A stretch of 64,000 nucleotides of DNA from an uncultured bacterium (GTDB lineage: Bacteria; Verrucomicrobiota; Verrucomicrobiia; Chthoniobacterales; SZAS-18). The stretch covers positions 35,356 through 99,355 of the forward strand of contig CAWCJJ010000030.1 in assembly GCA_963795895.1 (NCBI GenBank), read 5' to 3'. How positions within the stretch are numbered: position 1 is the stretch's first letter; each line of letters begins with the position of its first letter. Under the pieces are notes generated by a model. The model did not search any database, was not told the DNA's origin, and was given only the letters and a program-made list of their open reading frames with translations. The position numbers and the translations under genes are program-made. This document shows positions 1-64,000 of this stretch, in pieces.

Positions 1-1370
<1,370 letters not shown>

Positions 1371-1500
1371 CGGATGCTGAAATGTCAATGACCAATGACC
1401 AAGGCCGAAAGTCTGAAGGCAGGGGTGACGAGACTGCTAAGGCAAACGGTCCAGGGGTGGAAAAAAGACGGAGAACTGTTGAAACTCGGGGTGCCTGACT

Positions 1501-2065
1501 ATGCTTTTTGTTCTCGATAATTACGATTCGTTCACTTACAACCTCGTCCAATATTTTGGGGAGTTGGGGGCGGACCCGGTGGTGCGTCGCAATGACGAGA
1601 TTACCGTGGAAGAAGTCGCGGCTTTGCGACCGGAGCGGATCTGCATTTCACCCGGGCCCGGGACGCCGGGCGAGGCGGGGATCAGCAGTGCGATCATCCG
1701 TGAACTAGGCAAGCGGATCCCGGTGTTGGGAGTGTGCCTGGGGCACCAGTGCATCGGCGAGGTTTTCGGGGGCGAGGTGGTGCGGGCGGGCCGGTTGATG
1801 CACGGCAAAACCTCGCCGATCCTGCACGCGGACAACGGGGTGTTCGCGGGGTTGCCGAGTCCGTTTCCAGGCGACGCGGTATCATTCCCTGCTCGTCCGC
1901 CCGGACAGCGTGCCGGAGTGCTTGCTGGTGAACGCGACGACCGCTGAGGGGGAGATCATGGGGTTGCGCCACCGGGAGTACCCGATCCACGGGGTGCAGT
2001 TTCACCCGGAGAGCATCCTAACGGTGGAAGGCAAGCGGCTGCTGGGGAACTTTCTGGCGATGTGA
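1501..2065 (+). CDS. trpG: anthranilate synthase component II / glutamine amidotransferase, one frameshift
   Basis: [19 protein letters not shown] start and catalytic [11 protein letters not shown]. After ~1868 the conserved continuation (ATRYHSLLV...[12 protein letters not shown]...LGNFLAM) is in another frame ending at TGA 2063..2065. Confidence 0.88.
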
Positions 2066-2189
2066 CGGCGCGGGGCAAGGATGTTCGGGGATCGTTATTT
2101 CACGCGTCGACTCGGGGAGCATGGCTGCTCTGGCGGAGGGTTTACGCTGACTCTCGAAGATGGAAACAGGCAACTTCGGGGACTCGATT

Positions 2190-2594
2190 TCACCAAACGA
2201 CTTGCACGTCGTACCGCGCGACGAGGGGAGCCCCACTGGCGAGATGAAAATCGCCACATTGCGTTTGCGCCACCAAAAGTCGATCAAACGGATTGCGGTG
2301 CAGTATGGGCAGTTCAGCCAGACCAAGAACGTCCCCGACCGTCACAGGCAGAATGATCAAGCCATTCTGTCGTTGATCCTATCCATTCTGTCGTTGATCC
2401 TATCAAATGGCCGACAGCGGCAATCGCAAAGCAAGTTTGCCAAGCTGGATCTTGATTTGTAGTTCCCAGACGCTCGCAACGCTCAGATGGCGGTCGTTCG
2501 CCGGGTCGAGGCAAGCCGCGAGGGCGCGTTTGGATGAACGTTTCCTGTCATTGTCCCACCAGATGAAGCTGTGGGTATCAAGCAGCAACCTCAT
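2190..2594 (-). pseudogene. PIN-domain VapC-like toxin interrupted by in-frame TGA/TAG stops and a 21-bp tandem duplication
   Basis: The N-terminal half MRLLLDTHSFIWW...SVASVWELQIKIQLGKL stops at 2403. The same frame continues after TGA-TAG and a duplicated DQRQNG-TAG unit into LIILPVTVGDVLGLAELPILHRNPFDRLLVAQTQ...YDVQVVW, which is a typical PIN C-terminus. The ATG overlaps the upstream gene's stop (ATGA). Confidence 0.8.
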
Positions 2595-2808
2595 GCGTCC
2601 TTGCCAAGCCAGAACGCGTCCGGCAGCGGGTCGTCGAAATCGTCGGAGACTTCCTAGGCACCCGCGTGCATATCCGCTAAGGGAGAGGTCGGGATGGTGC
2701 TGTCGCAGATACCTCGCGCGGATCGAAATTGCGCGACGCGGCAGCAAGCTCCGCGCGTTCTTCGGCGGAAAGGCGCGGCAGTTCCGCGAGAATCTCCTGT
2801 GTACTCAT
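2591..2808 (-). pseudogene. VapB-type antitoxin (DUF2281-like C-terminus), at least two frame changes
   Basis: MSTQEILAELPRLSAEERAEL sits in one frame, SLSGYARGCLG in a second, and EVSDDFDDPLPDAFWLGKDA-stop in a third. The DDFDxPLP tail is characteristic of this antitoxin type. The stop overlaps the PIN start. Confidence 0.6.
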
Positions 2809-2928
2809 GAAGTGAAAAGTAACAGGAGGCGGCGTGTTGACCGGCAAGGAAATGTCGTGAACCGCCCGTTTGTCCGCACTTGCCATCATCCCGTGACTGT
2901 CGAAGCACTGGTGGCACTGAAAACCGCC

Positions 2929-3315
2929 CTAGCTAATCCCGGCTTTCGATCTCTGCCTCGACGTCGATAGCTCAGATTCGGTGCCAACGAATAGCTCCGG
3001 GTGAGCTTCCGCGATTGCAAGCAGCTTCAGAGCGGCTCCGCTGGGCTTGCGCTGGCTGTTCTCCCAACTGCTTACCGTTCGCGTCGGCAGGTTGAGTAGC
3101 GAGGCGAAAACGGCTTGGCTGACCCCCAACTTTTTTTCGGCGGCGGAACGTGCCGGCAAAGGCTTGGGCAGGTTGATCGTGGTCGAGCGCAACGTGTGAA
3201 CCTTGCTACTCCTGAGTTGCTCCGCAAAACCGGTGACCGACTCCAAAAGCGCGGCCTCGTCAAACTCTCCGACGATCGCTTTCGAGCCTGCGGTGTTTTT
3301 CTTCGTCGTCTTCAT
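2929..3315 (-). CDS. XRE-type HTH antitoxin (HigA/NadS-like)
   Basis: C-terminal HTH KLGVSQAVFASLLNLPTRTVSSWENSQRKPSGAALKLL. It lies directly downstream of a RelE/HigB-like toxin gene. Start taken at MKTTKK. Confidence 0.8.
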   Translation of the reverse strand: MKTTKKNTAGSKAIVGEFDEAALLESVTGFAEQLRSSKVHTLRSTTINLPKPLPARSAAEKKLGVSQAVFASLLNLPTRTVSSWENSQRKPSGAALKLLAIAEAHPELFVGTESELSTSRQRSKAGIS

Positions 3316-3344
3316 GTTCGTGTCGTGGTGTTCGCAACTCTGAA

Positions 3345-3680
3345 TCACGGGATCAGATGCTGGTTTGTTTTAAATTCCGACGCCATCATGCGAAGAACGG
3401 CTTTGCCCGCGTCGGAAATGTTTGGGCTGTCGGATTTGGTGAAAAGGTAAAACATGATAATGCAGGGGCGGTTGGGCAGGTAGAGATAAATGACCCGCGC
3501 GCCGCCACTTTTGCCCTTTCCAGGCATAGCCATCCGTACCTTGCGTAGTCCGCCGGTGCCCGCGACGAGATCATCCGCCTCGGGGTTTACCGCCAGGAAG
3601 ACCTGCAGCGCGTGAATGACTTCGTCGCCAAGCATGGCTTGAACTTGGGCCGTGAACTGGTGGATTTCGATGAAGCGCAT
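3345..3680 (-). CDS. RelE/HigB-like toxin (toxin-first module)
   Basis: MRFIEIHQFT...GTGGLRKVRMAMPGKGKSGGARVIYLY...FYLFTKSD, the signature of the HigB-type RelE family. The gene is small and paired with an HTH antitoxin. Confidence 0.8.
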   Translation of the reverse strand: MRFIEIHQFTAQVQAMLGDEVIHALQVFLAVNPEADDLVAGTGGLRKVRMAMPGKGKSGGARVIYLYLPNRPCIIMFYLFTKSDSPNISDAGKAVLRMMASEFKTNQHLIP

Positions 3681-3816
3681 CAGCTGGCTAGACACCCGGT
3701 GCCGGGGAGTAAACTAGCCTTACACTCAGTGTGTGTGACGCAAGGGAAATGCGAACATCGACGATTCGTCGCCGCGTTCCGCGCGCACCCGAATCACGGG
3801 GTCAAGACCAACGGTT

Positions 3817-4506
3817 TTAATCATCTCCCGCCGCCATCGGCTTCACCGTGGCATAGGAATAGAAGGTGCGAGTCAGTTCCTTACCGAACTTGCACCGGAT
3901 GTTCAACGTCGCGAAGGCGAAACCCGCCGTGGACGCCGGCGTGACAGTAATCTGGTACTTGCGGCCTTTAACCAGCGTCGTCAGCTCGGCCTTCATCGCC
4001 GGGTTGGTGGATTGCAGATCAATGTCCTCAAAGACCAGATCGTTGACCGTTTCCAGAACCACGCTTTTCGCCTTCTTTTCCTCGCCTTTGGACCACGTCA
4101 CGTGCGGTGGCTCGATGCGGACCATCTCGGGGATGTCCGCCACCAACTCCAAAATCACCGGCTCGGAGCGGTCGCTGGTTTTCACGGCGATCGTCTTGTG
4201 CTGCAAACCGACGTGGTTGCCGAACGTGTAACGCGCCACGATCTCGCCGCCCTGGCCGGGTTCGTAGTGGCGTTGCTCGAGTTCGGTGGTCGTGCAGCCG
4301 CAACTGCTCTCCACCTGCTTTACATCCACGGGATTCGTCCCGCCGTTCGTGAACGGAAATCGCACCTCGACCACGCCCATCGACGCGTCGGCTTTCACCT
4401 GAACGGTCTTTTGCTTCCAGGTTAATTCCGCGCGCGCCGGTAAGACGAGCGCGATCAAAACGAAGGCGGGTAGGTAGAGCGGGCAAACACGGGGAAGGGT
4501 AGGCAT
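3817..4506 (-). CDS. DUF1573 domain-containing secreted protein
   Basis: N-terminal signal peptide and the VESSCGCTT motif typical of DUF1573, within a beta-rich sequence. Confidence 0.75.
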   Translation of the reverse strand: MPTLPRVCPLYLPAFVLIALVLPARAELTWKQKTVQVKADASMGVVEVRFPFTNGGTNPVDVKQVESSCGCTTTELEQRHYEPGQGGEIVARYTFGNHVGLQHKTIAVKTSDRSEPVILELVADIPEMVRIEPPHVTWSKGEEKKAKSVVLETVNDLVFEDIDLQSTNPAMKAELTTLVKGRKYQITVTPASTAGFAFATLNIRCKFGKELTRTFYSYATVKPMAAGDD

Positions 4507-4584
4507 GGAGAGCGGGTAATTTGGAGGGGAATAGCGGGAGCCATGCCAATTTCACGCGCGGCGATCATCTTGCAACCGGGCAGA

Positions 4585-5601
4585 TCATTGACCTTGGAGC
4601 TTGCGTTCCTCCTCGATCAACTGGCCCACCGTTTGCGCGCCCAACGTTCCGGCGGCGGGGTCTCCGAGGTGGTGGCGACGCACCGCCAGTTGCAGGACGC
4701 GTTGTTCGTCCGCCGTTAGCTGGCTATCCAGCCAGCGTTCCACCCAGCCGGAGGCGTTGTAACGTGTCACGAGATCGAGGTAAACGCTGGTTTTTACCAC
4801 CGGCGCGCCCGGTTCGGCCTCGTTCGCACCTCCGGCGGCAGTCGCCGCGCTCGCCGGGATGAGCCGTTCGCGGGTCGGCAAGACGACGCTCCGCGAGCGT
4901 AGGGACAGCCGCCTACCATTGAGTTCGCCGCGCGCGCCAAGTTCATAGACGGCCACGGCGGGGCTGCTGCCGAAACTCCAGGCGACCACGAGGCGGTCGC
5001 CACGTAGGATGCCGATCCCGCGGTACAACGTGGCACCGCCGGACGTGGTGAACGCGAGGGTGTAATCCTCCCCCTGCGGAGTGATCGTGACAACCCCGTC
5101 GAACTGTCCGGTCGTCGCGCGGTGACCGCTGAAATGGTGCCGCCCGGCCAAGGTCGGTTGTTTGGGATCGGCGTCGAAATCCATCACGCCCACAATCGAG
5201 GCGGAGTCGATGCTGGTGATCCATTGCCCCTGCCAGCGGCGACCGCCGTCCGCGCGCCGGTAGATGGCGAGTCCGTGCGCGACGCCCCCGGTGTACAGGG
5301 ACGCGCCGAGCAGGTCCGTCCCGTCGGAAAGGCCGATGCCGCGCAGGGGTCTGCCTTGGTCGAAGCGCCAATTGACAGTGTAAGCCGACCGGCGCGGGTC
5401 GATATCAACGGTTCCACCGGGGGCGGGGATGGCATCGTTATGCGCGTCAGTGTCGGACAGGATGTGGAAGCGGCCGGTGAGCTGGGAAGTGGCGGCGGTC
5501 TGGCCGGCGCGCGCGGTTGGTATTATGGGAAGGGTCGCCAGCGCGCCAAACGCCACCAGGCGCGCAATCAGGGAAGGGGTGGATGAACGGTGGTGGTTCA
5601 C
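4585..5601 (-). CDS. hypothetical secreted protein
   Basis: 338-aa ORF with a signal-like N-terminus (LVAFGALATLPIIPTARA). I recognise no family. Confidence 0.55.
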   Translation of the reverse strand: MNHHRSSTPSLIARLVAFGALATLPIIPTARAGQTAATSQLTGRFHILSDTDAHNDAIPAPGGTVDIDPRRSAYTVNWRFDQGRPLRGIGLSDGTDLLGASLYTGGVAHGLAIYRRADGGRRWQGQWITSIDSASIVGVMDFDADPKQPTLAGRHHFSGHRATTGQFDGVVTITPQGEDYTLAFTTSGGATLYRGIGILRGDRLVVAWSFGSSPAVAVYELGARGELNGRRLSLRSRSVVLPTRERLIPASAATAAGGANEAEPGAPVVKTSVYLDLVTRYNASGWVERWLDSQLTADEQRVLQLAVRRHHLGDPAAGTLGAQTVGQLIEEERKLQGQ

Positions 5602-5660
5602 GGCGGCACCTTACAGCGGTTTGCATGATGATCGAATATTGCATCTGTGCTGCCGCCGGG

Positions 5661-5764
5661 GCCTCAGCCCCGGGAGCGCGGGCCTCCCGCCCGCATTTGG
5701 TTTGGTCGGGTCTGTCCAGGGGCTGCCGCCCTTTGCGGGTCGGAGACCCGCGCTCCCGGGGCAG
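5661..5764. repeat. REP-like palindromic repeat pair, family C (ccgggagcgcggg.ctcc..cccgc)
   Basis: gccccgggagcgcgggcctcccgcccgc at ~5668 and its inverted partner gcgggtcggagacccgcgctcccgggg at ~5735. Related units occur at 33666..33693 and 38209..38260. Confidence 0.75.
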
Positions 5765-5825
5765 ACCCGGGAGCCAGATTTCCCTCGCCGCAGGCGGGAC
5801 CGCCGGGCATATTGTGTCACCAGCC

Positions 5826-6449
5826 ATGAGCGAGGATCCGACATTGCCCGCGCCCGCCCTTGAGCCGCTCGACCCCGGCGAACTCCGGCGGCTGACCACC
5901 GAGTTGCTGCGCGCTTGCGGGGCGGAAAAACTCGACCGGCGCGTCTCGGTCCTCTGGAATCCCCGGCTTCGCAGCACGGCGGGGCGGGCGTTCCCCAAGC
6001 AGTGGCGGATCGAACTCAACCCCCGGTTGCAAGCGTTTCCCGGTGAAACCAGCCGCACCCTGCGCCACGAACTCGCCCACCTCGTGGTCGCCTGGAACCA
6101 GGCGCAGCTTCCAAAACAACAACAGCGCCGCCCTCGTGGGAAACCGCGCGACCCGCACGGGCCGGACTGGCGCCGCGCCTGCGCGCTGCTCGGCATCGAC
6201 GGCGAAAGCCGCTGCCACACCCTCGCGCTGGCCGCGCCGCGCCGGGTTGCCAGACCGCACGCCTACGAATGCCCCTCCTGCCGGCTCGTGGTGCGGCGGA
6301 CGCGTCCCATCACCCGGGGACGAATGCTGGCGTGTGGGATCTGTTGCCGCCAACTCGCGCGGGGACGGTTCGACGCGCGGTTTAAGCTGCGCAAGATTGA
6401 TCCCGCGCCCGTCGCCCTCCCGGGTGCGGAGACGTTGCCGCAAGTATGA
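5826..6449 (+). CDS. SprT-like zinc metalloprotease domain protein
   Basis: HELAH (HExxH) motif preceded by RSTAGRA, and a C-terminal Cys-rich ribbon YECPSCR...ACGICC. Start chosen at MSEDPTL because the upstream part of ORF 5517 lies in REP sequence. Confidence 0.75.
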   Translation: MSEDPTLPAPALEPLDPGELRRLTTELLRACGAEKLDRRVSVLWNPRLRSTAGRAFPKQWRIELNPRLQAFPGETSRTLRHELAHLVVAWNQAQLPKQQQRRPRGKPRDPHGPDWRRACALLGIDGESRCHTLALAAPRRVARPHAYECPSCRLVVRRTRPITRGRMLACGICCRQLARGRFDARFKLRKIDPAPVALPGAETLPQV

Positions 6450-7561
6450 CACCGAGTGCCCGCAAGATCATCCATCTCGACATGGATTGCTTCTACGCGG
6501 CGGTTGAAATGCGCGAGCAACCGCACCTGCGCGGTCAGCCGATCGGTGTCGGCGGTTCGCGCGGGAACGAGCGGCGCGGGGTGCTGACGACTTGCAACTA
6601 CGAAGCCCGGGCGTTTGGCGTGCGCTCGGCGATGCCGGTCTTCCAGGCCTTGGAACGCTGCCCGCACCTGATCCTGGTGCCGGCCCGCTTTGATCTCTAC
6701 CGGCGGGAAAGCGCCCGCATCCGCGAAATCTTTCTCGCCTACACATCGCTGGTGGAGCCGCTGTCGCTCGACGAGGCTTACTTGGACGTCAGCGGCGCGG
6801 GACGTCCGGCCTCCGTGGTCGCGACCGAGATTCGGCAAAGGGTGCGGGACACCACTGGGCTGACCGTGTCGGCGGGCGTCGCGGAAAACAAGATGCTCGC
6901 GAAGATCGCGAGCGACCTGCGCAAACCGGACGGCCAGAGCGTGATCAAGCCCGCGGCGGTGGCGGGTTTCATGCGGGATTTGCCCGTGAGCCGGATCCCG
7001 GGGGTGGGGCAGGTCACGACGGAACGTTTCGCGCGCCTCGGCATCCAGACGTGCGGCCAACTCCAGGGTCTGCGGCGCGAGGAGCTGGACCGGCAGTTCG
7101 GCAAGTTCGGGCTGGAACTCTTCGACCGGTGCCGGGGGGTGGATGAGCGCCCGGTCACACCCGACCGGTTGCGCAAGAGCCTGAGCAACGAGCGGACCTT
7201 CGACCATTCGCTCGACACCCTCGATGCGTGCGAAGAACGACTGCGGATGCTGTTCGAGGAACTGGTGGAGGATCTCGCCGCGCAGGCGCTCAAGGAGGGG
7301 AAACGGCGCGCGGTCGGCAAGTTGTTTGTGAAGGTGAAGTTCGCCGATTTTACCCACACAACGGTGGAGTGCGTGGCGGCGGAGCCGGAACTGACGATCT
7401 ACCGTCAACTGTTGTCCGAGGGCTGGAGCCGGGGACGCGGACGCGCGGTGCGGCTCATCGGGGCGGGGGTGCGCTTTGGGCAACTGCCTGGCCCAGGCGG
7501 CTTGCCGGGGGCGCAGGGGCAGATGGAACTTGAACTCGCTGCTTCCACTTATCCGCCCTGA
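6446..7561 (+). CDS. dinB: DNA polymerase IV
   Basis: IIHLDMDCFYAAVEMRE, SLDEAYLDVS and GLTVSAGVAENKMLAKIASD are Y-family polymerase motifs. The 371-aa ORF is intact. Confidence 0.93.
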   Translation: MTPSARKIIHLDMDCFYAAVEMREQPHLRGQPIGVGGSRGNERRGVLTTCNYEARAFGVRSAMPVFQALERCPHLILVPARFDLYRRESARIREIFLAYTSLVEPLSLDEAYLDVSGAGRPASVVATEIRQRVRDTTGLTVSAGVAENKMLAKIASDLRKPDGQSVIKPAAVAGFMRDLPVSRIPGVGQVTTERFARLGIQTCGQLQGLRREELDRQFGKFGLELFDRCRGVDERPVTPDRLRKSLSNERTFDHSLDTLDACEERLRMLFEELVEDLAAQALKEGKRRAVGKLFVKVKFADFTHTTVECVAAEPELTIYRQLLSEGWSRGRGRAVRLIGAGVRFGQLPGPGGLPGAQGQMELELAASTYPP

Positions 7562-7595
7562 AGGCAGGCCGACTCCAGGATCCAGTGCCGTTGAG

Positions 7596-8270
7596 CTAAC
7601 GCGGCTTCAATCTACTTAATCCGGTTTCAGGTGATGGATAATGGGTGCCCGGGTTCTGCGGCGACAGCGAAGCCAGGCGCGCCTCCAACTCCGCGACGCG
7701 GGCACGCAGGGGCGCGGCCACGGCGCTCTCAATTTGGGCGGTCGTGTAACGAGGCTGGATGTACTGCGGACAGTTCCAGTCGAAGGAAACCACGTCCACG
7801 ACGAAGACCCGTTCCGTCCGGGCAAGCAGGCCCGTGTCGGGAGTCAGTCGCGCCGCCAGCGCGGGCTCGTCGCGGGCGTCGAGGACCCGGGCGCGGCCCA
7901 TGATCTTGAGCCGGGTGCGTTCGGGGTAATCCATCAGAAAAAGCGCGACGCGGTCGTTGCCGCCCGCGAGGTTCCCGGTGGAAAGCAACTGACGGTTGCC
8001 GCTGAAGTCGGCGAACGCCAGCGTGTGCGGGTCAAGCACGCGCAAAAAGCCCGCCGGCCCGCCCCGGTGCTGGATGTACGGCCAGCCCGTCTCGCTGACC
8101 GTGGCGAGATAAAAGCTGTCCCGTTCCAGGATGAAGACGGTCTCGTCGGCGCCAAGCGTAGTGCGCGCGCCGTCAGTTGCGGGGGAAATACTCTGCGCGC
8201 GTCCGTAGTAACGCCTTTGTGCTTCCAGCACCGCCGGGGTGAGGGCGGCTTGCATGTATTCGAGTGCCAT
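7596..8270 (-). CDS. pyridoxamine 5'-phosphate oxidase family (FMN-binding split barrel) protein
   Basis: DSFYLATVSETGWPYIQHRGGPAGFLRVLD...GNRQLLSTGNL...VALFLMDY matches the PNPOx-like fold family. Confidence 0.7.
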   Translation of the reverse strand: MALEYMQAALTPAVLEAQRRYYGRAQSISPATDGARTTLGADETVFILERDSFYLATVSETGWPYIQHRGGPAGFLRVLDPHTLAFADFSGNRQLLSTGNLAGGNDRVALFLMDYPERTRLKIMGRARVLDARDEPALAARLTPDTGLLARTERVFVVDVVSFDWNCPQYIQPRYTTAQIESAVAAPLRARVAELEARLASLSPQNPGTHYPSPETGLSRLKPR

Positions 8271-8330
8271 GGAGAATGGGAGGTAAGAACAAAACCAATC
8301 TACTGAAAGATAGTCACGTCGCGCACAAGG

Positions 8331-8954
8331 TTACTTTTGGCTAAACGTCAGACGCGTCAGGACGGAACTCACTTCAGCCAGGGTTTGCGCGCGGGAGGCT
8401 CGCGCGATGACCAACGCGCCTTGCAGTGCGCAGTACCACAAACGAGCCAGACTGAGGGGATCGGCGTGGGCGGACAACTCGCCCCGGCTTTGTCCCGCCC
8501 GCAGCAGCCCAGCGATGCCTTCCTCGCTCGTGGCAATCAGTTCGCGCAACTCTTCCTGCACCGCCGAAGGCAGTCCACCATGCTCGCCAGCCAGGGCGGC
8601 GCACAGGCAGATCCGCGCGCCGTCGCTCAAAGCGTCGCTGTAGAGACGCGCCGTCAGGCGTTCGAGTTGGCCGGGTAAGGTACGCGAGGTGGCGACCGCT
8701 TCCGACAGGGCATGCGCAATCATCTCGCGATAACCGCGAACCAAGGCGACACCCAACTCCGCCTTGGTGGGGAAATGGTAGTGGACGCTGGCGGTGGAAA
8801 TCCCAACCTCGGTGGCCAGGTCACGGTAGGAAAAGCCATGAAAGCCGCGCGTTTGGATCAAGCGTTGGGCCACGTCGAGCAACTGATTTCTCGTAGGAAC
8901 ATCCACTGAAACTATTCTATCTATCAGTAGATCGGCTGCAAGTTGAATCTTCAC
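8331..8954 (-). CDS. TetR/AcrR family transcriptional regulator
   Basis: N-terminal HTH FHGFSYRDLATEVGISTASVHYHFPTKAELG. Confidence 0.88.
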   Translation of the reverse strand: MKIQLAADLLIDRIVSVDVPTRNQLLDVAQRLIQTRGFHGFSYRDLATEVGISTASVHYHFPTKAELGVALVRGYREMIAHALSEAVATSRTLPGQLERLTARLYSDALSDGARICLCAALAGEHGGLPSAVQEELRELIATSEEGIAGLLRAGQSRGELSAHADPLSLARLWYCALQGALVIARASRAQTLAEVSSVLTRLTFSQK

Positions 8955-9054
8955 GGCTTTCTCGTTCCGAGCGATCTCCGGGCACTACGGGCGGCACCGG
9001 GCGCGGGGAAACCGCTGGGGGGTATTGTTACCCTATGCTTCGGGTTGGGCCTGT

Positions 9055-10038
9055 TCAGACCCCCTGATGCGCGGCTGCTTTCCAGTTGTAGGACTGGTAA
9101 ACATGCGAAAACCTGCCGTCCGGTTGCAGGTCCACCACCAGAAATCCCTCGGGACAGCCAAGCTGCGGTCCCCGCCACCAGTCACCGCAAACCGCGCCGC
9201 TGTTGATGAAGCGAATGCCGTCCAGATCAACCTGCTCGAAATGATGCAGGTGGCCCGCGAGGACCAGTTTGAGATTGCCCCCGGCCAGCTTGATCATGTC
9301 TAGCAACGGTTTGGTGTTGGTGGCCACCAGGGTGGTCGGGGTCTCGATCTTCGCGCCAACCAGTTTCGCAAACCCCGTCACCGTTGGCAGTACCGACACG
9401 GCGGGGATGTGTCCGCCCAGGATCATTGGACGCCCGCCCGCCGCGGCGAGTTCCCCCTTCAAAAACGTAAACTGATCCTCGGCAAACTCGCCGACGTAAG
9501 AGCCGTCGGGGTTGAGGCCAACGTCGTCGAGCACCACGACCCTCCAGCCACCGGCGTCGAACCCGTAAAAGGTGCGTTCCAGGCCGAGGCGCTGCCGCCA
9601 CAGACCCTTGCCGAAACGCGGGTCGTCGTGGGCCGCGCCGGAGTGTTGCGAACCCGCGAAATCGTGGTTGCCGAAAGTGAAATGAGCCGGCAGCGAGGTG
9701 TGGTCGCGCCAGATACCCAGAAACCGGTCGATCAGGCGGGTGCCGCCTGCAAAGTCCAGGTGTGGTGATTCGTGGGTCAGGTCGCCGCCGCACAGGATGA
9801 ACTCCGGACGCGGCCGCAACGCCTCCACCGCGTCGAGGCAAGCCGCGACGCCCTTGTCGGAACCAAAGGCTCCATCGACCATCAAATGCGCGTCGGTCAG
9901 AAAGACGAACCGGGTTGGCGACGGCTGGAGAACGGGGTCATCCGCCCAAGCGGGGAGACGCCCGGCGGTGGCGAAAGCACCCGCGAGGACCGTCGAGCGC
10001 TTGATGAAATCGCGGCGTGTCAGGGCGTGAACGTTCAT
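9055..10038 (-). CDS. metallophosphoesterase with twin-arginine signal
   Basis: MNVHALTRRDFIKRSTVLAGAFA (Tat motif), then FVFLTDAH, GGDLTHE, GNHD and GHLHH phosphoesterase motifs. The longer listed ORF would overlap the tRNA, so the start was moved to 10038. Confidence 0.82.
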   Translation of the reverse strand: MNVHALTRRDFIKRSTVLAGAFATAGRLPAWADDPVLQPSPTRFVFLTDAHLMVDGAFGSDKGVAACLDAVEALRPRPEFILCGGDLTHESPHLDFAGGTRLIDRFLGIWRDHTSLPAHFTFGNHDFAGSQHSGAAHDDPRFGKGLWRQRLGLERTFYGFDAGGWRVVVLDDVGLNPDGSYVGEFAEDQFTFLKGELAAAGGRPMILGGHIPAVSVLPTVTGFAKLVGAKIETPTTLVATNTKPLLDMIKLAGGNLKLVLAGHLHHFEQVDLDGIRFINSGAVCGDWWRGPQLGCPEGFLVVDLQPDGRFSHVYQSYNWKAAAHQGV

Positions 10039-10120
10039 GGTCAGAGCTTCAATCTGGCGCAGGCGGGAGTAGAGAGAATCAGACTGGTCGCGACGGCAAC
10101 CAGCACGCGGAAAAAGAAAT

Positions 10121-10201
10121 TGCTCGGAGGGGGACTTGAACCCCCACGCCTTGCGGCATACGCCCCTCAAACGTACGTGTCTGCCATTTCACCACCCGAG
10201 C
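10121..10201 (-). tRNA. tRNA-Leu (anticodon GAG)
   Basis: The reverse complement folds as a cloverleaf: acceptor GCTCGGG/TCCGAGC, anticodon stem TACGT/GCGTA with loop TTGAGGG, long variable arm TGCCGCAAGGCGT, and T arm GGGGG-TTCAAGT-CCCCC. CCA is not encoded. Confidence 0.9.
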
Positions 10202-10320
10202 GGGTCACGCGGCAGCGTGGTCCCATAGTTATCACGCCTTCGCCTCCGCGCAAGCCTCTTTTCTCCTCGGCCCGCGACCGCGAGCCATCCTCCATCGACA
10301 AACCCGCGCGCGCCGGGTAC

Positions 10321-11094
10321 ATGATCTTCGGCTCCATGAAGAACCCGAACCCCAAGCTCCGGCTCGACGTGCTGCTCGTGGAGCGCGGCCACTTTGCCTC
10401 GCGTGAAAAGGCGCAGGCGGCCATCCTGGCGGGGGACGTTTACACGAACACCCGGCTCCTCGACAAACCCGGTGCCCGGGTCGCCGCCGACACTCCGCTC
10501 GATGTGCGGCAAAAAAGCCCGTACGTGGGCCGGGGCGGGTTCAAACTGGCGGCCGCCCTGCGCCAATTTCATCTCGATCCCACCGGCGTGACCTGCCTGG
10601 ACGTCGGCGCTTCGACCGGCGGGTTCACCGATTGCCTGCTCCAACACGGCGTTCGCCGGGTTTACGCGCTGGACGTCGGCCACAGCCAGTTGGACTGGAA
10701 AATCCGCAGCGATCCCCGGGTGGTCGTCATTGAGAAATTCAACGCGCGCCATCTGACCGTCGAGGATCTGCCGGAGGCGATGGACTGCGCCGTCATCGAC
10801 GTTTCGTTCATCTCGCTCACGTTGATTCTTCCCGCCGTGGACAACGTGCTGCGCGCCGCGACTGGTCCCGCCGCCAGTATCACGATGCTGATCAAGCCGC
10901 AGTTCGAGTTGGCCCGGGGCGAGGTGGGGCAGGGGGGGATCGTCCGTGAACCGGAACTGCACGAACGTTGCGTGTTGAAGATTCAGCGGTTTGTCGGGGA
11001 CGCGTTGCCGGGTTGGCGCTGGACGGGAGTCATGGATTCGCCCATTCTGGGCACGGAAGGCAACAAGGAGTTTCTCGCATGTCTGCAAAGGTAA
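10321..11094 (+). CDS. tlyA: TlyA family rRNA 2'-O-methyltransferase
   Basis: S4-like N-terminus LRLDVLLVERGHFASREKA, the YVGRGGFKL motif and SAM motif LDVGASTGGFTDCLL. Start moved to ATG 10321, downstream of the tRNA. Confidence 0.88.
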   Translation: MIFGSMKNPNPKLRLDVLLVERGHFASREKAQAAILAGDVYTNTRLLDKPGARVAADTPLDVRQKSPYVGRGGFKLAAALRQFHLDPTGVTCLDVGASTGGFTDCLLQHGVRRVYALDVGHSQLDWKIRSDPRVVVIEKFNARHLTVEDLPEAMDCAVIDVSFISLTLILPAVDNVLRAATGPAASITMLIKPQFELARGEVGQGGIVREPELHERCVLKIQRFVGDALPGWRWTGVMDSPILGTEGNKEFLACLQR

Positions 11095-11945
11095 TCGGCC
11101 TGGTGGCCCATCCCCGCAAACGGGGTGTCGCGGCCCTCGTCACGAGCTTGCGCGAAGAATTTAAACGCCTGGGCGCCAAATTGTTGCTTGAACATGACGC
11201 CGCCGCGTTGGTTGGGGAAACGGAAGCGTACAGCGTCACCGATCTGGGCGGGCGTTGCGAGATGATCGTGGTGCTCGGGGGCGATGGCACCATCCTACGG
11301 GCGGTCCACGATCTGGGTGCGAATCTGCGACCGATTTTCGGCATCAACCTGGGCACGCTCGGGTTTTTGACGTGCCTGGGACCCGCCGATTTCCGCCAGG
11401 CGGCACAGTGTGTCGTCCAGGGGCATTATGATTTGAGCCAGCGTTTGCTGCTTTCCGTGGAACTGATTCGGGATCAGTCGGTGGTGGACAGACACATCGG
11501 GCTGAACGACGCCGTGATCAGCCGCGGGGCTTTGTCGCGCTTGATCCGGCTGGAAACGCGGATCAATGGCGCGCTGCTGACCGAGTACAACGCCGATGGT
11601 TTGATCGTGGCGACGCCCACGGGGTCCACGGCGTACTCGCTGTCGGCGGGCGGACCGTTGCTGACGCCGGACGCGCACGTGTTCGCCATCACGCCGATTT
11701 GTCCGCACACGCTCACCAACCGGTCGGTGATCATCGACGACAATGCCCGGGTGGAAGTCCGGCTCCGCGACCGCGAGGACGAAGTATACCTGACGGTGGA
11801 CGGGCAGCGGGCGATCGCGATGCGCCCGGCGGACATCCTGCGGATCGTGAAGTCCGAACGCACGCTGCCGCTGGCGGTGCTGCCGGACCTCCCGTTCTTC
11901 GAGCTGGCGCGCCGCAAGCTGAACTGGAGCGGCGGCAGCATTTGA
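11079..11945 (+). CDS. nadK: NAD kinase
   Basis: VVLGGDGTILRA, GINLGTLGFL and ATPTGSTAYSLSAGGP motifs. It overlaps the tlyA end by 16 nt. Confidence 0.92.
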   Translation: MSAKVIGLVAHPRKRGVAALVTSLREEFKRLGAKLLLEHDAAALVGETEAYSVTDLGGRCEMIVVLGGDGTILRAVHDLGANLRPIFGINLGTLGFLTCLGPADFRQAAQCVVQGHYDLSQRLLLSVELIRDQSVVDRHIGLNDAVISRGALSRLIRLETRINGALLTEYNADGLIVATPTGSTAYSLSAGGPLLTPDAHVFAITPICPHTLTNRSVIIDDNARVEVRLRDREDEVYLTVDGQRAIAMRPADILRIVKSERTLPLAVLPDLPFFELARRKLNWSGGSI

Positions 11946-12181
11946 TCCTCGTCACAGGGGAGTGCGCGGGCCACAGTCGCACCCGCTCACCAGCAAAGAG
12001 TTTATATTACATTTATTGTATGATGTTATGTTTATACCCATGTTTTTGAATAACTTGCGCCCTTGGGAATAACTTGTGAACGGACGCGGCCACCCGGCTG
12101 CGAACAACCGCGCCGGACGGATATTCCCCTTGCCCCTCCCACCGCCCCGCGTCTCTATTTTCATCCCTATGAATGTTCCGT

Positions 12182-12700
12182 GGTGACGTTCACCCGGGAC
12201 CCTTTTCGACCGTGAACGCTTCGAATCCTTACGGCAGCTCGCCGCCGAGGTGCTCGCGACCGGCTCCACCCTCAACTGCGACGAGGCCTTGCGGTTGGTC
12301 TCGGCTGAAACCGGCTACGCGACGCCCAAAGTTGACGTGCGTGGACGGGTTGTGGACGCTGCCGGGCGGTTGGGCGGACGTCTGCGCGTCACCTGCCGAG
12401 AATGTGACGCGGGAAATCAGGGAGGAATCCGGTTACCAGACGCGCGCCGTGAAGCTCCTGGCGTTCTACGACCGGGAAAAGCATTCGCACCAGCCACCCT
12501 ACGCGCAGCATATTTACAAGGTGTTTATGCGTTGCGAAATCATCGGCGGCGAACCGTCCGGGTCTTTGGAAACGAGCGCCGTGGATTTCTTCGGTGAGAA
12601 CGCTCTGCCGGAACTCTCGCTTGCCAGGGTTACGCGCGGTCAGATCGCGCGTTGTTTTCAGCACCTCCGGCAACCCGATTTGCCGGCTGATTTTGATTGA
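12182..12700 (+). pseudogene. NUDIX hydrolase (Nudix_N_2-type) with 5' truncation, frameshifts and an internal deletion
   Basis: Three frames are needed: TFTRDPF, then FDRERFESLRQLAAEV...GYATPKVDVRG, then DGLWTLPGGWADV...REIREESGY (Nudix box)...LPELSLARVT. The residues normally found between PKVDVR and DGxWxLPGGW, and the N-terminal ~20 residues of this family, are absent. Confidence 0.75.
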
Positions 12701-12733
12701 ACCGCGCGTTGACACCCAGACGCACCACAGCTC

Positions 12734-13405
12734 TCAGACTCTCCCGTCGAACGCGGCTTTGGCGGCAAGACTCGCCTCGTCGTCAAACAGCGCCTCGGCT
12801 GGAATCTCGAATCCCTTGATGGCGATACTCTTCACGATCTCGCCACCGCTCCAAACGCCCGCCAACTCGTAATCCGTACCGGCTAGAACGAGTTGTTCGA
12901 TGGTCTTGCGATCCGGGTCGATGATCCAGTATTCCGCGATCCCGTGCGAGGCATAGTCCTGTTTTTTGATCCGGCGGTCCGTGCCGACCGTGCTCGGCGA
13001 AAGCACTTCCGCCACAAAGTTTGGCGCGGGAAAGGTCATTTGGGTTGACGTGAATGTGGCGGCGGTCGCCCAGTCGAAAAAGCAAACGTCCGGCTCGTAG
13101 TCGTTCCTGCTTAAAGCAACCAGCAGCTTCTCGTGCCTCACTTTCCCGAGGTGGCGTGGCCGGACGTACGTTGTCAGCAAGAAGTACAGGTTTTCGGACG
13201 CCTCCATGTGCCTCCACTTTGCCGGCGAATGCACGACGACCACTCCGTTGATGAACTCCGTTTTTTGGTTCTCGTTCATCTCCTCGTAGAAGCGGCGCCG
13301 GCGTTTGGCTTCTTCGGCGAGGATGTGTTGCAGTTCCTCGACATGCCGGGGTAGTTGGGGCGAAGCAAGCAACGGCTCAAGGATAGTGTCCACAATGTGA
13401 ACCAT
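12734..13405 (-). CDS. Uma2 family (DUF820) PD-(D/E)xK endonuclease-like protein
   Basis: EFINGVVVVHSP...YEPDVCFF...PNFVAEVLSPST...KKQDYASHGIAEYWIIDP is the typical Uma2 pattern. Start at MVHIVD. Confidence 0.8.
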   Translation of the reverse strand: MVHIVDTILEPLLASPQLPRHVEELQHILAEEAKRRRRFYEEMNENQKTEFINGVVVVHSPAKWRHMEASENLYFLLTTYVRPRHLGKVRHEKLLVALSRNDYEPDVCFFDWATAATFTSTQMTFPAPNFVAEVLSPSTVGTDRRIKKQDYASHGIAEYWIIDPDRKTIEQLVLAGTDYELAGVWSGGEIVKSIAIKGFEIPAEALFDDEASLAAKAAFDGRV

Positions 13406-13498
13406 ACCCCGGGATTGCCAGCGGGCCAACACCGGTTTGGTCCCCCGTCCCGCGACTTGTTTTCCACGGGGAAGTAGCCGATGGATAACCACAATTTT

Positions 13499-16541
<3,043 letters not shown>

Positions 16542-16588
16542 GTGCAAGCGGCAAGTTCGCGCAGCCCCGCCGCGCAGCGGCCTCGTAG

Positions 16589-16740
16589 CCAAGGTAGGGA
16601 TGGCTCTCCGAGCCGCTGCCATTTGTTTCTGGGGGTTGGTGGACGACCCCTGTTACCGGGCGGACTGGCCGATCTGAGAATGGGAGCGGCTCGGAGAGCG
16701 ATCCCTACCTTGGATTGGACGGCGGCTTGGAGCCGCCTGA
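16589..16740. repeat. MITE/REP-like composite element, family B, copy 1
   Basis: aaggtagggatggctctccgagccgct ... gagcggctcggagagcgatccctaccttgg (inverted pair) followed by acggcggcttggagccgcctg. The same architecture and orientation recur at 38269..38420. Confidence 0.8.
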
Positions 16741-17468
16741 ACTCCGCCCACCCGCAAACGATTCAGGCTTGCTTGTCACTGGCGCGTGGCCTAATGGTTA
16801 AACCGATCGGGCAGTCTTATGGGTTTACGTCAGATAGTTCTTCTTCAACTGTGGTGTGGTTTTTGGAAGTGTTCATGGTGTTTCGCCGTGACGTTGCCTT
16901 TCATGACCCGTCCTTTTGTCGCTGGACCGTCTCCCTCGTCGGCTTCGCGCCGGCGTTCCCCCTCCTCGCGGAGCGAGAAAACGAACCCATCGGCACCCAA
17001 TTCTTTCCGGCGGAGAAATCCTGGGATCGAAGCCCATCGCTCGATCCCGCAAGAAAAGTGTCCCTCCTGTCGGGACGTCGATCTCCTCTTGCCCAGGCCA
17101 CCTTGCATCATCGTTGATGCGCTCTGCCAGCAACCCATCGCGTCAGTACTCACTCGAAGCTCAGCATGAAATCTCGTTATTCGTCCACATCCTCCCAAGG
17201 CTCGCGCCGCGGCTCACGTCAGCGTGGCGGCCAGGGCGGCGGCAGTTACACTCCTGAAAGCCGGACCGGCCCCGGCCCGGCTCCCTCTCTCTGGCAAAAG
17301 ATCACGTCGTTTTTCCGGCGGCTCGAAAGCTCGCCAAACCACTCGGCAAACCGGCCGCCCGGCTTTCGCCCAATCCGAACGGCTCCTCCGGCGGTGGTTC
17401 CTCCTCGCAGGCGCCGCGCGAACGGGATCAATACCGGTCCCAGAACCTGAACTCCGGCTCCGAGCCGG

Positions 17469-17786
17469 GTGTCCCGCAAACCCGAGTCGGTCGAGGTCAC
17501 CACGCCCCGGCTCTACGTGGGCAACCTTTCGTTCGACGCGACCGAGAGCGACTTGACCGAACTCTTCAACGGCGTCGGCCAGGTGGTCACCGCGGAAGTG
17601 GTGAGCCACAAGCAGACGCAACGCTCCAAGGGCTTCGCCTTTGTGCAGATGCAGAGTGTTGACGAGGCCAAGCGCGCCGTGACGGAGCTGCACGACAAGG
17701 AATTTATGGGCCGCAAGCTCGTGGTGAGCGGCGCCAAGAACAGCGACCAGCACGACGGCCGCAGCGAGCCGCGCTTCTCGGCCTGA
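17469..17786 (+). CDS. RRM-type RNA-binding protein
   Basis: RNP-2 LYVGNLSF and RNP-1 KGFAFVQM. A GTG start is listed. An Arg/Gly/Ser-rich ORF (17166..17450) lies upstream in the same frame, separated by one TGA. Confidence 0.85.
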   Translation: MSRKPESVEVTTPRLYVGNLSFDATESDLTELFNGVGQVVTAEVVSHKQTQRSKGFAFVQMQSVDEAKRAVTELHDKEFMGRKLVVSGAKNSDQHDGRSEPRFSA

Positions 17787-17818
17787 GCCATCCGGTTTTC
17801 CCGGGCATTTTACTTATG

Positions 17819-17853
17819 AACCCGGCTCCATCGCAAGATGGGCCGGGTTTTTC
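17819..17853 (+). terminator. rho-independent terminator after the RRM gene
   Basis: Stem aacccggc / gccgggtt around a ~15-nt loop, followed by a T run. Confidence 0.6.
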
Positions 17854-17868
17854 TCCGTATGGGGAATC

Positions 17869-18760
17869 GTGTTCTTCATCGTCGGACCGACGTCCGGTGG
17901 GCAAAAGCGCGCTCGCGTTGCAAGTGGCCCAGCGGACCGGCGGGGAAATTGTCAACGCGGACGCGTTCCAGATTTACGCGGGCTTGGAGCTGCTGACTTC
18001 CAAACCGGACGCCACCGCCCAAAAGCGGGTGAGGCATCACTTCTCGGGACGCGTCGGGCTCGCGGAACCTTACAACGTCGCCCGTTATCTGGCCGAGGCG
18101 ACGGCTGACCCTGGAGGAAATCGCGAGCCGGGGACGGCTGGCGATCGTGGTGGGCGGCACTGGATTGTACGTGAAGGCGTTGACCCATGGTCTTTCCCCC
18201 CTGCCCGCCTCCGACCCGGCGACGCGCGCCCGTTTGGAAGCGATGGATTTGGCGGAGCTGTTGCGGGAATTGGAGAGGGTTGATCTGATTGCGGCGGCGG
18301 CGGATCGACGTCAAAAACAAACGCCGGGTGGTCCGGGCGTTGGAGGTGACGCTGACAAGCGGAACGCCCTTTTCGGCCATCGCGAGGCGTGGACGCACTC
18401 GAAGTACGACGAAGGCAAGGCCGGCATATTGCTGGAGCGCGACCGCAAGGATCTGACGGAGCGGATCGACCGGCAAGTGGACGTGATGTTCGAGGCGGGC
18501 GTGGTGGCGGAGGTGCGCGCGTTGAACCCGGGCGATATCGGTCCCACGGCGGCGGGCGCGATTGGTTTGAACCCGATCCGGGAGATGGTCGCGGGCGGAT
18601 CTCTGAAGCCGGGTGCCGCGAACGCGTCAAGATCAGTACGCGTCAGTACGCGAAGCGGCAAATGACGTGGTTCAAGAAGGAGGGGGTGTTCCGGAAGGTC
18701 CGCTTGTCTGTAGGCGGGGACGGGTTTGATCAAGTTGCGTCATTGCTGCCCAAACGTTGA
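17869..18760 (+). CDS. miaA: tRNA dimethylallyltransferase, several frame changes
   Basis: [10 protein letters not shown] then [51 protein letters not shown] and the C-terminal [15 protein letters not shown] are spread over three frames. Confidence 0.85.
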
Positions 18761-18874
18761 GTGTGACGTGAATGTTGGTCCGGCTCGCGAACAACGCTCC
18801 TTTGCCACTTTGCTCTGGAACCTTCCGCGTCCCGTCATTACGCTTTCTCCCGTGCCCACATCTCATTCAAACCA

Positions 18875-19993
18875 ATGACCACGCGTGAAGAACTGACGGT
18901 GCGACACCAGGCGGGCGATTGCCGGGTGGTCGCCGGGCGCGGCCTGCTCGAAGAGGCGCCACAACAAATCCGCGCCCTTTCCATCGGCGGAAGCCGGGGT
19001 AACTGCGCGGTAGTCACCGACGCCAACGTCGCGGCGTTGTACCTGGAGCCTCTGCTCGCGGGGCTGCGCGCCACCGGGATGCGTCCTCTCCCGGTGGTGG
19101 TGCCCGCCGGTGAAGCCTCCAAGTCCATGGAAGCCGTCGCCGGCATCATCGACCAACTCGCGGGCGCGCGTTTGGACCGGCACAGCTCCATCATCGCGCT
19201 GGGTGGCGGCGTGATCGGGGACCTAGCGGGTTTCGTCGCCGCGATTTACTACCGTGGCATCCCGCACGTCCAAATACCCACCACTGTCATTTCGCAATGT
19301 GACAGTGCTATCGGCGGGAAAACGGGTGTTAACACTGTCAACGCAAAGAATCTGATCGGCGCGTTTCACCCCGCTCGTTTGGTGATCGTTGACCCGGACA
19401 CTTTGGTTTCATTGCCCAAGCGCGAGTTCAACGAAGGGTTTGCCGAAGTGGTCAAGCACGGCGTCATCCGCGACCCCGCTTTGCTGGATACCCTGGCGGA
19501 ATTGGACGACCGGAACCTGCTGGCGGTGATCTGGCGCAACCTCCAGATCAAAGCGGAGATCGTTGACGCCGATGAATTTGAGCGGAACGGACTTCGCGCC
19601 ACCCTCAACTTTGGCCACACCATCGGCCACGGGATTGAACAGGCGGCGGGTTACGGTCGGCTGCTGCACGGGGAAGCCATCAGCCTCGGGATCGTGGCCG
19701 CCAGCCGGATTTCGCGGCGCAAACTCGGTTTACCCGCGGAGGAGTTTAATTTGATCCTCAGGAACTTGGACCGGTTCACCCTGCCCACCTCCCTGCCGGT
19801 GGACATCACCACGGAAGCGGTCCTGGAAAGTCTCCTTCTGGACAAGAAGTTCCACGAGGGCCAAATCCGTTTTGTGCTCACCCCGAGGATCGGCCAAGCT
19901 GTTCTGTCCGAACCCGGGTTTGTGACGATGGAGGATTTGCGGACCGCGGTTGAGGAACTGAGAACGCCGGTCCCGGCCGCGCCCGCGCGTTAG
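18875..19993 (+). CDS. aroB: 3-dehydroquinate synthase
   Basis: GGGVIGDLAGFVAA, QIPTTVISQCDSAIGGKTGVN and LNFGHTIGHGIE motifs. The ORF is intact. Confidence 0.93.
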   Translation: MTTREELTVRHQAGDCRVVAGRGLLEEAPQQIRALSIGGSRGNCAVVTDANVAALYLEPLLAGLRATGMRPLPVVVPAGEASKSMEAVAGIIDQLAGARLDRHSSIIALGGGVIGDLAGFVAAIYYRGIPHVQIPTTVISQCDSAIGGKTGVNTVNAKNLIGAFHPARLVIVDPDTLVSLPKREFNEGFAEVVKHGVIRDPALLDTLAELDDRNLLAVIWRNLQIKAEIVDADEFERNGLRATLNFGHTIGHGIEQAAGYGRLLHGEAISLGIVAASRISRRKLGLPAEEFNLILRNLDRFTLPTSLPVDITTEAVLESLLLDKKFHEGQIRFVLTPRIGQAVLSEPGFVTMEDLRTAVEELRTPVPAAPAR

Positions 19994-19997
19994 TTGG

Positions 19998-20420
19998 TCA
20001 GATTTCCTCTTCGCCCGCCTCGCGGAGTTCCTCGCCCCGGGATTCAACCATCCGGTCGTGCGTGGCTTCCGAGATGCCTTCGCCGTACAACGCCTCGCCG
20101 ATGGTTTGTTCGTCGCCGCTGTCCGCGGCGTTGGTGCCATACCCGACCGACGCGCCGCTTTCGCCGGGAACATCGTCGTAGGCCACGAGACCGGCAGTCG
20201 CGCCATCGTCGTCAGCGGGCGCGTTGGGATCGGCGGTTCCGCGCAATTCCTCGCGCGCCTGCCCGTGGAAATCCTTGGCGCTGTCCTTTTCGTCCAGGCC
20301 GGCGATTTGCGCGAGTTCCTGGGCGCGGGCATCGACCATGGCTTCGCTGGACTCGCCGATCCCGGCGTCGTGATCGAGGATTTTACCGGGGTTTTCGGGT
20401 TGCGTGTCGGGGAGTTTCAT
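19998..20420 (-). CDS. acidic hypothetical protein
   Basis: 140-aa Asp/Glu-rich ORF starting at MKLPDTQPEN. The longer listed ORF extends into the intergenic region. No family recognised. Confidence 0.45.
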   Translation of the reverse strand: MKLPDTQPENPGKILDHDAGIGESSEAMVDARAQELAQIAGLDEKDSAKDFHGQAREELRGTADPNAPADDDGATAGLVAYDDVPGESGASVGYGTNAADSGDEQTIGEALYGEGISEATHDRMVESRGEELREAGEEEI

Positions 20421-20606
20421 CCTTGTGTATTCGGCGGGGACGCAACGTGCTGAGCGTGTGCCCCGCGCGCCGACCATCAGTGCGCGGGAGCGCAATCCTC
20501 TGCCCGCGCTCCCGGGGCTGTCGCCCCTGTATTTACGGTGCGCCTTCCGATAGCAGCGCGCTTTTGATCCGGCTGTAAATGGCTGTAAGGTTCCCGCATA
20601 ATTACC

Positions 20607-21339
20607 ATGACCAGGAAAGCCCAGGAGGAAACATCGAACAACGAAAACCCGGATGCCGGATCGGAACGTAGCCCCGGCAAACTGCCCTTCGACATCGACC
20701 GGGCCATGGACGGCGTGCGCGACGGCATCAAACACGAGCGAAAAGCCGCCTTGTTCGAGCTTTACGACGACGGCTTCACCTCCCCCTTCGAGCAGTTGCT
20801 TGCCTGCATCATCTCGATTCGCACGCGCGACGAGGACACCGTGCCGCTGTCGCGCCGCCTCTTCGCAAAAGCTCGCACCGCGGCGCAGGTCGCGGAACTA
20901 TCCGTGGAGGAAATCGACCGGCTCATCAGTGGCTCGACGTTCCACGAGGCGAAGGCTCCGCAAATCCTCGAGATCGCGCGGCGCACCGTGGCCGAGTTCG
21001 GCGGCGAACTTGCCGTGCGACCTCGAATCCCTCCTGAGTTTTCGCGGCGTCGGCATCAAGTGCGCGAACCTGGTGCTCGGCATCGCCTGCGGCCAGCCTC
21101 GCGTGGGAGTGGACATCCACGTTCACCGGATCACGAACCGCTGGGGTTACGTCGCCACCAAGACGCCCGAGAAGACCACGGCCGCCCTGGAAACAATCCT
21201 TCCGAAAAAATACTGGGTGGAAATCAACGCGCTGCTGGTGCCATTCGGCAAACACATCTGCACAGGCATGGCTCCGCGTTGCTCGACTTGTCCCGTGTTG
21301 TCGATGTGCCGCCAAGTGGGGGTGATCAGCCATCGTTAG
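20607..21339 (+). CDS. nth: endonuclease III, one frameshift (~21010)
   Basis: FEQLLACIISIRTRDE sits in frame 1. The HhH motif LLSFRGVGIKCANLVL and the 4Fe-4S cluster CTGMAPRCSTCPVLSMC sit in frame 2. Confidence 0.88.
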
Positions 21340-21356
21340 CGGGGTGACCTTTTATC

Positions 21357-22282
21357 ATGAGCGCACCCACCGTGACGGAGCCTGCGATCCTTGGAACCAT
21401 CGGGATCACGACAGGGGATCCCGCCGGTGTGGGGCCGGAGATCGTCCTACAAGCCCTCGCCTCGGGTCGGTTACCCGCGGATTTTCTGTACCGCGTCATC
21501 GCAGGGACGTCGGCGGAGTTCGTTCCCGGGCATGCGACGTGGGCCAGCGCCCGCGCCTCCTGGGACGCCCTGGAGGAAGCGGCCGGGCTGGTCCTCCGCG
21601 GCGAAATCGCCGCCGTCGCGACGGGACCCGTCTGCAAGCACAACCTATACGAGGTGGGGTTCCCCTACCCCGGCCAAACGGAGTTTTTCGCCGCGCGCGC
21701 GGGCGTGGCTGACTACGCCATGCTGCTCACCGGCGGCTCCCTCACCGTCGCCCTCGTCACCACCCACGTGCCGTTGGCGGACGCCGCGCGCCTGCTTTCA
21801 AGCGACGAAATTATCCGCGTGGGCCACTTGCTGGCGGCGTTTGTACAAACCCGCCTCGGTGGCCGCGCCTGCCGGATCGCGGTGGCGGGGTTGAACCCGC
21901 ACGCCGGCGAACGCGGCAGCCTGGGCCGCGAGGAGATCGACCTCATCGCACCCGCCGTGGCCGAACTTCGCCATCGGTGGGAGAAACGATCCGTCACTGT
22001 TCGGCGGACCGGTCTCGCCCGACACGGTGTTTTACCAAGCGGCGTCCGGCCACTGGGACGCCGTGCTGTGCATGTACCACGACCAGGGATTGATCCCGTT
22101 GAAGCTGCACGCGTTTCACGAGGGCGTGAACGTGACCATCGGACTCCCCATCATCCGCACCAGCCCCGACCACGGCACGGCCTTCGAGATCGCCGGACGC
22201 GGCCTGCGCGCGCCCGGACAGCATGATCGCCGCCATAAACCTCGCCGCCGAGCTGGCCCGCCGGAAACCACCCACGCCCTGA
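21357..22282 (+). CDS. pdxA: 4-hydroxythreonine-4-phosphate dehydrogenase, two frameshifts
   Basis: [12 protein letters not shown] and GLNPHAGE, then [11 protein letters not shown] and [11 protein letters not shown] in a second frame, then the tail [21 protein letters not shown] in a third frame. Confidence 0.85.
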
Positions 22283-22352
22283 CCTTTCGCCTTTCAGCCT
22301 CTGCCCTATCTCCTATCTTCTATCTCCTGCCCTTCCCTCTTCCGCCTCCCCC

Positions 22353-23167
22353 ATGCTCGCCACCCTCCACAAATACAGCCGGATCTTCAACGTCGGCCTG
22401 CAAAACACCGTCGTGTACCGTTGGAATTTCCTCCTGCGCGCCCTGTTCGGGGTCGTGCCGCTCGTGGGCACCGTGTACCTGTGGCGCGCGCTCTTCGCGT
22501 CGCGCGGACAAAGCATCGGCGGCTACGAGTTTTCGTCGATGGTGTACTATTTCCTCCTTACCCTGCTGGCCTCCAACCTCATCACACCCACCGAGGACGA
22601 ATGGCAGATCGCGGGCGATATCCGCGAGGGTCAGTTGAGTTCCCTGCTCACGAAGCCTCTGGATTACCTGAGTTATCGCGTGAGCCTGTTTTTGGGCTAC
22701 CGCGTGATCTACACGGCGGTCACACTGCCTCCCATGATCCTGCTGATGTGGGTTTACCGGGATTACGTCACCGTGCCGCAACACCTCGTAACCTGGGGTT
22801 GCGCGGCGTTTTCTCCCTCGGGCTGGCGGCGGCCCTGCAGTTCCTGATCTCGTACTCGGTGGCCATGCTGGCGTTCTGGATCCTCGAGATTTCCACGGTG
22901 GTGTTCATCCTGTTTTCGTTCGAGTACTTCCTGAGCGGGCAGATGTTCCCCCTCGATATCGCGCCGCGTTGGATGCAGGCGTTCCTGAACTGGTTGCCGT
23001 TCACCTACGAACTCTTTTTTCCCGTCGCGGTGTTCCAGGAGAAGGTTCAGGGAATGGCGCTGGCCAAAGGTTTGATGATCCAGTCAAGCTGGGTCTTTGC
23101 CGTCTGGCTGCTCGCCCGGTGGTTCTGGCGGCGCGGGCTGCGCCACTACCAGGCGGTTGGCGGCTGA
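22353..23167 (+). CDS. ABC-2 family transporter permease (DUF990-like), one frameshift (~22810)
   Basis: Multi-TM protein. ORFs 22353..22847 and 22421..23167 join into one permease (..[22 protein letters not shown]..). Confidence 0.7.
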
Positions 23168-23200
23168 ACCCTGCTGGACTTCCTCGAACTGACTTCGCCC

Positions 23201-23995
23201 ATGCAAAGGTATTGGACTGTTTACAAGCTGCTGTTCCGCAACTCGCTGATTCGCGAGATGAATTTTCGCGCGAATTTCCTGCTCTGGATGATCACGGAAC
23301 TCCTGTGGTTCCTGGGCCAGATCGTCTTCGTGGACGTGCTGTTTCTTTACACGGACACCATCGGTGACTGGACAAAATGGGAAGTCGTCGCGTTGATCGG
23401 TACGCACCAGATCATCAGCCAGGTTTTCCAGGCGTTCTTTTATGTCAACTTGGCGAATCTGCCCGAGTTGATCCGCACGGGCCGGTTGGATTTGATGCTG
23501 TTGCTGCCAATCGACCCGCAGTTCGCGGTCTCGACGCGGCAATTCGGGATGGACAACGTGGTCAACGCGCTCGTCGGCGTGGCTTTTGTGGTGTTTTCAC
23601 TCGCTAAACTTGGTATCACGCCCAATTTTGCCCAGGTGCTGTGTTATACCCTGGCGGTGGGGTTTGGAGCCGTGATCCATTATGCGATCATGTTCTGCCT
23701 CGCGTCGCTGAGTTTCTGGATCGTGCGGGCGCAAGGGTTGATTTATGGTTATTACAACCTGGTGAACATCGCGCGCTACCCGGACCAGGTGTTCGGCGGG
23801 GTGTTTAAATTCATCTTCACCTGGCTGGTCCCGGTGATTGTGGTCGCCAACGCGCCCGCACGGATTTTGGTGCGCGCGGCGGACAAGCCCCTGCTCCCGA
23901 TGTTGCAACTGGCGACGGTGTCGCTGCTAGCGGTGGTGTTGAGCCGGCTGTTCTGGTCGTTCGCCTTGCGGCGGTACTCCAGCGCCAGTTCGTGA
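23201..23995 (+). CDS. ABC-2 family transporter permease (DUF990-like)
   Basis: 264-aa multi-TM ORF paralogous in style to the upstream gene (FRANFLLWMITELLWF..). No ATPase gene is seen next to the pair. Confidence 0.7.
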   Translation: MQRYWTVYKLLFRNSLIREMNFRANFLLWMITELLWFLGQIVFVDVLFLYTDTIGDWTKWEVVALIGTHQIISQVFQAFFYVNLANLPELIRTGRLDLMLLLPIDPQFAVSTRQFGMDNVVNALVGVAFVVFSLAKLGITPNFAQVLCYTLAVGFGAVIHYAIMFCLASLSFWIVRAQGLIYGYYNLVNIARYPDQVFGGVFKFIFTWLVPVIVVANAPARILVRAADKPLLPMLQLATVSLLAVVLSRLFWSFALRRYSSASS

Positions 23996-24131
23996 GGAAG
24001 AAGCAAAGGGCAAGGAGATAGGAGATAGAAGGTAGGGCCGAGGGGATGTGGAAGAGGAGGGACGTGGGAGGCGGTGGAGGGGATGGGAAGAGGGATGTGG
24101 GTTGTGAATCACACGGGACATTGGTTCTATT

Positions 24132-24360
24132 TCTCCGCACCGAAGGTGCAGCCTCATCACAGCCTGGGGTAACGCCCCAGGTGTGGGTTGTTGGTGGGTT
24201 TAGCACTGAAGGCGCAATTTAAACGTTGCTTGTTGGACGGGCAAAATGGTCCTCGAAGGCGCGCCCGGATTGAAACGCGCCTTCAGCGCTGGGCCTGATA
24301 CTGTCGTGTTCCCGGGGCGTTGCCCAGGCTATGATGAGGCTGCACCTTCGGCGCGGAGAA
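24132..24360. repeat. nested palindromic MITE-like element, family D
   Basis: The outer arms tctccgcaccgaaggtgcagcctcatcacagcctggggtaacgccccagg (24132..24181) and cccggggcgttgcccaggctatgatgaggctgcaccttcggcgcggagaa (24311..24360) are inverted copies. The inner pair is gcactgaaggcgc / gcgccttcagcgc. An extra half-unit lies at ~24385..24410. Confidence 0.8.
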
Positions 24361-24617
24361 AAGGCAAAGCTTCGGGCTGTCTCAAGGCCGCACCTTCGGT
24401 GCGGAGAAATACTCCGTGCGGACATCCGCTCTCAACCCTCTCCCCTGCTTTCCGTCTCCTTTCTCGTCCTTCTCCGCCCTTCCGTTTTTCGCCTGGATTT
24501 TTTGTCTTTTGCACCTTGCGCGCCTGCGGAAATGCCAGTACTAAGTCCCCCTTTCCAGAACACCGGTGCTGACTCCCCTCCTCGTCCCCCGATTCTTTGA
24601 CCTGATTCATCCCCGCC

Positions 24618-25322
24618 ATGCCCAAAGCTAAATCCGCCACCCCGAAGGCCAAGGCTTCCGCCGAGCAGAGTGGCAGTGACGAGCCGCTCGCCACTCCCGC
24701 CGAAGCCGGACAAATGGAAGTAGTCGCCAATCCGCCCGCCACGATCGAGAGCGACGACAAACCGGTGCCACCGGCCAGTTCGGCGGACATCACTGCTTCT
24801 GTTTCGCGGTACTTCCTGCCCTCCCAGAAGCTCGAGGACGAGAATGACGCGAAGCTTTCCCCTTTCCTGCGCGGCCAGAAGAAACGCCTGCTGGCCCTGC
24901 GCGACGCGATGCTCGATTCCATGAACGGCATGGCGCAGGACAACCTGCGTTCCCGTGCCGAGGGCAACGAAGCCAGCGCGTTCGGGATGCACCAGGCCGA
25001 CGCCGGCAGTGACGCCTACGACCGTGACTTCGCATTGAACCTCCTCTCGCAGGAGCAGGACGCCCTCTACGAGATCGACGAGGCGCTCAAGCGCATCGAG
25101 CAGGGTATCTACGGCGTATGCGAGATGTCCGGCAAACCGATCAACCGGGAGCGGCTGGAGGCGATACCGTTTACCCGTTTTACCGTGGAATGCCAATCTC
25201 AGATCGAGCGTCAGAACAAAGCGCAGCGTGTTCGCCAATCCGTTACCTCGCTCTTTGGGTTGACCGAAGAGGAAAATGGCGATACGGAAGAGGAAGAATT
25301 CACTCCTGAGACCAAGGAGTAA
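24618..25322 (+). CDS. DksA/TraR family regulator with long acidic/Pro-rich N-terminal extension and a degenerate zinc finger
   Basis: Coiled-coil region and C-terminal [28 protein letters not shown]. Only two of the four canonical Cys positions are retained. Confidence 0.75.
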
Positions 25323-25360
25323 GTCAAACAGACTCACTATTTAAGATTGAAGAATTAGTT

Positions 25361-25534
25361 ATGGCACGTGATATCATTACTCTGGAGTGTACGGAATCCC
25401 GCGCGGCTGGCCTGACGCCGTCGCGCTACGTTTCCTCCCGCAACAAGAAGAGCCCCAACACCCCGGGCCGGTTGGAGAAGAAGAAGTACAACCCTTTTCT
25501 CAAGCGTCACACGCTGCACCGCGAAACCAAGTAG
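25361..25534 (+). CDS. rpmG: 50S ribosomal protein L33
   Basis: Hand translation gives [57 protein letters not shown]. It is not in the ORF track because it is under 60 aa. Confidence 0.85.
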
Positions 25535-25599
25535 GAGCCGACCGCTTCTTATTTTTTTATCCATTCGACCTCGGCTCCCGCCTACCTTTTCGATCTGAC

Positions 25600-25839
25600 A
25601 TGCAACCCAAGACCGCCCAACGCCGCTCCAATTTCCGTCGCGCCAACCGCATCATGCCCCGGCGCCGCATCGACATCGCCCCCGAGGCTATCGATTACAA
25701 GAACCCTGATTTGTTGAAGAAGTTTGTGACTGAAAGCGGCAAGATCCTTCCGCGTCGCGTAACGGGCATGTCCGCTTTCCTACACCGGCGTATCACCCGC
25801 GAGATCAAGCGCAGCCGTTCGGTGCTGCTCATGAAGTAA
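25600..25839 (+). CDS. rpsR: 30S ribosomal protein S18
   Basis: [43 protein letters not shown]. Start at ATG 25600, within the longer listed ORF. Confidence 0.88.
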
Positions 25840-25884
25840 CGGGCGCCGCCCTCTATTTTCGCCATCGCTGGCAGACATCCTGAC

Positions 25885-25925
25885 GGGTCGGAGTTTTTAC
25901 CACTCCGATCCGTCTTTTTCTTTTT
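25885..25925 (+). terminator. rho-independent terminator after rpsR
   Basis: Stem tcggagt / actccga (extendable to ~10 bp with one mismatch), loop ttttacc, then tccgtctttttcttttt. Confidence 0.65.
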
Positions 25926-25933
25926 GCACCACC

Positions 25934-26770
25934 ATGGAGAATCCGAAAACCACAGAACTCAAGGACACGCAGAACGAACCGGACCACCGTCAGATCGCCA
26001 TCGACCGGGTCGGCGTGAAGAACTTGCGGTTCCCCATCCAAGTGCGGGACAAGGCGCGGAGCTTGCAAAGCACCATCGCGACGGTGGCGCTGACCGTCGA
26101 TCTGCCCCACCATTACAAGGGGACGCACATGAGCCGGTTCGTAGAGGTGCTCAACGCGCACGGGCCAGTCATGCACGTGGACAACATCCGCAAGATTTTG
26201 CGTGAGTTGCGGGCGCGGTTGGAAGCGGACCGGGCGCACGTGACCTTCGAGTTCCCCTTCTTTCTCGAGAAAGCCGCGCCGGTCACGGGTGCCGTCGGAT
26301 TGATGGACTACACGGTGCGTTTCGATGCCACCAGTGACGGGGAAGGCGGTGATTTCGTCATGACGGTGATCGTGCCGGTGACGACGTTGTGTCCGTGTTC
26401 CAAGGCGATCAGCGAGCAGGGCGCGCACAACCAGCGCGGTCAGGTGACGTATTCGGTGCGTTTCTCGGAGCCGATCTGGATCGAGGATCTGGTGCGGATG
26501 GCGGAGAGCTGCGCCAGCAGCGAGTTGTACAGTCTGCTCAAGCGTCCCGATGAAAAAGCCGTGACGGAGCGGGCCTACGCGAACCCGGTGTTTGTGGAAG
26601 ATCTGGTGCGGAATTTGGCGGCCCGCTCGAACGAGCACGACAAGATCGTGTGGTATCGAATCGAGGCGGAAAATTATGAGTCGATCCACAATCACAACGC
26701 CTACGCAATGATCGAGAAAGATAACGCCAAGAGCCGGGCAGTGGTGGGGTTTGGTGGTTCGGTGGGGTAG
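25934..26770 (+). CDS. folE2: GTP cyclohydrolase FolE2 (type IB)
   Basis: GTHMSRF, TTLCPCSKAIS, GAHNQRG and ENYESIHNHNAYA are FolE2/MptA family motifs. Confidence 0.88.
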   Translation: MENPKTTELKDTQNEPDHRQIAIDRVGVKNLRFPIQVRDKARSLQSTIATVALTVDLPHHYKGTHMSRFVEVLNAHGPVMHVDNIRKILRELRARLEADRAHVTFEFPFFLEKAAPVTGAVGLMDYTVRFDATSDGEGGDFVMTVIVPVTTLCPCSKAISEQGAHNQRGQVTYSVRFSEPIWIEDLVRMAESCASSELYSLLKRPDEKAVTERAYANPVFVEDLVRNLAARSNEHDKIVWYRIEAENYESIHNHNAYAMIEKDNAKSRAVVGFGGSVG

Positions 26771-26832
26771 AAGTGTGATGTGGTGACGCGGGCAATGCGC
26801 TTGCGCGGTGGTACCGTTCTAGTTCTGGGTGC

Positions 26833-27010
26833 CTTTGGTTTGGACTGCGGCGACTCGTCGCCGCTTTCTCACGGCTCCGCCGGATCCGCCCGCGACATGT
26901 CGCGATGTCCCCCCCCTCCGGCGAAGCCGGCTTAATCCACCGTGAAGGGCAAGGGACGCGACATGTCGCCCGGAAAAGTGGCGACGCGTCGCCGCAGTCC
27001 AAACCAAAGA
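26833..27010. repeat. REP/MITE-like element, family A (ggactgcggcgac.cgtcgccgc termini)
   Basis: Terminal inverted repeats ctttggtttggactgcggcgactcgtcgccgcttt / aaagtggcgacgcgtcgccgcagtccaaaccaaag, with internal cgcgacatgtcgcg palindromes. A related element lies at 43123..43289. Confidence 0.8.
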
Positions 27011-27104
27011 CAAAAAGGCAACCGGAGCCAGACGCGACAAGGCACGGGGTGCCTAGCCAAATTATCCCAGTTAGATGAAGCAGGATACGCGCAGCCTTCC
27101 AGTT

Positions 27105-27443
27105 TCAGCCTGGAGGCCAATTCAACGCGCGGCCGCCCAGCAAATGCACATGCAGATGAGGGACCGTTTCGCCCGCATCGGGTCCGTTGTTGATGACCAC
27201 CCGATAACCGCTCTTCAGCACACCGAATTCGTCGGCAATTTTCCTGGACGCGACGAGGATCTTGCCAAGAAGATGCTCATCCTCGGAGTTCGACTCGCCC
27301 AGCCGGGCGATCACCCGTTTGGGAACGATCAGAATGTGGACCGGCGCCTTCGGCTCCACGTCCTCGAAAGCGATCAGATCGTCATCCTCGTACACGATCG
27401 TCGCGGGAATTTGTCGGGCGATGATCTTCTCGAAAATAGTCAT
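27105..27443 (-). CDS. HIT family (histidine triad) protein
   Basis: MTIFEKIIARQIPA... and the histidine triad HLHVHLLGG. Confidence 0.9.
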   Translation of the reverse strand: MTIFEKIIARQIPATIVYEDDDLIAFEDVEPKAPVHILIVPKRVIARLGESNSEDEHLLGKILVASRKIADEFGVLKSGYRVVINNGPDAGETVPHLHVHLLGGRALNWPPG

Positions 27444-27451
27444 CGTGTGAA

Positions 27452-28015
27452 TCAGGAGACTGAACAGTTCACTTCCCTCTTCCAATCCAGTGAACTAATA
27501 CCCGCGCGAATGAAGTTCACCATTTCCTCGGGCTTCGGAATGTCTCCCGTTCCCGTAACGGTACCAACTCCTGCTAGATACCGCAAACTCGCTTGCAGGT
27601 CGGTGAAATGAAAGCTGACCGCTCGTGTTCGGTGAAGTTCTTCGATGCGGGCCGACAGGACTTTGTAGAACCCGCCCGGCTGACTACCCGCGACAGTCTC
27701 GGCCAACCGGAGCAGGGAAATTCGGCAATCGGGCGCGTCCGCCAGGAAGCAGCGCGCGATTTCACCGTAACCAATGTCGCGCAAAGCCTGTTGGACGGCT
27801 TCCTGCAATCGACCCAAACCCACCACGTTCTTGGTGTAAATAGTCCCCAAATAGCTACAAACGCTGGTGGTTACGTGATCAGCCAGCCACCATTCCACAA
27901 ACCCGGCTTTGATCGCCGCGCGTTCCAACGCGGCTTGCAGCCAACCGGCCTCAAAGGCGCTGATGCCGCCGTGATAATCCTCCAGCAGTGGCAGGTTGTT
28001 TCGGGTGGCAATCAT
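27452..28015 (-). CDS. hypothetical protein
   Basis: 187-aa ORF in an operon-like position between nrdR and the HIT gene. No family recognised. Confidence 0.5.
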   Translation of the reverse strand: MIATRNNLPLLEDYHGGISAFEAGWLQAALERAAIKAGFVEWWLADHVTTSVCSYLGTIYTKNVVGLGRLQEAVQQALRDIGYGEIARCFLADAPDCRISLLRLAETVAGSQPGGFYKVLSARIEELHRTRAVSFHFTDLQASLRYLAGVGTVTGTGDIPKPEEMVNFIRAGISSLDWKREVNCSVS

Positions 28016-28053
28016 AATCGGGAAGTTCCGCGTGAAAGTAGCTCGCGCCTGGG

Positions 28054-28542
28054 TCAGCAGAAGAGTTCCGGCTGCATCCCGTTCGGCTTGGGCCGACGTT
28101 CGAGCATTTTGATTTCGTCGATGAACTCGCCGATATCCTGGAACTGCCGGTAAATCGAGGCAAAGCGGACGTAAGCCACCCCGTCGATCATGTGGAGCTT
28201 TTCCATGACTTTTGCGCCAATCTCACGGGAATGGACCTCCCGACTGTAGTTGGTCTCCAGGTCGTGAACGATATCCTCCACGGCTTGATCCAGGATTTCG
28301 AGACGGACGGGACGCTTCTCGCACGCTTTGATCACCCCGGAACTGAGTTTGTGCCGGTCGAAAGGCTCGTGCCGTCCATCGCGTTTGATCACCAGCAGGT
28401 CGGCGCGTTCAATCTGTTCGTAGGTCGTGAACCGGTATTCGCAGTTCAGGCAAACTCGACGCCTCCGGATCCCCGAGCAATGGTTGACGGGGCGGGAGTC
28501 GATCACTCGATCTTCGATACCTTTACACTTTGGACAGCGCAT
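28054..28542 (-). CDS. nrdR: transcriptional repressor NrdR
   Basis: Zinc ribbon MRCPKCKG...CLNCEYRFTTYE followed by an ATP-cone (VIKRDGRHEPFDRHKL...YVRFASIYRQF). Confidence 0.93.
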   Translation of the reverse strand: MRCPKCKGIEDRVIDSRPVNHCSGIRRRRVCLNCEYRFTTYEQIERADLLVIKRDGRHEPFDRHKLSSGVIKACEKRPVRLEILDQAVEDIVHDLETNYSREVHSREIGAKVMEKLHMIDGVAYVRFASIYRQFQDIGEFIDEIKMLERRPKPNGMQPELFC

Positions 28543-28572
28543 GCGGCCAGATGGACAAGACCCTACTGGCTA

Positions 28573-28588
28573 ACACAAGATGTAGTGG
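28573..28588. promoter_or_regulatory. candidate NrdR box upstream of nrdR
   Basis: ACACAAGATGTAGTGG matches 12 of 16 positions of the NrdR-box palindrome as I recall it (ACACTATATATAGTGT). It lies ~30 nt upstream of the nrdR start. A second, weaker ACACAAT.. unit follows. Confidence 0.3.
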
Positions 28589-28918
28589 TGTCAACACAAT
28601 CTCGCGGAATGTGGCAAAGAATTTGCTGGCGGAGGCCACTGCGGATTGGGTTCTGTAAACGCTGACTCGACACCGAGGCGGATCATGCAGGCCAGGTTTC
28701 GCTTTCAGCTATCAAGGTGGCGTCCACGCAAAATAGTGGCGTTGGTCAAACCCCGCAGACCATGAAAAGCAAACGCGTCCAGGTTTCTCAGAGAGTGAAC
28801 GGTAATCGGTGGAGACGTATTCTGTCCCCGCTCAGTGGCCTCACGGACTTAACCACGGCAACTCAGTTCATCAAGACCACTCAGTGACTGGAGGGTTCGA
28901 CGCGGTCGAGGAAGTGGT

Positions 28919-29242
28919 TCAAGTACCCGACACAACGGATGACTTGTCAACAGCGAAGTGCAGTCCAGCCGCAGGAAAGGGGAAACAGCTAGAGACACAA
29001 TCCCCCACCTCATCCAATACACCGCGAGCGCAACCCTCTGGATCGTCCCCTTCGTAGCAGACGGTAACAACTAGGCGACCGTTCTCGACATCCCAGTTAG
29101 CAGCCGGGCAGATAATCCACAAACGTTGCTGGAACTCGGCAAGGAGGTCGGAAACTCCAGACTGAGCCTCTGTTTGGGAGAAGCCCGAAACAGAAATGAT
29201 GGTTTCAACCAAAGACATGGTGGATGCCCCCGGCATGACCAT
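28919..29242 (-). CDS. hypothetical protein in AT-richer islet
   Basis: 107-aa ORF in a region of visibly lower GC. No family recognised. Confidence 0.35.
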   Translation of the reverse strand: MVMPGASTMSLVETIISVSGFSQTEAQSGVSDLLAEFQQRLWIICPAANWDVENGRLVVTVCYEGDDPEGCARGVLDEVGDCVSSCFPFPAAGLHFAVDKSSVVSGT

Positions 29243-29320
29243 GCTTGGAACCGGATGCCAGGATGAGACTGGTCGCAGGTGAGATACCCGTCGTGCGCAG
29301 AAGGAGTTATTCCCAGCCGC

Positions 29321-29824
29321 CTACTCAAGGACAAAACCAACGTCACGCAAGAAGGAGCTCTTATCCTCTTTGTTCATGCGGTCGTAGAAGTAACGGATGG
29401 TATAACCTCCTATGAGTCGGTTGCCGTCGAGATACTTCCAGTCAGAAATCTCATCGAGTTTTACCTTAACAGCCTGCCCATACCTAACCTCCTTGGTCTC
29501 GTAGGCTTCGTTGGCAATGGTGCCTTCCAAGTGGCCGTCCACCTCACAAAGGTCGCCAATCCACATGTGCTCCTGCGCGTTATCTTGAGCTGCATACGGC
29601 TTCTTCACGAAAAAGTCACGGTAGGAAGGTTTAGGATTACGGAGAGCTTCAAGAAATTTACCAGACGTTGCTTTGGCGGTCGCGATGGCGGCGTTCATCG
29701 CCGCATCAGAGCTCTCTACGTGTGTAAAATTCCTGTCGGTCTCTGTTGGAGGTGTGTTCGACGTCGGCTTGTTACAGGACGGCAGCATTGCCACACAAAG
29801 GTAGAAAACGGGGATGCGTCGCAT
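29321..29824 (-). CDS. DUF2314 domain lipoprotein
   Basis: Lipobox-like LCVAMLPSC, then FFVKKPY..EHMWIGDL..G.IANEAY...ISDWKY...IGGYTIRYF, which is typical of DUF2314 (YegJ-like). Confidence 0.7.
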   Translation of the reverse strand: MRRIPVFYLCVAMLPSCNKPTSNTPPTETDRNFTHVESSDAAMNAAIATAKATSGKFLEALRNPKPSYRDFFVKKPYAAQDNAQEHMWIGDLCEVDGHLEGTIANEAYETKEVRYGQAVKVKLDEISDWKYLDGNRLIGGYTIRYFYDRMNKEDKSSFLRDVGFVLE

Positions 29825-29913
29825 GTGTTCAGAGTAGCCTGAAATTTAGCTTTTTCGCTTCCCCAACGTTGTGGTGACACGAGTATGTGGCTCTCCCAAA
29901 ATCACGCGTCACC

Positions 29914-32424
29914 TCACTTTTTGGCCGCAGGCTTCGCCTTTGGACGGGCCGTTTTCGCGCGGGGCGCTTTCGCCCCCGGCGCTGCCTTGCCGTCCTTTTT
30001 ATCGTTCTCGAACTCAAACACCACCTTCCCCTTCTCCAGTTTGAGAAACGCGGAGAACGGCCGGTTGCGCTTCGACACAAACTTCGTAAGCAAGTCTGTC
30101 TTGCCTGTTTCAAGCAGCTTCATCGCCTGATCCAGGGGCACCGCGCGTTGCAGGATCACCTTGCTCATGCGGAAGGTACAGGTCTTTTCCGGTCCAACAG
30201 CCTGATCGCAGGTGTAGGCGTTCTCCAAATCGTAAACCTGTCCCTTGTGGCACACCGGACACAAATGCAGCGGGGTCTTTCCGGTGAAATCCGGCACCTC
30301 GCGGTCCGTCGGGAAATCAAACTCGGGACGTCCATCCGCCCCCAGCTTGATCGGCGCGGAAAAAGGTCGCCCCTCCTTGCTGCGAAATCCCTCCAGCTGC
30401 GGGAGATGCTTGTCCACCAAGAGCGTCTTGACCTCGGCGGGGTCAAACTGCCGACCCGCCATCGTCTTCCAAAGCACGTAGTCGCACGACGCGCATTTGT
30501 ACACCCGGTACTCCTCCTTCAGCGGACGCGCCCCGCACTTGGGGCATTGCACGTCCAACTCGCCGAAATCCCCGTCCACCGTGTCGCCCTGGAACGTCTT
30601 CGCGCGGTTGACGATATCCTCCGTCAACGCGCGGATCTCCGTCATGAACGCCCGGCGCTGCAAGCCGCCCTGCTCCATCAGCTTGAGCTTGGATTCCCAT
30701 TCGCCCGTCATTTCGGGCGAGCACAACGCGGAGATACCGATCCCGCGCAAAAGGGCGATCAACGACATGCCTTTCGGCGTCGCGGATAATTCCCGCCCCT
30801 GCCGCGCGAGGTACACGTCCTGGATCAATCCCTCGATGATCGCCGCCCGGGTCGCGGGCGTGCCAAGGCCCTTGTTGCTCATGGCCTCGCGGAGTTCCTC
30901 GTCGTCGATCAGCTTGCCGGCACCTTCCATGGTGGCGAGCAGAGTCGCCTCGTTGTAACGCGGCGGCGGGCGGGTTTCGCTCTGGCGGACCTCCACTTCC
31001 AAGGTGTTCGCGTCCTCGCCCTGCGTGATGGGAACCAGCGTGTCGTTGCCGCCGTCGAGCGCGGCTTCGCGTCCATAAACCGCCATCCAACCCGGGTCCT
31101 TGATGATCTTGCCGTCCGTCTTGAACGGTTCGCCGTCCACCCGGGTGATGCGCGTGGTGATCTCGAACTGCGCCGCCGGGTAGAAAGCCGCGATGAAACG
31201 TCGCGACACCAGATCGAAAATCTTCTGCTGCCATTCGTCCAAACCCTTTGGCTCCACACCCGTTGGGATGATGGCGTTGTGGTCGGACACCTTTGAGTTG
31301 TCGAAAATCCGTTTGCTCGGACGCACCCAGCCGCTGGCGAGCGCCTTGCGGGCGTGGCCGTTGAGCGTGGGGTCCGTGAAGCTGCCCATCGTTCCACGCA
31401 CGGTTTCCAGGTAATCCTCCGGTAAATACCGGCTGTCCGTCCGCGGGTAGGTCAGGACTTTGAACTTCTCGTAAAGCTGCTGCGCGATCTGCAACGTGCG
31501 TTTCGCGCTGAAGCTGAAGCGTCCGTTGGCATCGCGTTGAAGGCTCGTCAGATCGAAGAGTTGCGGCGCGGCTTGCGACGCGGGCTTCTTTTCCTCGGTA
31601 ACGACACCCACCTTGCCGAGGCATTTCTCGCGGATGGCGTCCGCTTTTTCACGTTCCCAGAGACGTTCGGGGCGGGCGTCCTCGTCGCTGCCTTTCTTGA
31701 ATGCTTGATCAAACCAGCGTCCGCGATACTCCCCCGCCTTCACCTCAAAATCGCCGAAGACCTCAAAGTACGTGCGCGGCTTGAACTCGCGGATTTTCTT
31801 TTCGCGTTCCACCAGGATCGCCAGCGTGGGCGTTTGCACCCGTCCGACCGGCGTCAACTGGAACCCGCCGGCCTTGGAGTTAAACGCCGTCATGGCGCGC
31901 GTGGCGTTAATGCCGACCAGCCAATCGCTCTCGGCCCGGCTGAAGGCGGCTTTCGCCAGCGGCGTCATTTCCTCGTCGCTACGCAGTTTTCCAAAGGCCG
32001 TTCGTATGGAATCCGGCGTCATCGATTGCAGCCACAAGCGGCGCACGGGTTTGTTGACCCCGGAAAGTTTGACGATGAAGCGAAAGATCAACTCCCCTTC
32101 CCGCCCGGCGTCGCAGGCGTTGATGATGTCGGTGATGTCCGGGCGTTTCAGGAGCCGTTTCAAAAGTTTGAAACGGTCTTCCGTCGCCTCAATGGCTTTC
32201 AATTCAAACTCCTCCGGAATAACCGGCAGGTTGGCGAAGCTCCATTTGCCACGCTTCTTTTCGAGTTCGGAGGGAAGTGCTAGTTCCACGAGGTGCCCGA
32301 TGCTGGACGCGATCACGTACTGATCGTTCTCGAAATAATTATCCTCCCGCTCAAAACGACCGAGGGCGCGCGCCAGATCGGCGGCCACGCTGGGTTTTTC
32401 AGCGATCACGAGTGACTTTGACAT
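29914..32424 (-). CDS. topB: type IA DNA topoisomerase, topoisomerase III-like, with C-terminal zinc ribbons and Lys-rich tail
   Basis: LVIAEKPSVA, ACDAGREGELIFR and TYPRTDSRYL, several CxxC pairs near the C-terminus, and the tail KAAPGAKAPRAKTARPKAKPAAKK. The 836-aa ORF is intact. Confidence 0.88.
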   Translation of the reverse strand: MSKSLVIAEKPSVAADLARALGRFEREDNYFENDQYVIASSIGHLVELALPSELEKKRGKWSFANLPVIPEEFELKAIEATEDRFKLLKRLLKRPDITDIINACDAGREGELIFRFIVKLSGVNKPVRRLWLQSMTPDSIRTAFGKLRSDEEMTPLAKAAFSRAESDWLVGINATRAMTAFNSKAGGFQLTPVGRVQTPTLAILVEREKKIREFKPRTYFEVFGDFEVKAGEYRGRWFDQAFKKGSDEDARPERLWEREKADAIREKCLGKVGVVTEEKKPASQAAPQLFDLTSLQRDANGRFSFSAKRTLQIAQQLYEKFKVLTYPRTDSRYLPEDYLETVRGTMGSFTDPTLNGHARKALASGWVRPSKRIFDNSKVSDHNAIIPTGVEPKGLDEWQQKIFDLVSRRFIAAFYPAAQFEITTRITRVDGEPFKTDGKIIKDPGWMAVYGREAALDGGNDTLVPITQGEDANTLEVEVRQSETRPPPRYNEATLLATMEGAGKLIDDEELREAMSNKGLGTPATRAAIIEGLIQDVYLARQGRELSATPKGMSLIALLRGIGISALCSPEMTGEWESKLKLMEQGGLQRRAFMTEIRALTEDIVNRAKTFQGDTVDGDFGELDVQCPKCGARPLKEEYRVYKCASCDYVLWKTMAGRQFDPAEVKTLLVDKHLPQLEGFRSKEGRPFSAPIKLGADGRPEFDFPTDREVPDFTGKTPLHLCPVCHKGQVYDLENAYTCDQAVGPEKTCTFRMSKVILQRAVPLDQAMKLLETGKTDLLTKFVSKRNRPFSAFLKLEKGKVVFEFENDKKDGKAAPGAKAPRAKTARPKAKPAAKK

Positions 32425-32459
32425 AGGGCGGGGGAAATCTTGCGGGCGACACGGCGCGA

Positions 32460-33597
32460 TCAGGCAATTTTTACGAAGTGTTTACCGGGCAATTGCCTGA
32501 TGAGCTTTTTGAGTTCGAGAGCGAACAAGGTAGAGGAGACTACCGAAGTTGGCAAACCGGAGGTCAGGATAATGCGGTCGATCGGAGTCTCCGAAGTGTC
32601 GATTGCGGCGTAAATTGCGGCTTCTTCCGGATTCAACGAAGTCGGCTCCATCCGCTTAACCGCAAGAGGCGCGACAGCCTTTTCGGAAGCCGGGTTCGTG
32701 ACGGGCGGCGTGTAAAGACCGGGCAGGTCCGACATCTCTTCGAGAACATCCGAGACATCCATTACCAGTTTGGCGCCCTGCTGGATCAGGCGGTTCGATC
32801 CTTGCGAGGTTGGGCGATCGATGGGACCCGGCACGGCGAAAACCGTTCTTCCCTGTTCGAGCGCCTGGTTCGCGCTGATCAACGCGCCACTCTTCATACC
32901 CGCCTCGACGACCAGCAAGCCTATGCTGAACCCGCTGATGATGCGGTTGCGCATGGGGAACGTTTGCGGCGACGGTTGCATGGTCATCGGGAACTCGGAC
33001 ATCACCGCGCCCGATCCGTCCGCGATTTGTTGCGCCAGCTCGTAATTTTCGGGCGGGTACAATTCGGAGAGGCCGCAACCCAGTACCGCCACGGTCCGGC
33101 CCTTGGCCGCAAGCGCGCCCTGGTGGCAGGCGGTGTCGATGCCGCGCGCGAGACCGCTTACGATGGTAAGCCCAGCAAAGGCAAGTTGATACGAGAGTTT
33201 TTTCGCGGTCTCCAAACCGTAATAACTAGTCTTCCGCGACCCGACCATGCCGATGGCGCGGGCGTCGCGGGCGGTCAGTTCACCCCAGCAGTAGAGAACG
33301 ATGGGCGGATCGTGAATCGCTCCGCAGCAAAGCCGGGTAGAACTCGGATTGCTGGGTAAGCACCTTCACCCCGGCTTCCGAAACACGTTGGATTTCGCCC
33401 GGCAGATCGACCGTGCTTTCCCAAGCCGCGATCTGCCGCGCGATTTCGGGACCAATGCCGGGTACCGTCTCAAGCTTGGAGGCCCGGGCGTGGAGGATGT
33501 CCTGGGGTTCGGCGAAGACATCCAGCATCTTGCGCAAACGCACGGGACCCACTCCCGGAATCATATTGATCGCCATGCAGGCTTCCTCGTAGGTCAT
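32460..33597 (-). CDS. dprA: DNA-processing protein DprA, one frameshift (~33290)
   Basis: N-terminal HhH-like part (INMIPGVGPVRLRKML) in ORF 33280..33651. The Rossmann part GLARGIDTACHQGAL..VVEAGMKSGALISA and the C-terminal winged helix are in ORF 32460..33248. Confidence 0.88.
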
Positions 33598-33736
33598 ACC
33601 GGATTGTTTCACCAAACCGGCGTTGATTCCCGGACACCTTCTGATCTGCAAGATCCCGGGTGCAACCCGGGAGCGCGGGCATCCTTGCCCGCACCCAGTC
33701 TGGCTCCCGGGGCGGATGCCCCGGAGTAAAGTCCAC

Positions 33737-34741
33737 TCAGAATTTCTTGATGAACGCTTTGGCCCGCAGGCCCTTCAACCATTGCTCCTGCAACCTTTGG
33801 CGCTCGTCCGCGTTGTACTTCTTCACCAAATCGGGCCGGACCTCGTTCATCGGTTTTGTCACGGAGCTTTTCTTTTCCGAGACCCGCAGGATATAGTACG
33901 CGCCGCCTTGGTCGATCACCGGACTGATCTTGTTCGGTTCCAGCTTGAACGCGACGTTCGTCAGCTTCTCGTTCAAGGTTTTGCGATCAATCCAGCCCCA
34001 GTCGCCACCGACTTGGCGGCTCGTGTCATCGCTGTACAACTGGGCGAGTTGGTCGAACTTGGCGCCCTTGAGCAGCTTTTCCCGGACCTCGTCCGCCACT
34101 GACTTCTGCGTGTCGGCTTCGCCCGCCGCCGTGGGAACCCCCTTGTTGATGGCGATTAGCCACAGGTGAATCTGCTCGGGGCTGGTGAACTGGGGAATGC
34201 TTTCCGTGTAAAGCTTGTCCACCCGGCTGGGTGAGGCGATGAAGTCGCTTTTCACGTTCTGGAAGCGCATCGCCTGCACGATGATCTTGTCCCGCTCCGC
34301 ATCGCGAAATTTGCTCATCGTGAACCCCTGCGCCTGCAAGGTGCGCAGAAAGGCGGACCGATCACTGCCGAACTCCTCGCGAACGATCGTGTTGACGCGG
34401 TCGTTGATGATGTTGTCGGGAATCTTGAAGTCCTTCTTCTTGAATTCCTGGATGATGAGCTGCCGGTCGATCAAATCGTCCAGGGCGGAAAGCCGGGCCT
34501 CCCGCACCCGCTTGACCAGTTCCTCCCCCTGAAGGGAACTGCGAAGGCCGCGTTCCCGGGGTCCCACCAACTCGCGCACCTGCGAGAAGGTGATTACATC
34601 CCCGTTCACGATGGCGGCGACTCCGTCCACCACGTCGGCGGGAGCGGCCGCATGGACGGCGGGGGGTAAAAAAGCGGAGCCAACCAAAACCGGCAGAGCC
34701 AGCGCGGACGCATAAGCGACGGACAGGAAACTTCTCTTCAT
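33737..34741 (-). CDS. SurA-like periplasmic peptidyl-prolyl isomerase (parvulin)
   Basis: Signal peptide MKRSFLSVAYASALALPVLVG, a SurA N-terminal-type region, and a parvulin-like segment GGDWGWIDRKTL... Confidence 0.72.
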   Translation of the reverse strand: MKRSFLSVAYASALALPVLVGSAFLPPAVHAAAPADVVDGVAAIVNGDVITFSQVRELVGPRERGLRSSLQGEELVKRVREARLSALDDLIDRQLIIQEFKKKDFKIPDNIINDRVNTIVREEFGSDRSAFLRTLQAQGFTMSKFRDAERDKIIVQAMRFQNVKSDFIASPSRVDKLYTESIPQFTSPEQIHLWLIAINKGVPTAAGEADTQKSVADEVREKLLKGAKFDQLAQLYSDDTSRQVGGDWGWIDRKTLNEKLTNVAFKLEPNKISPVIDQGGAYYILRVSEKKSSVTKPMNEVRPDLVKKYNADERQRLQEQWLKGLRAKAFIKKF

Positions 34742-34813
34742 GTTTGGAGTGCGAATCAACGGACGGTGGTGGAAACGCCGCAGCTTGGGGCGAAACAACC
34801 GGACGAGTCAACG

Positions 34814-37800
34814 CTAAAGATTCTCGATGAGCGTGGCAACTTCGCGGATTTTAGAAGCCGGGTCCGTCGCTGTCAAGCGGGGGAATTTACCGCTGTTCAA
34901 GACGAAATCCTCGCCCCGCGAGAGCATTACCTTGTCGCCGCGCACTTCGATTTGATGCACCCGGCGCGAGGCGGCGAGCAACTTGAGGCCGTTCAACTCC
35001 AGCAAGTTGGCGACGGCTTCCGGGAACGCGCCGAAACGGTCGCGCCAGGCGTTCGCCAGTTCGTCCAACTCGGCGCGGCGCGCGATGCCGGCGAGTTGAC
35101 GGTAGGCCTGGATGCGCAACCTGGGGTCCGTGATGTAGGTGGCGGGCAGAAAAGCCGGCCACGTCCCCTCGCCCGCCCCAACCTCGACCGCGCGGTCTTC
35201 GTCCCGGGACCAGAACGGCGTTCGGTCCTCCCCGGCCTCCGCCGTCGCGGACGGCCCGTGCAGGCCCTGGACGTAGTCCGCCTCCGTGGTGGCGGCGAAA
35301 TCCAGGCGGACCACGGTTTCAACCCGCGCGCGGACTTTCTCCCCGCGCAGCTTGGACACCGCCTGCTTGAGCAACTGACAGTACAGATCGAACCCGACCG
35401 CGGTGAGGTGGCCGCTCTGCGCGACGCCCAGGATGTTCCCGGCACCGCGGATTTCCAGGTCGCGCAACGCGATCTTGAAGCCCGCCCCCAGCGATGAATA
35501 CTGCTTGATGGCGTTGATGCGCTTGCGCGCCTCGCCCACGGTCATCAGGTCGCGCGGGAGCATCAGGTAGGCGTAAGCCTTGTGCTGGCCGCGACCCACC
35601 CGGCCCCGCAATTGGTACAAATCCGCCAGCCCGAAACGGTCCGCCCGGTCGATGATGATCGTGTTGGCGTTGGGGATGTCCAGGCCGCTCTCGATGATCG
35701 TCGTCGCCACCAGCACGTCGGTTTCCCCTCGCACGAAACGGTGCATGACCGCCTCCAACTCGTCGTCAGCCATCTGTCCGTGGCCCAGATCGACCTTCGC
35801 GCGCGGGCAAAGTTGCAGGATTTTCGCGGCGACCTTGCCGATGGTTTCGATGCGGTTGTGCAGGAAGTACACCTGGCCGCCCCGGTCGAGTTCGCGGTCC
35901 ACGGCGGAGCGGATCAGCCGTTCGTCGTACCCGCAGATCACCGTTTCGATGGGGTAACGGTTGGGCGGCGGCGTCTCGAGGGTGGATAAATCCCGCGCGC
36001 CGGTGAGCGCCATGTAGAGCGTGCGCGGGATCGGCGTGGCCGAGAGCGTCAGGACGTTGACGTGCGGGAACCGCTCCTTGATGCGCTCCTTGTGCTTGAC
36101 CCCGAAACGCTGCTCCTCGTCCACGATCAGCAGGCCCAGGTCCTTGAACTCGATGTCCTTGGAAATCAGCCGGTGCGTTCCGATCACAATATCGACGCTG
36201 CCGTCGCGCAAACCGCGCGCGACCTGCGCCTGTTCGGCGGCGGTGCGGTAACGACTCAGCAGTTCCACCACGACGGGGAAACGCGCCATGCGCTCGCTGA
36301 AATTGTCGTAGTGCTGCTGCGCCAGGACGGTGGTCGGCACCATCATGGCGGCTTGCCGGCCGTCCAGCGCGGCCTTGAACGCGGCCCGGATCGCCACCTC
36401 GGTTTTGCCGAAACCCACGTCGCCGCAGATGAGCCGGTCCATTGCGCGGGCGGATTCCATGTCCGTTTTGGTGTCGGCGATGGCGGTGAGTTGGTCGTTC
36501 GTCTCTTTATAAGGGAACGCATCCTCGAATTCCTTTTGCCAGGGAGTGTCGCTCCCGAAAGGTTCGCCCAACTGGGCTTCGCGCATGGCGTGGGTCTTGA
36601 GCAGTTTGGCGGCGTAATCGTAGATCGATTTTTCGGCGGCTTTTTTGGTCGCGGCCCATTTGCCGTCGCCGAGCTTGCTCAACGCGACGTGCTTTTTACC
36701 CACGCCGACGTAGCGGGACACGAGGTACGCCTGTTCCAGGGGGACGTACAGCCGGGCGTTGTCGGCGAACTCCAGGACCATGCATTCCTCGGCGGGTTCA
36801 TCCTTTTCCTCGGCTGCGGCGGCGTTGCCGGAGAGTTCGGCGGGATCCTTTTCGTCACGTGACTGCAACCCTTTGAACCGGGCCAAGCCGTGTTCCAAGT
36901 GGACGACGAGGTCATTGCGGGAAAGTTCGGTGAAATCGATCTGGGAGCGCACTTTCGCAAGCACCCCGCGTCCGCGCGCTCCCGACGCGAACCTGCGCCG
37001 AGGCCTGTTGCTGGTATCCGAGCATCTCGCCGGCCGTGACCACCGCGAGGCGGGCGGCGGGGAACACGAAGCCGCCGGCCACCGCGCCAGGGCGGAACGA
37101 GAGGCGCTCCTTGTCCAGAGACCAATCGGCGGCGGTTTTGCGCAGGGAGTCGAGTTCCGCCTCCTTGTGGTAAATGACGTGGATGTCGTACCCCTCCCCG
37201 ACCCAATTCAGGAACTGCGCTCGGACCTGCCGGTCCGCCGCCTCCCGCTGGCCGGGCGAGTTCATCGACTGACGCGCGCCGCTGATGGGGGAATCGTAGA
37301 AAGCCTCGCTGTGGTCCTCCGCGCCGTCGCCGATTACCGAAGCCGTGATCAGGACGCGGGACTCGTCGGGTTCACCCCCGATCTTGATGGTCAGATCGTG
37401 CTTGCCGACGTACTTGGACAAAGGGCAGAACGCGCCGTCCGGCTCTCCCAACAGCAGCGCGCAACGCTCCAGGGTACGGACGGAAACTTGCTGATCAAGG
37501 TCGAACTCACGGATGGATTCCACCTCATCATCGAACCATTCAAGTCGCACGGGGAGCGCGTGCTGCCACGAATAAACGTCGAGGATGCCGCCGCGCACGG
37601 AGAACTGCCCGCGCTCGGTCACTTGGGCAACCGACTCGTAACCGGCGGTCACTAGACGTTTCACGACATCGTCGCGATCCGCGCGCGCGCCACGCTCCAG
37701 CACGAGCTTGACCTTGTGCAACGCGCCGGGGGCGGGGACGTTCGCGGCAAGAGTGTTCTGGTTGAGAACGACCACTTGGCGGTCGGTGGCTTCCTCAAGG

Positions 37801-38150
37801 CGTTGCAGGGCGGCGAGCCGTTCGGCGGAAACCTCGGGGTCGGGCACCGCGCCCTCCACCGCCGCCACTTCGACGTCCGGCAACAGAAAAGCCTGCGGGT
37901 ACCAGTCGCTGAGTTCAGAATAGAAACGCTCCTGCAAACGGGGTGTTTCGCAGACCAGCCAAAGGTGGCGGACTGATTTGGGCAGCTCACGCGCAAGCAG
38001 GGAGGCAAGGAAGGCATGCGCGGGCTGGGCAACGTTCTCAAAAACAACGCGTTTCTGCTTCTTGCCGCCGCCGAGCGCGTGGAGCTTCGCGGCGAATCCA
38101 GGCACTGCTACAGCCCGCATGAAAATCTCATCAACTTCTCTCTCTTGCAT
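34814..38150 (-). CDS. mfd: transcription-repair coupling factor, one frameshift (~36940)
   Basis: The helicase core DVGFGKTEVAIRAAF, LLIVDEEQRFGV and LSATPIPRTLYMAL is in ORF 34814..36964. The UvrB-homology N-terminal part is in ORF 36912..38456 (start taken at MQEREVDEIF, 38150). Confidence 0.9.
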
Positions 38151-38208
38151 GCTGGGACCTACTGTAGTTTGCAAAAAACTGCTTGAGCGTGGCGGTCTAG
38201 ATGCCAGG

Positions 38209-38420
38209 GCCTCCGCCCCGGGAGCGCGGGTCTCCGACCCGCAACAGGCGGGTTCCCCGCCGTCGTGCCAAAGGTAGGGATGGCTCTCCGAGCCGCTCCC
38301 CATTGTCTCCGCCTTTGGATAGACACGACCCATGTTATGGCAAGCCAGCCAATCTGATAATGAGAGCGGCTCGGAGAACCATCCCGACCTTCGGAACGAC
38401 GGCGGCTTGGAGCCGCCTGT
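38209..38420. repeat. family C unit plus family B composite element, copy 2
   Basis: gccccgggagcgcgggtctccgacccgc (38209..38260), then aaggtagggatggctctccgagccgct ... gagcggctcggagaaccatcccgaccttcgg ... acggcggcttggagccgcctg. This is colinear with 16589..16740. Confidence 0.8.
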
Positions 38421-38465
38421 TGCGGCGCTCCCAAGGCGGAGGCCCCGGCGGTACAAATGCGTTGT

Positions 38466-39301
38466 TCAACCATTTTGCGAAGTACCGACGATGAATTGAC
38501 AGTGATATTTACCCAGTAATTCATTTGACACTGTATTTTCCGGCAATACATAGGCCTCCAGTTTCGACGCGGGCATGATCCCCAGCCAACTGCTGGTAAG
38601 AAACAATTCCCGCGTTTGTCGCACGTCACTACGTTTAATCGTCCCCTCGCGGACGTTCCCGTGTTTGAGGACCCACTGCCGGACGATCCCGTTCCGTGCG
38701 CCTGTGGTCAGGCTAGGAGTCACAATCTCGCCGTCCTTTAGCACGAGAAACACGTTCGCCATGCAGGCTGAAGCCAAAACCGCGGTCTTGTTAAACACCA
38801 GGCTCTCGTCGGCACCAGCCGCCTGCGCCGCCTGTAGTCCGATGATATTTTGCCAGTAGTTGTGCGTTTTCCTCCCGTCCAACGTGGGTTGAAAACCACT
38901 CGGGCAGATGCCTAGAAGGTATCCGCGCTCGTAAACTGCGGTAGCAATCGGCTCGCGCGGCTCAAAACTCAGTAGCATCCGGCAATGATTCGCCGGGGCC
39001 ACGGGAGCGCCGTCGCCCGCCGTGATGTGAATCCGCGCCACACCGCTTTCCTCGCCCGCCAAGTTTTCGCGCAGGAATCTCCCGGCGTCATCAAACCACC
39101 CCTCCTCCACGGCAAACCCGGAGACGCGGCAAGCTTCCAACCCGCTTCGCAAATGTTCTTCCAGGAAAAGCAGCTTCCCGCGCCGCACCGCGATGGTTTC
39201 AAACACCGCCATCCCGTACCGGAAACCCCGGTCGGTGAACGGCAGACCCCTCGCGCGACGGAACTCCCCGCCCCGGCTCCGCAGCCAGTGCGCGGTCCCG
39301 C

Positions 39302-39305
<4 letters not shown>
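38466..39305 (-). CDS. class IV aminotransferase family protein (aminodeoxychorismate lyase/BCAT-like)
   Basis: DRGFRYGMAVFETI..., GRKTHNYW, NKTAVLASACMANVFLV and TGARNGIVRQ follow the fold-type IV pattern. A GTG start is proposed at 39305, overlapping the upstream stop (GTGA). Confidence 0.72.
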
Positions 39306-40810
<1,505 letters not shown>

Positions 40811-40867
40811 GCTTGCTGCGTCTGCGGCGGCGAGGAAGGGGTGGCCCCGGGAATACCCGTCCCGGGG

Positions 40868-41614
40868 CTAAAGCGAGCCATACCTGCGTTGACGATTACT
40901 GTAATCCCGGACGGCTTCAAGCAAATCTTCTTTGCGGAAGTCGGGCCAGAGCGTCTTGGTGAAATAGATTTCGGTGTAGCTCAACTGCCAGAGCAGGAAA
41001 TTGGAGATGCGCATTTCGCCCGAGGTGCGGATGAGCAGGTCGGGGTCGGGATAATCCCGCGTGTAAAGGTGTCGGCTGAAAAGCGCGGGGTCAATCATCG
41101 CCTCGTCGATCCGGCCCTCCGTGATCTCGCGCGCGATGCTTTTCACGGCGTCGATCACCTCCGCCCGCCCGCTGTAGCTGAGCGCCAGGATCAGGGTCAG
41201 ACCGGTGTTGGCGGCGGTGGACGCGATGGAGTTGCGCAGTTGCGCCAGGCAGCCGGCGGGGAGGTCGTCCAGGCGTCCGATGGCGTGGAGGCGCACGTTG
41301 CGCTCGTGCAACTCGGGGGTGGTGTCGCGCAGGAATTTCTGGAGCAGCGACATCAGCGCGGTGACCTCCAGCTTGGGGCGCTGCCAGTTCTCCTGGGAGA
41401 ACGCGTACAACGTCAGGAACTCGACGCCCAATTCGCCGCATCCCTCCACGCTTTGGCGCACGGCGCGCGCGCCCTCCTCGTGGCCGAAGATGCGCGACAA
41501 CCCGCGTTGCCGGGCCCACCGGCCGTTGCCATCAAGGATGATCGCGATGTGCCGCGGGGTGCTGGGCGGGGCCGGGGGGCGGTTCATGCGTGGGGATGGA
41601 CGGGCGCGGGCCAC
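40868..41614 (-). CDS. uppS: isoprenyl transferase (undecaprenyl diphosphate synthase)
   Basis: HIAIILDGNGRWA and RTSGEMRISNFLLWQ. The start is uncertain (41614 or 41587). Confidence 0.9.
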   Translation of the reverse strand: MARARPSPRMNRPPAPPSTPRHIAIILDGNGRWARQRGLSRIFGHEEGARAVRQSVEGCGELGVEFLTLYAFSQENWQRPKLEVTALMSLLQKFLRDTTPELHERNVRLHAIGRLDDLPAGCLAQLRNSIASTAANTGLTLILALSYSGRAEVIDAVKSIAREITEGRIDEAMIDPALFSRHLYTRDYPDPDLLIRTSGEMRISNFLLWQLSYTEIYFTKTLWPDFRKEDLLEAVRDYSNRQRRYGSL

Positions 41615-41636
41615 CGGGAACTCCCTGCGCGGGGAC

Positions 41637-43299
<1,663 letters not shown>

Positions 43300-43463
43300 T
43301 CAAGCCAAACATTTCGAGCGTGAGTGTTAATCAGTTGCAATCACTGCATAATTTACACTGTAAAGAAGCAATCTCTTTCCACGCTGACACCAGTGAGCGC
43401 CGTTCTTTGAACATCTACCCGGTTCATGCGTCATTGGACGTAGCTTTTGTTCCAAACCCCCGT

Positions 43464-45038
43464 ATGCCGACCTTCTCCTACCGCGCCCGTGATGCGCAGG
43501 GCAACCTTGTGCAGGGAACCCTCGAATCACTCGACCGCGCCTCCGCGATCCAAGCCATCGAGCAAAAGCGGTGCGTCCCCGTGAAGATCGAGCCGCTGGC
43601 ACTCTCAGGGACCGCCACGTCTCCCACGTCCCAACCACCGACCGCAAAAGCATCTTCTCCCTCTCGCCGCACCGACAAGCGGGAAAACCAAACCAACGCG
43701 ACCCCCTCCCTCGGCTCCAACTCCACCACCCACTCCAAACCCGTTGGCACCACCGAGCTCGCCGCCGCGACCTCCAGCCAGCGCCTTTCCCACGGCCAGC
43801 GGCTCTTCTTCACCGAACAACTCGCCTACCTGCTCTCGGCGGGGATGACCCTGGACGAAGCGCTGGGAGTCCTGGTGCGCCGCCTAAAACAAGTCGATTT
43901 GCAAAAACTCACCAAAGCCCTGCACCAGGGATTGCTCGAAGGCCGCAGCTTTTCGCAAACGCTCCGGGTCTTCCCCCGCATCTTCTCGCCCTTGTACACG
44001 AACCTCGTCATGGCCGGCGAGGCGAGCGGCGCGCTGGAGGACATCCTGACCCGCCTGGTCAGCCACCTGACCAACATGAAGAAGATGCGGGACACCGTCT
44101 CGCAGGCGCTCATCTACCCCGCGTTCCTGGTGATGGCCGGCGTGGGGCTGGTGGTAATTTTCATCACGGTGATGGTGCCGCGACTGCAAAGCTTTTTCGC
44201 GTCGAGCAACGGCGGCCCGGTCCTCCCCCTCCCCACGCGGATGCTCATCGCCGCCAACGACCTGATCGTGGCCTATTGGTGGGCGGCGGCGGCGGCGGTC
44301 ATGCTGGGGATTCTGATCTTCAAGCTGGCCACGCGTTCCGCCGAGGGGTTGATGCGCTGGGACCGTTTCCGCCTGTCGATCCCCGCGTACGGCTCGGTGG
44401 TGCGCTTCCAGTTTTACGCGCAGTTCGCGCGCACGCTGGGCACGTTGTTGCAAAACGGCGTCACGCTGCTGCGCGCCATCGAGTTGCTGGAGGACATGTC
44501 GGGCAACACCTATTTGAAAGCGCGCATGGCCGAGGCGCGGGCGTCATTGGTGGACGGCTCGAGTTTGTCGAACGCGCTGTCAAAGCACAAAATCTTCCCC
44601 GAACTCTTCGTGGACATGATGGCGGTCGGAGAGCAGTCCGGCAAATTCGCCGAGACGATGCAGATGATCGCGACCGTGTACGAACGCGAGCTGGACCAGC
44701 GGGTAAAAGCCGCGACGGCGGTGATTCCGCCGATCATCATTATCGTGATCGCGGTGCTGGTCGGGGCGGTGGTGTACGGCATCATCAGCGCGGTGTTCAG
44801 CGTGACCTCCGGACTGCAGCACAGCGCGCGGTTGAGTGTTCTTCTGTGTCTTTCTGCAGGTCTGTTGTACGTACAGGCTATCAGTCCTTGTTTGCAGGTT
44901 TACAATTTAACCCCAACCATACCTGATATCTTGAGGGTCGTCAGGATCATCTACAAATACGTGCATAACGTAACCTCCATACGGCCAATTTCCCGAGATC
45001 AGCGCATCCCGATTATTTGGAAAGGAGAATTGAAATAA
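43464..45038 (+). CDS. GspF/PilC family inner-membrane platform protein with a non-native C-terminal extension
   Basis: MPTFSYRARDAQGNLVQGTLE start and two GspF-type repeats (LAYLLSAGMTLDEAL.., FARTLGTLLQNGVTLLRAI..). After ..AVFSVTSGLQ (~44820) the ORF runs on ~70 codons into AT-rich sequence antisense to gene 44907..45533. Confidence 0.82.
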   Translation: MPTFSYRARDAQGNLVQGTLESLDRASAIQAIEQKRCVPVKIEPLALSGTATSPTSQPPTAKASSPSRRTDKRENQTNATPSLGSNSTTHSKPVGTTELAAATSSQRLSHGQRLFFTEQLAYLLSAGMTLDEALGVLVRRLKQVDLQKLTKALHQGLLEGRSFSQTLRVFPRIFSPLYTNLVMAGEASGALEDILTRLVSHLTNMKKMRDTVSQALIYPAFLVMAGVGLVVIFITVMVPRLQSFFASSNGGPVLPLPTRMLIAANDLIVAYWWAAAAAVMLGILIFKLATRSAEGLMRWDRFRLSIPAYGSVVRFQFYAQFARTLGTLLQNGVTLLRAIELLEDMSGNTYLKARMAEARASLVDGSSLSNALSKHKIFPELFVDMMAVGEQSGKFAETMQMIATVYERELDQRVKAATAVIPPIIIIVIAVLVGAVVYGIISAVFSVTSGLQHSARLSVLLCLSAGLLYVQAISPCLQVYNLTPTIPDILRVVRIIYKYVHNVTSIRPISRDQRIPIIWKGELK

Positions 45039-45533
45039 ATGTGTGAACCCAGCCTCGGTTAATGTTCTTCCTTGGCGGCGGATCGAAACTTTGTTATGCC
45101 AGTAGAATGGGTATCCGCCCATTTTGCTGTTGTGGTAGATGTTTGAATCCAACCATCCATCTTCATCTCTCTCTTCAGGGTCCAACACAAGGGCCTTTGA
45201 GGTAAGCGGCGAAATCAGTGTGGATTTTACCCGGGATCGAATGGACTTGCCGTGTACTACAAATTGGATCAATGGGGCATCCGCTTGCGAATAGATTGTG
45301 CCGCTATGTTTGGGGAGAGATCTGTTTGATGCAGCCCTCTCCTCGAAGGAATTGAAGATAGATATTTCTTTGTCATCTCCATTCAGCTTCAAGGTTGCGA
45401 AGTATTTGGTGCATGGGAATACTTGCGCCGGCATAACGCCCGCCGGGGGAAATCCTCCGATTCGATTTCCTTCCTGCGAATCCGATGCGAGTATCCGGAT
45501 GGGACGACAGAACGCCGCAAAGTCTGTTGGCAT
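44907..45533 (-). CDS. YwqG/DUF1963-like protein, paralog 3
   Basis: NRIGGFPP.., SKMGGYPFYWHN and HLFQFSFPNNRDALISGNWPYGGYVMHVFV are the same three blocks as in 48064..48699 and 53737..54370. The gene is AT-rich. Confidence 0.6.
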   Translation of the reverse strand: MPTDFAAFCRPIRILASDSQEGNRIGGFPPAGVMPAQVFPCTKYFATLKLNGDDKEISIFNSFEERAASNRSLPKHSGTIYSQADAPLIQFVVHGKSIRSRVKSTLISPLTSKALVLDPEERDEDGWLDSNIYHNSKMGGYPFYWHNKVSIRRQGRTLTEAGFTHLFQFSFPNNRDALISGNWPYGGYVMHVFVDDPDDPQDIRYGWG

Positions 45534-45576
45534 GTTTATTTTACCAATGGCAGTAGATTCTTGCTATTAACCGTTG

Positions 45577-46612
45577 CGAAAGTTCCGGCATGTTAAACCA
45601 AGGCGTAACGGGTGCCATCCTAAAGAACGACCTCACCAGTTCCGTCTCGGCTTGTACGGCGCTCATGATGGAGAGTGTGGTCGCCCTCATTGTCGCCTTG
45701 CAATCGATCGAGAGCTATCCCAGCCTTTGCTTGAGATGGTTCCAGACCTGCTCGTCCGGGTTGAGGTCCGGCGAGTACGCCGGCAGATGGGCGAGGTGGA
45801 TCTCCTCGTTTTCCTTGACGAACGCCTCCACCCGCGCCGAGCCGTGGCAGCTGGCGTTGTCGGCCACGACGATGATCGGGCGGCCCGCGTCGGCGCGCAG
45901 GTCCCGCAGAAAGGCGACGAACCGCTCCGAGTCCATGCGGCCCTCGATGACCGCGAAGCGCAGGTTCCCGCGCGGGCTGACCGCGGAGACCGGGTTGAGC
46001 CCGAAGCGGTCGCCGCTCTCCGCCACCACCGGGGTTTGTCCCCGCGCGCCCCAGGTGCCCCCGCGCGGGTGGTCGCTTCGCACGGCGCTCTCGTCCACGA
46101 AGTAGAGGTCCGCGCCGACGCGCTTGGCCAGCCGCCCCAGCTTGGGAAAGGGCGCCGCAGGTACTCCGCGCGGGCGCCGGCGTCCTGCTTGTGGGAGCGG
46201 CGCGCGGGAAGCCGGGGGGTGAGGCCCGGCTCCCCGAGCAGCCGGCAAACCGCCCCCTTGCTCAGCTCCACGCCCCTTTCCCTTTGGAGCACGCCCCGGA
46301 CGACCGCCAGCGTCCAGAGGCGGAACTCGAACCCGTGGCGGCGGGGATCGTTTTGGGTGACGGCCCCGCGCAGCCAGGGCGCACCTCCGGGGTCGCCTTG
46401 CGCGGTCGCCCGCTGCGGGGCCGGTCGAGCGGGGCGGCCCGGCCCCCGGCGCGGTGGCGCGCCAGCCAGCCAAAGAGCGTGCGCATGGGGATGTCGTTGA
46501 CGCGCGCCACGACGGCGGCGACCGCGTTGCTGCGCCGCTCCAGCAAGATCGATTGCTTCGGGTCCATTTGCCAGTAGCATAACGGCTGGCGTTCAACATG
46601 CGAAGATTTTCG
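45577..46612 (-). mobile_element. IS630-family element, copy A (transposase frameshifted)
   Basis: Terminal repeats cgaaagttccggcatgttaaacc (45577..) and cgaaaatcttcgcatgttgaacg (reverse complement at ..46612). The transposase pieces are MDPKQSILLERRSNAV.. and ..YFVDESAVRSDHPRGGTWGARGQTPVV..IVVADNASCH..SPDLNPDEQVWNHLK, spread over three frames. Confidence 0.85.
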
Positions 46613-46646
46613 TAAATCGCAATGTGGAGCATTAGTCAAATAACGA

Positions 46647-47090
46647 CTACTTTACCGCTGCTGGAGTGCTCACTCTGAGCAATACGTATCCTATATCCTC
46701 GGCGATGAAAATCTTTGCGTCAGTGCCTCTTTCGGGAGCAACCCAGACGCCCGATTGAAATGTTAAGTGTTGAGGCTGGTTAATAACTCTACCCTGCTTG
46801 GAAAAGTCAAAGAAGTTCAGCGTATTGATCATGGTCACATGATCTTTTTCCAAAGACCAATTCCCAAAGTTTTTATAAAGAGAATTAGTTCTTAACTCGT
46901 AATTCTTTCTATCGTGAAAGAGTTCTTGCTTGTAAGTTGAATTGTCATCCAGCAACCATGATTCAATTTCTCCAGATTTATACATGTACAAGTACTCTCC
47001 ACTCACCTCCTTGGTCGTAAGGGGCGACAACTCGCAGCTATTAAGCAACAAAGCGCATAATAACAACATCAAAAGTTTACGGGAATGCAT
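46647..47090 (-). CDS. lipoprotein, candidate immunity protein
   Basis: Signal plus lipobox LLCALLLNSC. Very AT-rich. It lies immediately downstream of the secreted toxin candidate. Confidence 0.6.
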   Translation of the reverse strand: MHSRKLLMLLLCALLLNSCELSPLTTKEVSGEYLYMYKSGEIESWLLDDNSTYKQELFHDRKNYELRTNSLYKNFGNWSLEKDHVTMINTLNFFDFSKQGRVINQPQHLTFQSGVWVAPERGTDAKIFIAEDIGYVLLRVSTPAAVK

Positions 47091-47135
47091 TTGAAACAGG
47101 AGTTATAATGGAAGGATCAACTGGCACAGTGACGT

Positions 47136-47830
47136 TCAAGTTGTAATTGGTTTAGATTGTATGCATTGGTCCATCTGTACCAAATGGATTATCTCCAGCA
47201 CAGATGAACCGTAACTTATAATATGCGGAATAGGCGGCAAGTGAGTAGCCGAAGTTGCACTTAGATTATCTGTTAGCTGCACATTCACGCTAGCGTCAGT
47301 ATGGTCAGCATTTGAAAAACCAATAAAAGTACTCACTCCGGCAATGCTACCCTGAAGAGCGCGGCAGGGTTGCTGCCCAATGCGTCTCCCGGAAAATCAA
47401 CAAAACCATAATAGAGTGGGTTCAAATCGTCTAACCTGCGTCCGGTTGGAACCGATTCACTGAGGTGGTTCTCATCTGGATTTGCTGAATTTAGAAGACC
47501 GCTCATGGCTGCTCTTTTGGGAGCCAGTCTGAACATAGTCCGATTGAATCATTTGTTGGCCCAGCACACTTGTTTCATCAAAAGTGCGAGTGTCTGAGGG
47601 TCCTGTTCCCGTAGTCCATTCGTAGAACACCTGATTAGCAGTCACATGTTCATCATCCGACCATTTGGTCCAGTTGCCGCCCGCCCGCCGGGCCCAGCGC
47701 GCGGATCGCGTCGTGGTAGTCCAGCGTGCCGTCGGCCCGCCAGGCGAGCCTCGCGCAGCGGCTCCCCCCAGCCCGGCAGCGCCGTGGCCACCAGCCACAA
47801 CAGCAACAGAACAAAGCGCGCGATTGACAT
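47136..47830 (-). CDS. small Sec-leader toxin candidate (unknown C-terminal domain), several frame changes
   Basis: It starts with MSIARFVLLLLWLVATALPGWGEPLRE, nearly identical to the leader of the RHS protein at 53574. It continues across frames as ..DGTLDYHDAIRALG.., GNWTKWSDDEHVTANQVFYEWTTGTGPSDTRTFDE.., ..LNSANPDENHL..LNPLYYGFVDFPGD.. and ..STFIGFSNADHTD.. Confidence 0.5.
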
Positions 47831-48063
47831 CCGGGATTCTAGAGTTCGGGCCACCGTTCAGGGGAGGTCTTCCAGCAGGTTCATTGTGTACACACCCTAA
47901 GTTCGATTTTATCCATTTTCAGAGACGCACGCCACTGGAGAACAATTTGTAAGACGGAAGTTATTGCAGGTCGCGCAAAAAAGACATCCATAAATTCCCG
48001 GCGGCTGGCGCGCAACGACTTGCGCCTCCTCGGGGGCGGTTGTGAAAATTGGATAAAGTCAAG

Positions 48064-48699
48064 CTAAGCCCAGATATATTTGAATTCGGTCGTCTCGCCT
48101 ACGATCTTTACGAATAGATGAAAAATCATTAGACCAAATGGCCAATTTACATCAAGAAGTGTATCCGCGTTTCCTGGAAAAGTTAACTGAAGTATGTGAA
48201 CATACCCAGCTGAGGTGATCTCGTTCGTAAGCGCGTAAGCATATGATCCAGCATCCTCAAAATAAACGTCCCCGCCTAATTTACTACCAGGCCATTTTGA
48301 TTCCGGGTCGTGCGGATTGAGATCCTTGATAGCAGACCCAACCCTTAAGCGGTGCGCCGGTATAGATGAAGCTAGTTGCTTATCACGCGATCTCACTGAG
48401 TGAGGATGAACAACCATCTGAACAAATGGGCTGTTAGAACCATGAATCTTACGACAGTTTGTCCAACTGCTATTTACGTCTGAAGCAATTGGAGAAAGCC
48501 AGATAAAGAGGGACAACTCATTCTTATGGAACCAAGGTATCGTCAATAAGTACTCAGACCCTTCTTTTCGTAATTTTTCAGGTTTGACATTCACCGGAGC
48601 ATTACCTCCAATACGTGGTCCAAGGTCTCGATCGATCTTTGTGATAGTTAACGGCCTGCATTTACCCTGAACAAAATTTATTTCATTAATCAATTGCAT
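48064..48699 (-). CDS. YwqG/DUF1963-like protein, paralog 1
   Basis: GPRIGGNAPVNV, GSKLGGDVYFEDAG and HILQLTFPGNADTLLDVNWPFGLMIFHLFV. This is the [SK]-x-GG ... LLQ-like ... W-x-G pattern of the YwqG family. It is an intact, AT-rich, 211-aa ORF. Confidence 0.6.
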   Translation of the reverse strand: MQLINEINFVQGKCRPLTITKIDRDLGPRIGGNAPVNVKPEKLRKEGSEYLLTIPWFHKNELSLFIWLSPIASDVNSSWTNCRKIHGSNSPFVQMVVHPHSVRSRDKQLASSIPAHRLRVGSAIKDLNPHDPESKWPGSKLGGDVYFEDAGSYAYALTNEITSAGYVHILQLTFPGNADTLLDVNWPFGLMIFHLFVKIVGETTEFKYIWA

Positions 48700-48778
48700 A
48701 GGACTCCTAATCTAGCAGCGTTAGCCATTGAGTCGTTCAGGAATGTTTCAACATGATATTCTGGAACTCCCGCCCTAA

Positions 48779-49219
48779 CTACAATGCCGTCAGGTAATTC
48801 GTAAAATGTTGACCATTAGTGTCTTGCGGATACACGACTTTTTCTGCGGTCTTGTGCCATTCCGACCGCCTGAGGTGTTTTTCCGCCATTTTCCTACTTT
48901 TTGAGGTCTGCGGACGGGTTTCAACCCCAAATTCACCAATTACGGCCTTAAATTGAGGCAAATCGTCCTGTTTATCCTCGCTTCTCCCTCCTACAAGCGA
49001 CCAATTACCTGACGGCATTGCCGTTAGGGGACCGGGCATTTTGAGGAACTCAAGGCCGCAGCGAGGGACATACTTATCTGCGAAGCGCGAAGAATTGAAA
49101 CCAATGATCTGAATCCAACTGCCTTCTCGCCGCAACAACTCGCTTCCAACCTGTCGCCACGGTGGGCGCAACATTGGTGCAAATGACTTCACTACCTTGC
49201 TCAATTCGCCAGATTTCAT
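48779..49219 (-). CDS. DUF4304-like hypothetical (immunity-type) protein
   Basis: The N-terminus VVKSFAPMLRPPWRQVGSELLRREGSWIQIIGFNSSRF.. resembles the DUF4304 pattern. The gene is AT-rich. Confidence 0.4.
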   Translation of the reverse strand: MKSGELSKVVKSFAPMLRPPWRQVGSELLRREGSWIQIIGFNSSRFADKYVPRCGLEFLKMPGPLTAMPSGNWSLVGGRSEDKQDDLPQFKAVIGEFGVETRPQTSKSRKMAEKHLRRSEWHKTAEKVVYPQDTNGQHFTNYLTAL

Positions 49220-49242
49220 GGGTGAATCACAGTAGTTGGAAC

Positions 49243-49288
49243 GGTGGGCGCAAGCCCCGCTTGCGCACTATGTCCTATGAAGTTTAAT
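49243..49288. mobile_element. orphan terminal fragment of the IS5/DDE_Tnp_4-like element
   Basis: gcgcactatgtcctatgaagtttaa matches the right end of the complete element (gcgcactatgtcctatgaagtcta at 57792..57815). No transposase is adjacent. Confidence 0.7.
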
Positions 49289-49317
49289 GGCATTGCGTCT
49301 CTAATAAACGCTTGCCC

Positions 49318-49580
49318 TCACGAGTTATTCTGCCAAGTTTCCAAGCACCCACCACACACTACCTCAAGTCGTTCAAGAAAGGACTCAGACTCGTCTTCCC
49401 CTTCGAGCGCGTCCCACACCCTCTTACACGAATCGCACAGCCACATGCGTCCAAGCAGTACTCGATTGCCGGAAACGGGATCATTGTGAATTCGCTTGTT
49501 GTCGAGTGACCTGCCCGAATGTGCTTGCAAACGAAGCTCGCACCCTTTTGTTCATGGATTAGGCATTGAAATATCGCCAT
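49318..49580 (-). CDS. small Cys-rich hypothetical protein (one frameshift inferred)
   Basis: MAIFQCLIHEQKGASFVCKHI.. in one frame and ..WLCDSCKRVWDALEGEDESESFLERLEVVCGGCLETW in the next. The paired CxxC motifs suggest a zinc ribbon. Confidence 0.3.
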
Positions 49581-49903
49581 CAGTTTCTCCCGAGTTGAAG
49601 TTTGATGCAAGTTCGCAGGGCAACATTGCTCGCGGGAATATCCGCGCCTCCTGCGTGCAAGATATCCGCAGCAGTGGTAAGGCAGCTATTGCTCCGCATA
49701 TTGATATTGTTACTCCACGAATTAGTTTTATTGCACGTACACGTCCCAGAGCATTAGATTTTTCACATTGGGTCCGCGTTTGTTCCTTGGCACAGAAGGG
49801 AGAGGGCCAAGCCGTAGAGCGTTGTCGGCATCCAACACAACAAAATAACCGAGCGCGCGAAGCCCATGCAAAAATTCGCTCTAAATTGGTGTTGGGCATC
49901 CAT

Positions 49904-51245
49904 CTAAGGGGATCGGCATTGAATGTTATACCCGTTGAGGGTGGATGCGGATGTCCCACCATCGCAGGTCGGGGTGGCTGCTGCAAGCGCCCCTCCAGCC
50001 CACGCGCTTGGCTGCGCCCGCCACCACGCGCCCTTTGGCGTAGGCCTTTTTGACCAGGCGCACCAGCGGCTCGCCGCCCCGCCAAGTCATCGTGGCGGCG
50101 TAGCCCAGGGCGGCGGCCGCGTCGGTGAGCGGCGCGCCGTTCCAGTGCTTCTCCAGCGCGGCCCAAACAGCTCCACCGGGTTGTACTTGCTGTGGTAGGG
50201 CGGGTAGTACACCAGGTGGAGGCGCAGGCCGCTCCGGTCGGCGAACTCCGCCATGCGCGAGGGAGGAAGCGGGTTCTGCGCCCGCCGCTCTCGGGTCCGT
50301 TGTCCAGGTTGAGGACCAACTCCTCCACGCCCGGGTGGAGGTGCCCGTGGCGGCGCCACCAGCTCTGGATGCAGTCGCCCATCAGGTCGGCGGTCTTGGC
50401 CGGGCTGGTGGAGAAGGTCAGGTCCAGCTCGCCGCCCTTGACCTCCAGGATGCCCACCGGGATGAGCTTCGCCTTGTCCTGGGCCAGGTCGTGGTCCAGG
50501 GCCGCCACCGGCCTGAGCCCGCGCGCGCGGCCCCGGCGGCTGTAGTCGCCCAGCACCACGGTGGCCTTGGTGTCCACGCTCAGGCGCAGGAACCTGCCCC
50601 CGCTCGCGTCCGCCGCCGCGTTGGCGGCGCTGGACGTTTTGGAAGATGGCGTCGCACCCGGGCGTTTTTTTTCGGGCCGGGTCTTGGCCACGGCCGCGCA
50701 GGCGGTAGCCCAGCCGGTTGAGCACCCCGTTTAAGGTCCGCTCGGCGGGCACCTCCACCGGGTCCCAGCCCTTTTCCTCGATGAGCGCGCGCCGCAGCGA
50801 GGCGGCGCCCAGGCGCGTGTGGGCGAGCGTGCCGCGCAGCCGCGGGTTGGCCTGCGCCTGGGCGTGGCCAGCGCGCGCACGTCGGCCGCCAGTTCGGGCC
50901 ACTTCTGCTCCACGGGCCGGTTGCCCCGCGCGCGAAAGGCGTCGTCCAGGCAGACGATCCCGGTGCGGTTCTCCTGTTGGCCCTGGGCGACCGAGTGGCG
51001 GTTCCACCCAGGAGCGTCTCCGCGGCCCGCGCGCCGCCGCCAAAGAGCGCGTCAGCCACCCGCCCCTGGAAGGAGCGGCGCTTGTGGCCGGTGAGCAGGC
51101 GCGAACCGTCAAGCAGCAACTCCCTGACGACGGGGGTGAGGTCGGGGTGGACATGGCGGGTGGGCCGGGCGATCATCCGCGCACCATAGCGCGCGGCGGG
51201 TTCAATGCGAACTTGAGGGATAACATTCAATGCCGATCCCCTTAG
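49904..51245 (-). mobile_element. ISAzo13-family insertion sequence (transposase frameshifted)
   Basis: Perfect 26-nt terminal inverted repeats ctaaggggatcggcattgaatgttat (49904.. and reverse complement ending 51245). Transposase fragments are RLSVDTKATVVLGDYSRRG.., LVLNLDNGPESGGRRT.. and LHLVYYPPYHSKYNPVE.., typical of the ISAzo13 DDE family. Confidence 0.85.
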
Positions 51246-51284
51246 GTGTTGAAGACTTGATGCGGAGGTGATTGTGAAGATGCC

Positions 51285-51956
51285 TTACTGAAGAAGGGTC
51301 GTTTTCAATCTCTCCCACCGCACATACTGCGCAATGTGTGGCGGCATCGGGTTGGCAACCCGGAGTTTAGCTAGTTGCGAATTAATTAGGCGCCTTGCAG
51401 CGTCTTTCATCCCCTCTATAACGTAGATTGCCGCTAGTTTTTCAATTCTTTGATCTAAGTTGAGAGGCAGTCGCAGTTTGTTATCGTTCATGCTGGCAGT
51501 ATCGGACATTGTTCTTCTCCTCTTCGGAACCAAGCCGAACTCGCTGTTCCCGCACGTCCGCGTAGTAATCTATCTCATCAATGAGTTGCAGTTTCAATGA
51601 TCCTAAGGTATTAAATCTACCAATGAGGGGCAGTAAATACTTCCTACAAGTCGTGAGAATCTGTTCGACCACGTCTCCTGGGGTTTCGGGAGAGAATTGC
51701 CACTCCATGTATGTCTTTCCCGAGCTCAGGAAATGCGCTGGAACCATGAAAGCGGAGACAAGCCTACTCCTTTCTGTTCTCCAGCAGCTTCTAAGTTCCT
51801 TAAACCGAATCGCTGCGTTGGCATTTATCAGTGCAGAGTTTCCTCGTGAACGTGCGGGGAAGCGTAGACATTTGCGATATGGTGGGTATTTGCCTTTGAT
51901 AAATTAATGTCTGCACCTCGTTTGAATCCAATTTCTGACAGCGGTTCAACCAACAT
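51285..51956 (-). CDS. DUF4304-like candidate immunity protein for the RHS toxin, two frame changes
   Basis: It starts ~27 nt after the RHS stop with MLVEPLSEIGFKRGADINLSKANTHHIANVYASP... It continues as ..MEWQFSPETPGDVVEQILTTCRKYLLPLI.. (ORF 51481..51747) and ..LRLPLNLDQRIEKLAAIYVIEG.. (ORF 51285..51533). Confidence 0.45.
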
Positions 51957-51982
51957 TCCGTCCAATTTGTTTTCTATTGTGA

Positions 51983-53574
51983 TCAAGGACCTTGCCATAA
52001 TACTTTTGCCGCACCGTTAATTGTAACTCCGGATTGTTTCCCGACTGCATTCGCGCCGCCATTCATGTTGATCCATCTGTCGCCACTGAACTGCTGACTG
52101 TCCGAACGCGAGAAAGCCCCTTCTGAAGACTTGATCTCGAATCCCCAGTTCAGGCTGCTAGAATCGGATAAAACAGCGTCATAACGTCGCAACCCAAACG
52201 GTGTACCAAAGCTCACTTCCTTATCCACGAGGCTCCATCCATTATTCAACGCGCTTTGAACAAAATCATCAACAGCTGCAGAACCCGGAGAGATCTGACC
52301 TTCTGATTTCGGGGTGAACTTTCCCTGCGCGTCACGTCCCTGCTCGATAGCTCCAGTGTATGAATCGCCTCCACCGTTTGGGCTAATCGTGTCAGCTACA
52401 AACGGGCCATTGCCTGGTTCTTTAACTGCTCCACTTAGATTTGCCGGTCGGTAATGTAGTTGCCCAGGCGCGAAGTCGCCCTCGACCACCCTGGCCGCCT
52501 GGTTCTCGGCGGTGCCGAACTCGCCGAACGCCGCCACAAAGGGGGCCGCGGCCATCGTGGCGTCGCCCCTGGCCCGGTTGAGCAGCAGCGCGGCGGTGAG
52601 CAGATCCCCGTGGTCCCAGGCCGCCCAGGCGCCCTGCAGGTCGTTTTGCACGGCCACCTGCGAGTCGTAGCCGCTGAAGGCGCGCGCGGCGTCGTACAGG
52701 AGGCCCTTGGCCACGAACTCGCCCATGCCGTCGCTCTGGGCGATCCAGTGCTCGAAGGTCCGCTCGTTGAGCTTGGGGTCGAGGGCGCCCCGCCCGGTCT
52801 CCGAGGCCACGCGTCCGTCGGCGTCGAGGCGGTTGACGGGGTCGCCGCCCGCGTAGGCGTAGAGGTCCGCGCTCGCCCCATGGCCCAGCGGGTCCGCGGA
52901 GAGTAACCTTCCATCCAGCGGGTCGTAGTGGCGCGCCCCCAGCCAGTAGAAGCCCGTGGGGTCCGGCGCCGCCCGCGCCAGCCCAGGCTCTGGGCCAGGG
53001 TGGTTGTGCCAAGGAAAGGGGTGGCCGCGCCCGCGCCCGGCAGCGCCCCGTAGCCCCCGTAGCGCGCGCTCTGCCAGGAGAGCGCCGCGCCGCCGCCCGC
53101 GCCCTCCACGCGCGCCTCCGCGTGCCCGAAGGCGTCGAGCACGTAGCCCGCGCCCGCCCCGTCGCTCTCGCGCACGCTGCCCTCCAGCCCGCCGATGCCC
53201 TGCGCGCCGCCGTAGCGCCCGTCCAGGTCCGGGCCGTAGAAGAGCCACTGGCGGGCGCCCCCGTCTCTGCGCCACCGCCACCTCCAGGAACTCCACCGCC
53301 GGGTCAAACTAACGCCGGTCGCCGTGGCCTGCGCGCCCTGCGCCGCGCCCCCGCTCGCCACCGGGGTGTGGACCGTGCGCAGCCGCCGGCCCAGGCCGTC
53401 GTAGATCGCCCGCCAGTCGTAGCCGGCATTGCCCGTGTCGCGCGCCTGCGCGCTGACCAGCCGGTCTAGCGCATCCCAGGCGAGCACCTCGCGCAGCGGC
53501 TCCCCCCAGCCCGGCAGCGCCGTGGCCGTCGCCGCCAGCCACCACAGCAACAGAACAAAGCGCGCGATTGACAT
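51983..53574 (-). CDS. short Sec-leader RHS-core protein with PD-(D/E)xK-like C-terminal toxin domain, several frame changes
   Basis: The leader is MSIARFVLLWWLAATATALPGWGEPLRE, followed by YD-type repeats (YDGLGRR, LFYGPDLDGRYGGAQGIGGL). The RHS core end is GFYWLGARHYDPLDGRLLSADPLGHGASADLYAYAGGDPVNRLDADG. A ~270-aa tail then ends with RRYDAVLSD...WGFEIKSSEG (a D...ExK nuclease signature). Confidence 0.75.
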
Positions 53575-53736
53575 CCGGGATTCTAATTTCAGAGACGCAC
53601 GCTGCTGGAGAATAATTTGCAAGACGGAAGTTTTTGCAGGACGCGCAAAAAACAACATTCATAAATTCCCGGCGGCTGGCGCGCAACGATTTGCGCCTCC
53701 TCGGAGGGGCAGCTCTGAAAATTGGATACAGTCGAG

Positions 53737-54370
53737 CTAAACCCAGATATATTTGAATTCTCTTGGTCGTCTCGCCTACGATCTTTACGAATAGATGCGA
53801 AATCATTAGACCAAATGGCCAATTTACATCAAGAAGTGTATCCGCGTTTCCTGGAAAAGTTAACTGAAGTATGTGAACATACCCAGCCGAGGTGATCTCG
53901 TTCGTAAGCGCGTAAGCATATGATCCGGCATCCTCAAAATAAACGTCCCCGCCTAATTTACTACCAGGCCATTTTGATTCCGGGTCGTGCGGATTGAGAT
54001 CCTTGATAGCAGACCCAATCCTTAAGCAGTGTGCCGGTATAGATGAAGCTAGTTGCTTATCACGCGATCTCACTGAGTGAGGATGAACAACCATCTGAAC
54101 AAATGGGCTGTTAGAATCATGAATCTTACGACAGTTTGTCCAAGTGCTATTTACGTCCGAAGCAATTGGAGAAAGCCAGATAAAGAGGGACAACTCATTC
54201 TTATGGAACCAAGGTATCGTCAATAAATACTCAGATTCTTCTTTTTGCAAGTCTTCGGGTCTGACATCCACCGGCGCATTACCTCCGATGCGCGGTCCGA
54301 ACTCTTGATCGCTCTTTGTGATGATCATTGGCTTGCATTTACCCGGCACAAAATTCATCTCATTTATCAA
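53737..54370 (-). CDS. YwqG/DUF1963-like protein, paralog 2 (4-bp insertion near the 3' end)
   Basis: About 90 percent identical by eye to 48064..48699. The insertion tctt (gaattcTCTTggtcg versus gaattcggtcg) shifts the frame just before the expected stop (53737..53739), giving the artificial run-on ORF 53309..54370. Confidence 0.6.
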
Positions 54371-54413
54371 TAGTATATGTCTATTAATACAACGGCGTTA
54401 GCCATAGAACCGT

Positions 54414-54860
54414 TTAGCTTGATGCGTTCAGGCCAATCAACTTACGAAACACTGGCATCCTCCCGGCGATATCTAGTACTACCTTTCGCAATTCTTCGTT
54501 TGAAGACACTTGTTCTGATTGACGTTTAACAGCCTCTGCCAATTCGCATTGCAGGTCTAGACTGTTGATTGGCAAATCAATTCTGTGGCTGGCGGAAACA
54601 ACGAGGTAACACCAGATTATTTGGAGCACTCGACTAAGTTCTCCCTTCTCAATAAGTGATGATACTACTTCCTGAAATGCTTCGGCAGCTTTCGCCCACC
54701 GGCATGTTGAAGCAGACCAGTTCATAAGCTGACTTGTAATCAGTATTAAATCATGTTGTTCATGGTAGGTGACACTTGGAATAAAGTAAATGCCTTCACC
54801 CAAGATCGCCTCTTTGATGTGGTTTGCGTTAAACCAATTGAAAATAATTTCGTTCTTCAT
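54414..54860 (-). CDS. hypothetical AT-rich protein, immunity-like position
   Basis: 148-aa intact ORF. Its start overlaps the end of a short toxin-like remnant that abuts IS630 copy B. Confidence 0.45.
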   Translation of the reverse strand: MKNEIIFNWFNANHIKEAILGEGIYFIPSVTYHEQHDLILITSQLMNWSASTCRWAKAAEAFQEVVSSLIEKGELSRVLQIIWCYLVVSASHRIDLPINSLDLQCELAEAVKRQSEQVSSNEELRKVVLDIAGRMPVFRKLIGLNASS

Positions 54861-55074
54861 TTAGCGTCCCTGTATAATACTGGTTTTGACTCCTGGGTCG
54901 GTTTTTAGGGGCACTATCAATATTTCCTTCGGTCAACCCGCCCCACGTTACACCAGACCCTGGTAGGAAGTACATATTTCCGCTCACTGGCAAGCGTAAG
55001 TTTGCCGCGAATGGATTTTCGACATCAATTCGTACGAGGGATCCGCTTGAAAGTTGTCCGTGTATTGTCCTTTA

Positions 55075-56125
<1,051 letters not shown>

Positions 56126-56206
56126 CACAGATCGAAATCAGCGGTTCCTTAAAGGAGGTCGTGCAGCGAATCAATTGCGCGCGCGCCTTAGAATGCTAAA
56201 ATTTGG

Positions 56207-56725
56207 TTAGAGTAATTTCTTACTTTCCTCCATGTCATTCGCTGCGTCCTGAGGTCTATTTAGAAGTAAATTGATTTGCGAACGCCACAGGAATAATGAA
56301 CCGTCTGTATTATTACATCTGATTGCGGCGTTGAAATCTTCCAGTGCCTTGTCATACATTCCGACGATTTTGTGGTTCAATCCTCTCAAAGCGTAACCTT
56401 TGAAGCTGCCGCGCTCCAGAGCGAGATAATTACTAAGCATACGAATGGCCTCGTCACTCCTTCCAAGGTCACCAAGAATTTTACCAGCTTCTAACAATCC
56501 CTTCGAAAGTTCAGGGTCAAGTGTTATAGCTTGGATTAGGTACTCTAATGCCTTTGTTTTTTCGCCGCGATTAGCTAAGCACACAGCAAAGTAGTATTTA
56601 ATTTCCGGGGCACTCGGAAATGCCTCTAACAACTTCCCGAACAATACCTCTGCACTCAAGTAGTCCTTCACGTTAAATAATTCTGACGCTTGTTTAACCA
56701 AACGTCTTCGTTCTTCTGTTGTCAT
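56207..56725 (-). CDS. TPR repeat protein
   Basis: 172-aa AT-rich ORF with repeated A..Y/F..A..L.P helical-pair pattern (YFAVCLANRGEKTKALEYLIQAITLDP..). Confidence 0.7.
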   Translation of the reverse strand: MTTEERRRLVKQASELFNVKDYLSAEVLFGKLLEAFPSAPEIKYYFAVCLANRGEKTKALEYLIQAITLDPELSKGLLEAGKILGDLGRSDEAIRMLSNYLALERGSFKGYALRGLNHKIVGMYDKALEDFNAAIRCNNTDGSLFLWRSQINLLLNRPQDAANDMEESKKLL

Positions 56726-56790
56726 GTTTTAGCGAGCTATTGTGGACAGAATGGATTGAACCGGCTTGTTTATCAAGTATATCATTCAAT

Positions 56791-57814
56791 AGACTTCATA
56801 GGACGTAGCCGCCAGAGCCGGGGCTTGTGGTAGGGGTGGGAGCATGGACATGGACGTCGTTTTCCGCAAGCCCAAGCTGCTGCGCGCCCTCACCACCCTC
56901 GATCCCGGGGAGTTCGCGCGGCTGGAGGCGGGCCTGGCGGAGGCGCTGGCCGAGCAACGGGCCCAGTGCCGCCACGACGGCGGGGCGCGCCAGCGCGCCG
57001 CCGGGGCGGGCGGGGCGACCAGCAAGCTGCCCACGGCGCGGGCCAAGCTGTTCTTTTTGCTCTTTTACTTCAAGAGCTACCCGACCCGGGAGGCCATGGG
57101 CTTCTTCTTCGGCCTAAGCCAGCCGCAGGTCTGCGAGTGGGTCAAGGCGCTCACGCCGCTGGTCAGCGCGGCGCTGGGCCGGGAACTGCTGCGGCCCGCG
57201 CGGCGCCCCGCGGACCTGGGGGCGCTGCTCGCCGAGACCCCCGAGTTGCTGCTCATCATCGACGGGGCCGAGCGCCCGGTTTGCCGCCCCAAGGACCCGG
57301 AGGCGCAAAGCAAGGACTACAGCGGCAAGAAGAAGTCCCACCGCAAGAAGAACCTGGTGGTCTCCTCGCGCCGCAAGGTGGTTTACCTCGGGCCGACCGC
57401 CCCGGGCAGCGTGCATGACAAGCGGCTCGCCGATGAAAGCGGGCTGGTCTTCCCGCCGGGCACCCTGCTGTTCAAGGACACGGCCTTCCAAGGCTACGAA
57501 CCGCCGGGCATCGACACCCTCCAGCCCAAGAGGAAGCCGCCCAAAAAAGAACTCCACCCTATCCAGAAAACCATCAACCAGATCATCAGCCGAACGCGCG
57601 TGGGCGTCGAGCACGTCATCGGCGGCATCAAGCGCTGCCACATCGTCGCGGACATCTTCCGCGCCCGCCGCCGCGACTTCGTGGACGAGGTGATGAGCGT
57701 GGCCGGAGGTCTGCACAACCTGCGGGTGGCCACCCGCCAGCCGCTTGCCGTGTAAGAAAATCGCGGCGGCGGGCGGAGCTTGCCCTCACTCGCGCACTAT
57801 GTCCTATGAAGTCT
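56791..57814 (+). mobile_element. IS5-family (DDE_Tnp_4 / Harbinger-like transposase) insertion sequence with 3-bp target duplication
   Basis: Terminal repeats agacttcataggacgtag / ctatgtcctatgaagtct. AAT flanks both sides (56788..56790 and 57815..57817). The intact transposase ORF 56844..57755 has LLIIDGAE, FKDTAFQG and VGVEHVIGGIK (DDE). Confidence 0.88.
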
Positions 57815-58355
57815 AATATAGATGTGACCCCATGGACCGATGCTCCAAACTTAGAACCGGGCGCCGATCCTTGAGCGTAATCCCTGGCGCTTCACCCTCG
57901 CGCAGCGATGTGAACTCCAGCAGCATGTCCCGGATGGAGGGGAACATGTAGTAGCTTTTCACCGACACGCCAAGGCACTGGTCCTCGTAGCCGAAGATCG
58001 AGCCGTACCTCTCCGCGTTGAGATCAATGCCGAAGGAGAAACCATTCAACTCAAACCACACAAACAGGAAGCACTGGTCGTAGTAGGGGAAAACGCCCGG
58101 CAGTTCGGGCGCGTCGAACATCTGGTTGATGTTGGCCCCGAAGGGGTCGTCGTAGAGGTAGAACTTCTGGCGCGGCGGCAGCACGAAGTGGCCGCCGACG
58201 ACCCGCTCGAAGAAGATGCGCGCGTCCTCGGGCAGCGGATGGCCGTGGGAGCGGTCCCCGGATGGCTGGTCGCCGGCGCGCAGGATCAGGTCACGGCCCA
58301 CTTCGGCGGCGAAACGCTCGATGAGTTCATCCATTGTCCTATTCGCGTGATTCAA
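57813..58355 (-). CDS. SMI1/KNR4 (SUKH-1)-like immunity protein
   Basis: ..LPEDARIFFERVVGGHF.., ..FGIDLNAERYGSIFGYED.. and ..MFPSIRDMLLEF follow the SUKH pattern. The stop codon is formed at the IS junction. Confidence 0.65.
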   Translation of the reverse strand: MNHANRTMDELIERFAAEVGRDLILRAGDQPSGDRSHGHPLPEDARIFFERVVGGHFVLPPRQKFYLYDDPFGANINQMFDAPELPGVFPYYDQCFLFVWFELNGFSFGIDLNAERYGSIFGYEDQCLGVSVKSYYMFPSIRDMLLEFTSLREGEAPGITLKDRRPVLSLEHRSMGSHLY

Positions 58356-58484
58356 CTGTTTGGACGCGTTTGCCTTCTGCCAGGCAGCTCACCGACCAGG
58401 CACGATGGAGGGCACATCGCCGTGGCCCCTCAACATAATAATGGAGGATCACCTCCCTCGTCGTCCTCGTCCTTGCGAATACCC

Positions 58485-58965
58485 TCAGTCCAGGGTGCGT
58501 TCCAGCCACTCTGAAAACGAACGCGCCACCACTGGCGCCGGCACGCTGAATGGAACCATACCCCGGCGCCCAGGTGGGCGAGATCGAGCCGAATTGTCGG
58601 CGTTCAAGGTCGATGCCGATGATCGAGCTTAGATCATCGCATTGGGCGCGCGAGCAGGTAGCAGTCGTCGAAGTGCTCGATGCGGTGGGGATTCGCGCCG
58701 GCTTCCATGATCTCGTTAAGCCCCGCTCGAAAGGCTCCGCGAGCAGCTCCCAGCCGTTGACCGGATGGTCCCCGCCGTAGAGCGGGAGACCGTCGTTGCC
58801 CCGGCTCACGTAGATGTCGCCGCCCGCGAAGGCGTGGTAGAACGCGGCCACGTCGCGGGCAGGCGTGCGCCGGGCTTGGTTCGCGGGGGCCGGCGTGCGC
58901 GGTATAAGCTTGCAGAAGGGCTCCCGCAGGAGCCGCTCGATGAGCTGATGGATCGTCATGGGCAT
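58485..58965 (-). pseudogene. second SMI1/KNR4 (SUKH)-like immunity gene, at least two frame changes
   Basis: MPMTIHQLIERLLREPF..VAAFYHAFAGGDIYV.., then ..HFDDCYLLA / DDLSSIIGIDLERRQFGSI.., then the tail PFSVPAPVVARSFSEWLERTLD-stop, in three frames. Confidence 0.5.
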
Positions 58966-59241
58966 TTCAGGTTGTATGTTGTTAGCTTGCGCGCACTCCA
59001 GTTCTGCAACTGATGGAGCGTCTGGTTGGTGACAGGTGCCCCAGCTTGCTGTGCGGCCCTCAGCATTGTCAAGGCACACTCTTCCATCTCAGCCTCCGAC
59101 AGCGCGCTCCACAAACTTCAGATTACCCATATCAACTTGAATTTTTCGACTCCAAAGCGGGCGAATTTATTGGCCAGCCATTTGTCCCCCGCTTCGTGGG
59201 CGATAGCATGGTGATACCCCTCTAGCTCTACACTGGGGAAC

Positions 59242-62200
59242 CTAACCTCTGTCCTTTGCACTCACGCTATATCCCGTATAATTCGCCTTCAACCAAGCAT
59301 CAAAATAGAAATGATGTTGCGGGTTCTTTGAGATTACTGCCGCTCCGGCTCCGTCGAATACCTGTTGATAATTGATCGTGTTGTAAACAGCACTTCGGCC
59401 TCTCTGGATTTTATTGGTACCATAAAGCATGGTTTGCCCCGCCGTATTGTGCACAAGGGCCGCCACGTCACCCGTGACTACGAAAAACGTATCGGGACCG
59501 TCAACGTCGAGGTTGAACGTCATGGTCTTCCCTGCCTCCGCCATCACCGTCGTCACCACGGGGGCGGTGCCCGTGCGGCCAAGCAGATGCATGCCTTGCT
59601 TCAAGTCGCCAGCGGGTACCGCCTTTTTCTCCGGTCCAAAACGGATGATCGAGGGTGGTGATAACGCTGCCGCCGTTGTCTTCCCGGCCTTCATCCTTCC
59701 AGCCGACGCAGAGTGGGGAAGAAGTGAAACTAAACATCCGGCTCAACACCATCTGCGGAGTGGCGCTCCCCCCCTTGGAAGGATCGTATCCCAGCACCCG
59801 GTCCCCCTTTTCAAGCATTTCAATCGCTTTGGTGGTTCCGTCAGCCATGACAACGCGCGTGCCCGCCCCAAAGCAACCCAATGGCGAGCGGCACAAGGAC
59901 CCGAGACGGCGGCGGCGCGGGCCTCGTCCGCGCTGCGGGCGACACGACCGAAGTTTATCGCCACTCCTTTTGACACCTTTTGTAGAAGCACGCTCTCGGA
60001 AGAAACCTTGGACGCCAGTTGCATGAACTTTGCCGCGGCCCCGTGCCCTCCCTTAACACCCTGCCAATCACCCCGGCCTTGGCGATCCCGGCGGTGAGCA
60101 CGCTCACTCCAACCTGCTCGCCGATGTAACCGACGGCATACCCGGCAAAATAGGCGCTGAGATAAACGGGGTCTTCGGCATCCTTGCCCAGCAGCAGGCT
60201 TAATCGATCGACCTGCGTGTTTGTGAAATCTCCGATGATCTGGTCAATCATCGCTGAAACATTGCTCTTCAAACCTTCCCAGCCCAGGTCCTTGAGCGCC
60301 GAAAAACAATGGTAGAGTTCCGACGCTACAACCCAGGGTTCGAACTCGAGTTTGAACAGAAATTTTTCCAGGTCGCCAACGGCAAGCAAGGTGCTGACGA
60401 CACCTTGCACATCGCCTTTCACGCCATCCCACAGGCCGAAAACGACTCCCTCGCCGACCGCGCTGTTGGCCGTGATGATGCCCTGCACCCAATGGAGCAG
60501 TGTTTTTGCTACCAGGCCGCGATTGCGGATTTGTGTCAGGGGCGATAACTCGGCGCTGCGCACTTGCGTCGGCACGGGATTGAAGGTCGCTTCGTCATAT
60601 GCGAGAAAGCCGAGCTCATTTTCACCGTCGTCGTAATTCTGGGCTGGCGCGGCGGGCTCGTCGTTTCTGACGATTGGGCGCTCACTGCGGGGAGCGGGTT
60701 TCGCTTGATAGGATAGATACGGTTTTGACCGGGACGCGCTCTATTGAGGGCGCCACCAACCGGACCGTTGTCATCGGGGTCCGAGGCGCCGCCTTTCCAC
60801 GCGAGAATCGGCGGCGCGGGGTCACCCGCGACGAACGCCTCGGTCGCGGTCACCAAGCGTGCGAAATCACCATCGGCCTTGAGATGACGTGCGGCTTGCG
60901 CAATCACCTTGCCATCCTTTTTCAACTTTATCGTGAAGTCGCGATCTGATTTACACAGGCGTAAAACCGTAATTTATCGCCTTCCTTAACGAAGGTGACT
61001 TCCTGCTTTGCGGCCTTCGTCGCTTTTTCCTCCCCTGCGGCGTAATTCTGCGCCTCGCGGTCGCTGAAAATGTCGCTTTCGCTTTCGTAGATCGAAGTCT
61101 GGGTGTCACCAAACAACTTTGTGTAACTCCACCGGTTCCCCCCGCACTCCATTTCGACATCGACTTCGCCGAACACATTCGGAATCGTTCCCGTGACCAT
61201 GCGGTCGCGCGAGTCGAGGTCCATCGGCAGCATCAGGACCGCGCGGGGAGACCAGCCCACTTGCTGCGGATTGCCGTCCGCGTCATCCTGGAAAATGGCT
61301 TTCTCCGCGTTGGCTAGAATCAGAGTGTCGGGGCTGATTCCCACCGCGCGCGACAGGTGCCAGTCCGTCGAATCGCTCAAGAGCGTGTTCAGGTTGGTGA
61401 TATCCCAGAACGCGTCGTCCCCGCCGGCGTTGTCGTTCTTGCCCCAGAAGGTCGCTTCCAAGCTGGCAAAACCCTCGTCCTGCGGATTAGCACCGTCGTG
61501 CTCCCATTCGATGGACTCGCCGACGATCCAGTTAAGGTTGGTGATGTCGTAGGCGCGGCCGTAACCCACCGGAAACTGCGGTGCCACGGATGAAAGCACG
61601 CCCAGGTCGATCGGGCTCGTGTCGGTGGCCGACCAATAAACCGGATGATACCGCGCCGTCGCGTCCGGACGGATGCTGTCGTCGCCGATGACATCAATGT
61701 CCGCGTAGCCGGCGATCCCGCCCGACTTGTTGATGGCTTCCGGGGTTGCTGTGCAAGCCCGCCGGCAGCACGCCCAGGTCCGTCAGGACCGGGTAGCCGT
61801 GCAAGGAGAAGGTGGCCGTGCCCGGTTCGTAGCGAAAGGCGTGCGTGGGCTCCGCGTTGTTGAAGAGCCTGGCCTTTTGAGTACGCTGCTCCAGGCTGTC
61901 GCCGGTCACTTCGGAGGCGCTGAAGGGACGGGCGGCATAGCCCGCGATGGTGTCCAATTCGCTGATGACTTTGGACACGCTGGTCAACCGCCCTTGGCCG
62001 AGATCGGCCCCGCCGTAACTGAGCGGCCCGAGCCAGTCCCAGGGCAGCGTCGAAGCGGAAACGTCCCCCACGGCGGCCATGCCCAGCGAAAACCGGCTGC
62101 GCTGGTGAGCAAAACGTCGTGGGCGATGAGCGTTTTTCCAGTCGTTCCGTAGCCGCGGCCGTTGCCCCGTTCCGATGATTTTGCCCATTGCAGAACGCCG

Positions 62201-64000
62201 TCGGCGTCAAAATCGTGTCCCTCGACCAGCACGCTCAATACTTCGGTGGGCCGGTCGTCATCGACCCGGTTGTTACCGTTGACATCGTCGGGCCGCATGT
62301 AAACCGAGAGGGTCGCGGCGACCTGGTTATGGGAATTGACGTCCCACAAGGAATCCAGGGACGGGAAATCCTTGTGGACGGCCCCGAGATCGTTGTTGGT
62401 GCCGACATCGTAGGCCCAGCCCACCGCGTCGGGGCGCTCGGGAACGGGGCATTCTTCGGAAAACGGTAGCTACCAGGGCGAAGGTTGGTCACCGGCTCGA
62501 GCTGGAGATCTTACGGGTTGCCTTGCTGCAAGCGCCAGCGCACACCCTGGGTGTGGCAGCAGCACGCCCGGTTCACCCGGCGTAGCATTGAGCTTGCGTT
62601 CACCTACGACCAGCGAACCGTCGCGCGTGAGACGGTGGGCGGTGAAGTCGGGGTCGTTGATCTGGGCGGTTTGCCCGTCAAGTTGGCGGAACACGTACTT
62701 TCCGCTGCCCGGGTCGCCCATGCGCAGGAGCACGCTGCCGTTGTCCGCGATCCACAACGGCTCGAAGCCCTCGCCCAGGTCCGTAACTGGGTTGTTGCCG
62801 CCGACATCCTGGGTCACGCGCCGATCACGACGCCCAGCGGTGCGGCGGGTTCTGGACTGCGCCTTTTCGCCGGGATGCGCAAGACTTTGAACAATGCCGC
62901 CGCCGGCGAATTCCTGCCCGAGGTCCAAAGGAACAAAGTGCGGCAAATCAATGCGGGTGGTGGCTGCGGTCTCATCGGAATAGGCACCCCGCGCCCCGCT
63001 TCCGTCGCGGGTCAGGTAGGCGACCCGATAATTATAGTAATGCTCCGGTTCCACCTGATGGTCGTAGAACTCGAAGTTGGCGGTGGCAGGCGAGTCGCTG
63101 ATCGCGCCGTCCTGGCTGTCCATAAAGTTGACAACGGCGATTTCCTGCCAAGAGCCGATCTTTGAGATCCGTCTTTCCACCACCGTGGCGGCAATGGGGT
63201 TGCCCGGCTGCGGGGCAGCCCAGGAGACATGGATCTCGCGGGCCTTGGTGGCCACCGCATTCGCGCTGGCGGGTTTCAGGACCGTATTGCCGACCGCGCG
63301 GCCCACGTACAGCTTGACGGTGGTGGCTTCCGTTTGCAGGCCGCTGTCGTCGGTGGCGGTCGCTTCGATCTCGTGCCAGCCGGGGGTCGGGACCCAGGTG
63401 CTGGTCAGCAACGCGCTGGCGGACTGGGCGACGGGCACATGGTCGATCAGCAATTCAATTCCTGTGATAGACCCGTCGGCATCGCTGGCTTGCACCTGGA
63501 TGGTGATCCCGGTCTGTGTGTTCGGGAGGACCGTGCCATCCGTCGGAGCAACGATGGAAACTTGCGGCGGCAACAGATGGCTTGCCTGCACATTCACCGG
63601 ATCGCTCTGCGCGAGAAGGTTGCCCGCCGCATCGTAAGCGGTCGCCACGAGTTGGTAGGGACCCGCGGTTTTCGGCGTCCAGTTGTCCACGGGTTTCCCG
63701 GTCGGGTTGTTGCCGACGATCGCGCCGTTCGCCAGGAACCTGACGGTTGCGACCCGGTCGATGCCGCTCTCGACCTGCGCGACGAGGCTCGTGGGTTGGT
63801 CTAGGTTGAGCAGCGCGCCGGAGGAGGGCGCCAGCAGGCGTAGCAGGACGGGCAAAGGCGCCCGCATGTTGATTTGCACGGGAGCGAGGTGGTTGACTGT
63901 CCATCGGCCGCCGTAGCCACAGCCGTCAGGGCATGGCTGCCTACCGCCACGTTGTTCCAATCCAGAGCGTAGGGACGTGCGCGGGCCGCACCGAGATCCG
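59242..64000 (-). CDS. 3' part of a giant secreted polymorphic toxin (Ig-like/FN3-like repeats, Hint domain, short C-terminal toxin); 5' end beyond window; many frame changes
   Basis: Pieces on the minus strand form one colinear protein: ORFs 62470..63960 (repeated Ig-like units, ..ATAYDAAGN.., ..ATATDDSGL..), 61984..62424, 61694..62188, 60928..61599, 60536..60925 and 59955..60575. These are followed by the Hint domain CFGAGTRVVMADGTTKAIEMLEKGDRVLGYDP...HPFW...TFNLDVDGPDTFFVV..ALVHN (59446..59875) and a ~65-aa tail. Sequence stays open in-frame to base 64000. Confidence 0.7.

Follow-up and report, generated by a model that had tools for sequence, protein, structure and literature searches.

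What is the DNA that lies between the end of gspF and the right-hand edge of a 64,000-nucleotide stretch (hereafter the window) from a Chthoniobacterales-like verrucomicrobium with a soil-type genome? The initial annotation, made from the letters alone, described a primary toxin followed by an array of orphan toxin-tip and immunity cassettes interrupted by insertion sequences (ISs), and a Hint-type toxin, immunity genes and cassettes were indeed found. The region is very probably a Sec-dependent (signal-peptide type) polymorphic toxin locus inserted directly after the gspF stop.

Extent, composition and accessory status

44837..64000, strand not applicable: accessory polymorphic toxin/immunity island, right end beyond the window

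The island is about 19 kb in size, starting at about 44,837 and running to the end of the window at 64,000, and, the ISs apart, all of its genes lie on the minus strand. The core part of the window (1–44,822) has a GC content of 61.9%. Small island genes range from 41 to 50% (lipoprotein, 41%; three YwqG-like genes, 43–48%; ORF148, 43%; TPR gene, 43%) and alternate with blocks of 64–77% (IS elements, 64–71%; RHS core block, 77%). These values agree with the alternation of AT-rich small genes and GC-rich blocks noticed earlier from about 44.83 kb; its AT-rich example (46861–46920) was counted and contains exactly 17 G+C, and the ORFs of the proposed gene order were all located.

The left edge is sharp. 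Homology of gspF to its relatives stops at the natural gspF TGA (about 44,834–44,836), a codon shifted by 1 nt from the reading frame in the window, and the left flank from surA to gspF is syntenic in 15–18 relatives. At the place of the island, relatives carry gspF–X–gspG (gspG: T2SSG, E = 3e-26), and the island is therefore accessory; neither X nor gspG is present in the window. The comparison with relatives suggested in the initial annotation covered 19 related loci, and the 10 kb after gspF in these gave no match to any island ORF.

No T5, T6 or T7 genes were present among the part of the remaining window ORFs that was scanned, in line with the reported lack of dedicated delivery genes. 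The accompanying statement that the delivery route is undefined was not upheld, as Table 1 of Zhang et al. (2012; PMC3482391) recognises RHS and HINT toxins with signal peptides (Sec/T2SS-dependent) as a class. The toxins would be exported by Sec and would possibly cross the outer membrane by T2SS.

The large toxin, the RHS cassette and their partner genes

59242..64000, minus: large toxin gene, 5' end outside the window; Big_7 and PT-HINT, read along a frame path
58485..58962, minus: SUKH-like putative immunity gene 2; at least three frameshifts, sub-threshold SMI1_KNR4
57813..58355, minus: SUKH-like putative immunity gene 1; 180 aa, intact, paralog of SUKH-like gene 2

The N-terminus of the large toxin lies outside the window, and hence so does its export signal. 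The domain order is Big_7 Ig repeats (E = 3.9e-16) with an fn3-like region, an unassigned region, PT-HINT (about 59,446–59,890) and a short C-terminal domain; the fn3 match is weak and sub-threshold (E = 0.0096, 16.5 bits against a cut-off of 25). At least nine frame changes or stops are needed within 4.76 kb. Profile searches with frame-corrected proteins, as proposed in the initial annotation, placed both PT-HINT and the RHS core (TIGR03696) above their curated thresholds. The giant Hint-domain toxin was thereby borne out (PT-HINT, 43.7 bits against a gathering score of 27.7), and the Hint start 'C-FGAGT' and end 'LVHN' can be read in its sequence. The gene encodes a large surface or secreted toxin composed of these domains and is followed by two SUKH-like genes.

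Both of the genes described earlier as SUKH immunity genes are present, but the family label has sub-threshold support only: SMI1_KNR4 was matched by the hand-corrected SUKH-like gene 2 only and below threshold (E = 0.0015, 19.6 bits; gathering score 25.4). SUKH-like gene 1 is related only to SUKH-like gene 2 (E = 2.9e-7), with no Pfam, NCBIfam or PDB match and no homologs among 5.8 G proteins.

51983..53574, minus: Sec leader, terminal RHS fragment, RHS core (TIGR03696) and D...ExK C-terminal toxin domain; three frame changes
51282..51998, minus: putative cognate immunity gene of the D...ExK toxin; frameshifted, overlaps the toxin stop

The RHS toxin was confirmed by TIGR03696 after frame correction (51.1 bits; cut-off 32.5). 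Similarity to full RHS proteins begins directly after the leader. Only about 190 aa precede the core and no RHS_repeat was detected in the protein, so a complete RHS shell is impossible. The last 125 or so residues, the D...ExK domain, share 59–69% identity with the C-terminal ends of short leader proteins and of two proteins that have an RHS core, with YDAVL...FEIKSS among the invariant residues. An AF2 model of low confidence (pLDDT 55.7), whose core has an alpha-beta-beta-beta topology, puts the D of the D-x13-E-x-K motif on one strand and ExK on the following one. The best local Foldseek matches of this model, none of them significant, were R2 protein, DrdV and AF1548, which we take to carry restriction-endonuclease-like domains. 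Motif and topology resemble those of Tox-REase/PD-(D/E)xK nuclease toxins; unlike these, the domain matched no Tox-REase model in Pfam, the model confidence is low and the Foldseek E-values are non-significant. With its fold assignment below significance, the domain may be a restriction-endonuclease-fold nuclease.

Over 51,885–51,282, the partner gene shows homology, split over two frames (E = 2e-26 and 4e-20), to the gene that comes directly after the same toxin domain in three outside loci (L023, L025 and L026), and it requires at least one to two frame changes. In a fourth (L024) a start fragment of it follows the D...ExK domain at the contig end. This supports a toxin domain–partner gene pairing that recurs on unrelated contigs, with neutralization as a prediction from sequence. 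The first cassette is made up of a leader, a terminal piece of RHS, the RHS core, the D...ExK domain and the overlapping partner gene. HINT and the RHS core would free the C-terminal toxins by autoproteolysis, and each downstream small protein would bind and neutralize its own toxin.

A TYPP/YwqG-like family beside RHS and HINT toxins

48064..48699, minus: TYPP/YwqG-like putative immunity paralog 1; 211 aa, intact
53738..54370, minus: TYPP/YwqG-like putative immunity paralog 2; 88% identical to paralog 1
44907..45533, minus: TYPP/YwqG-like putative immunity paralog 3; 208 aa, intact, 29% identical to paralog 1
48696..48818, minus: 3' remnant of the toxin C-terminal domain cognate to this family, located by tblastn with the L022 toxin tip
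47749..48760, minus: copy 1 of a direct duplication of about 1 kb; copy 2 at 53,487–54,440

The family has proteins of about 205 aa and 285 representatives. Its members overlap or abut the toxin stop on three outside contigs, L020 (RHS core and HINT), L022 (HINT) and L028 (a 3,668-aa RHS protein with HINT). Homology links the toxin C-terminal domains of L020 and L022 (E = 1e-15), and these can also be aligned with the L028 tip, which has the motifs DAHE.LQ and GVPEEH in common with them. In the window, the remnant of about 40 codons (57% identity over 30 aa to the L022 tip, E = 1.3e-7) ends where paralog 1 begins. Upstream of paralog 2, a short 'SMANA' stretch is left of the cognate toxin; the paralog itself has 4 nt inserted close to its 3' end, which leads to read-through. 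Paralog 3 is 53% identical to the L020 gene placed after the RHS-HINT toxin. Judged from sequence and context, these observations support the three paralogs as a putative immunity family located directly 3' of RHS/PT-HINT toxins with one common C-terminal domain; the second cassette comprises the three paralogs and the toxin stump upstream of paralog 1. A toxin-adjacent context for TYPP proteins was not found described in the searchable literature, and the window family is a previously undescribed putative antidote family.

The earlier name 'YwqG-like' holds as a remote, motif-level link and not as a family assignment. A Pfam search with the window proteins gave no match; DUF1963 was the sole recurrent Pfam signal in the family (best E = 0.014, in three of 74 members, non-significant) and YwqG (PDB entry 1PV5) the sole PDB sequence match (E = 0.3, non-significant). 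The AF2 model of paralog 1 (pLDDT 94.6) had no match in a Foldseek search of the PDB. Like the TYPP superfamily (TSR4/YwqG/PDCD2L/PDCD2; DUF1963), the window family has two GGxP motifs at equivalent offsets in both halves, a near-invariant Q in the second half, a mostly beta fold and multiple paralogs per locus. It differs in its length (about 205 aa, compared with 264 aa for 1PV5) and in that all sequence signals are non-significant and Foldseek returned no PDB structure.

Section 9 of Burroughs & Aravind (2014; PMC4275035) proposes TYPP proteins as chaperone-like protein–protein interaction modules, which raises the alternative that the paralogs are chaperones or adaptors of the leader-bearing toxins directly downstream. 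The duplicated unit would fit, as it couples the TYPP-like gene with the beginning of the toxin gene that follows: it consists of toxin-tip remnant, TYPP-like gene, spacer and the first 30 or so codons of the next toxin, after which the copies diverge. We consider this role unlikely. The position at the 3' end of toxins with one C-terminal domain on the three outside contigs is the canonical position of an immunity gene, a stump of that domain is kept upstream of the window copy, the genes downstream of family members differ between the contexts read, and paralog 3 abuts the gspF end with no toxin gene after it. The duplication and its divergent 3' continuations are a record of cassette shuffling.

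47136..47835, minus: small leader-bearing toxin candidate; at least three frame changes
46647..47090, minus: putative lipoprotein-like ORF; 147 aa, lipobox-like LLNSC, hydrophobic leader
48779..49219, minus: ORF146; no family matches
54414..54860, minus: ORF148, putative orphan immunity gene; intact, AT-rich, no family matches
54861..55070, minus: candidate 3' toxin remnant cut by IS630-B; open frame of about 80 codons
56207..56725, minus: TPR protein; 172 aa, TPR_2 (E = 5.5e-15) and others

The small toxin candidate has the same first 30 or so codons as the RHS gene and no Pfam, NCBIfam or PDB match. The lipoprotein-like ORF, for which the searches gave no family match, is possibly its immunity protein; the small leader-bearing protein, followed by the lipoprotein gene, makes up the third cassette together with further small AT-rich ORFs. 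The candidate remnant at 54861..55070 ends at the start of ORF148 and likewise matched no family. The label 'DUF4304-like', given earlier to ORF146 and to the gene at 51.3–52.0 kb, was not sustained: neither matches Pfam and they are not similar to each other. The orphan cassettes may act as a recombination reservoir and as stand-alone immunity.

Insertion sequences, broken frames and known systems

45595..46625, minus: IS630-A, frameshifted transposase; DDE_3, HTH_29 and HTH_33 in three frames
55071..56110, plus: IS630-B, interrupted transposase; DDE_3 and HTH_29/33
56788..57817, plus: IS5-family element; DDE_Tnp_4 and HTH_Tnp_4, intact 303-aa transposase
49255..49288, strand not applicable: solo IS5-like end; 88% identical to the IS5-like right end at 57,784–57,817
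49901..51248, minus: ISAzo13-family element, frameshifted transposase; PF07592 in two frames

The array is interrupted by four IS copies and one solo end. The initial annotation counted four IS families; only three were identified (IS630 twice, IS5-like/DDE_Tnp_4 and ISAzo13), the orphan end being assigned to the IS5-like family. Terminal inverted repeats are 19 nt in the IS5-family element (56,790–56,808 and 57,797–57,815, 95% complementary) and 32 nt in the ISAzo13 element (94% complementary). IS630-A and IS630-B are 84–99% identical over matched segments.

A T29A48 homopolymer block at 55,645–55,721, in place of about 93 nt of IS630-B, looks like an artefact, and the assembly is imperfect there. 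This block, the numerous indels and the inverted orientation of the two IS630 copies could suggest that assembly created most of the mosaic by joining contig pieces across repeated IS copies in a draft genome. Such an origin is very improbable, since the cassette logic is coherent (toxin tip then immunity gene, stop and start overlapping) and is found again on independent contigs of other samples, the left junction coincides exactly with the gspF stop, and these same proteins are recorded for a single 102,392-bp NCBI/ENA contig.

The broken frames allow a further reading, which we regard as possible although somewhat doubtful: a decayed 'toxin graveyard', now mainly a poly-immunity island, in which the toxins are true pseudogenes and the intact small genes (TYPP-like 1 and 3, ORF148, SUKH-like 1 and the lipoprotein) are kept against the toxins of neighbours. 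Disruptions are frequent in the large toxin (as counted above), the RHS gene (three) and the small toxin (at least three), compared with about one detected split gene per 7 kb in the core; most AT-rich small ORFs are intact, and cassettes are truncated by IS insertions. As most toxin ORFs are multiply disrupted, the locus may be non-functional. However, core genes of the window are also split (purA, mfd, the 32.7–33.6 kb gene, secA, pdxA and miaA); the sequence is therefore of draft quality and pseudogene calls are unsafe. With the essential genes purA, mfd and secA frameshifted, sequencing errors must account for many of the indels. Frameshifts also occur in two putative immunity genes (SUKH-like 2 and the RHS partner gene), and the disruptions have no obvious tie to homopolymers, so that their cause is indistinguishable from sequence.

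The Sec-dependent polymorphic toxin locus that we favour was compared with known systems. Enterobacterial rhs loci carry orphan rhs-CT/rhsI modules with an RHS core (TIGR03696), a variable toxin and an overlapping immunity gene, and Bacillus subtilis WapA is a precedent for Sec-exported RHS toxins. The window likewise has this core, then a variable toxin with an immunity gene overlapping it, and, as in enterobacterial rhs loci, the orphan fragment keeps core-encoding sequence, a possible recombination handle. The window differs in its verrucomicrobial host, in the lack of a PAAR/VgrG/T6SS context and in an RHS copy whose leader is fused directly to the short segment before the core.

The island architecture fits the template of the Sec/T2SS polymorphic toxins that have RHS repeats and a HINT releasing peptidase, as set out in sections 5 and 41 of Zhang, de Souza, Anantharaman, Iyer & Aravind (2012; PMC3482391). 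Compared with the systems in those parts of the paper, the island is distinguished by the own Sec-type leaders of its cassettes, by a heavy IS load with many broken frames and by both paired C-terminal domains and most immunity genes having no Pfam Tox/Ntox/Imm match. It shares the large toxin built of several domains, ending in a variable C-terminal tip and with an immunity gene directly 3', HINT immediately before the toxin domain, signal-peptide leaders with no T5/T6/T7 genes, and downstream solo toxin cassettes and immunity genes with displaced-tip remnants. The island is a known kind of locus.

Extent and accessory status of the island

The locus adjoining gspF is a real accessory polymorphic toxin and immunity island of an already known type; its functionality is uncertain because the sequence is of draft quality. 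The island runs from approximately 44,837 to 64,000, and its right end lies beyond the window. The features referred to below are as follows.

44,907-45,533, minus strand: YwqG-like paralog 3
45,595-46,625: IS630-A
47,136-47,835, minus strand: small toxin
48,064-48,699, minus strand: YwqG-like paralog 1
48,779-49,219, minus strand: ORF146
49,255-49,288: orphan insertion-sequence end
51,282-51,998, minus strand: RHS partner gene
51,983-53,574, minus strand: RHS toxin
53,738-54,370, minus strand: YwqG-like paralog 2
54,414-54,860, minus strand: ORF148
55,071-56,110: IS630-B
57,813-58,355, minus strand: SUKH-like gene 1
58,485-58,962, minus strand: SUKH-like gene 2
59,242-64,000, minus strand: large toxin, extending past the window edge

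The compositional description in the initial annotation was borne out. From ~44.84 kb on, the sequence switches repeatedly between small genes at 41-50% GC and blocks at 64-77% GC (the window core, 1-44,822, has 61.9% GC), 17 G+C were counted in 46,861-46,920, the line quoted there as an AT-rich example, and the ORFs are present on the minus strand in the order listed.

The gspF gene adjoining the island shares 78% identity with its counterpart in an uncultured Chthoniobacterales MAG and 48-66% identity with those of 18 further verrucomicrobial loci. Synteny of the left flank (surA-like gene, mfd, aminotransferase, sigma-54 activator, uppS, purA and gspF) is kept in 15-18 of these loci. In the related loci (L001-L019) the region ~1-3 kb downstream of gspF carries a conserved, unassigned gene X (~400-480 aa) followed by gspG (major pseudopilin; T2SSG E = 3e-26). 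Gene X and gspG were looked for in the window and neither was found; conversely, none of the ORFs of the 45-64 kb region found a match in the 10 kb that follow gspF in the related loci. Similarity to the relatives ends at the natural gspF TGA (~44,834-44,836), which is 1 base out of frame in the window. Because the relatives lack the island ORFs and carry X-gspG instead, and because homology stops at this TGA, the island is accessory, with an exact left edge; the comparison of relatives that had been proposed as a check thus places it outside the core genome. At the gspF-X-gspG junction the island may divide a conserved type II secretion or pilus-like cluster.

Owing to the out-of-frame TGA, GspF gains a 68-residue AT-rich tail (44,826-45,038), which reaches into the island and overlaps the oppositely oriented paralog 3; the tail is a genuine C-terminal extension or else results from a sequencing error. 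In the closest relative, dinB and a metallophosphoesterase gene lie 8-10 kb downstream of gspF (L001, 19,558-21,299). In the window they are found ~35 kb upstream of gspF (6,833-10,104) in inverted orientation, which indicates a rearrangement near the insertion point of the island. The purA-gspF intergenic region (43,136-43,271) contains two 39-nt near-palindromic repeat copies, CGCGACACGTCGCC...GGCGACGTGTCGCG, which could be a regulatory or REP-like element. The remainder of the window is housekeeping (trpE, dinB, NAD kinase, secA, aroB, pdxA, folE2, nrdR and topA).

Sequence quality, insertion sequences and frame-corrected genes

Indel errors are spread throughout the window, housekeeping genes included. 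The core genes purA (~42.66 kb) and mfd (~36.96 kb) and a gene at 32.7-33.6 kb are split by frameshifts, and secA (13.8 kb), pdxA (21.4 kb) and miaA (17.8 kb) are apparently split or give a partial Pfam profile match. In the IS630-B transposase gene, ~93 nt present in IS630-A are replaced by 29 consecutive T and then 48 consecutive A (T29A48; 55,645-55,721); at a genomic GC content of 62% such a run is very odd and probably arose as an artefact of assembly or gap filling. The split core genes and this run mark the sequence as draft quality, and frameshifts alone are therefore no proof of pseudogenes. Disruptions are much denser in the GC-rich island genes (at least nine in the 4.76 kb of the large toxin, three in the RHS gene and at least three in the small toxin) than in the core, where a split gene was detected about once every 7 kb. 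A homopolymer (454-type) origin of the frameshifts was considered and is unsupported, the inspected junctions being free of long runs.

The island contains three insertion-sequence families and not the four counted initially, since the orphan end at 49,255-49,288 matches the IS5-like element's right end with 88% identity. IS630 is present as two mutually inverted copies (DDE_3 and HTH_29/33 in Pfam), the IS5-like element matches DDE_Tnp_4 and HTH_Tnp_4, and the ISAzo13 element matches PF07592. Clean terminal inverted repeats were found for the latter two (19 and 32 nt, respectively); the ends of IS630 were set by copy-to-copy alignment only. The inverted IS630 copies flank 8.4 kb of cassettes; they are 99% identical over one 83-nt segment and 83-96% identical elsewhere, which hints at recent gene conversion or at inversion potential. 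A 96-nt tRNA-Arg(ccg) called by ARAGORN at 50,197-50,292 lies within the ISAzo13 transposase gene and is most likely a false positive.

Searches of the raw ORFs against Pfam (E <= 0.01, then E <= 10) gave no match for the RHS ORFs, the YwqG-like, SUKH-like and 'DUF4304-like' genes, the lipoprotein or ORF148. When the profile searches were made after frame correction, as had been recommended, both the RHS core and the PT-HINT domain exceeded their curated thresholds. In the large toxin, two joined frames cover positions 5-136 of the 137 in the PT-HINT (PF07591) profile and score 43.7 bits, above the gathering score of 27.7, whereas the single uncorrected fragment scores 25.5 bits, below threshold. 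The Cys at the start and the HN at the end of the Hint domain can be read directly (C-FGAGT...LVHN). This domain is preceded by Ig repeats of the Big_7 type and a weak fn3-like region; a PT-TG pretoxin domain considered at 59.9-60.6 kb was dropped for want of Pfam support. A search of genome contigs returned no relatives of the large toxin fragment, PDB sequence searches with its middle part gave nothing or noise only, and its short C-terminal tip matched no family.

SUKH-like genes 1 and 2 are paralogous to each other (E = 2.9e-7). SUKH-like gene 1 has no Pfam match, and a word-seeded homolog search returned the query alone. Hand-corrected SUKH-like gene 2 matches SMI1_KNR4 (PF09346) over profile positions 24-125 of 125 (E = 0.0015), with 19.6 bits against a gathering score of 25.4; a profile of the SUKH-like proteins found nothing or noise only in the PDB. 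The SUKH label thus holds as a sub-threshold resemblance, and a relationship of these genes to SUKH is plausible. The TPR protein was confirmed. No family matches were obtained for ORF146, ORF148, the lipoprotein or the small toxin, and the small toxin gave nothing or noise only against PDB sequences.

Two putative toxin-immunity pairs

After three frame changes the RHS toxin matches TIGR03696 (RHS repeat-associated core) with 51.1 bits (cut-off 32.5). It has a 29-residue hydrophobic leader, and only ~190 aa separate leader and core, with no RHS_repeat match and no long YD/RHS-repeat shell. Similarity to the full-length RHS protein of an outside locus, L020, starts directly after the leader, and the ~190-aa stretch finds its counterpart in the final portion of that protein alone. 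The window protein therefore consists of a leader, the terminal ~190 aa of a shell, a core and a tip, and is not a complete RHS protein.

The last ~125 aa of the RHS toxin share 59-69% identity with the C-termini of five other proteins. The bodies that carry this domain differ: the window protein and the outside proteins P0158 and P0159 have an RHS core, and at least P0156 and P0157 are short with signal-peptide-like leaders. One short protein is encoded downstream of a 3,893-aa RHS protein. The invariant residues include YDAVL...FEIKSS, with Asp66, Glu80 and Lys82 (D...ExK) invariant. In a low-confidence predicted model (pLDDT 55.7; helix 32-44, strands 48-58, 61-70 and 75-81) Asp66 and Glu80-x-Lys82 lie on consecutive strands of an alpha-beta-beta-beta core, the arrangement expected of a toxin with the PD-(D/E)xK (restriction endonuclease) fold, for which the domain is a candidate. 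All Foldseek matches of this model were non-significant; the best was to R2 protein (probability 0.97, E = 0.09, 44 columns), and DrdV and AF1548 were also returned. These three proteins carry restriction-endonuclease-like domains.

The start of the partner gene (51,998) overlaps the toxin stop (51,983). Window positions 51,885-51,282 are homologous in two frames (E = 2e-26 and 4e-20) to the gene directly 3' of the D...ExK domain in three outside loci (L023, L025 and L026), and in a fourth, L024, a short start fragment of this gene overlaps the toxin stop at the contig end. From this recurrent arrangement, the D...ExK tip and the downstream gene appear to form a conserved toxin-partner pair, the partner being a putative immunity gene. 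The earlier 'DUF4304-like' label was not sustained: ORF146, the corrected 51.3-52.0 kb protein and its L023 homolog have no Pfam match, and the two window genes so named are not similar to each other.

The second pair involves the YwqG-like paralogs. When 1.84 billion proteins were searched with a profile built from all three, 285 cluster representatives were retrieved, almost all of them stand-alone and ~205 aa long; a word-seeded homolog search with paralog 1 returned the query alone, and a search of metagenome contigs gave no match for the family. In four of six outside contexts (L020, L022, L028 and one JGI contig) the family gene abuts or overlaps the upstream stop codon. The upstream gene encodes an RHS core and HINT in L020, HINT in L022 and a 3,668-aa RHS protein with HINT in L028; the JGI contig contributes the abutment or overlap only. 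The other two contexts, L021 and P0010, have no toxin directly upstream. The L020 and L022 toxins end in homologous domains (E = 1e-15), to which the tip of the L028 toxin can be aligned and with which it has the DAHE.LQ and GVPEEH motifs in common. This domain occurs on RHS-HINT proteins differing in length. In the window, 48,818-48,696 encodes the last ~40 codons of the same domain (E = 1.3e-7) and ends at the start codon of paralog 1, and a shorter stump of the tip lies upstream of paralog 2. Given these stumps and the toxin-adjacent contexts elsewhere, the paralogs are best read as putative orphan immunity genes with displaced toxin-tip remnants.

The hallmarks of TYPP proteins are a GGxP motif in each of two repeats and a Gln that is highly conserved (PMC4275035). 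The present family resembles them in two GGxP motifs at equal offset and a near-invariant Gln. Among 74 family sequences, Gly31-Gly32-x-x-Pro35 (consensus GGxPP) and Lys140-x-Gly142-Gly143 (the consensus continuing as HKxGGxP) are invariant or nearly so, as is Gln171 (nearly invariant), and the two halves align at the GGxP motif alone with the same offset (P = 0.007). It differs in falling below the Pfam gathering score for DUF1963: the three window paralogs have no Pfam match, DUF1963 included, even at E <= 10, and three of 74 relatives match DUF1963, with a best E of 0.014. The sole PDB match of the family profile was 1pv5_A (Bacillus subtilis YwqG; E = 0.3), on the HKiGGxP motif. A predicted model (pLDDT 94.6) gave nothing better than E = 0.08 in Foldseek against the PDB, with 1PV5 outside the top 50. 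The name 'YwqG-like' is thus carried by the motifs and the weak YwqG/DUF1963 signals, and finds no backing in Pfam matches of the window proteins or in Foldseek. A remote relationship to YwqG/TYPP, short of membership, is plausible. That the ~205-aa family is a divergent bacterial TYPP (TSR4/YwqG/PDCD2) branch dedicated to immunity against the unnamed DAHE.LQ...GVPEEH...CP domain of RHS-HINT toxins is a tentative proposal, which we consider possible but rather unlikely. No paper tying YwqG/DUF1963 to toxin immunity was found in the literature searched; if correct, the proposal would give bacterial YwqG-like proteins their first concrete functional context as far as that literature shows, and would suggest that the TYPP peptide-binding groove can be used to block a toxin.

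Cassette exchange and relation to known systems

A direct duplication of ~1 kb (47,749-48,760 and 53,487-54,440) comprises a toxin stump, a TYPP-like gene and a spacer and extends ~30 codons into the next toxin, beyond which the copies diverge completely. Such a duplication with divergent 3' parts is the signature of tip replacement by recombination. The polymorphic toxin architecture proposed initially was recovered, with the traits of such systems (Zhang et al., 2012): one tip on different bodies, a small gene directly 3' of it, and orphan cassettes with tip remnants downstream of the large toxin. The same tips are borne by giant RHS proteins and by short proteins with their own Sec leaders, and 'orphan' cassettes in this lineage may therefore be expressed independently.

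A layout like that of the window, in which a giant RHS toxin is followed in turn by a TYPP-like gene, small ORFs and transposases, was observed in L028 (5,001-10,606) and L023 (205-3,231). L023 moreover has a genuine SUKH_5/SMI1_KNR4 gene close to its D...ExK cassette, as well as a TrwC relaxase, an indication that the cassettes travel on mobile elements.

The reported absence of dedicated delivery genes was upheld, with no T5, T6 or T7 genes among the window ORFs scanned. gspF was considered for this role and dropped, as it is a syntenic core gene in relatives without the island. The island lies exactly between gspF and the position of gspG in the relatives, beside the only general secretion genes of the window, which may or may not matter for export.

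Cross-contig evidence documents two predicted toxin-immunity pairs outside Pfam coverage. One of them uses a putative beta-rich immunity protein with YwqG/TYPP-like motifs that is confidently folded in its model and has no PDB Foldseek match; this family and its cognate toxin tip are the most interesting by-product of the analysis.

A class of Sec/T2SS-dependent polymorphic toxins with RHS and HINT, in which strings of immunity genes are left by earlier tip replacements, has been described (Zhang et al., 2012; PMC3482391, Table 1, section 41). The delivery route, initially called undefined, would be that of this recognised class in so far as the architecture matches. Whereas complete RHS proteins have a long YD/RHS-repeat shell, the window RHS toxin is a terminal fragment without one. 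The island matches the Sec/T2SS-dependent RHS/HINT toxins in architecture, strings of immunity genes included, and as a textbook polymorphic toxin locus it leaves the knowledge of such systems unchanged.

Follow-up and report, generated by a model that had tools for sequence, protein, structure and literature searches.

Immunity proteins of RHS and PT-HINT polymorphic toxins, such as Imm7, which is paired with Tox-REase-3, and the SUKH/SMI1_KNR4 proteins, are small and cytoplasmic; their genes stand just 3' of the toxin gene, to which they are translationally coupled, and can also be found alone, as orphans, or within poly-immunity arrays (Zhang et al. 2012, PMC3482391). The TSR4/YwqG/PDCD2 (TYPP) superfamily is defined by two GGxP motifs and a conserved Gln (Burroughs and Aravind 2014, PMC4275035). 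Its eukaryotic members PDCD2 and Tsr4 are described as dedicated chaperones of the ribosomal protein uS5 (PMC7736825). We have analysed three paralogous genes, c1, c2 and c3, in a bacterial DNA stretch of 64,000 nt (the window), together with their relatives in other genomes.

The three homologous ORFs all lie on the minus strand, c1 at 44907..45533, c2 at 48064..48699 and c3 at 53737..54370, and all carry the motif blocks xRIGG, SK[LM]GG and H[IL][LF]Q...NWP[FY]G exactly as an earlier, sequence-only reading had described them. By tblastn, c1 is the most divergent (29% identity to c2, E=1.6e-21), c2 and c3 are 88-90% identical, and no fourth paralog is found in the window. That reading had also taken all three to be intact. 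This holds for c1 (208 aa) and for c2 (211 aa, with an ATG start and an AGGAG ribosome-binding site; identical to the public protein P0001), but c3 is decaying. Its start codon has changed from ATG to ATA and its ribosome-binding site from AGGAG to AATAG, and a 4-nt insertion (AAGA) shifts the frame by +4 eight codons before the stop, so that the conserved C-terminal strand is lost and the ORF is extended to 53309; the actual open frame, 54370..53309, appears in public annotation as a 349-aa product. Residue F193, which 111 of 132 relatives retain, is replaced by Ser in c3. Because dN/dS between c2 and c3 is 0.29, these disabling lesions are recent; c1 and c2 appear functional, and the decay of c3 looks to have just begun.

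An exhaustive HMM search with a profile of c1-c3 recovered at least 285 representatives at 50% clustering and E<=1e-3, 178 of them at E<=1e-10. Almost every one stands alone as a protein of 190-240 aa, typically ~205 aa. The family is under purifying selection. Pairwise identity is only ~25-30%, and G31, G32, P35, K140, G142, G143, Q171, W186 and P187 vary little or not at all. An AF2 model of c2, built from a 132-sequence alignment, has nine strands and one helix (pLDDT 94.8, pTM 0.91).

The proposed YwqG-like layout could be upheld for one half of the protein. The absence of a significant DUF1963/YwqG match had been named beforehand as grounds for refuting this relationship, and at the Pfam level such a match is indeed absent: c1-c3 hit no NCBIfam model and, with E values up to 10 allowed, no Pfam model, DUF1963 included. 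DUF1963 (PF09234) is the only recurrent Pfam match among the relatives, touching only 6 of 132 (best E 0.014), and YwqG (1PV5) is the only PDB sequence matched by the family profile (E=0.31). An hhalign comparison with seven annotated YwqG-family proteins gave 86.8% probability (P=4.3e-6) with both GGxP motifs collinear, and the C-terminal halves alone gave 94.2% (P=1.2e-7); the TYPP homology spans only ~55 aligned columns. The N-terminal half showed no significant likeness to YwqG in profile comparison, and a Foldseek search with the high-confidence model returned no PDB match, 1PV5 lying outside the top 50; for this half and for the three-dimensional fold the YwqG likeness is not borne out. 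Shared with YwqG are two GGxP motifs, one per half, a near-invariant Gln after the second, an all-beta make-up and the C-terminal repeat order HK-x-GG-x-P ... h-LLQ-h-D ... W-x-x-G ... F-h-F. YwqG is longer, however, at 250-270 aa against 205 aa (the family being ~60 residues shorter), and reads M-W-G-D-x-G...F-F where the C-terminal block of the family reads W-P-F-G...F-H. Judged by these motifs, which define the TYPP superfamily, the family is most likely a divergent TYPP branch, at least in its C-terminal repeat, and distantly related to YwqG. It may be one of the 'narrow bacterial families 2-4' of PMC4275035, or a seventh family. PDCD2 and Tsr4 belong to the same superfamily by motif definition and offer a precedent for a specific, one-to-one client-holding binder; their client is a ribosomal protein and not a toxin, they carry MYND or low-complexity inserts, and no direct sequence likeness to the family was detected.

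Gene context was surveyed in ~35 informative loci outside the window, drawn with DNA patterns that sample only ~30-37% of the family, so that the tallies are not unbiased. In nine of these loci (L003, L009, L035, L038, L039, L044, L047, L048 and L060) the family gene stands directly behind an RHS-core/PT-HINT toxin, and all nine toxins end in the same ~124-aa C-terminal domain, which we call CT-X. Its motifs read GHExLQNAW ... NPsLAL ... H ... Q ... PCP-end, and ahead of it in the toxin come an RHS-associated core and a self-cleaving pretoxin-HINT module. In the L009 toxin, for example, CT-X spans residues ~365-487. The domain has no match in Pfam, NCBIfam or PDB. One locus beyond the nine (L033/L049) has a divergent CT-X upstream of the family gene, and in L007, L041 and L031, with L045 a weaker case, only a 3' stub of CT-X precedes it; such a stub is often kept by solitary copies. 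In 8 of the 10 coupled pairs, nine typical and one divergent, the stop codon of the toxin overlaps the start codon of the family gene (ATGA, GTGA, TGATG, TAATG). Both subclades of the window are coupled in this way elsewhere: the closest relative of c1, at 53% identity, lies directly behind the RHS/PT-HINT toxin of L003, and P0004, 44% identical to c2, directly behind the PT-HINT toxin with CT-X of L060. An overlap of this kind with the 3' end of a toxin gene is the classic toxin-immunity arrangement. A family gene directly behind a CT-X toxin is placed where an immunity gene, and not a chaperone gene, would stand. The suggested association with toxins outside the window is thus confirmed and sharpened, and the earlier choice between an extra immunity protein and an accessory or chaperone is tipped by the 3' coupling to CT-X towards the former.

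We conclude, with a probability of roughly two in three and from gene position alone, that the family is the immunity protein specific to CT-X. Since CT-X is not detectable in the window (tblastn with the L003 and L009 toxins), c1-c3 would be orphan immunity genes. The family resembles RHS and PT-HINT immunity proteins in size, predicted cytoplasmic location, placement and coupling. The likeness extends to arrays: L018 (RHS with Tox-REase-3, then Imm7, then the family gene) and L010 (RHS, two small ORFs, then the family gene) are poly-immunity arrays, and SMI1_KNR4 genes adjoin two other members. The family and its fold are, however, unrelated to any Pfam Imm model, just as the cognate CT-X is absent from the catalogues, and we regard the two as a new, uncatalogued immunity family and a new, uncatalogued toxin domain. 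As in the orphan toxin-immunity modules of rhs/cdi loci and in acquired orphan immunity islands, orphan copies keep a stub from the 3' end of the preceding toxin (L007, L031, L041), and the window has immunity-like small ORFs in a row, abundant IS elements, lower GC and decayed toxins. Unlike those systems, the window copies have no CT-X stub, and c2 and c3 are joined by segmental duplication to the 5' end, or leader, of another toxin. Against the immunity reading, none of the three window copies follows a toxin, and about half of the informative loci have no toxin nearby. On the immunity reading, the cytoplasmic, all-beta protein would bind CT-X in the cytoplasm of the producer and block it, plausibly by way of the TYPP pocket and cleft, where eukaryotic relatives hold an extended uS5 peptide. 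The three copies have been carried along in an IS-scrambled toxin/immunity island, with duplication in the case of c2/c3, and would either protect against CT-X toxins from neighbouring cells or be relics of lost cassettes.

Immunity might instead be achieved by enzymatic or ligand-based reversal of the CT-X product, in the manner of Tri1 or DarG, with a pocket formed by Q171, H168, D179, H194 and K140; we consider this improbable. Strict conservation of so many polar residues (H98, K140, H168, Q171, D179, H194) despite such low pairwise identity is not what a fast-evolving binder usually shows and could point to catalysis or ligand binding, and the many solitary copies in non-toxin contexts would suit broad protection. 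To our knowledge, though, TYPP domains have no catalytic precedent. A possible catalytic role of the TYPP pocket has been raised (Burroughs and Aravind, PMC4275035), but the characterised eukaryotic members are described as binders (PMC7736825).

Slightly less probable still is that the family gene, co-transcribed upstream of Sec-leader RHS toxins, encodes an accessory protein, chaperone or adaptor that folds, stabilises or exports the toxin. Eag/DUF1795, DUF4123 and Lap proteins are such helpers of other toxins, a chaperone-like role has been proposed for the TYPP superfamily, with PDCD2/Tsr4 serving uS5, and in the window c2 and c3 are placed as an accessory gene would be. Each is followed, on the minus strand, by an ORF that opens with MSIARFVLLL... 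(ATGs at 47830 and 53574; by eye a Sec-like leader), the family gene standing 162-233 nt upstream of the leader ATG. A duplicated unit of ~1 kb and ~91% identity (self-blastn and alignments) holds the family gene together with the toxin 5' end: copy A (47740..48740) spans c2, the spacer and the toxin leader, and copy B (53476..54417) takes in c3, the spacer and ~100 nt at the start of an RHS toxin. The latter, T1 (51983..53574, minus strand, three-frame translation), is a short RHS-type polymorphic toxin with a Sec leader. It has YD repeats and an RHS-associated core (TIGR03696 Rhs_assc_core, 44.7 bits, cut-off 32.5), and its C-terminal domain, which shows a PD-(D/E)xK-like motif by eye, has no Pfam match and is unclassified; with at least three frame changes T1 is a pseudogene or error-ridden. 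Behind c2 stands only a remnant (47130..47830, minus strand), in which a T1-type Sec-like leader runs into scrambled pieces of low-GC toxin sequence that form no continuous frame, so that the claim of two copies 5' of a Sec-leader toxin is right as to the leader ORFs but not as to the toxin of c2. One locus outside the window, L059, likewise has an RHS fragment downstream of the family gene. Across the ~35 loci, however, the recurrent partner is upstream and not downstream of the family gene, overlaps it by stop and start, and is defined by its C-terminal warhead, CT-X being constant while the N-terminal and RHS parts vary. Moreover, the L003 toxin, a homologue of T1 in the RHS part (38-68% identity), has its family gene behind it, and a toxin exported by Sec has no need of a cytoplasmic adaptor of its own.

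That the family serves as a TYPP-type housekeeping chaperone, uninvolved in toxin conflict and brought next to toxins by hitch-hiking in mobile islands, is very unlikely: eukaryotic TYPP proteins do serve ribosome biogenesis (PMC4275035), and some members, to the detriment of the immunity reading, occupy operon-like positions after rsmB-like (L001), rpoA-rplQ (L016) and recR (L061) genes, but nine independent cases of coupling to a single toxin domain, with stop and start overlapping, the CT-X stubs kept by orphan copies, a sporadic distribution (11 true matches among 185,579 species genomes, with a pattern that sees ~30% of the family) and three copies in a low-GC island in the window all speak against it.

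Around c1-c3 the island, of lower GC, holds one real RHS toxin, a PT-HINT fragment and four IS copies. The description of the window as a series of toxin cassettes was overstated because much of the broken GC-rich coding sequence is IS transposase; frame changes in a GC-rich toxin are real for T1, while several of the other supposed toxins are transposases. The 73%-GC candidate at 49552..51154 (minus strand, GC 0.727) was rejected as a frameshift-split ISAzo13-type transposase with PF07592 on both ORFs, and those at 45715-46632 and 55120-56109 as DDE_3 transposases of IS630-like elements. The first of these elements (45575..46616, minus strand; Pfam E=1.6e-33) sits ~40 nt upstream of the c1 ATG; the second, inverted (55071..56127, plus strand), is 84% identical to it and is broken by a T29A48 homopolymer tract. 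A DDE_Tnp_4 transposase lies at 56844-57755. The island edge adjoins c1, the 3' end of which overlaps, convergently, the T2SS protein F gene (43125..45038, plus strand; PF00482, E=3.6e-53) that marks the core-genome boundary. On the other side of the first IS630-like element lies a gene for a predicted 147-aa lipoprotein (46647..47090, minus strand; LLNSC lipobox by eye) with no Pfam or NCBIfam match, a candidate for the immunity gene of the remnant cassette and the original upstream neighbour of c1. Upstream of c2 and of c3 are low-GC ORFs of 146 aa (48779..49219) and 148 aa (54414..54860), both on the minus strand and unrelated to each other. Further upstream in the island, tblastn with the L003 and L009 toxins located a PT-HINT segment (59440..59875, minus strand; PF07591, E=1.7e-5) of a further, fragmented polymorphic toxin.

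Beyond the window, family genes repeatedly lie directly behind one kind of toxin. Loci holding relatives of c1, c2 and c3, the three paralogs on the minus strand of the window, were gathered by exact-protein look-ups and with two hand-made degenerate DNA patterns, giving a sample that is biased by these patterns. Against 185,579 species genomes, the first pattern returned 17 matches, 11 of them true, in Pedosphaera, Prosthecobacter, Puniceicoccales, other Verrucomicrobiota, Planctomycetota, Acidobacteriota and Myxococcota; against metagenome contigs, the second returned 31 matches, of which 28 were true. At nine loci a toxin gene immediately precedes the family gene, and all nine toxins end in one common C-terminal domain of ~124 aa, here called CT-X: L003 (1653-2042), L009 (1091-1462), L035 (1686-2063, minus strand), L038 (494-880), L039 (862-1230, minus strand), L044 (81-437), L047 (49-426), L048 (800-1138) and L060 (~320-710). 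Where the sequence suffices, these toxins carry an RHS-associated core (TIGR03696) and a pretoxin-HINT domain (PF07591). A divergent CT-X copy (E=1e-8) stands upstream of the family gene in L033/L049. Among these ten pairs, the toxin stop codon overlaps the family start codon in eight (as ATGA, GTGA, TGATG or TAATG), while gaps of 3 nt and 13 nt separate the two genes in L003 and L038. The coupling of the family gene to CT-X toxins is both specific and translational. The sequence-only reading had proposed such genes as a recurrent partner of toxin cassettes, and the association does extend beyond this locus, to the nine CT-X loci and the divergent one. Both subclades of the window are coupled to toxins elsewhere: the nearest relative of c1 (53% identity) is the toxin-coupled member of L003, and P0004, a protein 44% identical to c2, is the toxin-coupled member of L060.

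CT-X begins right after the HINT 'VHN' motif and shows the motifs GHExLQNAW and NPsLAL, an H and a Q; most members end in PCP. Its invariant residues, in the numbering of the L009 copy, are F17, H32, E33, Q36, W39, N52, P53, A56, H62, Q70, I90, N93 and A114. No match to CT-X was found in Pfam, NCBIfam or the PDB. Similarities to SART3 and BMIP1 at E ~0.05-0.1 were dismissed as noise. The window itself holds neither CT-X nor remnants of it at E<=1.

Upstream sequence of at least 400 nt is available for ~35 loci, and in 15-16 of them the family gene is linked to a toxin in the ways described here; the others have neighbours that are unrelated or housekeeping, SMI1_KNR4 immunity genes and integrases being seen twice each. 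At L007, L041, L031 and, weakly, L045, only the last 35-45 residues of CT-X precede the family gene, and such lone 3' stubs are the signature of displaced orphan modules. In L018 an RHS gene with Tox-REase-3 is followed by Imm7 and next by the family gene, and in L010 two small ORFs separate the gene of a 1751-aa RHS protein from the family gene downstream; both are poly-immunity arrays. Polymorphic RHS/PT-HINT toxins followed by an immunity gene, together with orphan modules and arrays of immunity genes, are a well-known type of system; Zhang et al. 2012 (PMC3482391) reportedly describe it.

The family itself is sizeable. An exhaustive search of 1.84 billion representatives with a profile HMM of the three copies yielded 178 clusters at E<=1e-10 and, at the laxer E<=1e-3, 285; nearly every one is a stand-alone protein of 190-240 aa. 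A k-mer-indexed homologue search recovered the query protein alone and, with a 132-sequence profile, four proteins only. In the 132-sequence alignment, G31-G32-x-x-P35, T53, S63, F65, H98, K140-x-G142-G143, G165, Q171 and W186-P187 are invariant or nearly so, and the family is under purifying selection. By eye, its proteins have no evident signal peptide. The longer members show no domain fusion and no CT-X in their N-terminal extensions, which look like start-codon miscalls. Four metagenome contigs (L046, L055, L056 and L057) share a truncated 143-aa version in a conserved neighbourhood, spanning only profile positions 85-207; it may be a stable variant consisting of the C-terminal repeat only, or a shared pseudogene.

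The three genes had been described as YwqG/DUF1963-like, and this description survives only in part. Neither c1, c2 nor c3 reaches the gathering score of PF09234, and a threshold as loose as E<=10 brings up no Pfam family for any of them; neither they nor their close relatives match NCBIfam at E<=1. PF09234 gives weak matches in 6 of the 132 relatives (best E 0.014), and is the only Pfam model matched by more than one relative. Judged by sequence, the family falls outside Pfam DUF1963 as that model stands. When the family profile was run against PDB sequences, the sole match at E<=10 was the YwqG structure 1PV5 (E=0.31). In B. subtilis, YwqG itself presumably has an operon for an LXG toxin as its neighbour.

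Burroughs and Aravind (PMC4275035) define the TYPP superfamily, comprising TSR4, YwqG/DUF1963, PDCD2L and PDCD2, by two tandem all-beta repeats, each containing a GGxP motif, and by a Gln that is almost absolutely conserved in the second of them. The family has a GGxP-type motif in both repeats, the first with G31 in 128/132 sequences, G32 in 132/132, P34 in 64/132 and P35 in 132/132, and the second with K140 in 131/132, G142 in 129/132, G143 in 132/132 and P145 in 117/132; it also has the Gln, as Q171 (130/132), which hhalign places on the Gln of the LLQ in YwqG. For these comparisons, a shallow YwqG profile was built from only seven sequences, whose annotation reads 'YwqG family' or 'DUF1963' and which were obtained from plasmid records via tblastn. 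Two 1PV5 fragments used as queries for full-length YwqG had found truncated pseudogene products only. Full profiles aligned over 54 columns (Prob 86.8%, P=4.3e-6), and a permissive extension of this alignment made both GGxP motifs collinear between the family and YwqG. The C-terminal halves matched each other at 94.2% (P=1.2e-7), and the C-half of the family also resembled the N-half of YwqG (P=2.5e-4), as expected from internal duplication. The N-half of the family showed no significant similarity to either YwqG half (P ~0.02-0.03), with only the GG motif aligned.

Structure prediction gave a well-defined model without a close match. On the 132-sequence alignment, the AF2 model of c2 had nine strands and one helix (pLDDT 94.8, pTM 0.91), against a pLDDT of 33 on the three-sequence alignment. 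Foldseek with this model returned nothing from the PDB at E<=1e-3, with 1PV5 absent from the top 50, whose TM scores were ~0.15, and no significant match from BFVD. Lipocalin matches at TM ~0.15 were dismissed as noise. For the C-terminal repeat, hhalign, the motif and the Gln agree with the proposed YwqG relationship; Pfam, the N-terminal half and the PDB structures give it no significant match. In our reading the family is divergent and TYPP-like, which is probable as regards its second repeat but, for the fold as a whole, unproven.

Within the window, tblastn of each copy matched exactly three places, all on the minus strand as first described: c1 (44907-45533, 208 aa), c2 (48064-48699, 211 aa, intact and with its own ribosome-binding site) and c3 (53737-54370). 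The three motif blocks noted in the initial description are likewise found in each. c1 and c2 share 29% identity (E=1.6e-21), and c2 and c3 88-90% (tblastn). The claim that all three are intact fails for c3, whose start codon is changed from ATG to ATA and whose ribosome-binding site from AGGAG to AATAG, and in which a 4-nt insertion (AAGA) eight codons ahead of the stop shifts the frame, removes the conserved last strand and lets the open frame run on to 53309; public annotation lists a 349-aa product. These lesions comprise a start substitution, ribosome-binding-site changes and an insertion that is not in a homopolymer, making an artefact less likely. A comparison of 201 codons gives c2 and c3 a dN/dS of 0.29, and therefore both copies were selected until recently; c3 is a freshly disabled copy. 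Family genes in a Pedosphaera MAG (L005:910-1571) and in L034 (2752-3506) are also split by frameshifts, and decay of orphan copies is therefore not unique to c3.

The likeness of c2 and c3 belongs to a segmental duplication of ~1 kb (47740-48740 and 53476-54417, ~91% identity), whose unit is a family gene, a spacer and a toxin leader together. The three copies sit among other small low-GC ORFs, and those 5' of c1, c2 and c3 show no homology to one another or to the neighbours of relatives.

The surrounding island, of mixed GC, starts at 44.9 kb, reaches 60 kb or beyond and adjoins core genes (among them T2SS-F at 43125-45038, purA, uppS, a sigma-54 activator and mfd). Read along the minus strand, it consists of a large toxin, now in fragments, bearing Ig-like domains and a PT-HINT piece (59875-59440), two unclassified ORFs, a DDE_Tnp_4 transposase, a TPR protein, an IS630-like element (55071-56127), a 148-aa ORF, c3, the broken Sec-leader toxin T1 (53574-51983), a frameshifted ISAzo13-type transposase (51154-49552), a 146-aa ORF, c2, a toxin remnant with only the leader (47830-47130), a 147-aa lipoprotein, a second IS630-like element (46616-45575; 84% identical to the first and in the opposite orientation) and c1. 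T1 starts with a Sec-like leader (by eye), continues with YD repeats and an RHS-associated core (TIGR03696, 44.7 bits, with the cut-off at 32.5) and finishes with an unclassified domain that has no Pfam match and in which a PD-(D/E)xK-like motif is seen by eye; reading it through needs at least three frame changes. The GC-rich genes beside the family copies had been taken for frameshifted toxins: behind c3 there is indeed one genuine but broken RHS toxin, whereas several of the others are transposases. The lesson for annotation is that much of the "broken toxin" sequence in this island is IS transposase.

Several further features of the island were recorded. The stretch 57813-64000 (minus strand), its upstream part, holds a Big_7/Ig-domain protein (62470-63960, minus), the PT-HINT piece, two candidate immunity ORFs (58339-59079 and 57813-58355, both minus) and several further unclassified ORFs, and looks like a large fragmented polymorphic toxin locus. 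The inverted IS630-like pair (45575-46616 and 55071-56127) brackets ~8.5 kb with c2, c3, T1 and the ISAzo13-type element, and is a possible composite transposon or inversion substrate. Mid-gene in the second IS630-like transposase by window coordinates, a T29 run followed directly by an A48 run (55645-55721) lies at the exact point where this copy's alignment to the first breaks; the tract most probably arose as an artefact of assembly or scaffolding and suggests local assembly problems, so that the frame changes seen in GC-rich genes may in part be errors. Inverted repeats of 32 nt (49901-49932 and 51217-51248, 94% complementary, 1284 nt apart) surround the ISAzo13-type transposase region in its 3' part and do not span all of its reading frames, which suggests that the element is nested or truncated. 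At 43124-43282, an imperfect palindrome of ~160 nt (80% self-complementary) lies in the gap that follows the purA-like gene, where the T2SS-F ORF has its 5' end.

These observations point to an immunity function. In the nine CT-X loci and the divergent one, the family gene lies directly 3' of, and co-oriented with, a domain-specific toxin partner, as an immunity gene does; c1, c2 and c3 do not hold this position within the window, where CT-X is absent. Orphans, arrays and upstream toxin remnants of the immunity type are all seen (L018 and L010; L007, L031 and L041; the three copies in the window). The family protein would be a cytoplasmic immunity factor for CT-X, probably acting by 1:1 binding. 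The discoverers of the TYPP superfamily proposed that its pocket and cleft bind extended peptides (PMC4275035). This pocket would be an attractive candidate site for CT-X binding, and, more speculatively, the ...PCP tail of CT-X an attractive candidate ligand. The window copies would then be orphan immunity genes, c1 having probably been parted from its former upstream neighbour by an IS630-like insertion. A more far-reaching reading, to which we give a probability of about 0.45, is that a divergent TYPP/YwqG-like fold serves as an unrecognised immunity family that neutralises an undescribed toxin domain, CT-X, freed by pretoxin-HINT, and that, by extension, bacterial YwqG/DUF1963 proteins may be toxin-binding immunity or holding factors acting through the conserved Gln pocket.

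Unusually many polar residues are invariant, and immunity may therefore take a catalytic or ligand-binding form. A chaperone or adaptor of the Eag/DUF1795, DUF4123 or Lap type would suit the position of c2 and c3 upstream of a toxin; toxin sequence downstream of a family gene occurs only in the window (c2, c3) and in L059 (an RHS fragment), the upstream-of-toxin position is not conserved, the family has no sequence match to those families, and at coupled loci the family gene tracks the C-terminal warhead of the toxin. Segmental duplication together with IS-driven scrambling, rather than a chaperone role, best explains where c2 and c3 lie.

The proposed immunity family, of at least 285 clusters in Verrucomicrobiota, Planctomycetota, Acidobacteriota and Myxococcota, would be new and is without coverage in Pfam or NCBIfam, and its cognate domain of ~124 aa would likewise be new and is uncatalogued; both lie outside Pfam, NCBIfam and the PDB. 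In the searchable literature, we found no link of DUF1963 or YwqG to toxin immunity, and PMC4275035 suggests nothing beyond a generic chaperone-like role for the bacterial TYPP members. If true, the immunity reading would give a concrete, testable function to one bacterial branch of the TYPP/YwqG superfamily, whose bacterial members had none assigned. The pair is small (~125 aa and 205 aa) and easily tested in E. coli. Eukaryotic TYPP members are dedicated chaperones, of the ribosomal protein uS5. Beside this, it is curious that some family genes stand, in an operon-like arrangement, behind housekeeping genes for translation or DNA maintenance: behind rpoA-rplQ in a Puniceicoccales MAG (L016:258-2682), behind an RsmB-type methyltransferase gene with overlapping stop and start codons (L001:6787-8705), and behind recR (L061:2377-3691). 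This may be coincidence.

Follow-up and report, generated by a model that had tools for sequence, protein, structure and literature searches.

A repeat in a Verrucomicrobiota polymorphic-toxin locus probably marks the junction of a displaced toxin–immunity cassette and a truncated toxin gene

Why should the same ∼1 kb of DNA occur twice in one locus, each time ahead of a different toxin gene? The question arises in a 64-kb stretch of an uncultured Verrucomicrobiota genome (hereafter the window), where the initial annotation described a duplicated module of a YwqG-like gene, an intergenic region and a toxin leader, and saw in it a shared promoter-proximal cassette with exchangeable payloads. 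The reading we prefer, at a probability of roughly 0.6, is that the repeat preserves, in two copies, the junction at which a displaced toxin–immunity cassette meets a truncated toxin gene that follows it, in a decaying locus riddled with insertion sequences (IS).

Limits and composition of the repeat

Self-comparison of the window by blastn and global alignment confirmed two direct repeats ∼5.7 kb apart, copy 1 (47740–48728) and copy 2 (53476–54405), which are ∼91% identical (∼90% had been estimated by eye). The larger block pairs 47917–48728 with 53587–54405 (91.2% over 819 nt) and the smaller one 47740–47841 with 53476–53585 (90.9% over 110 nt). All genes are on the minus strand, which corrects the earlier description. 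The self-comparison found no third copy in the 64-kb window, and the proposed search for modules with other payloads returned none from the window or the public collections searched. The indels previously put at ∼75 and 4 bp were recovered by global alignment: copy 1 has 74 nt more in the intergenic part (47842–47915), and copy 2 has 4 nt more at the end of the upstream gene (AAGA, 53761–53764). The leader of copy 2 is also 6 nt, or two codons, longer, and this copy has 2 nt more directly past ...CCGCTGCGCGAGG, after which nine further identical bases (CTCGCCTGG) follow before the similarity ends at 47740/53476. Upstream, the repeat has a firm edge at 48728/54405, with faint similarity beyond it to ∼48781/54475 (score 18 versus 11.3 ± 1.9 for shuffled sequences).

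Each repeat comprises the final codons of a lost toxin gene, the TYPP/YwqG-like gene that is translationally coupled to it, a spacer and the first 33 codons of the next open reading frame (ORF), which encode a signal-peptide-like leader and an RHS-repeat motif (E-V-L-A-W). The downstream end falls within this motif. Similarity thus stops before the toxin bodies, as it would not in a simple segmental duplication, and the leader match, 98% at the DNA level, is not a matter of low-complexity composition. Identity varies along the repeat, from 79% in the 5′ part of the gene to 97.8% in its centre (Fisher p = 1e-12), 90.5% in the spacer and 98% in the leader, a mosaic that suggests later gene conversion between the copies.

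The upstream gene follows the remnant of another toxin

In copy 1, the TYPP/YwqG-like gene is intact (48064–48699, minus strand, 211 aa). The gene was said to be complete in both copies, but in copy 2 (53309–54370, minus strand; homologous part 54370→53753) ATA replaces the ATG, and the 4-nt insertion at 53761–53764 shifts the frame, so that the conserved C-terminus is lost and the ORF extends into the spacer; the public record lists a 349-aa product. A third, divergent paralog (29% identity; BLASTP E = 6e-25, HMM E = 6e-62) lies at the distal end of the array (44907–45533, minus strand).

The family to which these genes belong comprises 285 representative clusters, almost without exception stand-alone proteins of ∼205 aa. 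Its members share a pair of GGxP-type motifs and a near-invariant Q, features by which the TYPP superfamily is defined (PMC4275035); in the copy 1 protein these are G31-G32-x-x-P35, G142-G143-x-P145 and Q171. The best Pfam match of the family consensus is DUF1963 (E = 0.0014, 19.5 bits), YwqG (1pv5) is the sole sequence match in the PDB, and no paralog in the window reaches the Pfam threshold for DUF1963. Since a Foldseek search of the PDB with the AlphaFold2 model of the copy 1 protein (pLDDT 94.9) gave nothing significant, not even YwqG, the TYPP assignment rests on the motifs and sub-threshold profile matches. The YwqG/DUF1963-like label is meant in the sense of a remote relationship.

Directly upstream of the copy 1 gene we found the 3′ end of a CT-A toxin tip (48690–48815, minus strand; ...GIVVRAGVPEYHVETFLNDSMANAARLGVLCN and a stop codon). 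The segment 48815→48693 is matched by an HMM built on three CT-A tips, those of L002, L003 and L006 (E = 1.5e-7, model positions 91–121), the L006 toxin also matches in tblastn, and the stop of the remnant overlaps the copy 1 ATG by 10 nt. The last ∼31–41 codons of the lost toxin are thus kept at the start of the copy 1 gene. At copy 2, 13 degenerate codons are left (54367–54408, minus strand; SMANAVVLIDIYY and a stop codon); this remnant, too short for a stand-alone test, was assigned by its alignment to copy 1 and its translation. The left-hand end of the repeat lies within the CT-A tail.

The same arrangement recurs in relatives. A CT-A tip stands directly upstream of a family member in 12 of ∼17 informative metagenomic contexts; in L002, L003 and L006 the family members sit directly behind CT-A-bearing RHS/PT-HINT toxins. 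In an independent metagenome scan, 9 of the 14 full-length members had CT-A immediately 5′ of them, the toxin's stop codon overlapping the start of the member. L063 has kept only a CT-A remnant, as in the window, and three contexts (L001, L005 and the P0007 contigs) have no adjacent toxin. Because the family adjoins one specific toxin tip so often, the YwqG-like gene is most likely an orphan immunity gene outside the expression unit of the next toxin. It was taken to be part of a constant module, but is, judged by its sequence context, the cognate partner of another toxin that is now deleted. Because the gene would belong to that deleted toxin, the repeat would span a cassette boundary, with the end of one cassette and the start of the next.

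That the TYPP-like protein acts not in immunity but as a chaperone or adaptor of the toxin whose gene follows is quite improbable. Such a role would fit the gene order, since a toxin ORF comes after the gene in both copies, and Bacillus subtilis ywqG, which lies upstream of an LXG toxin operon, would be a parallel. It would also agree with the chaperone-like, protein–protein-interaction role predicted for TYPP domains by Burroughs and Aravind (PMC4275035). The conserved neighbour in relatives is, however, the upstream CT-A toxin with its overlapping stop and start codons. The genes on the downstream side vary: L006 has membrane proteins there, the P0007 contigs have SnoaL, and nothing comes 3′ of the third paralog. 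In the window, the toxin bodies that follow the two copies show no relationship to one another. We therefore retain the immunity reading, in which the ∼205-aa protein most likely would bind and neutralise CT-A toxins.

Two unrelated payloads behind the same leader

The payload of copy 1 (47119–47748, minus strand) is, by blastx, one RHS repeat (LAWRADGTLDYHDAIRALGP, similar to 'ETLAWRADGSLDAY' in L009) joined to an N-terminally shortened toxin tip that matches residues 2796–2971 of the 2967-aa toxin of L012 (E = 6e-18). The '230-aa toxin' proposed here is not an ORF: as assembled, the body has at least three frameshifts and a TAA, and lacks the end of the RHS core and ∼35–40 residues of the tip. 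A 2-nt deficit past GAGG puts its leader ORF (47642–47830, minus strand, ATG at 47830; MSIARFVLLLLWLVATALPGWGEPLRE...) in a different frame from the RHS/toxin body. The lipoprotein reported downstream (46647–47090, minus strand, lipobox LLNSC) matches the one encoded directly after the L012 toxin (BLASTP E = 1e-13) and is the predicted immunity protein of this payload.

The payload gene of copy 2 (51983–53574, minus strand, leader ATG at 53574, 33 codons) encodes the last ∼230 aa of an RHS region (53490–52805, ending GDPVNRLDADGR) and a 275-aa unclassified tip, as delimited by tblastn and blastx against L002, L006, L007 and L008 (alignment A4, 53% and 43% identity). The YD/RHS-core assignment was thus correct, with three frameshifts in the gene as assembled. 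The tip had no match in Pfam or the PDB, and searches of Pfam, NCBIfam and the PDB did not bear out its 'nuclease-like' label, nor the 'DUF4304-like' label of the following gene (51481–51998, minus strand), which had no family match. That gene, which begins with an ATG 13 nt ahead of the toxin's stop codon and carries one frameshift near 51840, is a putative immunity gene by its position. In 31 Verrucomicrobiota loci, the same type of RHS region lies behind ∼2900–3300 aa and a Sec signal peptide and is followed by variable tips (20 clusters among 31 tips). Judged by these homologies, both payloads are 5′-truncated tips from the ∼3000-aa Sec/RHS class of polymorphic toxins in Verrucomicrobiota, and each is paired with a predicted immunity gene of its own. 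The bodies are mutually unrelated, in agreement with the initial view of two different toxin-tip/immunity cassettes in a polymorphic-toxin locus.

How the cassettes came to share their upstream sequence is suggested by the junction itself. Alignment A4 begins at L-x-W-D, and 'LAWRADGTL' is similar to an RHS repeat that full-length toxins have ∼210 aa farther upstream. The junction motif, E/Q-T-L-T/A-W then DAxGRL or RADGxL, recurs in different repeats of the Sec/RHS toxins, which points to non-allelic recombination between RHS repeats. RHS repeats are known to act as recombination substrates. As the repeat ends inside such a motif, recombination, as had been proposed, and here at toxin-repeat sequence, would have joined the same upstream sequence to two truncated tips with their own immunity genes.

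Spacer, leader and the case for a functional cassette

The spacer of copy 1 (47831–48063, minus strand) includes the 74 nt missing from copy 2, a segment without another copy in the window. It had no Rfam match, significant fold, or consensus promoter or terminator. The leader is more conserved than the spacer, its 6-nt indel is in frame, and short leader-bearing toxin ORFs also occur in L008, L009 and L030, all of which would fit a functional, expressed leader.

These features could also mean that the upstream gene, a promoter-bearing spacer and the leader form a functional constant 5′ cassette, onto which recombination at RHS motifs swaps payloads to give Sec-exported mini-toxins. Such an origin is unlikely, though it would explain why the same 33-codon start precedes two different payloads. 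It is favoured by the leader itself, and by truncated RHS toxin ORFs with leaders 3′ of main toxins in L030, L009 and L008, with a SUKH immunity gene next to come after the ORF in L030. A 199-nt repeat in L008 lies 5′ of such a mini-toxin and occurs a second time past its immunity gene, and recombination between the direct repeats in the window would remove 5.7 kb and put payload 1 behind module 2. Against it, the toxin-tail remnant and the position of the family behind CT-A already account for the upstream gene. Neither leader–toxin ORF is intact as assembled: the copy 1 leader is out of frame with a body that lacks the RHS core end and carries a stop codon, and the copy 2 body has its three frameshifts. 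The spacer yielded no promoter-like site, and the window and public collections searched no further copies. A fragment limited to the final 230 aa of a ∼3000-aa RHS protein would also not be expected to build the RHS shell.

The surrounding array

The junction reading places the repeats in the minus-strand region from 44.9 to 64 kb, which is probably the downstream 'graveyard' of a Verrucomicrobiota-type polymorphic-toxin locus, where displaced toxin-tip/immunity cassettes would line up behind a large PT-HINT toxin gene. The 3′ part of the main toxin gene (59242–64000, minus strand; 5′ end outside the window) encodes a Big_7 Ig domain, PT-HINT (∼59875–59440) and a 68-aa tip, and is split across at least seven frame pieces. 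Because its last 4.7 kb, the part within the window, have no RHS homology, the RHS-type cassettes cannot be shown to be its own displaced tips. A spacer (∼150–230 nt) would separate each old cassette from the next, which begins with ATG, a signal-peptide-like leader and E-V-L-A-W. We infer this order of events; if still expressed and useful at all, the TYPP-like gene might now serve as orphan immunity against CT-A toxins of neighbouring strains.

Four IS copies of IS630, ISAzo13 and IS5 type interrupt the array. Among them are a frameshifted IS630-like element (45687–46632, minus strand, DDE_3), its inverted partner (55071–56109, plus strand) and a frameshifted ISAzo13-type transposase gene between the repeats (49552–51154, minus strand, Pfam DDE_Tnp_ISAZ013). 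As assembled, both toxin bodies and the copy 2 immunity gene are broken; since the housekeeping gene purA is also frameshifted, this may partly be sequencing error. Might copy 2 itself be an assembly artefact, with two strain variants from a mixed sample stitched in tandem or repeats mis-joined around one module? The purA lesion and the many frame breaks would allow it, as would an anomalous run of ∼30 T then ∼48 A (55645–55722) within the plus-strand IS630-like copy and the nature of the source, a 102-kb contig for which the collections searched gave no close relatives. We consider it highly improbable, as the copies differ by ∼9% in a structured mosaic, their flanks differ on both sides, 5.7 kb of unique sequence including an IS lies between them, and the 29% identical third paralog indicates that the family is truly multi-copy here.

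Comparison with known systems

Among the closest known systems are orphan toxin-tip/immunity cassettes 3′ of rhs and cdiA genes, such as the rhs orphan of Salmonella (Koskiniemi et al. 2014, PMC3967940). There, too, 5′-truncated toxin fragments retain some repeat or core sequence, are each linked to an immunity gene of their own and lie in one orientation 3′ of a large toxin gene, and recombination at the shared core links tips to other upstream sequence. In contrast to these orphans, the fragments in the window, L008, L009 and L030 begin with an ATG and a signal-peptide-like leader, the repeated sequence in the window is the preceding immunity gene, spacer and leader instead of the toxin core, and the visible main toxin has no RHS homology.

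Zhang et al. (2012, PMC3482391) described immunity genes strung out 3′ of toxin genes, in coupled toxin-to-immunity order, and explained each leftover gene by a tip that was replaced earlier. The window, with its three TYPP-like genes and the remnants of two CT-A tails, fits this explanation. Unlike those strings, the array is broken up by IS elements, and its immunity family and CT-A are absent from the families listed there (no YwqG, DUF1963 or PDCD2 term). Polyimmunity loci likewise hold several paralogous immunity-type genes in one orientation at one locus, but by definition without interrupting toxin cassettes (PMC3482391), whereas toxin fragments separate the paralogs here.

With the TYPP superfamily (TSR4, YwqG/DUF1963, PDCD2L and PDCD2; Burroughs and Aravind 2014, PMC4275035) the family shares the two GGxP-type motifs and conserved Q, a mostly beta, two-repeat make-up, clustering of paralogs in one locus and a predicted protein-binding role. 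It differs in its length (∼205 versus 264 aa in YwqG), in falling below the Pfam DUF1963 threshold with no Foldseek match to 1pv5, and in its context of toxin immunity, a role not proposed in that work. The locus belongs to a known type of orphan-cassette array, to which it adds two modestly new features: the predicted pairing of the CT-A toxin tip with a TYPP-like immunity protein, and orphan cassettes that have their own start codon and leader.

A direct repeat with uneven identity

All genes concerned lie on the minus strand and are transcribed from high to low coordinates. Comparison of the window with itself revealed a direct, collinear repeat, with 91.2% identity over 819 nt between 47917-48728 (copy 1) and 53587-54405 (copy 2), and 90.9% over 110 nt between 47740-47841 and 53476-53585. 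This self-comparison and a global alignment bore out the coordinates and indels of the initial annotation. The global alignment placed 74 extra bases in copy 1 (47842-47915) just 5′ of the ATG of the second ORF, four extra bases (AAGA) in copy 2 (53761-53764), seven codons from the 3′ end of the first gene, a leader that is two codons longer in copy 2, and two extra bases in copy 2 directly after ...CCGCTGCGCGAGG. After this 2-nt indel come nine identical bases (CTCGCCTGG); past 47740/53476 all similarity was gone in the alignment, as abruptly as first described.

Along the repeat, the two copies share 72% identity in the 29 nt before the first gene, 79% in the first 154 nt of that gene, 97.8% in the 451 nt at its centre (higher than in the 5′ part, Fisher p = 1e-12), 90.5% over the spacer and 98% from just 5′ of the second ATG through the leader. 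Given identities that run from 72–79% to 98%, the repeat is not the remnant of a single recent duplication, and we rejected one recent segmental duplication as the whole story. The mosaic indicates that the copies diverged longer ago and later underwent gene conversion with each other. The spacer matched no Rfam family, its secondary structure was not significant, and promoter- or terminator-like sites were not enriched in it. Separately, the 74-nt segment at 47842-47915, present in copy 1 only and 11 nt 5′ of the leader ATG, contains the palindrome TGTGTACACA and, having no second copy within the window, is no obvious repeat element.

The first gene belongs to a family with a probable remote relation to YwqG

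The first gene of each copy had been labelled YwqG/DUF1963-like, a label that proved too specific. Searching the two copies and a third paralog (44907-45533, minus strand; 29% identity, E = 6e-25) against Pfam DUF1963 (PF09234) gave zero matches even at E ≤ 10, let alone at the gathering threshold of 23 bits, and other Pfam and NCBIfam models did not match either. An HMM search found exactly three family copies in the window. The third forms the distal end of the array and is convergent with a T2SS protein F gene (43125-45038, plus strand).

From 1.8 billion representative proteins, a profile built on the three paralogs retrieved 285 clusters (178 at E ≤ 1e-10), nearly all of them stand-alone proteins of ∼205 aa. 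Word-indexed protein searches returned only copy 1 itself when queried with copy 1, three proteins with a profile of 93 sequences and none with the conceptual copy 1 toxin; a genome-collection scan with copy 1 found no relative. Weak DUF1963 matches occurred in 5 of the 93 family members (best E = 0.014), and the best Pfam match of the family consensus was again DUF1963, at a sub-threshold 19.5 bits (E = 0.0014) and in the C-terminal repeat only. Invariant or near-invariant in the 93-sequence alignment are G31-G32-x-x-P35, K140-x-G142-G143-x-P145, Q171 and W186-P187. The TYPP superfamily (TSR4, YwqG/DUF1963, PDCD2L and PDCD2) is defined by two repeats with GGxP-type motifs and a highly conserved Q (Burroughs and Aravind, PMC4275035), and the family displays this pattern with one extra residue in the first motif. 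YwqG (1pv5) was the only PDB sequence matched by the profile, at E = 0.31. An AF2 model built on the deep alignment reached pLDDT 94.9 and is mostly beta (with only three sequences the pLDDT was 36, which is not usable); Foldseek comparison of this model with the PDB gave nothing at E ≤ 0.001 and left 1pv5 outside the top 50. Weighing the motifs and sub-threshold profile matches against the lack of a Foldseek match, we call the family putatively remote TYPP-like rather than a member of DUF1963.

TYPP-like genes mostly follow one toxin tip

In three of the loci compared with the window, family members adjoin large toxin genes: in L002 the member begins 4 nt after a gene with RHS repeats, PT-HINT and a ∼122-aa tip, and family members overlap the stop codon of a PT-HINT toxin gene in L003 and the end of a 3668-aa RHS plus PT-HINT toxin in L006. 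The three tips are homologous, share DAHE[LP]LQ..W and end in ...CP. This tip, CT-A, matched no Pfam family. It follows PT-HINT or RHS regions in L002, L003, L006, L048, L054, L056, L059, L076, L078, L079 and L082, and a TYPP-like gene comes next in every one of these 11 loci, the stop and start codons overlapping or abutting. Metagenome contigs were also scanned, independently, with a degenerate DNA pattern encoding the WPFG...FH.F motif. Of the 14 full-length family members recovered, nine directly follow CT-A, and their start codons overlap its stop. L063 retains a CT-A remnant only, and no toxin was found in the context of the family members in L001, L005 and the P0007 contigs.

Across unrelated contigs, most family members are thus co-oriented with and directly 3′ of one toxin tip, the position of an immunity gene. 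A toxin coupled to an adjoining cognate gene is the signature described for polymorphic toxins (PMC3482391); the TYPP-like family is absent from the families listed there, and a literature search returned no paper linking YwqG to immunity. We propose that CT-A and the TYPP-like family, a partner family of ∼205 aa and about 285 clusters without annotation, constitute a new toxin-tip/immunity pair, the immunity role being predicted from gene order. If true, a toxin-binding immunity role would give the TYPP superfamily (YwqG, TSR4, PDCD2) a concrete, testable bacterial function, and would parallel the SUKH and SuFu immunity domains recruited into eukaryotes.

A CT-A model also matched the window itself (48815→48693, model positions 91-121, E = 1.5e-7). 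This stump reads ...GIVVRAGVPEYHVETFLNDSMANAARLGVLCN up to a stop that overlaps the ATG of copy 1; in copy 2, the last 13 CT-A codons remain (SMANAVVLIDIYY and the stop). The repeat therefore begins in what is left of a deleted toxin gene, and the upstream gene that the initial annotation had assigned to the constant part of the following toxin's module is the partner of this CT-A toxin. That the TYPP-like protein would instead act as a chaperone for the downstream toxin appears very unlikely to us: a toxin ORF does come after it in both copies, but the neighbour shared among relatives is the CT-A toxin on its 5′ side, with stop and start codons that overlap.

The main toxin of the window (59242-64000, minus strand) carries a Big_7 Ig domain and a PT-HINT like those bearing CT-A elsewhere, but ends in a different, 68-aa tip. 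This fits successive tip replacement that leaves immunity genes behind. No RHS homology was detected in the part of the main toxin inside the window (its 5′ part lies outside), and the two ORFs after it (58339-59079 and 57813-58355) matched no known immunity family.

Both payloads derive from RHS toxins

From E-V-L-A-W-D-A-L-D-R-L-V on, the body of copy 2 aligns with the final ∼230 aa of the RHS region in the toxins of L002 (53%) and L006 (43%); homology to RHS toxins was found by tblastn at E = 3e-47. This RHS end terminates in GDPVNRLDADGR; behind it lies an unclassified tip of 275 aa. The 437-aa ORF of the window matched neither Pfam RHS_repeat (PF05593) nor any other family; RHS_repeat is present in the L002 and L006 homologues. 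Scanning species-representative genomes, we found 31 loci with the RHS-end region at 37–54% identity, almost all in Verrucomicrobiota. Most have ∼2900–3300 in-frame residues upstream, starting with a Sec signal peptide, and 170–310 tip residues 3′ of the region, so that copy 2 corresponds to about the last seventh of such a gene. The 31 tips fell into 20 unrelated clusters, the constant body with variable tip that characterizes polymorphic toxins (Zhang et al. 2012). A coupled ORF (51998-51481, minus strand) that matched no known family lies 3′ of the copy 2 payload.

Copy 1 reads RADGTLDYHDAIRALGP after E-V-L-A-W, resembling a different RHS repeat that full-length toxins carry ∼210 aa closer to the N-terminus (L009, 'ETLAWRADGSLDAY'). 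It then passes directly into a tip homologous to that of the 2967-aa toxin of L012 (blastx E = 6e-18) without the first 35–40 residues of the L012 tip; one RHS repeat is kept and the core end is missing. The product of 46647-47090 is a lipoprotein whose homologue (E = 1e-13), also a lipoprotein, is encoded right behind the L012 toxin. We regard both payloads as true toxin-tip/immunity cassettes that belong to one toxin family. Searches of all small ORFs and both tips against Pfam, NCBIfam and PDB sequences matched only IS transposases, TPR, PT-HINT, Big_7 and T2SS-F, leaving the 'nuclease-like' tail and 'DUF4304-like' gene proposed for copy 2 unconfirmed.

The right edge lies within RHS repeats

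Both E-V-L-A-W|DALDRL and E-V-L-A-W|RADGTL look like natural contiguous RHS repeats, and E/Q-T-L-T/A-W is a motif found in more than one repeat within a single protein. The duplicated sequence thus stops at a few codons common to two non-allelic RHS repeats, which points to recombination between RHS repeats as the probable origin of the right edge.

We put the probability of our preferred explanation at roughly 0.6: a cassette boundary would have been kept twice in an orphan array, with the TYPP-like gene as orphan immunity. The CT-A toxin would have been deleted, leaving its stump and partner gene in the array; RHS-repeat recombination would have created the right edge; and gene conversion between the copies would have followed later. 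Under this explanation the repeat is an unremarkable side product of recombination at a polymorphic-toxin locus.

Two inverted IS630-like copies (45723-46616 and 55071-55975, 86–96% identical) bracket both repeat copies and their payloads, an ISAzo13-type element lies between the two modules and an IS5-type element in the same region. These IS elements could have contributed to rearrangements. Recombination between the inverted IS630-like copies would invert an 8.4-kb segment. Elsewhere in the window, short dispersed and palindromic intergenic repeats of 79–92% identity (16580-16739 versus 38259-38419; 43124-43282; 24130-24361; 26821-26867 versus 43253-43300) may be REP-like elements.

Reading frames and assembly quality

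A complete YwqG-like gene had been assigned to each copy. That holds for copy 1 (48064-48699, 211 aa, intact) and not for copy 2, where ATA stands in place of ATG and the 4-nt insertion substitutes another end for the conserved C-terminal ...EFKYIWA; in the public record this ORF is annotated as a read-through product of 349 aa. The second ORF, with its start at 47830 (copy 1) and 53574 (copy 2), reads MSIARFVLLL(W)WLAATATALPGWGEPLRE-VLAW. Owing to the 2-nt deficit, the copy 1 leader is out of frame with the downstream body, which needs at least three frameshifts and has a TAA inside; the copy 2 body needs three frameshifts.

Other genes in the window are disrupted too. purA (41631-42900, minus strand) is split over two frames near 42650-42668, a break not at a homopolymer, which means either indel errors in the assembly or a broken essential gene. 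At 55645-55722, a run of ∼30 T and then ∼48 A stands in place of ∼93 nt of the IS630-like transposase gene (45975-46069 in its other copy), which looks like an assembly or scaffolding artefact, and the main toxin gene lies in at least seven frame pieces. Together these show that the assembly has indel problems, so frameshifts alone do not prove pseudogenes and any pseudogene call in the window is weakened. Sequencing error is a less likely origin of the TAA in copy 1 and of the ATG-to-ATA change and 4-nt insertion in copy 2. A chimeric assembly as the source of the second copy draws on the same indel problems; against it, the two copies differ by about 9% in a structured pattern, have dissimilar sequence on either side and lie 5.7 kb apart, with an IS in the unique stretch between them. 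We regard it as very unlikely, about as much so as the chaperone role.

Leader-bearing cassettes

In each copy the second ORF has its own ATG and encodes a hydrophobic leader, MSIARFVLLL(W)WLAATATA, which has a charged start, 14 hydrophobic residues and A-T-A and is by its shape a putative Sec signal peptide. Leader and spacer gave no significant match in any of the compared loci or the rest of the window; a 12-aa match in L017 was rejected as out of frame. The exact 30-nt leader sequence was absent from the metagenome scan. Further copies of the module with other payloads, which the initial annotation proposed to look for, were not found in the window, the compared loci, the genome collection or the metagenome scan.

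Short toxin ORFs with other leaders do occur behind giant Sec/RHS toxins of other Verrucomicrobiota. In L030, a leader-bearing cassette (11977-14049) lies downstream of a giant Sec/RHS toxin; its ORF (11977-13470) begins MKRWLQFVFLLWAAFSASA and continues with a 334-nt repeat of the main gene's core end and a new tip, followed by a SUKH immunity gene. A similar ORF opens at 12787 in L009 (12787-13428), and L008 has one at 1106-2845 (region 779-3465), where a 199-nt direct repeat (98.5% identical) lies 5′ of the mini-toxin and again after its immunity gene. Downstream cassettes of Verrucomicrobiota Sec/RHS toxins often have their own start codon and signal-peptide-like leader, in contrast to classical orphans, which are silent, and may be expressed as small secreted toxins.

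These ORFs in L030, L009 and L008, unlike classical Rhs orphans, are the sole respect in which a functional constant module for payload swapping keeps some weight; with the upstream gene assigned to CT-A and no further copies of the module found, we consider it unlikely. Rather more doubtful is a portable unit for capture and expression that combines an immunity gene with a promoter-bearing spacer and a Sec leader and ends in a generic RHS-repeat motif, in which recombination with any RHS repeat would place a foreign cassette under its own start and export signal. If true, the outcome would be small toxins secreted on their own and lacking the giant RHS body, and leader-bearing orphans, including those of L008, L009 and L030, would represent a distinct toxin-diversification strategy of Verrucomicrobiota.

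Comparison with known systems

Copy 2 resembles Rhs-type orphan cassettes in being a 5′-truncated fragment that keeps the core end (GDPVNRLDADGR; …DPxG… motif) and the tip, whereas copy 1 has one RHS repeat only and no core end. A linked immunity gene is a further likeness, in copy 1 by homology to L012 and in copy 2 only by the coupled ORF. Classical Rhs orphans are without start and export signals (PMC3967940), whereas both window copies have their own ATG and putative leader, and the part of the main toxin inside the window (59.2–64 kb) has no RHS homology. In a polyimmunity locus, tandem immunity genes are never interrupted by toxin cassettes (Zhang et al. 2012); here, by contrast, toxin fragments lie between the three TYPP-like paralogs. 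The system is of a known kind, a polymorphic toxin locus with orphan cassettes, with two variant features: the predicted new CT-A/TYPP-like pair, and orphan cassettes with their own putative leader.

What the first reader, a model, noticed from the sequence alone, without database searches (positions are those of the whole stretch)
51285..53574. Minimal RHS protein: Sec leader, a few YD repeats, RHS core end, PD-(D/E)xK-like tail, DUF4304-like immunity candidate
At ~530 codons this is far shorter than classical RHS shells, yet it retains the core-terminating motif (..YDPLDGRLLSADPLG..DLYAYAGGDPVNRLDADG). It is followed by a ~270-aa C-terminal region whose end has the RRYD-AV...GFEIK arrangement of a restriction-endonuclease-fold nuclease. 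The downstream gene starts 27 nt after the stop and has a DUF4304-like N-terminus. A truncated shell plus a plain signal peptide raises the question of whether encapsulation and self-cleavage still occur.
Basis: partly seen in the sequence, partly recalled or inferred. Interest (0 to 1): 0.6.

Follow-up and report, generated by a model that had tools for sequence, protein, structure and literature searches.

The report
Signal-peptide RHS stub nuclease toxin pair
A soil-type Verrucomicrobium carries a small toxin gene made of an export signal, only the last fifth of the usual RHS toxin cage, and a DNA/RNA-cutting tip, followed by its antidote gene. This cage-less format recurs in many bacteria but nobody knows how it works, and the apparent breaks in the gene are sequencing errors.

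Summary
On the minus strand, 53577-51983 encodes about 530 codons:
- a Sec-type leader;
- about 230 residues homologous to the C-terminal end of RHS shells;
- the RHS core end, with both protease aspartates;
- a 276-residue tail.

The last ~120 residues of the tail form a confident restriction-endonuclease-fold model with invariant D...ExK. This domain belongs to a widespread toxin family that is not in Pfam.

The antidote gene (51998-51285) is homologous to the gene found directly downstream of this toxin domain in 6 of 6 loci from other phyla. It is only weakly DUF4304-like.

Three frame changes in the toxin and two in the antidote match the genome-wide indel noise: rpoB, rpoC and purA are also split. 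They are therefore not evidence of decay.

The gene is not a contig-end fragment, and it does not lie downstream of a full rhs gene. Homologous leader-plus-stub proteins of 320-620 aa are common in Verrucomicrobiota, with leaders fused at different points. The same architecture with the same toxin tip also occurs as a stand-alone pair in other phyla.

The stub equals about one fifth of a shell, so it cannot enclose the toxin. Self-cleavage is possible but untested.

Earlier notes of this scan report similar cage-less RHS toxins in at least 22 other genomes. I class this as a new variant of a known kind, of moderate interest.

The parts
53500..53577 (-). Sec-type leader. ATG at 53577; short n-region with one Arg; about 15 hydrophobic residues; A-T-A before the likely cleavage site; then PGWGEP.
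   Evidence: Direct reading. The same leader is duplicated at 47829 with a different cargo. A 74-nt indel upstream in the other copy rules out the in-frame ATG at 53658 as a shared start. Homologous stubs in other genomes also begin with leaders.
52961..53499 (-). RHS shell stub of about 180 residues, homologous to the C-terminal strands of RHS/YD shells. Frame changes lie at about 53320-53308 and 53270-53262.
   Evidence: Six-frame matches to RHS proteins of a same-order genome (1155-3297-aa open frames), query residues 28-187, E 1e-23. tblastn of P0146, P0159 and P0166 gives E 1e-47 to 1e-50. The short alternative-frame piece FDPAVEFLEVAV matches homologues. No PF05593 hit.
52814..52960 (-). 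RHS-associated core end with the aspartyl autoprotease motif. The first Asp is in SADPLG, the second in LDADG, and the predicted cleavage site follows it. A frame change at about 52969-52963 lies just upstream.
   Evidence: TIGR03696 scores 44.7 bits against a cut-off of 32.5, profile positions 27-75 of 76. I aligned it by hand to the TseI motif, whose catalytic D1407 and D1429 are defined in PMC7170923.
52461..52813 (-). GC-rich linker of about 118 residues after the core end. No recognisable domain.
   Evidence: No Pfam or PDB sequence match. Atlas look-alikes all score under 0.9. GC stays at 68-78% up to about 52460.
51983..52460 (-). Low-GC toxin cassette. The PD-(D/E)xK nuclease-fold domain is 52366-51986 (127 residues). 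The stop codon is at 51985-51983.
   Evidence: phmmer found 138 cluster representatives, with matches starting at tail residue ~116-160. Invariant residues are R60, D63, E77, K79, Q92 and D96. AlphaFold2 pLDDT is 89.9. Best structural match is the VRR_NUC domain 4qbn_B, Z 8.8, rmsd 2.7 A over 82 residues, and nearly all of the top 50 are restriction-endonuclease-fold proteins. GC drops to about 50% at ~52460.
51285..51998 (-). Cognate immunity gene of about 225 residues, read in three frame pieces: 51998-51873, 51867-51505 and 51464-51288. It overlaps the toxin's 3' end by about 16 nt.
   Evidence: A ~210-aa homologous ORF sits directly after the toxin domain in 6 of 6 loci, L008-L013. The L008 protein against this locus gives E 2e-13. 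The three window pieces tile the family alignment from end to end. DUF4304 matches are weak, E 0.0012-0.15, below the cut-off.
53476..53750 (-). Copy 1 of a duplicated module: the 3' end of a YwqG-like gene, an intergenic region, and the leader through ...LAW. Copy 2 is at 48077-47740.
   Evidence: blastn gives 89-91% identity. In the alignment, similarity ends right after the codons for LAW.

Best explanation
This is a stand-alone toxin-immunity pair of the polymorphic-toxin kind, in a cage-less RHS format.

The toxin has, in order:
- its own start codon and a Sec-type signal peptide;
- only the last ~230 residues of an RHS shell, including the core end with the two aspartates of the RHS autoprotease;
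- a ~118-residue linker;
- a ~160-residue exchangeable cassette whose last ~120 residues form a PD-(D/E)xK (restriction-endonuclease-fold) nuclease domain.

The overlapping downstream gene encodes the cognate immunity protein.

Proposed mechanism:
- The precursor is exported across the inner membrane by Sec (inferred).
- The stub cannot enclose the toxin (shown by size and by fold comparison of a homologue). It acts as a pre-toxin module that may release the tail by autoproteolysis after the LDADG motif (inferred).
- The nuclease kills cells that lack the immunity protein by cutting nucleic acid. DNA is more likely than RNA (inferred).
- How the toxin leaves the producer's periplasm and enters a target is unknown.

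The five frame changes are sequencing or assembly indels, not gene decay.
For: Anatomy and motifs.

RHS homology of the stub.

Fold of a 45%-identical homologue's stub (P0146):
- Its residues ~41-250 are modelled at pLDDT 80-96.
- They align to the last ~210 residues of solved shells: RhsA 7q97 residues 1128-1339, Z 15.4, rmsd 2.9 A over 197 residues; also RhsP, Tse5, TccC3 and YenC2.

Both catalytic Asp positions are present when compared with the TseI motif.

Toxin domain:
- 138 family representatives. The domain sits at the C-terminus of proteins from 110 to 3581 aa, one of them with a pretoxin-HINT domain.
- Invariant D63/E77/K79.
- Model pLDDT 89.9 with the alpha-beta-beta-beta-alpha-beta order.
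- Nearly all top structural matches are PD-(D/E)xK proteins, mostly nucleases.

Immunity: conserved downstream partner in 6 of 6 loci from Acidobacteriota, Thermoanaerobaculia and Planctomycetota.

Not an orphan:
- L011 holds the same architecture (leader, core end, same toxin tip, same immunity) between dapA-like and decarboxylase genes, with no rhs gene nearby.
- P0015 (569 aa; leader, a few YD repeats, core end, same tip) is recorded from two sources.
- About a quarter of the 125 short homologues examined in Verrucomicrobiota start with a leader, and the fusion points differ. Examples are P0146, P0153, P0159, P0166, P0200, P0239, P0242 and P0262.
- This same genome encodes a 218-aa protein that is only leader, core end and tail.

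Frame changes are errors:
- rpoB is in at least 5 pieces and rpoC in 7.
- purA is split, while 90%-identical relatives have an intact 422-aa protein.
- Genome completeness is 74%, although the genome is the same size as a 98%-complete congener.
Against: - No signal-peptide predictor was available. The leader is judged by inspection and by its recurrence in homologues.
- There is no expression, secretion, cleavage or activity data.
- The second protease motif reads DADG where relatives have DPDG.
- Pfam RHS_repeat does not score in the locus.
- The gene lies in a 19-kb island with IS630-, IS5-like and other transposase genes and toxin remnants. This is also where silent cassettes accumulate.
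- With roughly 1.5 indels per kb of background noise, a real inactivating mutation cannot be excluded.
- A Sec leader in a diderm only reaches the periplasm, so the delivery route is unexplained.
Confidence: 0.6

Rival explanations
1. Silent orphan cassette. The gene is a displaced rhs-CT/immunity module kept as a recombination reservoir. It is not expressed or exported by itself, and the leader-like start is incidental.
For: - It lies in an island of toxin remnants, immunity genes and IS elements.
- The literature reads short Rhs proteins this way. The preprint 10.1101/2024.02.26.582050 reports 43 Rhs proteins under 100 kDa with partial cages and calls them 'likely ... not expressed'. PMC5727410 describes orphan arrays.
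- Most short homologues on long contigs lack a leader.
Against: - It has its own ATG and a canonical leader.
- Leaders recur on homologous stubs at different fusion points.
- The same architecture exists as an isolated two-gene module between housekeeping genes.
- No full rhs gene lies upstream of it on the contig. The only other core end on the contig is about 78 kb away on the other strand.
- No paralogue in the 5.1-Mb assembly shares nucleotide similarity that could serve recombination.
Confidence: 0.22
2. True pseudogene pair. The frame changes are real, and both toxin and immunity genes are decaying.
For: There are five frame changes in 2.3 kb, slightly above the rate seen in rpoB and rpoC. 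The setting is rich in IS elements.
Against: - Essential single-copy genes show the same kind and a similar density of breaks.
- The one break whose position is resolved to a few bases (52969-52963) lies at short G/C runs in 75-80% GC sequence.
- Outside the breaks, the reading frames stay open and conserved along the whole family alignment.
Confidence: 0.1
3. Split RHS. The exported stub is a swappable cap that docks onto a separately encoded RHS shell lacking its own end. Encapsulation would then happen in trans.
For: This genome has several RHS repeat regions.
Against: - No shell gene lies nearby.
- A motif scan of the genome found no further core ends and no evident end-less shell, but indel noise limits this test.
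- No known RHS protein assembles in trans at this point (my own knowledge).
Confidence: 0.05

Closest known systems
Canonical Rhs / TcC polymorphic toxins (P. protegens RhsA 7q97, V. parahaemolyticus RhsP 8h8a, P. aeruginosa Tse5, A. dhakensis TseI, TcdB2-TccC3)
   Same: - The C-terminal shell strands and the plug are homologous.
- The Rhs_assc_core motif with the two protease aspartates is present.
- A hypervariable toxin follows the core end, and an immunity gene lies downstream.
   Different: - Only about a fifth of the shell is present, so there is no enclosed chamber.
- There is no PAAR, VgrG-binding or other T6SS-linked N-terminal domain. A plain Sec leader takes its place.
- About 118 residues of linker precede the exchangeable toxin cassette.
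Orphan rhs-CT/rhsI modules downstream of full rhs genes (Enterobacteriaceae, Snodgrassella alvi; PMC2935791, PMC5727410)
   Same: - A truncated core plus toxin plus immunity.
- A GC-rich core piece joined to a lower-GC tip.
- Location in a toxin island.
   Different: - It has its own start codon and an export signal.
- It is not downstream of a full rhs gene.
- No paralogue offers a recombination substrate.
- Equivalents occur as isolated pairs among housekeeping genes.
Short Rhs proteins under 100 kDa noted in the T6SS Rhs survey (bioRxiv 10.1101/2024.02.26.582050)
   Same: A full effector domain with only part of the Rhs core, predicted unable to envelop the effector.
   Different: Those were collected as T6SS-linked and judged probably unexpressed. 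No signal peptide is mentioned in the passages I read. The family here is from Verrucomicrobiota and carries leaders.
PD-(D/E)xK toxin tips of polymorphic toxins (the Tox-REase families; some CdiA-CT nucleases)
   Same: A small C-terminal restriction-endonuclease-fold domain with D...ExK, paired with a specific immunity protein.
   Different: No Pfam Tox-REase model matches. One of 40 family members gave only a weak PDDEXK_5 hit (E 0.0042). The extra invariant Q92 and D96 (the QQF..DRW motif) are not features I can assign to a named family.
Sec-dependent RHS toxins of monoderms (Bacillus subtilis WapA)
   Same: A signal peptide, RHS repeats, a core end and a toxin tip with a downstream immunity gene.
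   Different: WapA carries a full-length repeat region of over 2000 aa and acts from a monoderm surface. Here the shell is a stub and the producer is a diderm.

Membership tests
RHS / YD-repeat polymorphic toxins | RHS repeat-associated core domain (TIGR03696) above the curated cut-off | tested here: met
   44.7 bits against a cut-off of 32.5. Profile positions 27-75 lie in one frame and the rest lies across the frame change.
RHS / YD-repeat polymorphic toxins | Two catalytic aspartates of the C-terminal autoprotease | tested here: met
   The Asp of SADPLG and the Asp of LDADG align with D1407 and D1429 of the TseI motif quoted in PMC7170923. This is my hand alignment. Activity was not tested.
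RHS / YD-repeat polymorphic toxins | YD repeats recognised by Pfam RHS_repeat (PF05593) | tested here: not met
   No match in the locus at E 0.1, while 101 matches occur elsewhere in the genome. Homology to RHS shell ends is nevertheless strong.
RHS / YD-repeat polymorphic toxins | A shell long enough to enclose the toxin (about 1000 residues in solved structures) | tested here: not met
   About 230 residues here are homologous to the shell end. The homologue model matches only the last ~210 residues of 960-1080-residue shells.
Orphan rhs-CT module | Lies downstream of a full rhs gene and shares core sequence with it | tested here: not met
   The only other core end on the contig is about 78 kb away on the opposite strand. 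blastn and tblastn find no similar paralogue.
Orphan rhs-CT module | Lacks its own translation start or export signal | tested here: not met
   An ATG plus a leader with n-, h- and c-regions is present.
PD-(D/E)xK nuclease superfamily | The alpha-beta-beta-beta-alpha-beta core fold | tested here: met
   Model at pLDDT 89.9. VRR_NUC 4qbn_B gives Z 8.8, rmsd 2.7 A over 82 residues. Hjc, FAN1, NucS, TnsA, Vsr and Bax1 follow. Foldseek E-values are weak (0.028 or worse), but most listed hits have the same fold.
PD-(D/E)xK nuclease superfamily | Conserved Asp on strand 2 and (D/E)xK on strand 3 | tested here: met
   D63, E77 and K79 are invariant in 40 sequences. They lie on strands 58-67 and 73-79 of the model.
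PD-(D/E)xK nuclease superfamily | Metal-dependent nuclease activity | not testable with these tools
   This needs an enzyme assay.
Pfam Tox-REase families / PDDEXK families | A match to a curated model | tested here: inconclusive
   No family matched the window's tail. Among 40 family members, one weak PDDEXK_5 hit appeared, E 0.0042. Tox-REase families that never entered Pfam could not be checked.
DUF4304 (PF14137) immunity-type proteins | A Pfam match above the gathering score | tested here: inconclusive
   Four of the six intact homologues match nearly the full profile length, but below the cut-off (best 19.3 bits against 23.2; E 0.0012-0.15). The window's own fragment gives nothing.
Sec signal peptides | A positive n-region, a hydrophobic h-region of 10-15 residues and small residues at -3/-1 | tested here: inconclusive
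   All three are visible by inspection: Arg5, a 15-residue hydrophobic run and A-T-A. No dedicated predictor was available, and export was not tested.

The most novel reading that the evidence does not exclude
Leader-fused RHS stubs are a distinct, functional class of Sec-exported, cage-less polymorphic toxins. In this class the C-terminal plug of the RHS shell has been reused as a self-cleaving pre-toxin module that works without encapsulation. The class arose repeatedly by fusing signal peptides at different points of the shell end: at ~230, ~190, ~150 and ~45 residues before the cleavage site in the proteins seen here. It would use a still unknown route out of the diderm periplasm.
Probability: 0.35. 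Interest if true: 0.65.

Novelty: new variant of a known kind. Interest (0 to 1): 0.42.

Why it matters
RHS toxins are thought to work because a ~1000-residue shell encloses and protects the toxin until delivery. Suppose instead that proteins keeping only the last fifth of that shell, or only its 45-residue end, behind a plain export signal are active weapons. Then the conserved RHS end would have a function of its own (processing, recognition or recombination), and a delivery route other than T6SS, Tc or T7SS must exist in diderm bacteria.

The locus also defines three things:
- an uncatalogued restriction-endonuclease-fold toxin domain, with 138 cluster representatives across several phyla;
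- its cognate immunity family;
- the recombination joint, which lies about 118 residues after the RHS core end and not at it.

As a single instance it is modest. It sits in an error-rich metagenome assembly, and this scan has already noted similar cage-less RHS genes in many genomes.

Tried and rejected
Gene neighbourhoods of the protein hits could therefore be read only for the six loci from the search for related loci.
- Pfam on the tail, the N-part and the downstream pieces gave nothing.
- The PDB sequence search on the tail gave nothing at E 10.
- The search for related loci with the 40-sequence alignment failed for lack of a conserved stretch. It worked with a 13-sequence alignment.
- Foldseek on the toxin model gave only E 0.028 or worse. 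The wide VIA search was needed.
- The protein atlas on the linker gave scores under 0.9, which are leads only (MafB-like, EndoU-like), so I did not use them.
- The search for a donor or acceptor rhs paralogue found only the locus itself and the duplicated leader (blastn), and only the ~50-80-residue core motif at 37-46% identity (tblastn).
- The same-genus genome has no match to the stub.
- The promoter and terminator scan gave nothing above shuffles.
- A genome-wide motif scan for extra core ends, to test the split-shell idea, found only three of the known core ends and none new.
- I considered a contig-end or mis-join artefact and rejected it. The GC step lies upstream of the leader, not at the leader-stub joint, and the contig continues for 14 kb beyond the gene.
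Full report
**Where and what**

The window is G000:C30:35356-99355 of a 5.1-Mb, 36-contig assembly. The feature is on the minus strand. Table-11 ORFs do not give one gene. They give two overlapping frames (52435..53658 and 51983..53296) and broken small ORFs downstream. A three-frame read shows the order of parts:
- an ATG at 53577 followed by a leader (one Arg, a 15-residue hydrophobic run, A-T-A);
- YD-like motifs (WDALDRLV, YDGLGRRL);
- 276 further residues ending in RRYD...GFEIK.

NCBIfam TIGR03696 (Rhs_assc_core) matches at 44.7 bits against a cut-off of 32.5. It covers only profile positions 27-75, because the first third lies in the other frame.

**Frames**

RHS proteins from a same-order genome and short homologues align to the locus in one frame from about 53535 to 52969. 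They then continue in another frame from 52963. A 13-residue piece (FDPAVEFLEVAVA, 53308-53270) matches the conserved YDPxVEFLE block of homologues in that second frame. The toxin gene therefore needs three frame changes, at about 53320-53308, 53270-53262 and 52969-52963. The immunity gene needs two.

These are not evidence of decay:
- In the same assembly rpoB is in at least five pieces and rpoC in seven.
- purA in this window is split, whereas relatives with 89-90% identity have an intact 422-aa purA.
- Completeness is 74%, although the genome is as large as a 98%-complete congener.

Background is about 1.3-1.6 breaks per kb in rpoB and rpoC. The locus has 5 in 2.3 kb, in 75-80% GC sequence.

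**The RHS part**

Pfam RHS_repeat finds nothing in the locus, though it finds 101 places elsewhere in the genome. Homology is nevertheless clear. Query residues 28-187 match the C-terminal part of 1155-3297-aa RHS open frames at E 1e-23.

Of 251 database proteins of 276-881 aa that match this region of the homologue P0146, the 120 best are listed with 42-78% identity to it. The named ones come almost all from Verrucomicrobiota. The window's purA also places the genome near Chthoniobacterales.

I modelled the closest leader-bearing homologue, P0146 (503 aa, 45% identical over the stub), with a 40-sequence alignment:
- Residues ~41-250 are confident (pLDDT 80-96) and the polymorphic tail is not.
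- The confident part aligns to the last ~210 residues of solved shells. RhsA 7q97 residues 1128-1339 give Z 15.4, rmsd 2.9 A over 197 residues. RhsP 925-1121, Tse5 921-1156, TccC3 and YenC2 also match.
- Foldseek target-normalised TM scores of 0.15-0.16 say the same thing: about one fifth of a shell.

Encapsulation is therefore excluded for this format.

The two catalytic aspartates defined for TseI (D1407 and D1429, in TPDPxxLAGG...VDPLGL; PMC7170923) correspond to the Asp of SADPLG and of LDADG here. In relatives the second motif reads DPDG. Self-cleavage is thus possible but not shown.

**The tail**

phmmer against 1.84 billion representatives found 138 proteins. Apart from the gene's own call, matches begin at tail residue ~116-160 and run to the end. 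They always lie at the C-terminus of the hit. The hits range from 110-aa fragments to proteins of 3491 and 3581 aa, and include two small proteins that have only a signal peptide in front (P0002, P0003).

An alignment of 40 short members has invariant R60, D63, E77, K79, Q92 and D96. The family has no Pfam model. One member has a pretoxin-HINT domain and one gives a weak PDDEXK_5 hit.

The AlphaFold2 model of the 127-residue domain has pLDDT 89.9 and the order helix, three strands, helices, strands. D63 lies on the second strand and E77/K79 on the third. Foldseek E-values are weak, but most of its listed hits are PD-(D/E)xK nucleases. The Foldseek-independent search puts a VRR_NUC domain first (4qbn_B, Z 8.8, rmsd 2.7 A, 82 of 93 residues). 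FAN1, NucS, Hjc, TnsA, Vsr, Bax1 and SfsA follow. The nuclease-fold reading is supported. The substrate is not known.

**Joint**

GC is 74-81% from the leader to about 52460 and about 50% below it. That point is tail residue ~118, where the database matches begin. The exchangeable unit is therefore the last ~160 residues plus the immunity gene. The ~118-residue linker belongs with the stub.

**Immunity**

In all six loci found with the toxin domain (Acidobacteriota, Thermoanaerobaculia, Pirellulaceae, Phycisphaerae, Thermoguttaceae and an unclassified MAG), a ~210-aa ORF starts 18 nt or less after, or a few to about 30 nt before, the toxin's stop codon. These six proteins are homologous to one another and to the window's downstream region (L008 protein E 2e-13).

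Three pieces of the window (51998-51873, 51867-51505, 51464-51288) tile the family alignment from the first to the last column. The ATG at 51998 reproduces the homologues' N-terminal spacing and their overlap with the toxin's end. The ATG at 51956 would remove 14 residues. DUF4304 matches four of the six intact homologues along nearly the whole profile, but below the gathering score.

**Orphan or autonomous?**

The gene sits in an island with three YwqG-like genes, IS630-like, IS5-like and other transposase genes, and toxin remnants. That suits a silent cassette. The literature reads short Rhs proteins as unexpressed spare parts.

Against that reading:
- The gene has its own ATG and leader.
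- The leader with its upstream region is duplicated at 48077-47740, where it precedes a different body. Similarity stops just after the codons for LAW.
- No full rhs gene lies upstream, and no paralogue shares nucleotide similarity.
- In L011 the same architecture with the same tip and immunity lies between dapA-like and decarboxylase genes.
- P0015 (leader, a few YD repeats, core end, same tip) is recorded as 569 aa from two sources.
- About a quarter of the 125 short verrucomicrobial homologues I examined begin with a leader, fused at different points of the shell end.
- This genome also encodes a 218-aa protein that is leader, ~40-residue core end and tail only.

Earlier notes of this scan describe similar cage-less RHS toxins in at least 22 other genomes. 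I treat that as agreement, not as evidence.

**Verdict**

This is a real toxin-immunity pair in a recurrent but uncharacterised cage-less RHS format, with a nuclease-fold tip from an uncatalogued family. It is a new variant of a known kind. The mechanism beyond 'exported nuclease toxin neutralised by its neighbour' is inferred.

Noticed in passing
L014:1127-1783 (-) = G000:C19, with a broken second copy at G000:C24:59985-60059 (L015): A 218-aa protein made only of a signal peptide, a ~40-residue RHS core end, a proline-rich linker and a short tail. An 82-aa ORF follows it. This is an even more reduced leader-plus-RHS-end format in the same genome.
   Followed up: partly
window 41640-43281 (-); G000:C18:7223-15628: purA is split into two frames in the window. 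rpoB and rpoC are split into at least 5 and 7 pieces. The whole assembly carries roughly 1.3-1.6 indels per kb, so any 'frameshifted gene' in this genome needs that caveat.
   Followed up: yes
window 47640-47829 (-): The second copy of the leader has a 6-nt in-frame deletion and a 74-nt insertion upstream of the ATG. It runs into a different, lower-GC body that has a YD-like motif just after the shared LAW.
   Followed up: partly
window 53727-54370 (-) against 48064-48699 (-): The YwqG-like gene upstream reads 353 aa only because 4 extra bases, relative to its 211-aa paralogue, remove the stop. Its real end is probably near 53735. Pfam gave no match for either copy at E 0.1.
   Followed up: partly
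L008:1766-4387 and L008:5415-7727 (+): An Acidobacteriota contig carries two short RHS-type genes in tandem, about 1 kb apart. Each has a hydrophobic leader-like N-terminus and a different tail. The first carries the same nuclease tip and immunity as the window's gene.
   Followed up: no
proteins P0242 (482 aa) and P0262 (504 aa): Two leader-stub proteins whose leaders are fused at different points of the shell end. Both are recorded on a contig of the same length (65,883 bases), so they may be neighbours.
   Followed up: no
window 52461-52813 (-): The ~118-residue GC-rich linker between the RHS core end and the exchangeable cassette has no detectable relatives or domains. Equivalent linkers in other carriers of this toxin tip are often rich in hydrophobic Ala/Gly stretches.
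   Followed up: partly
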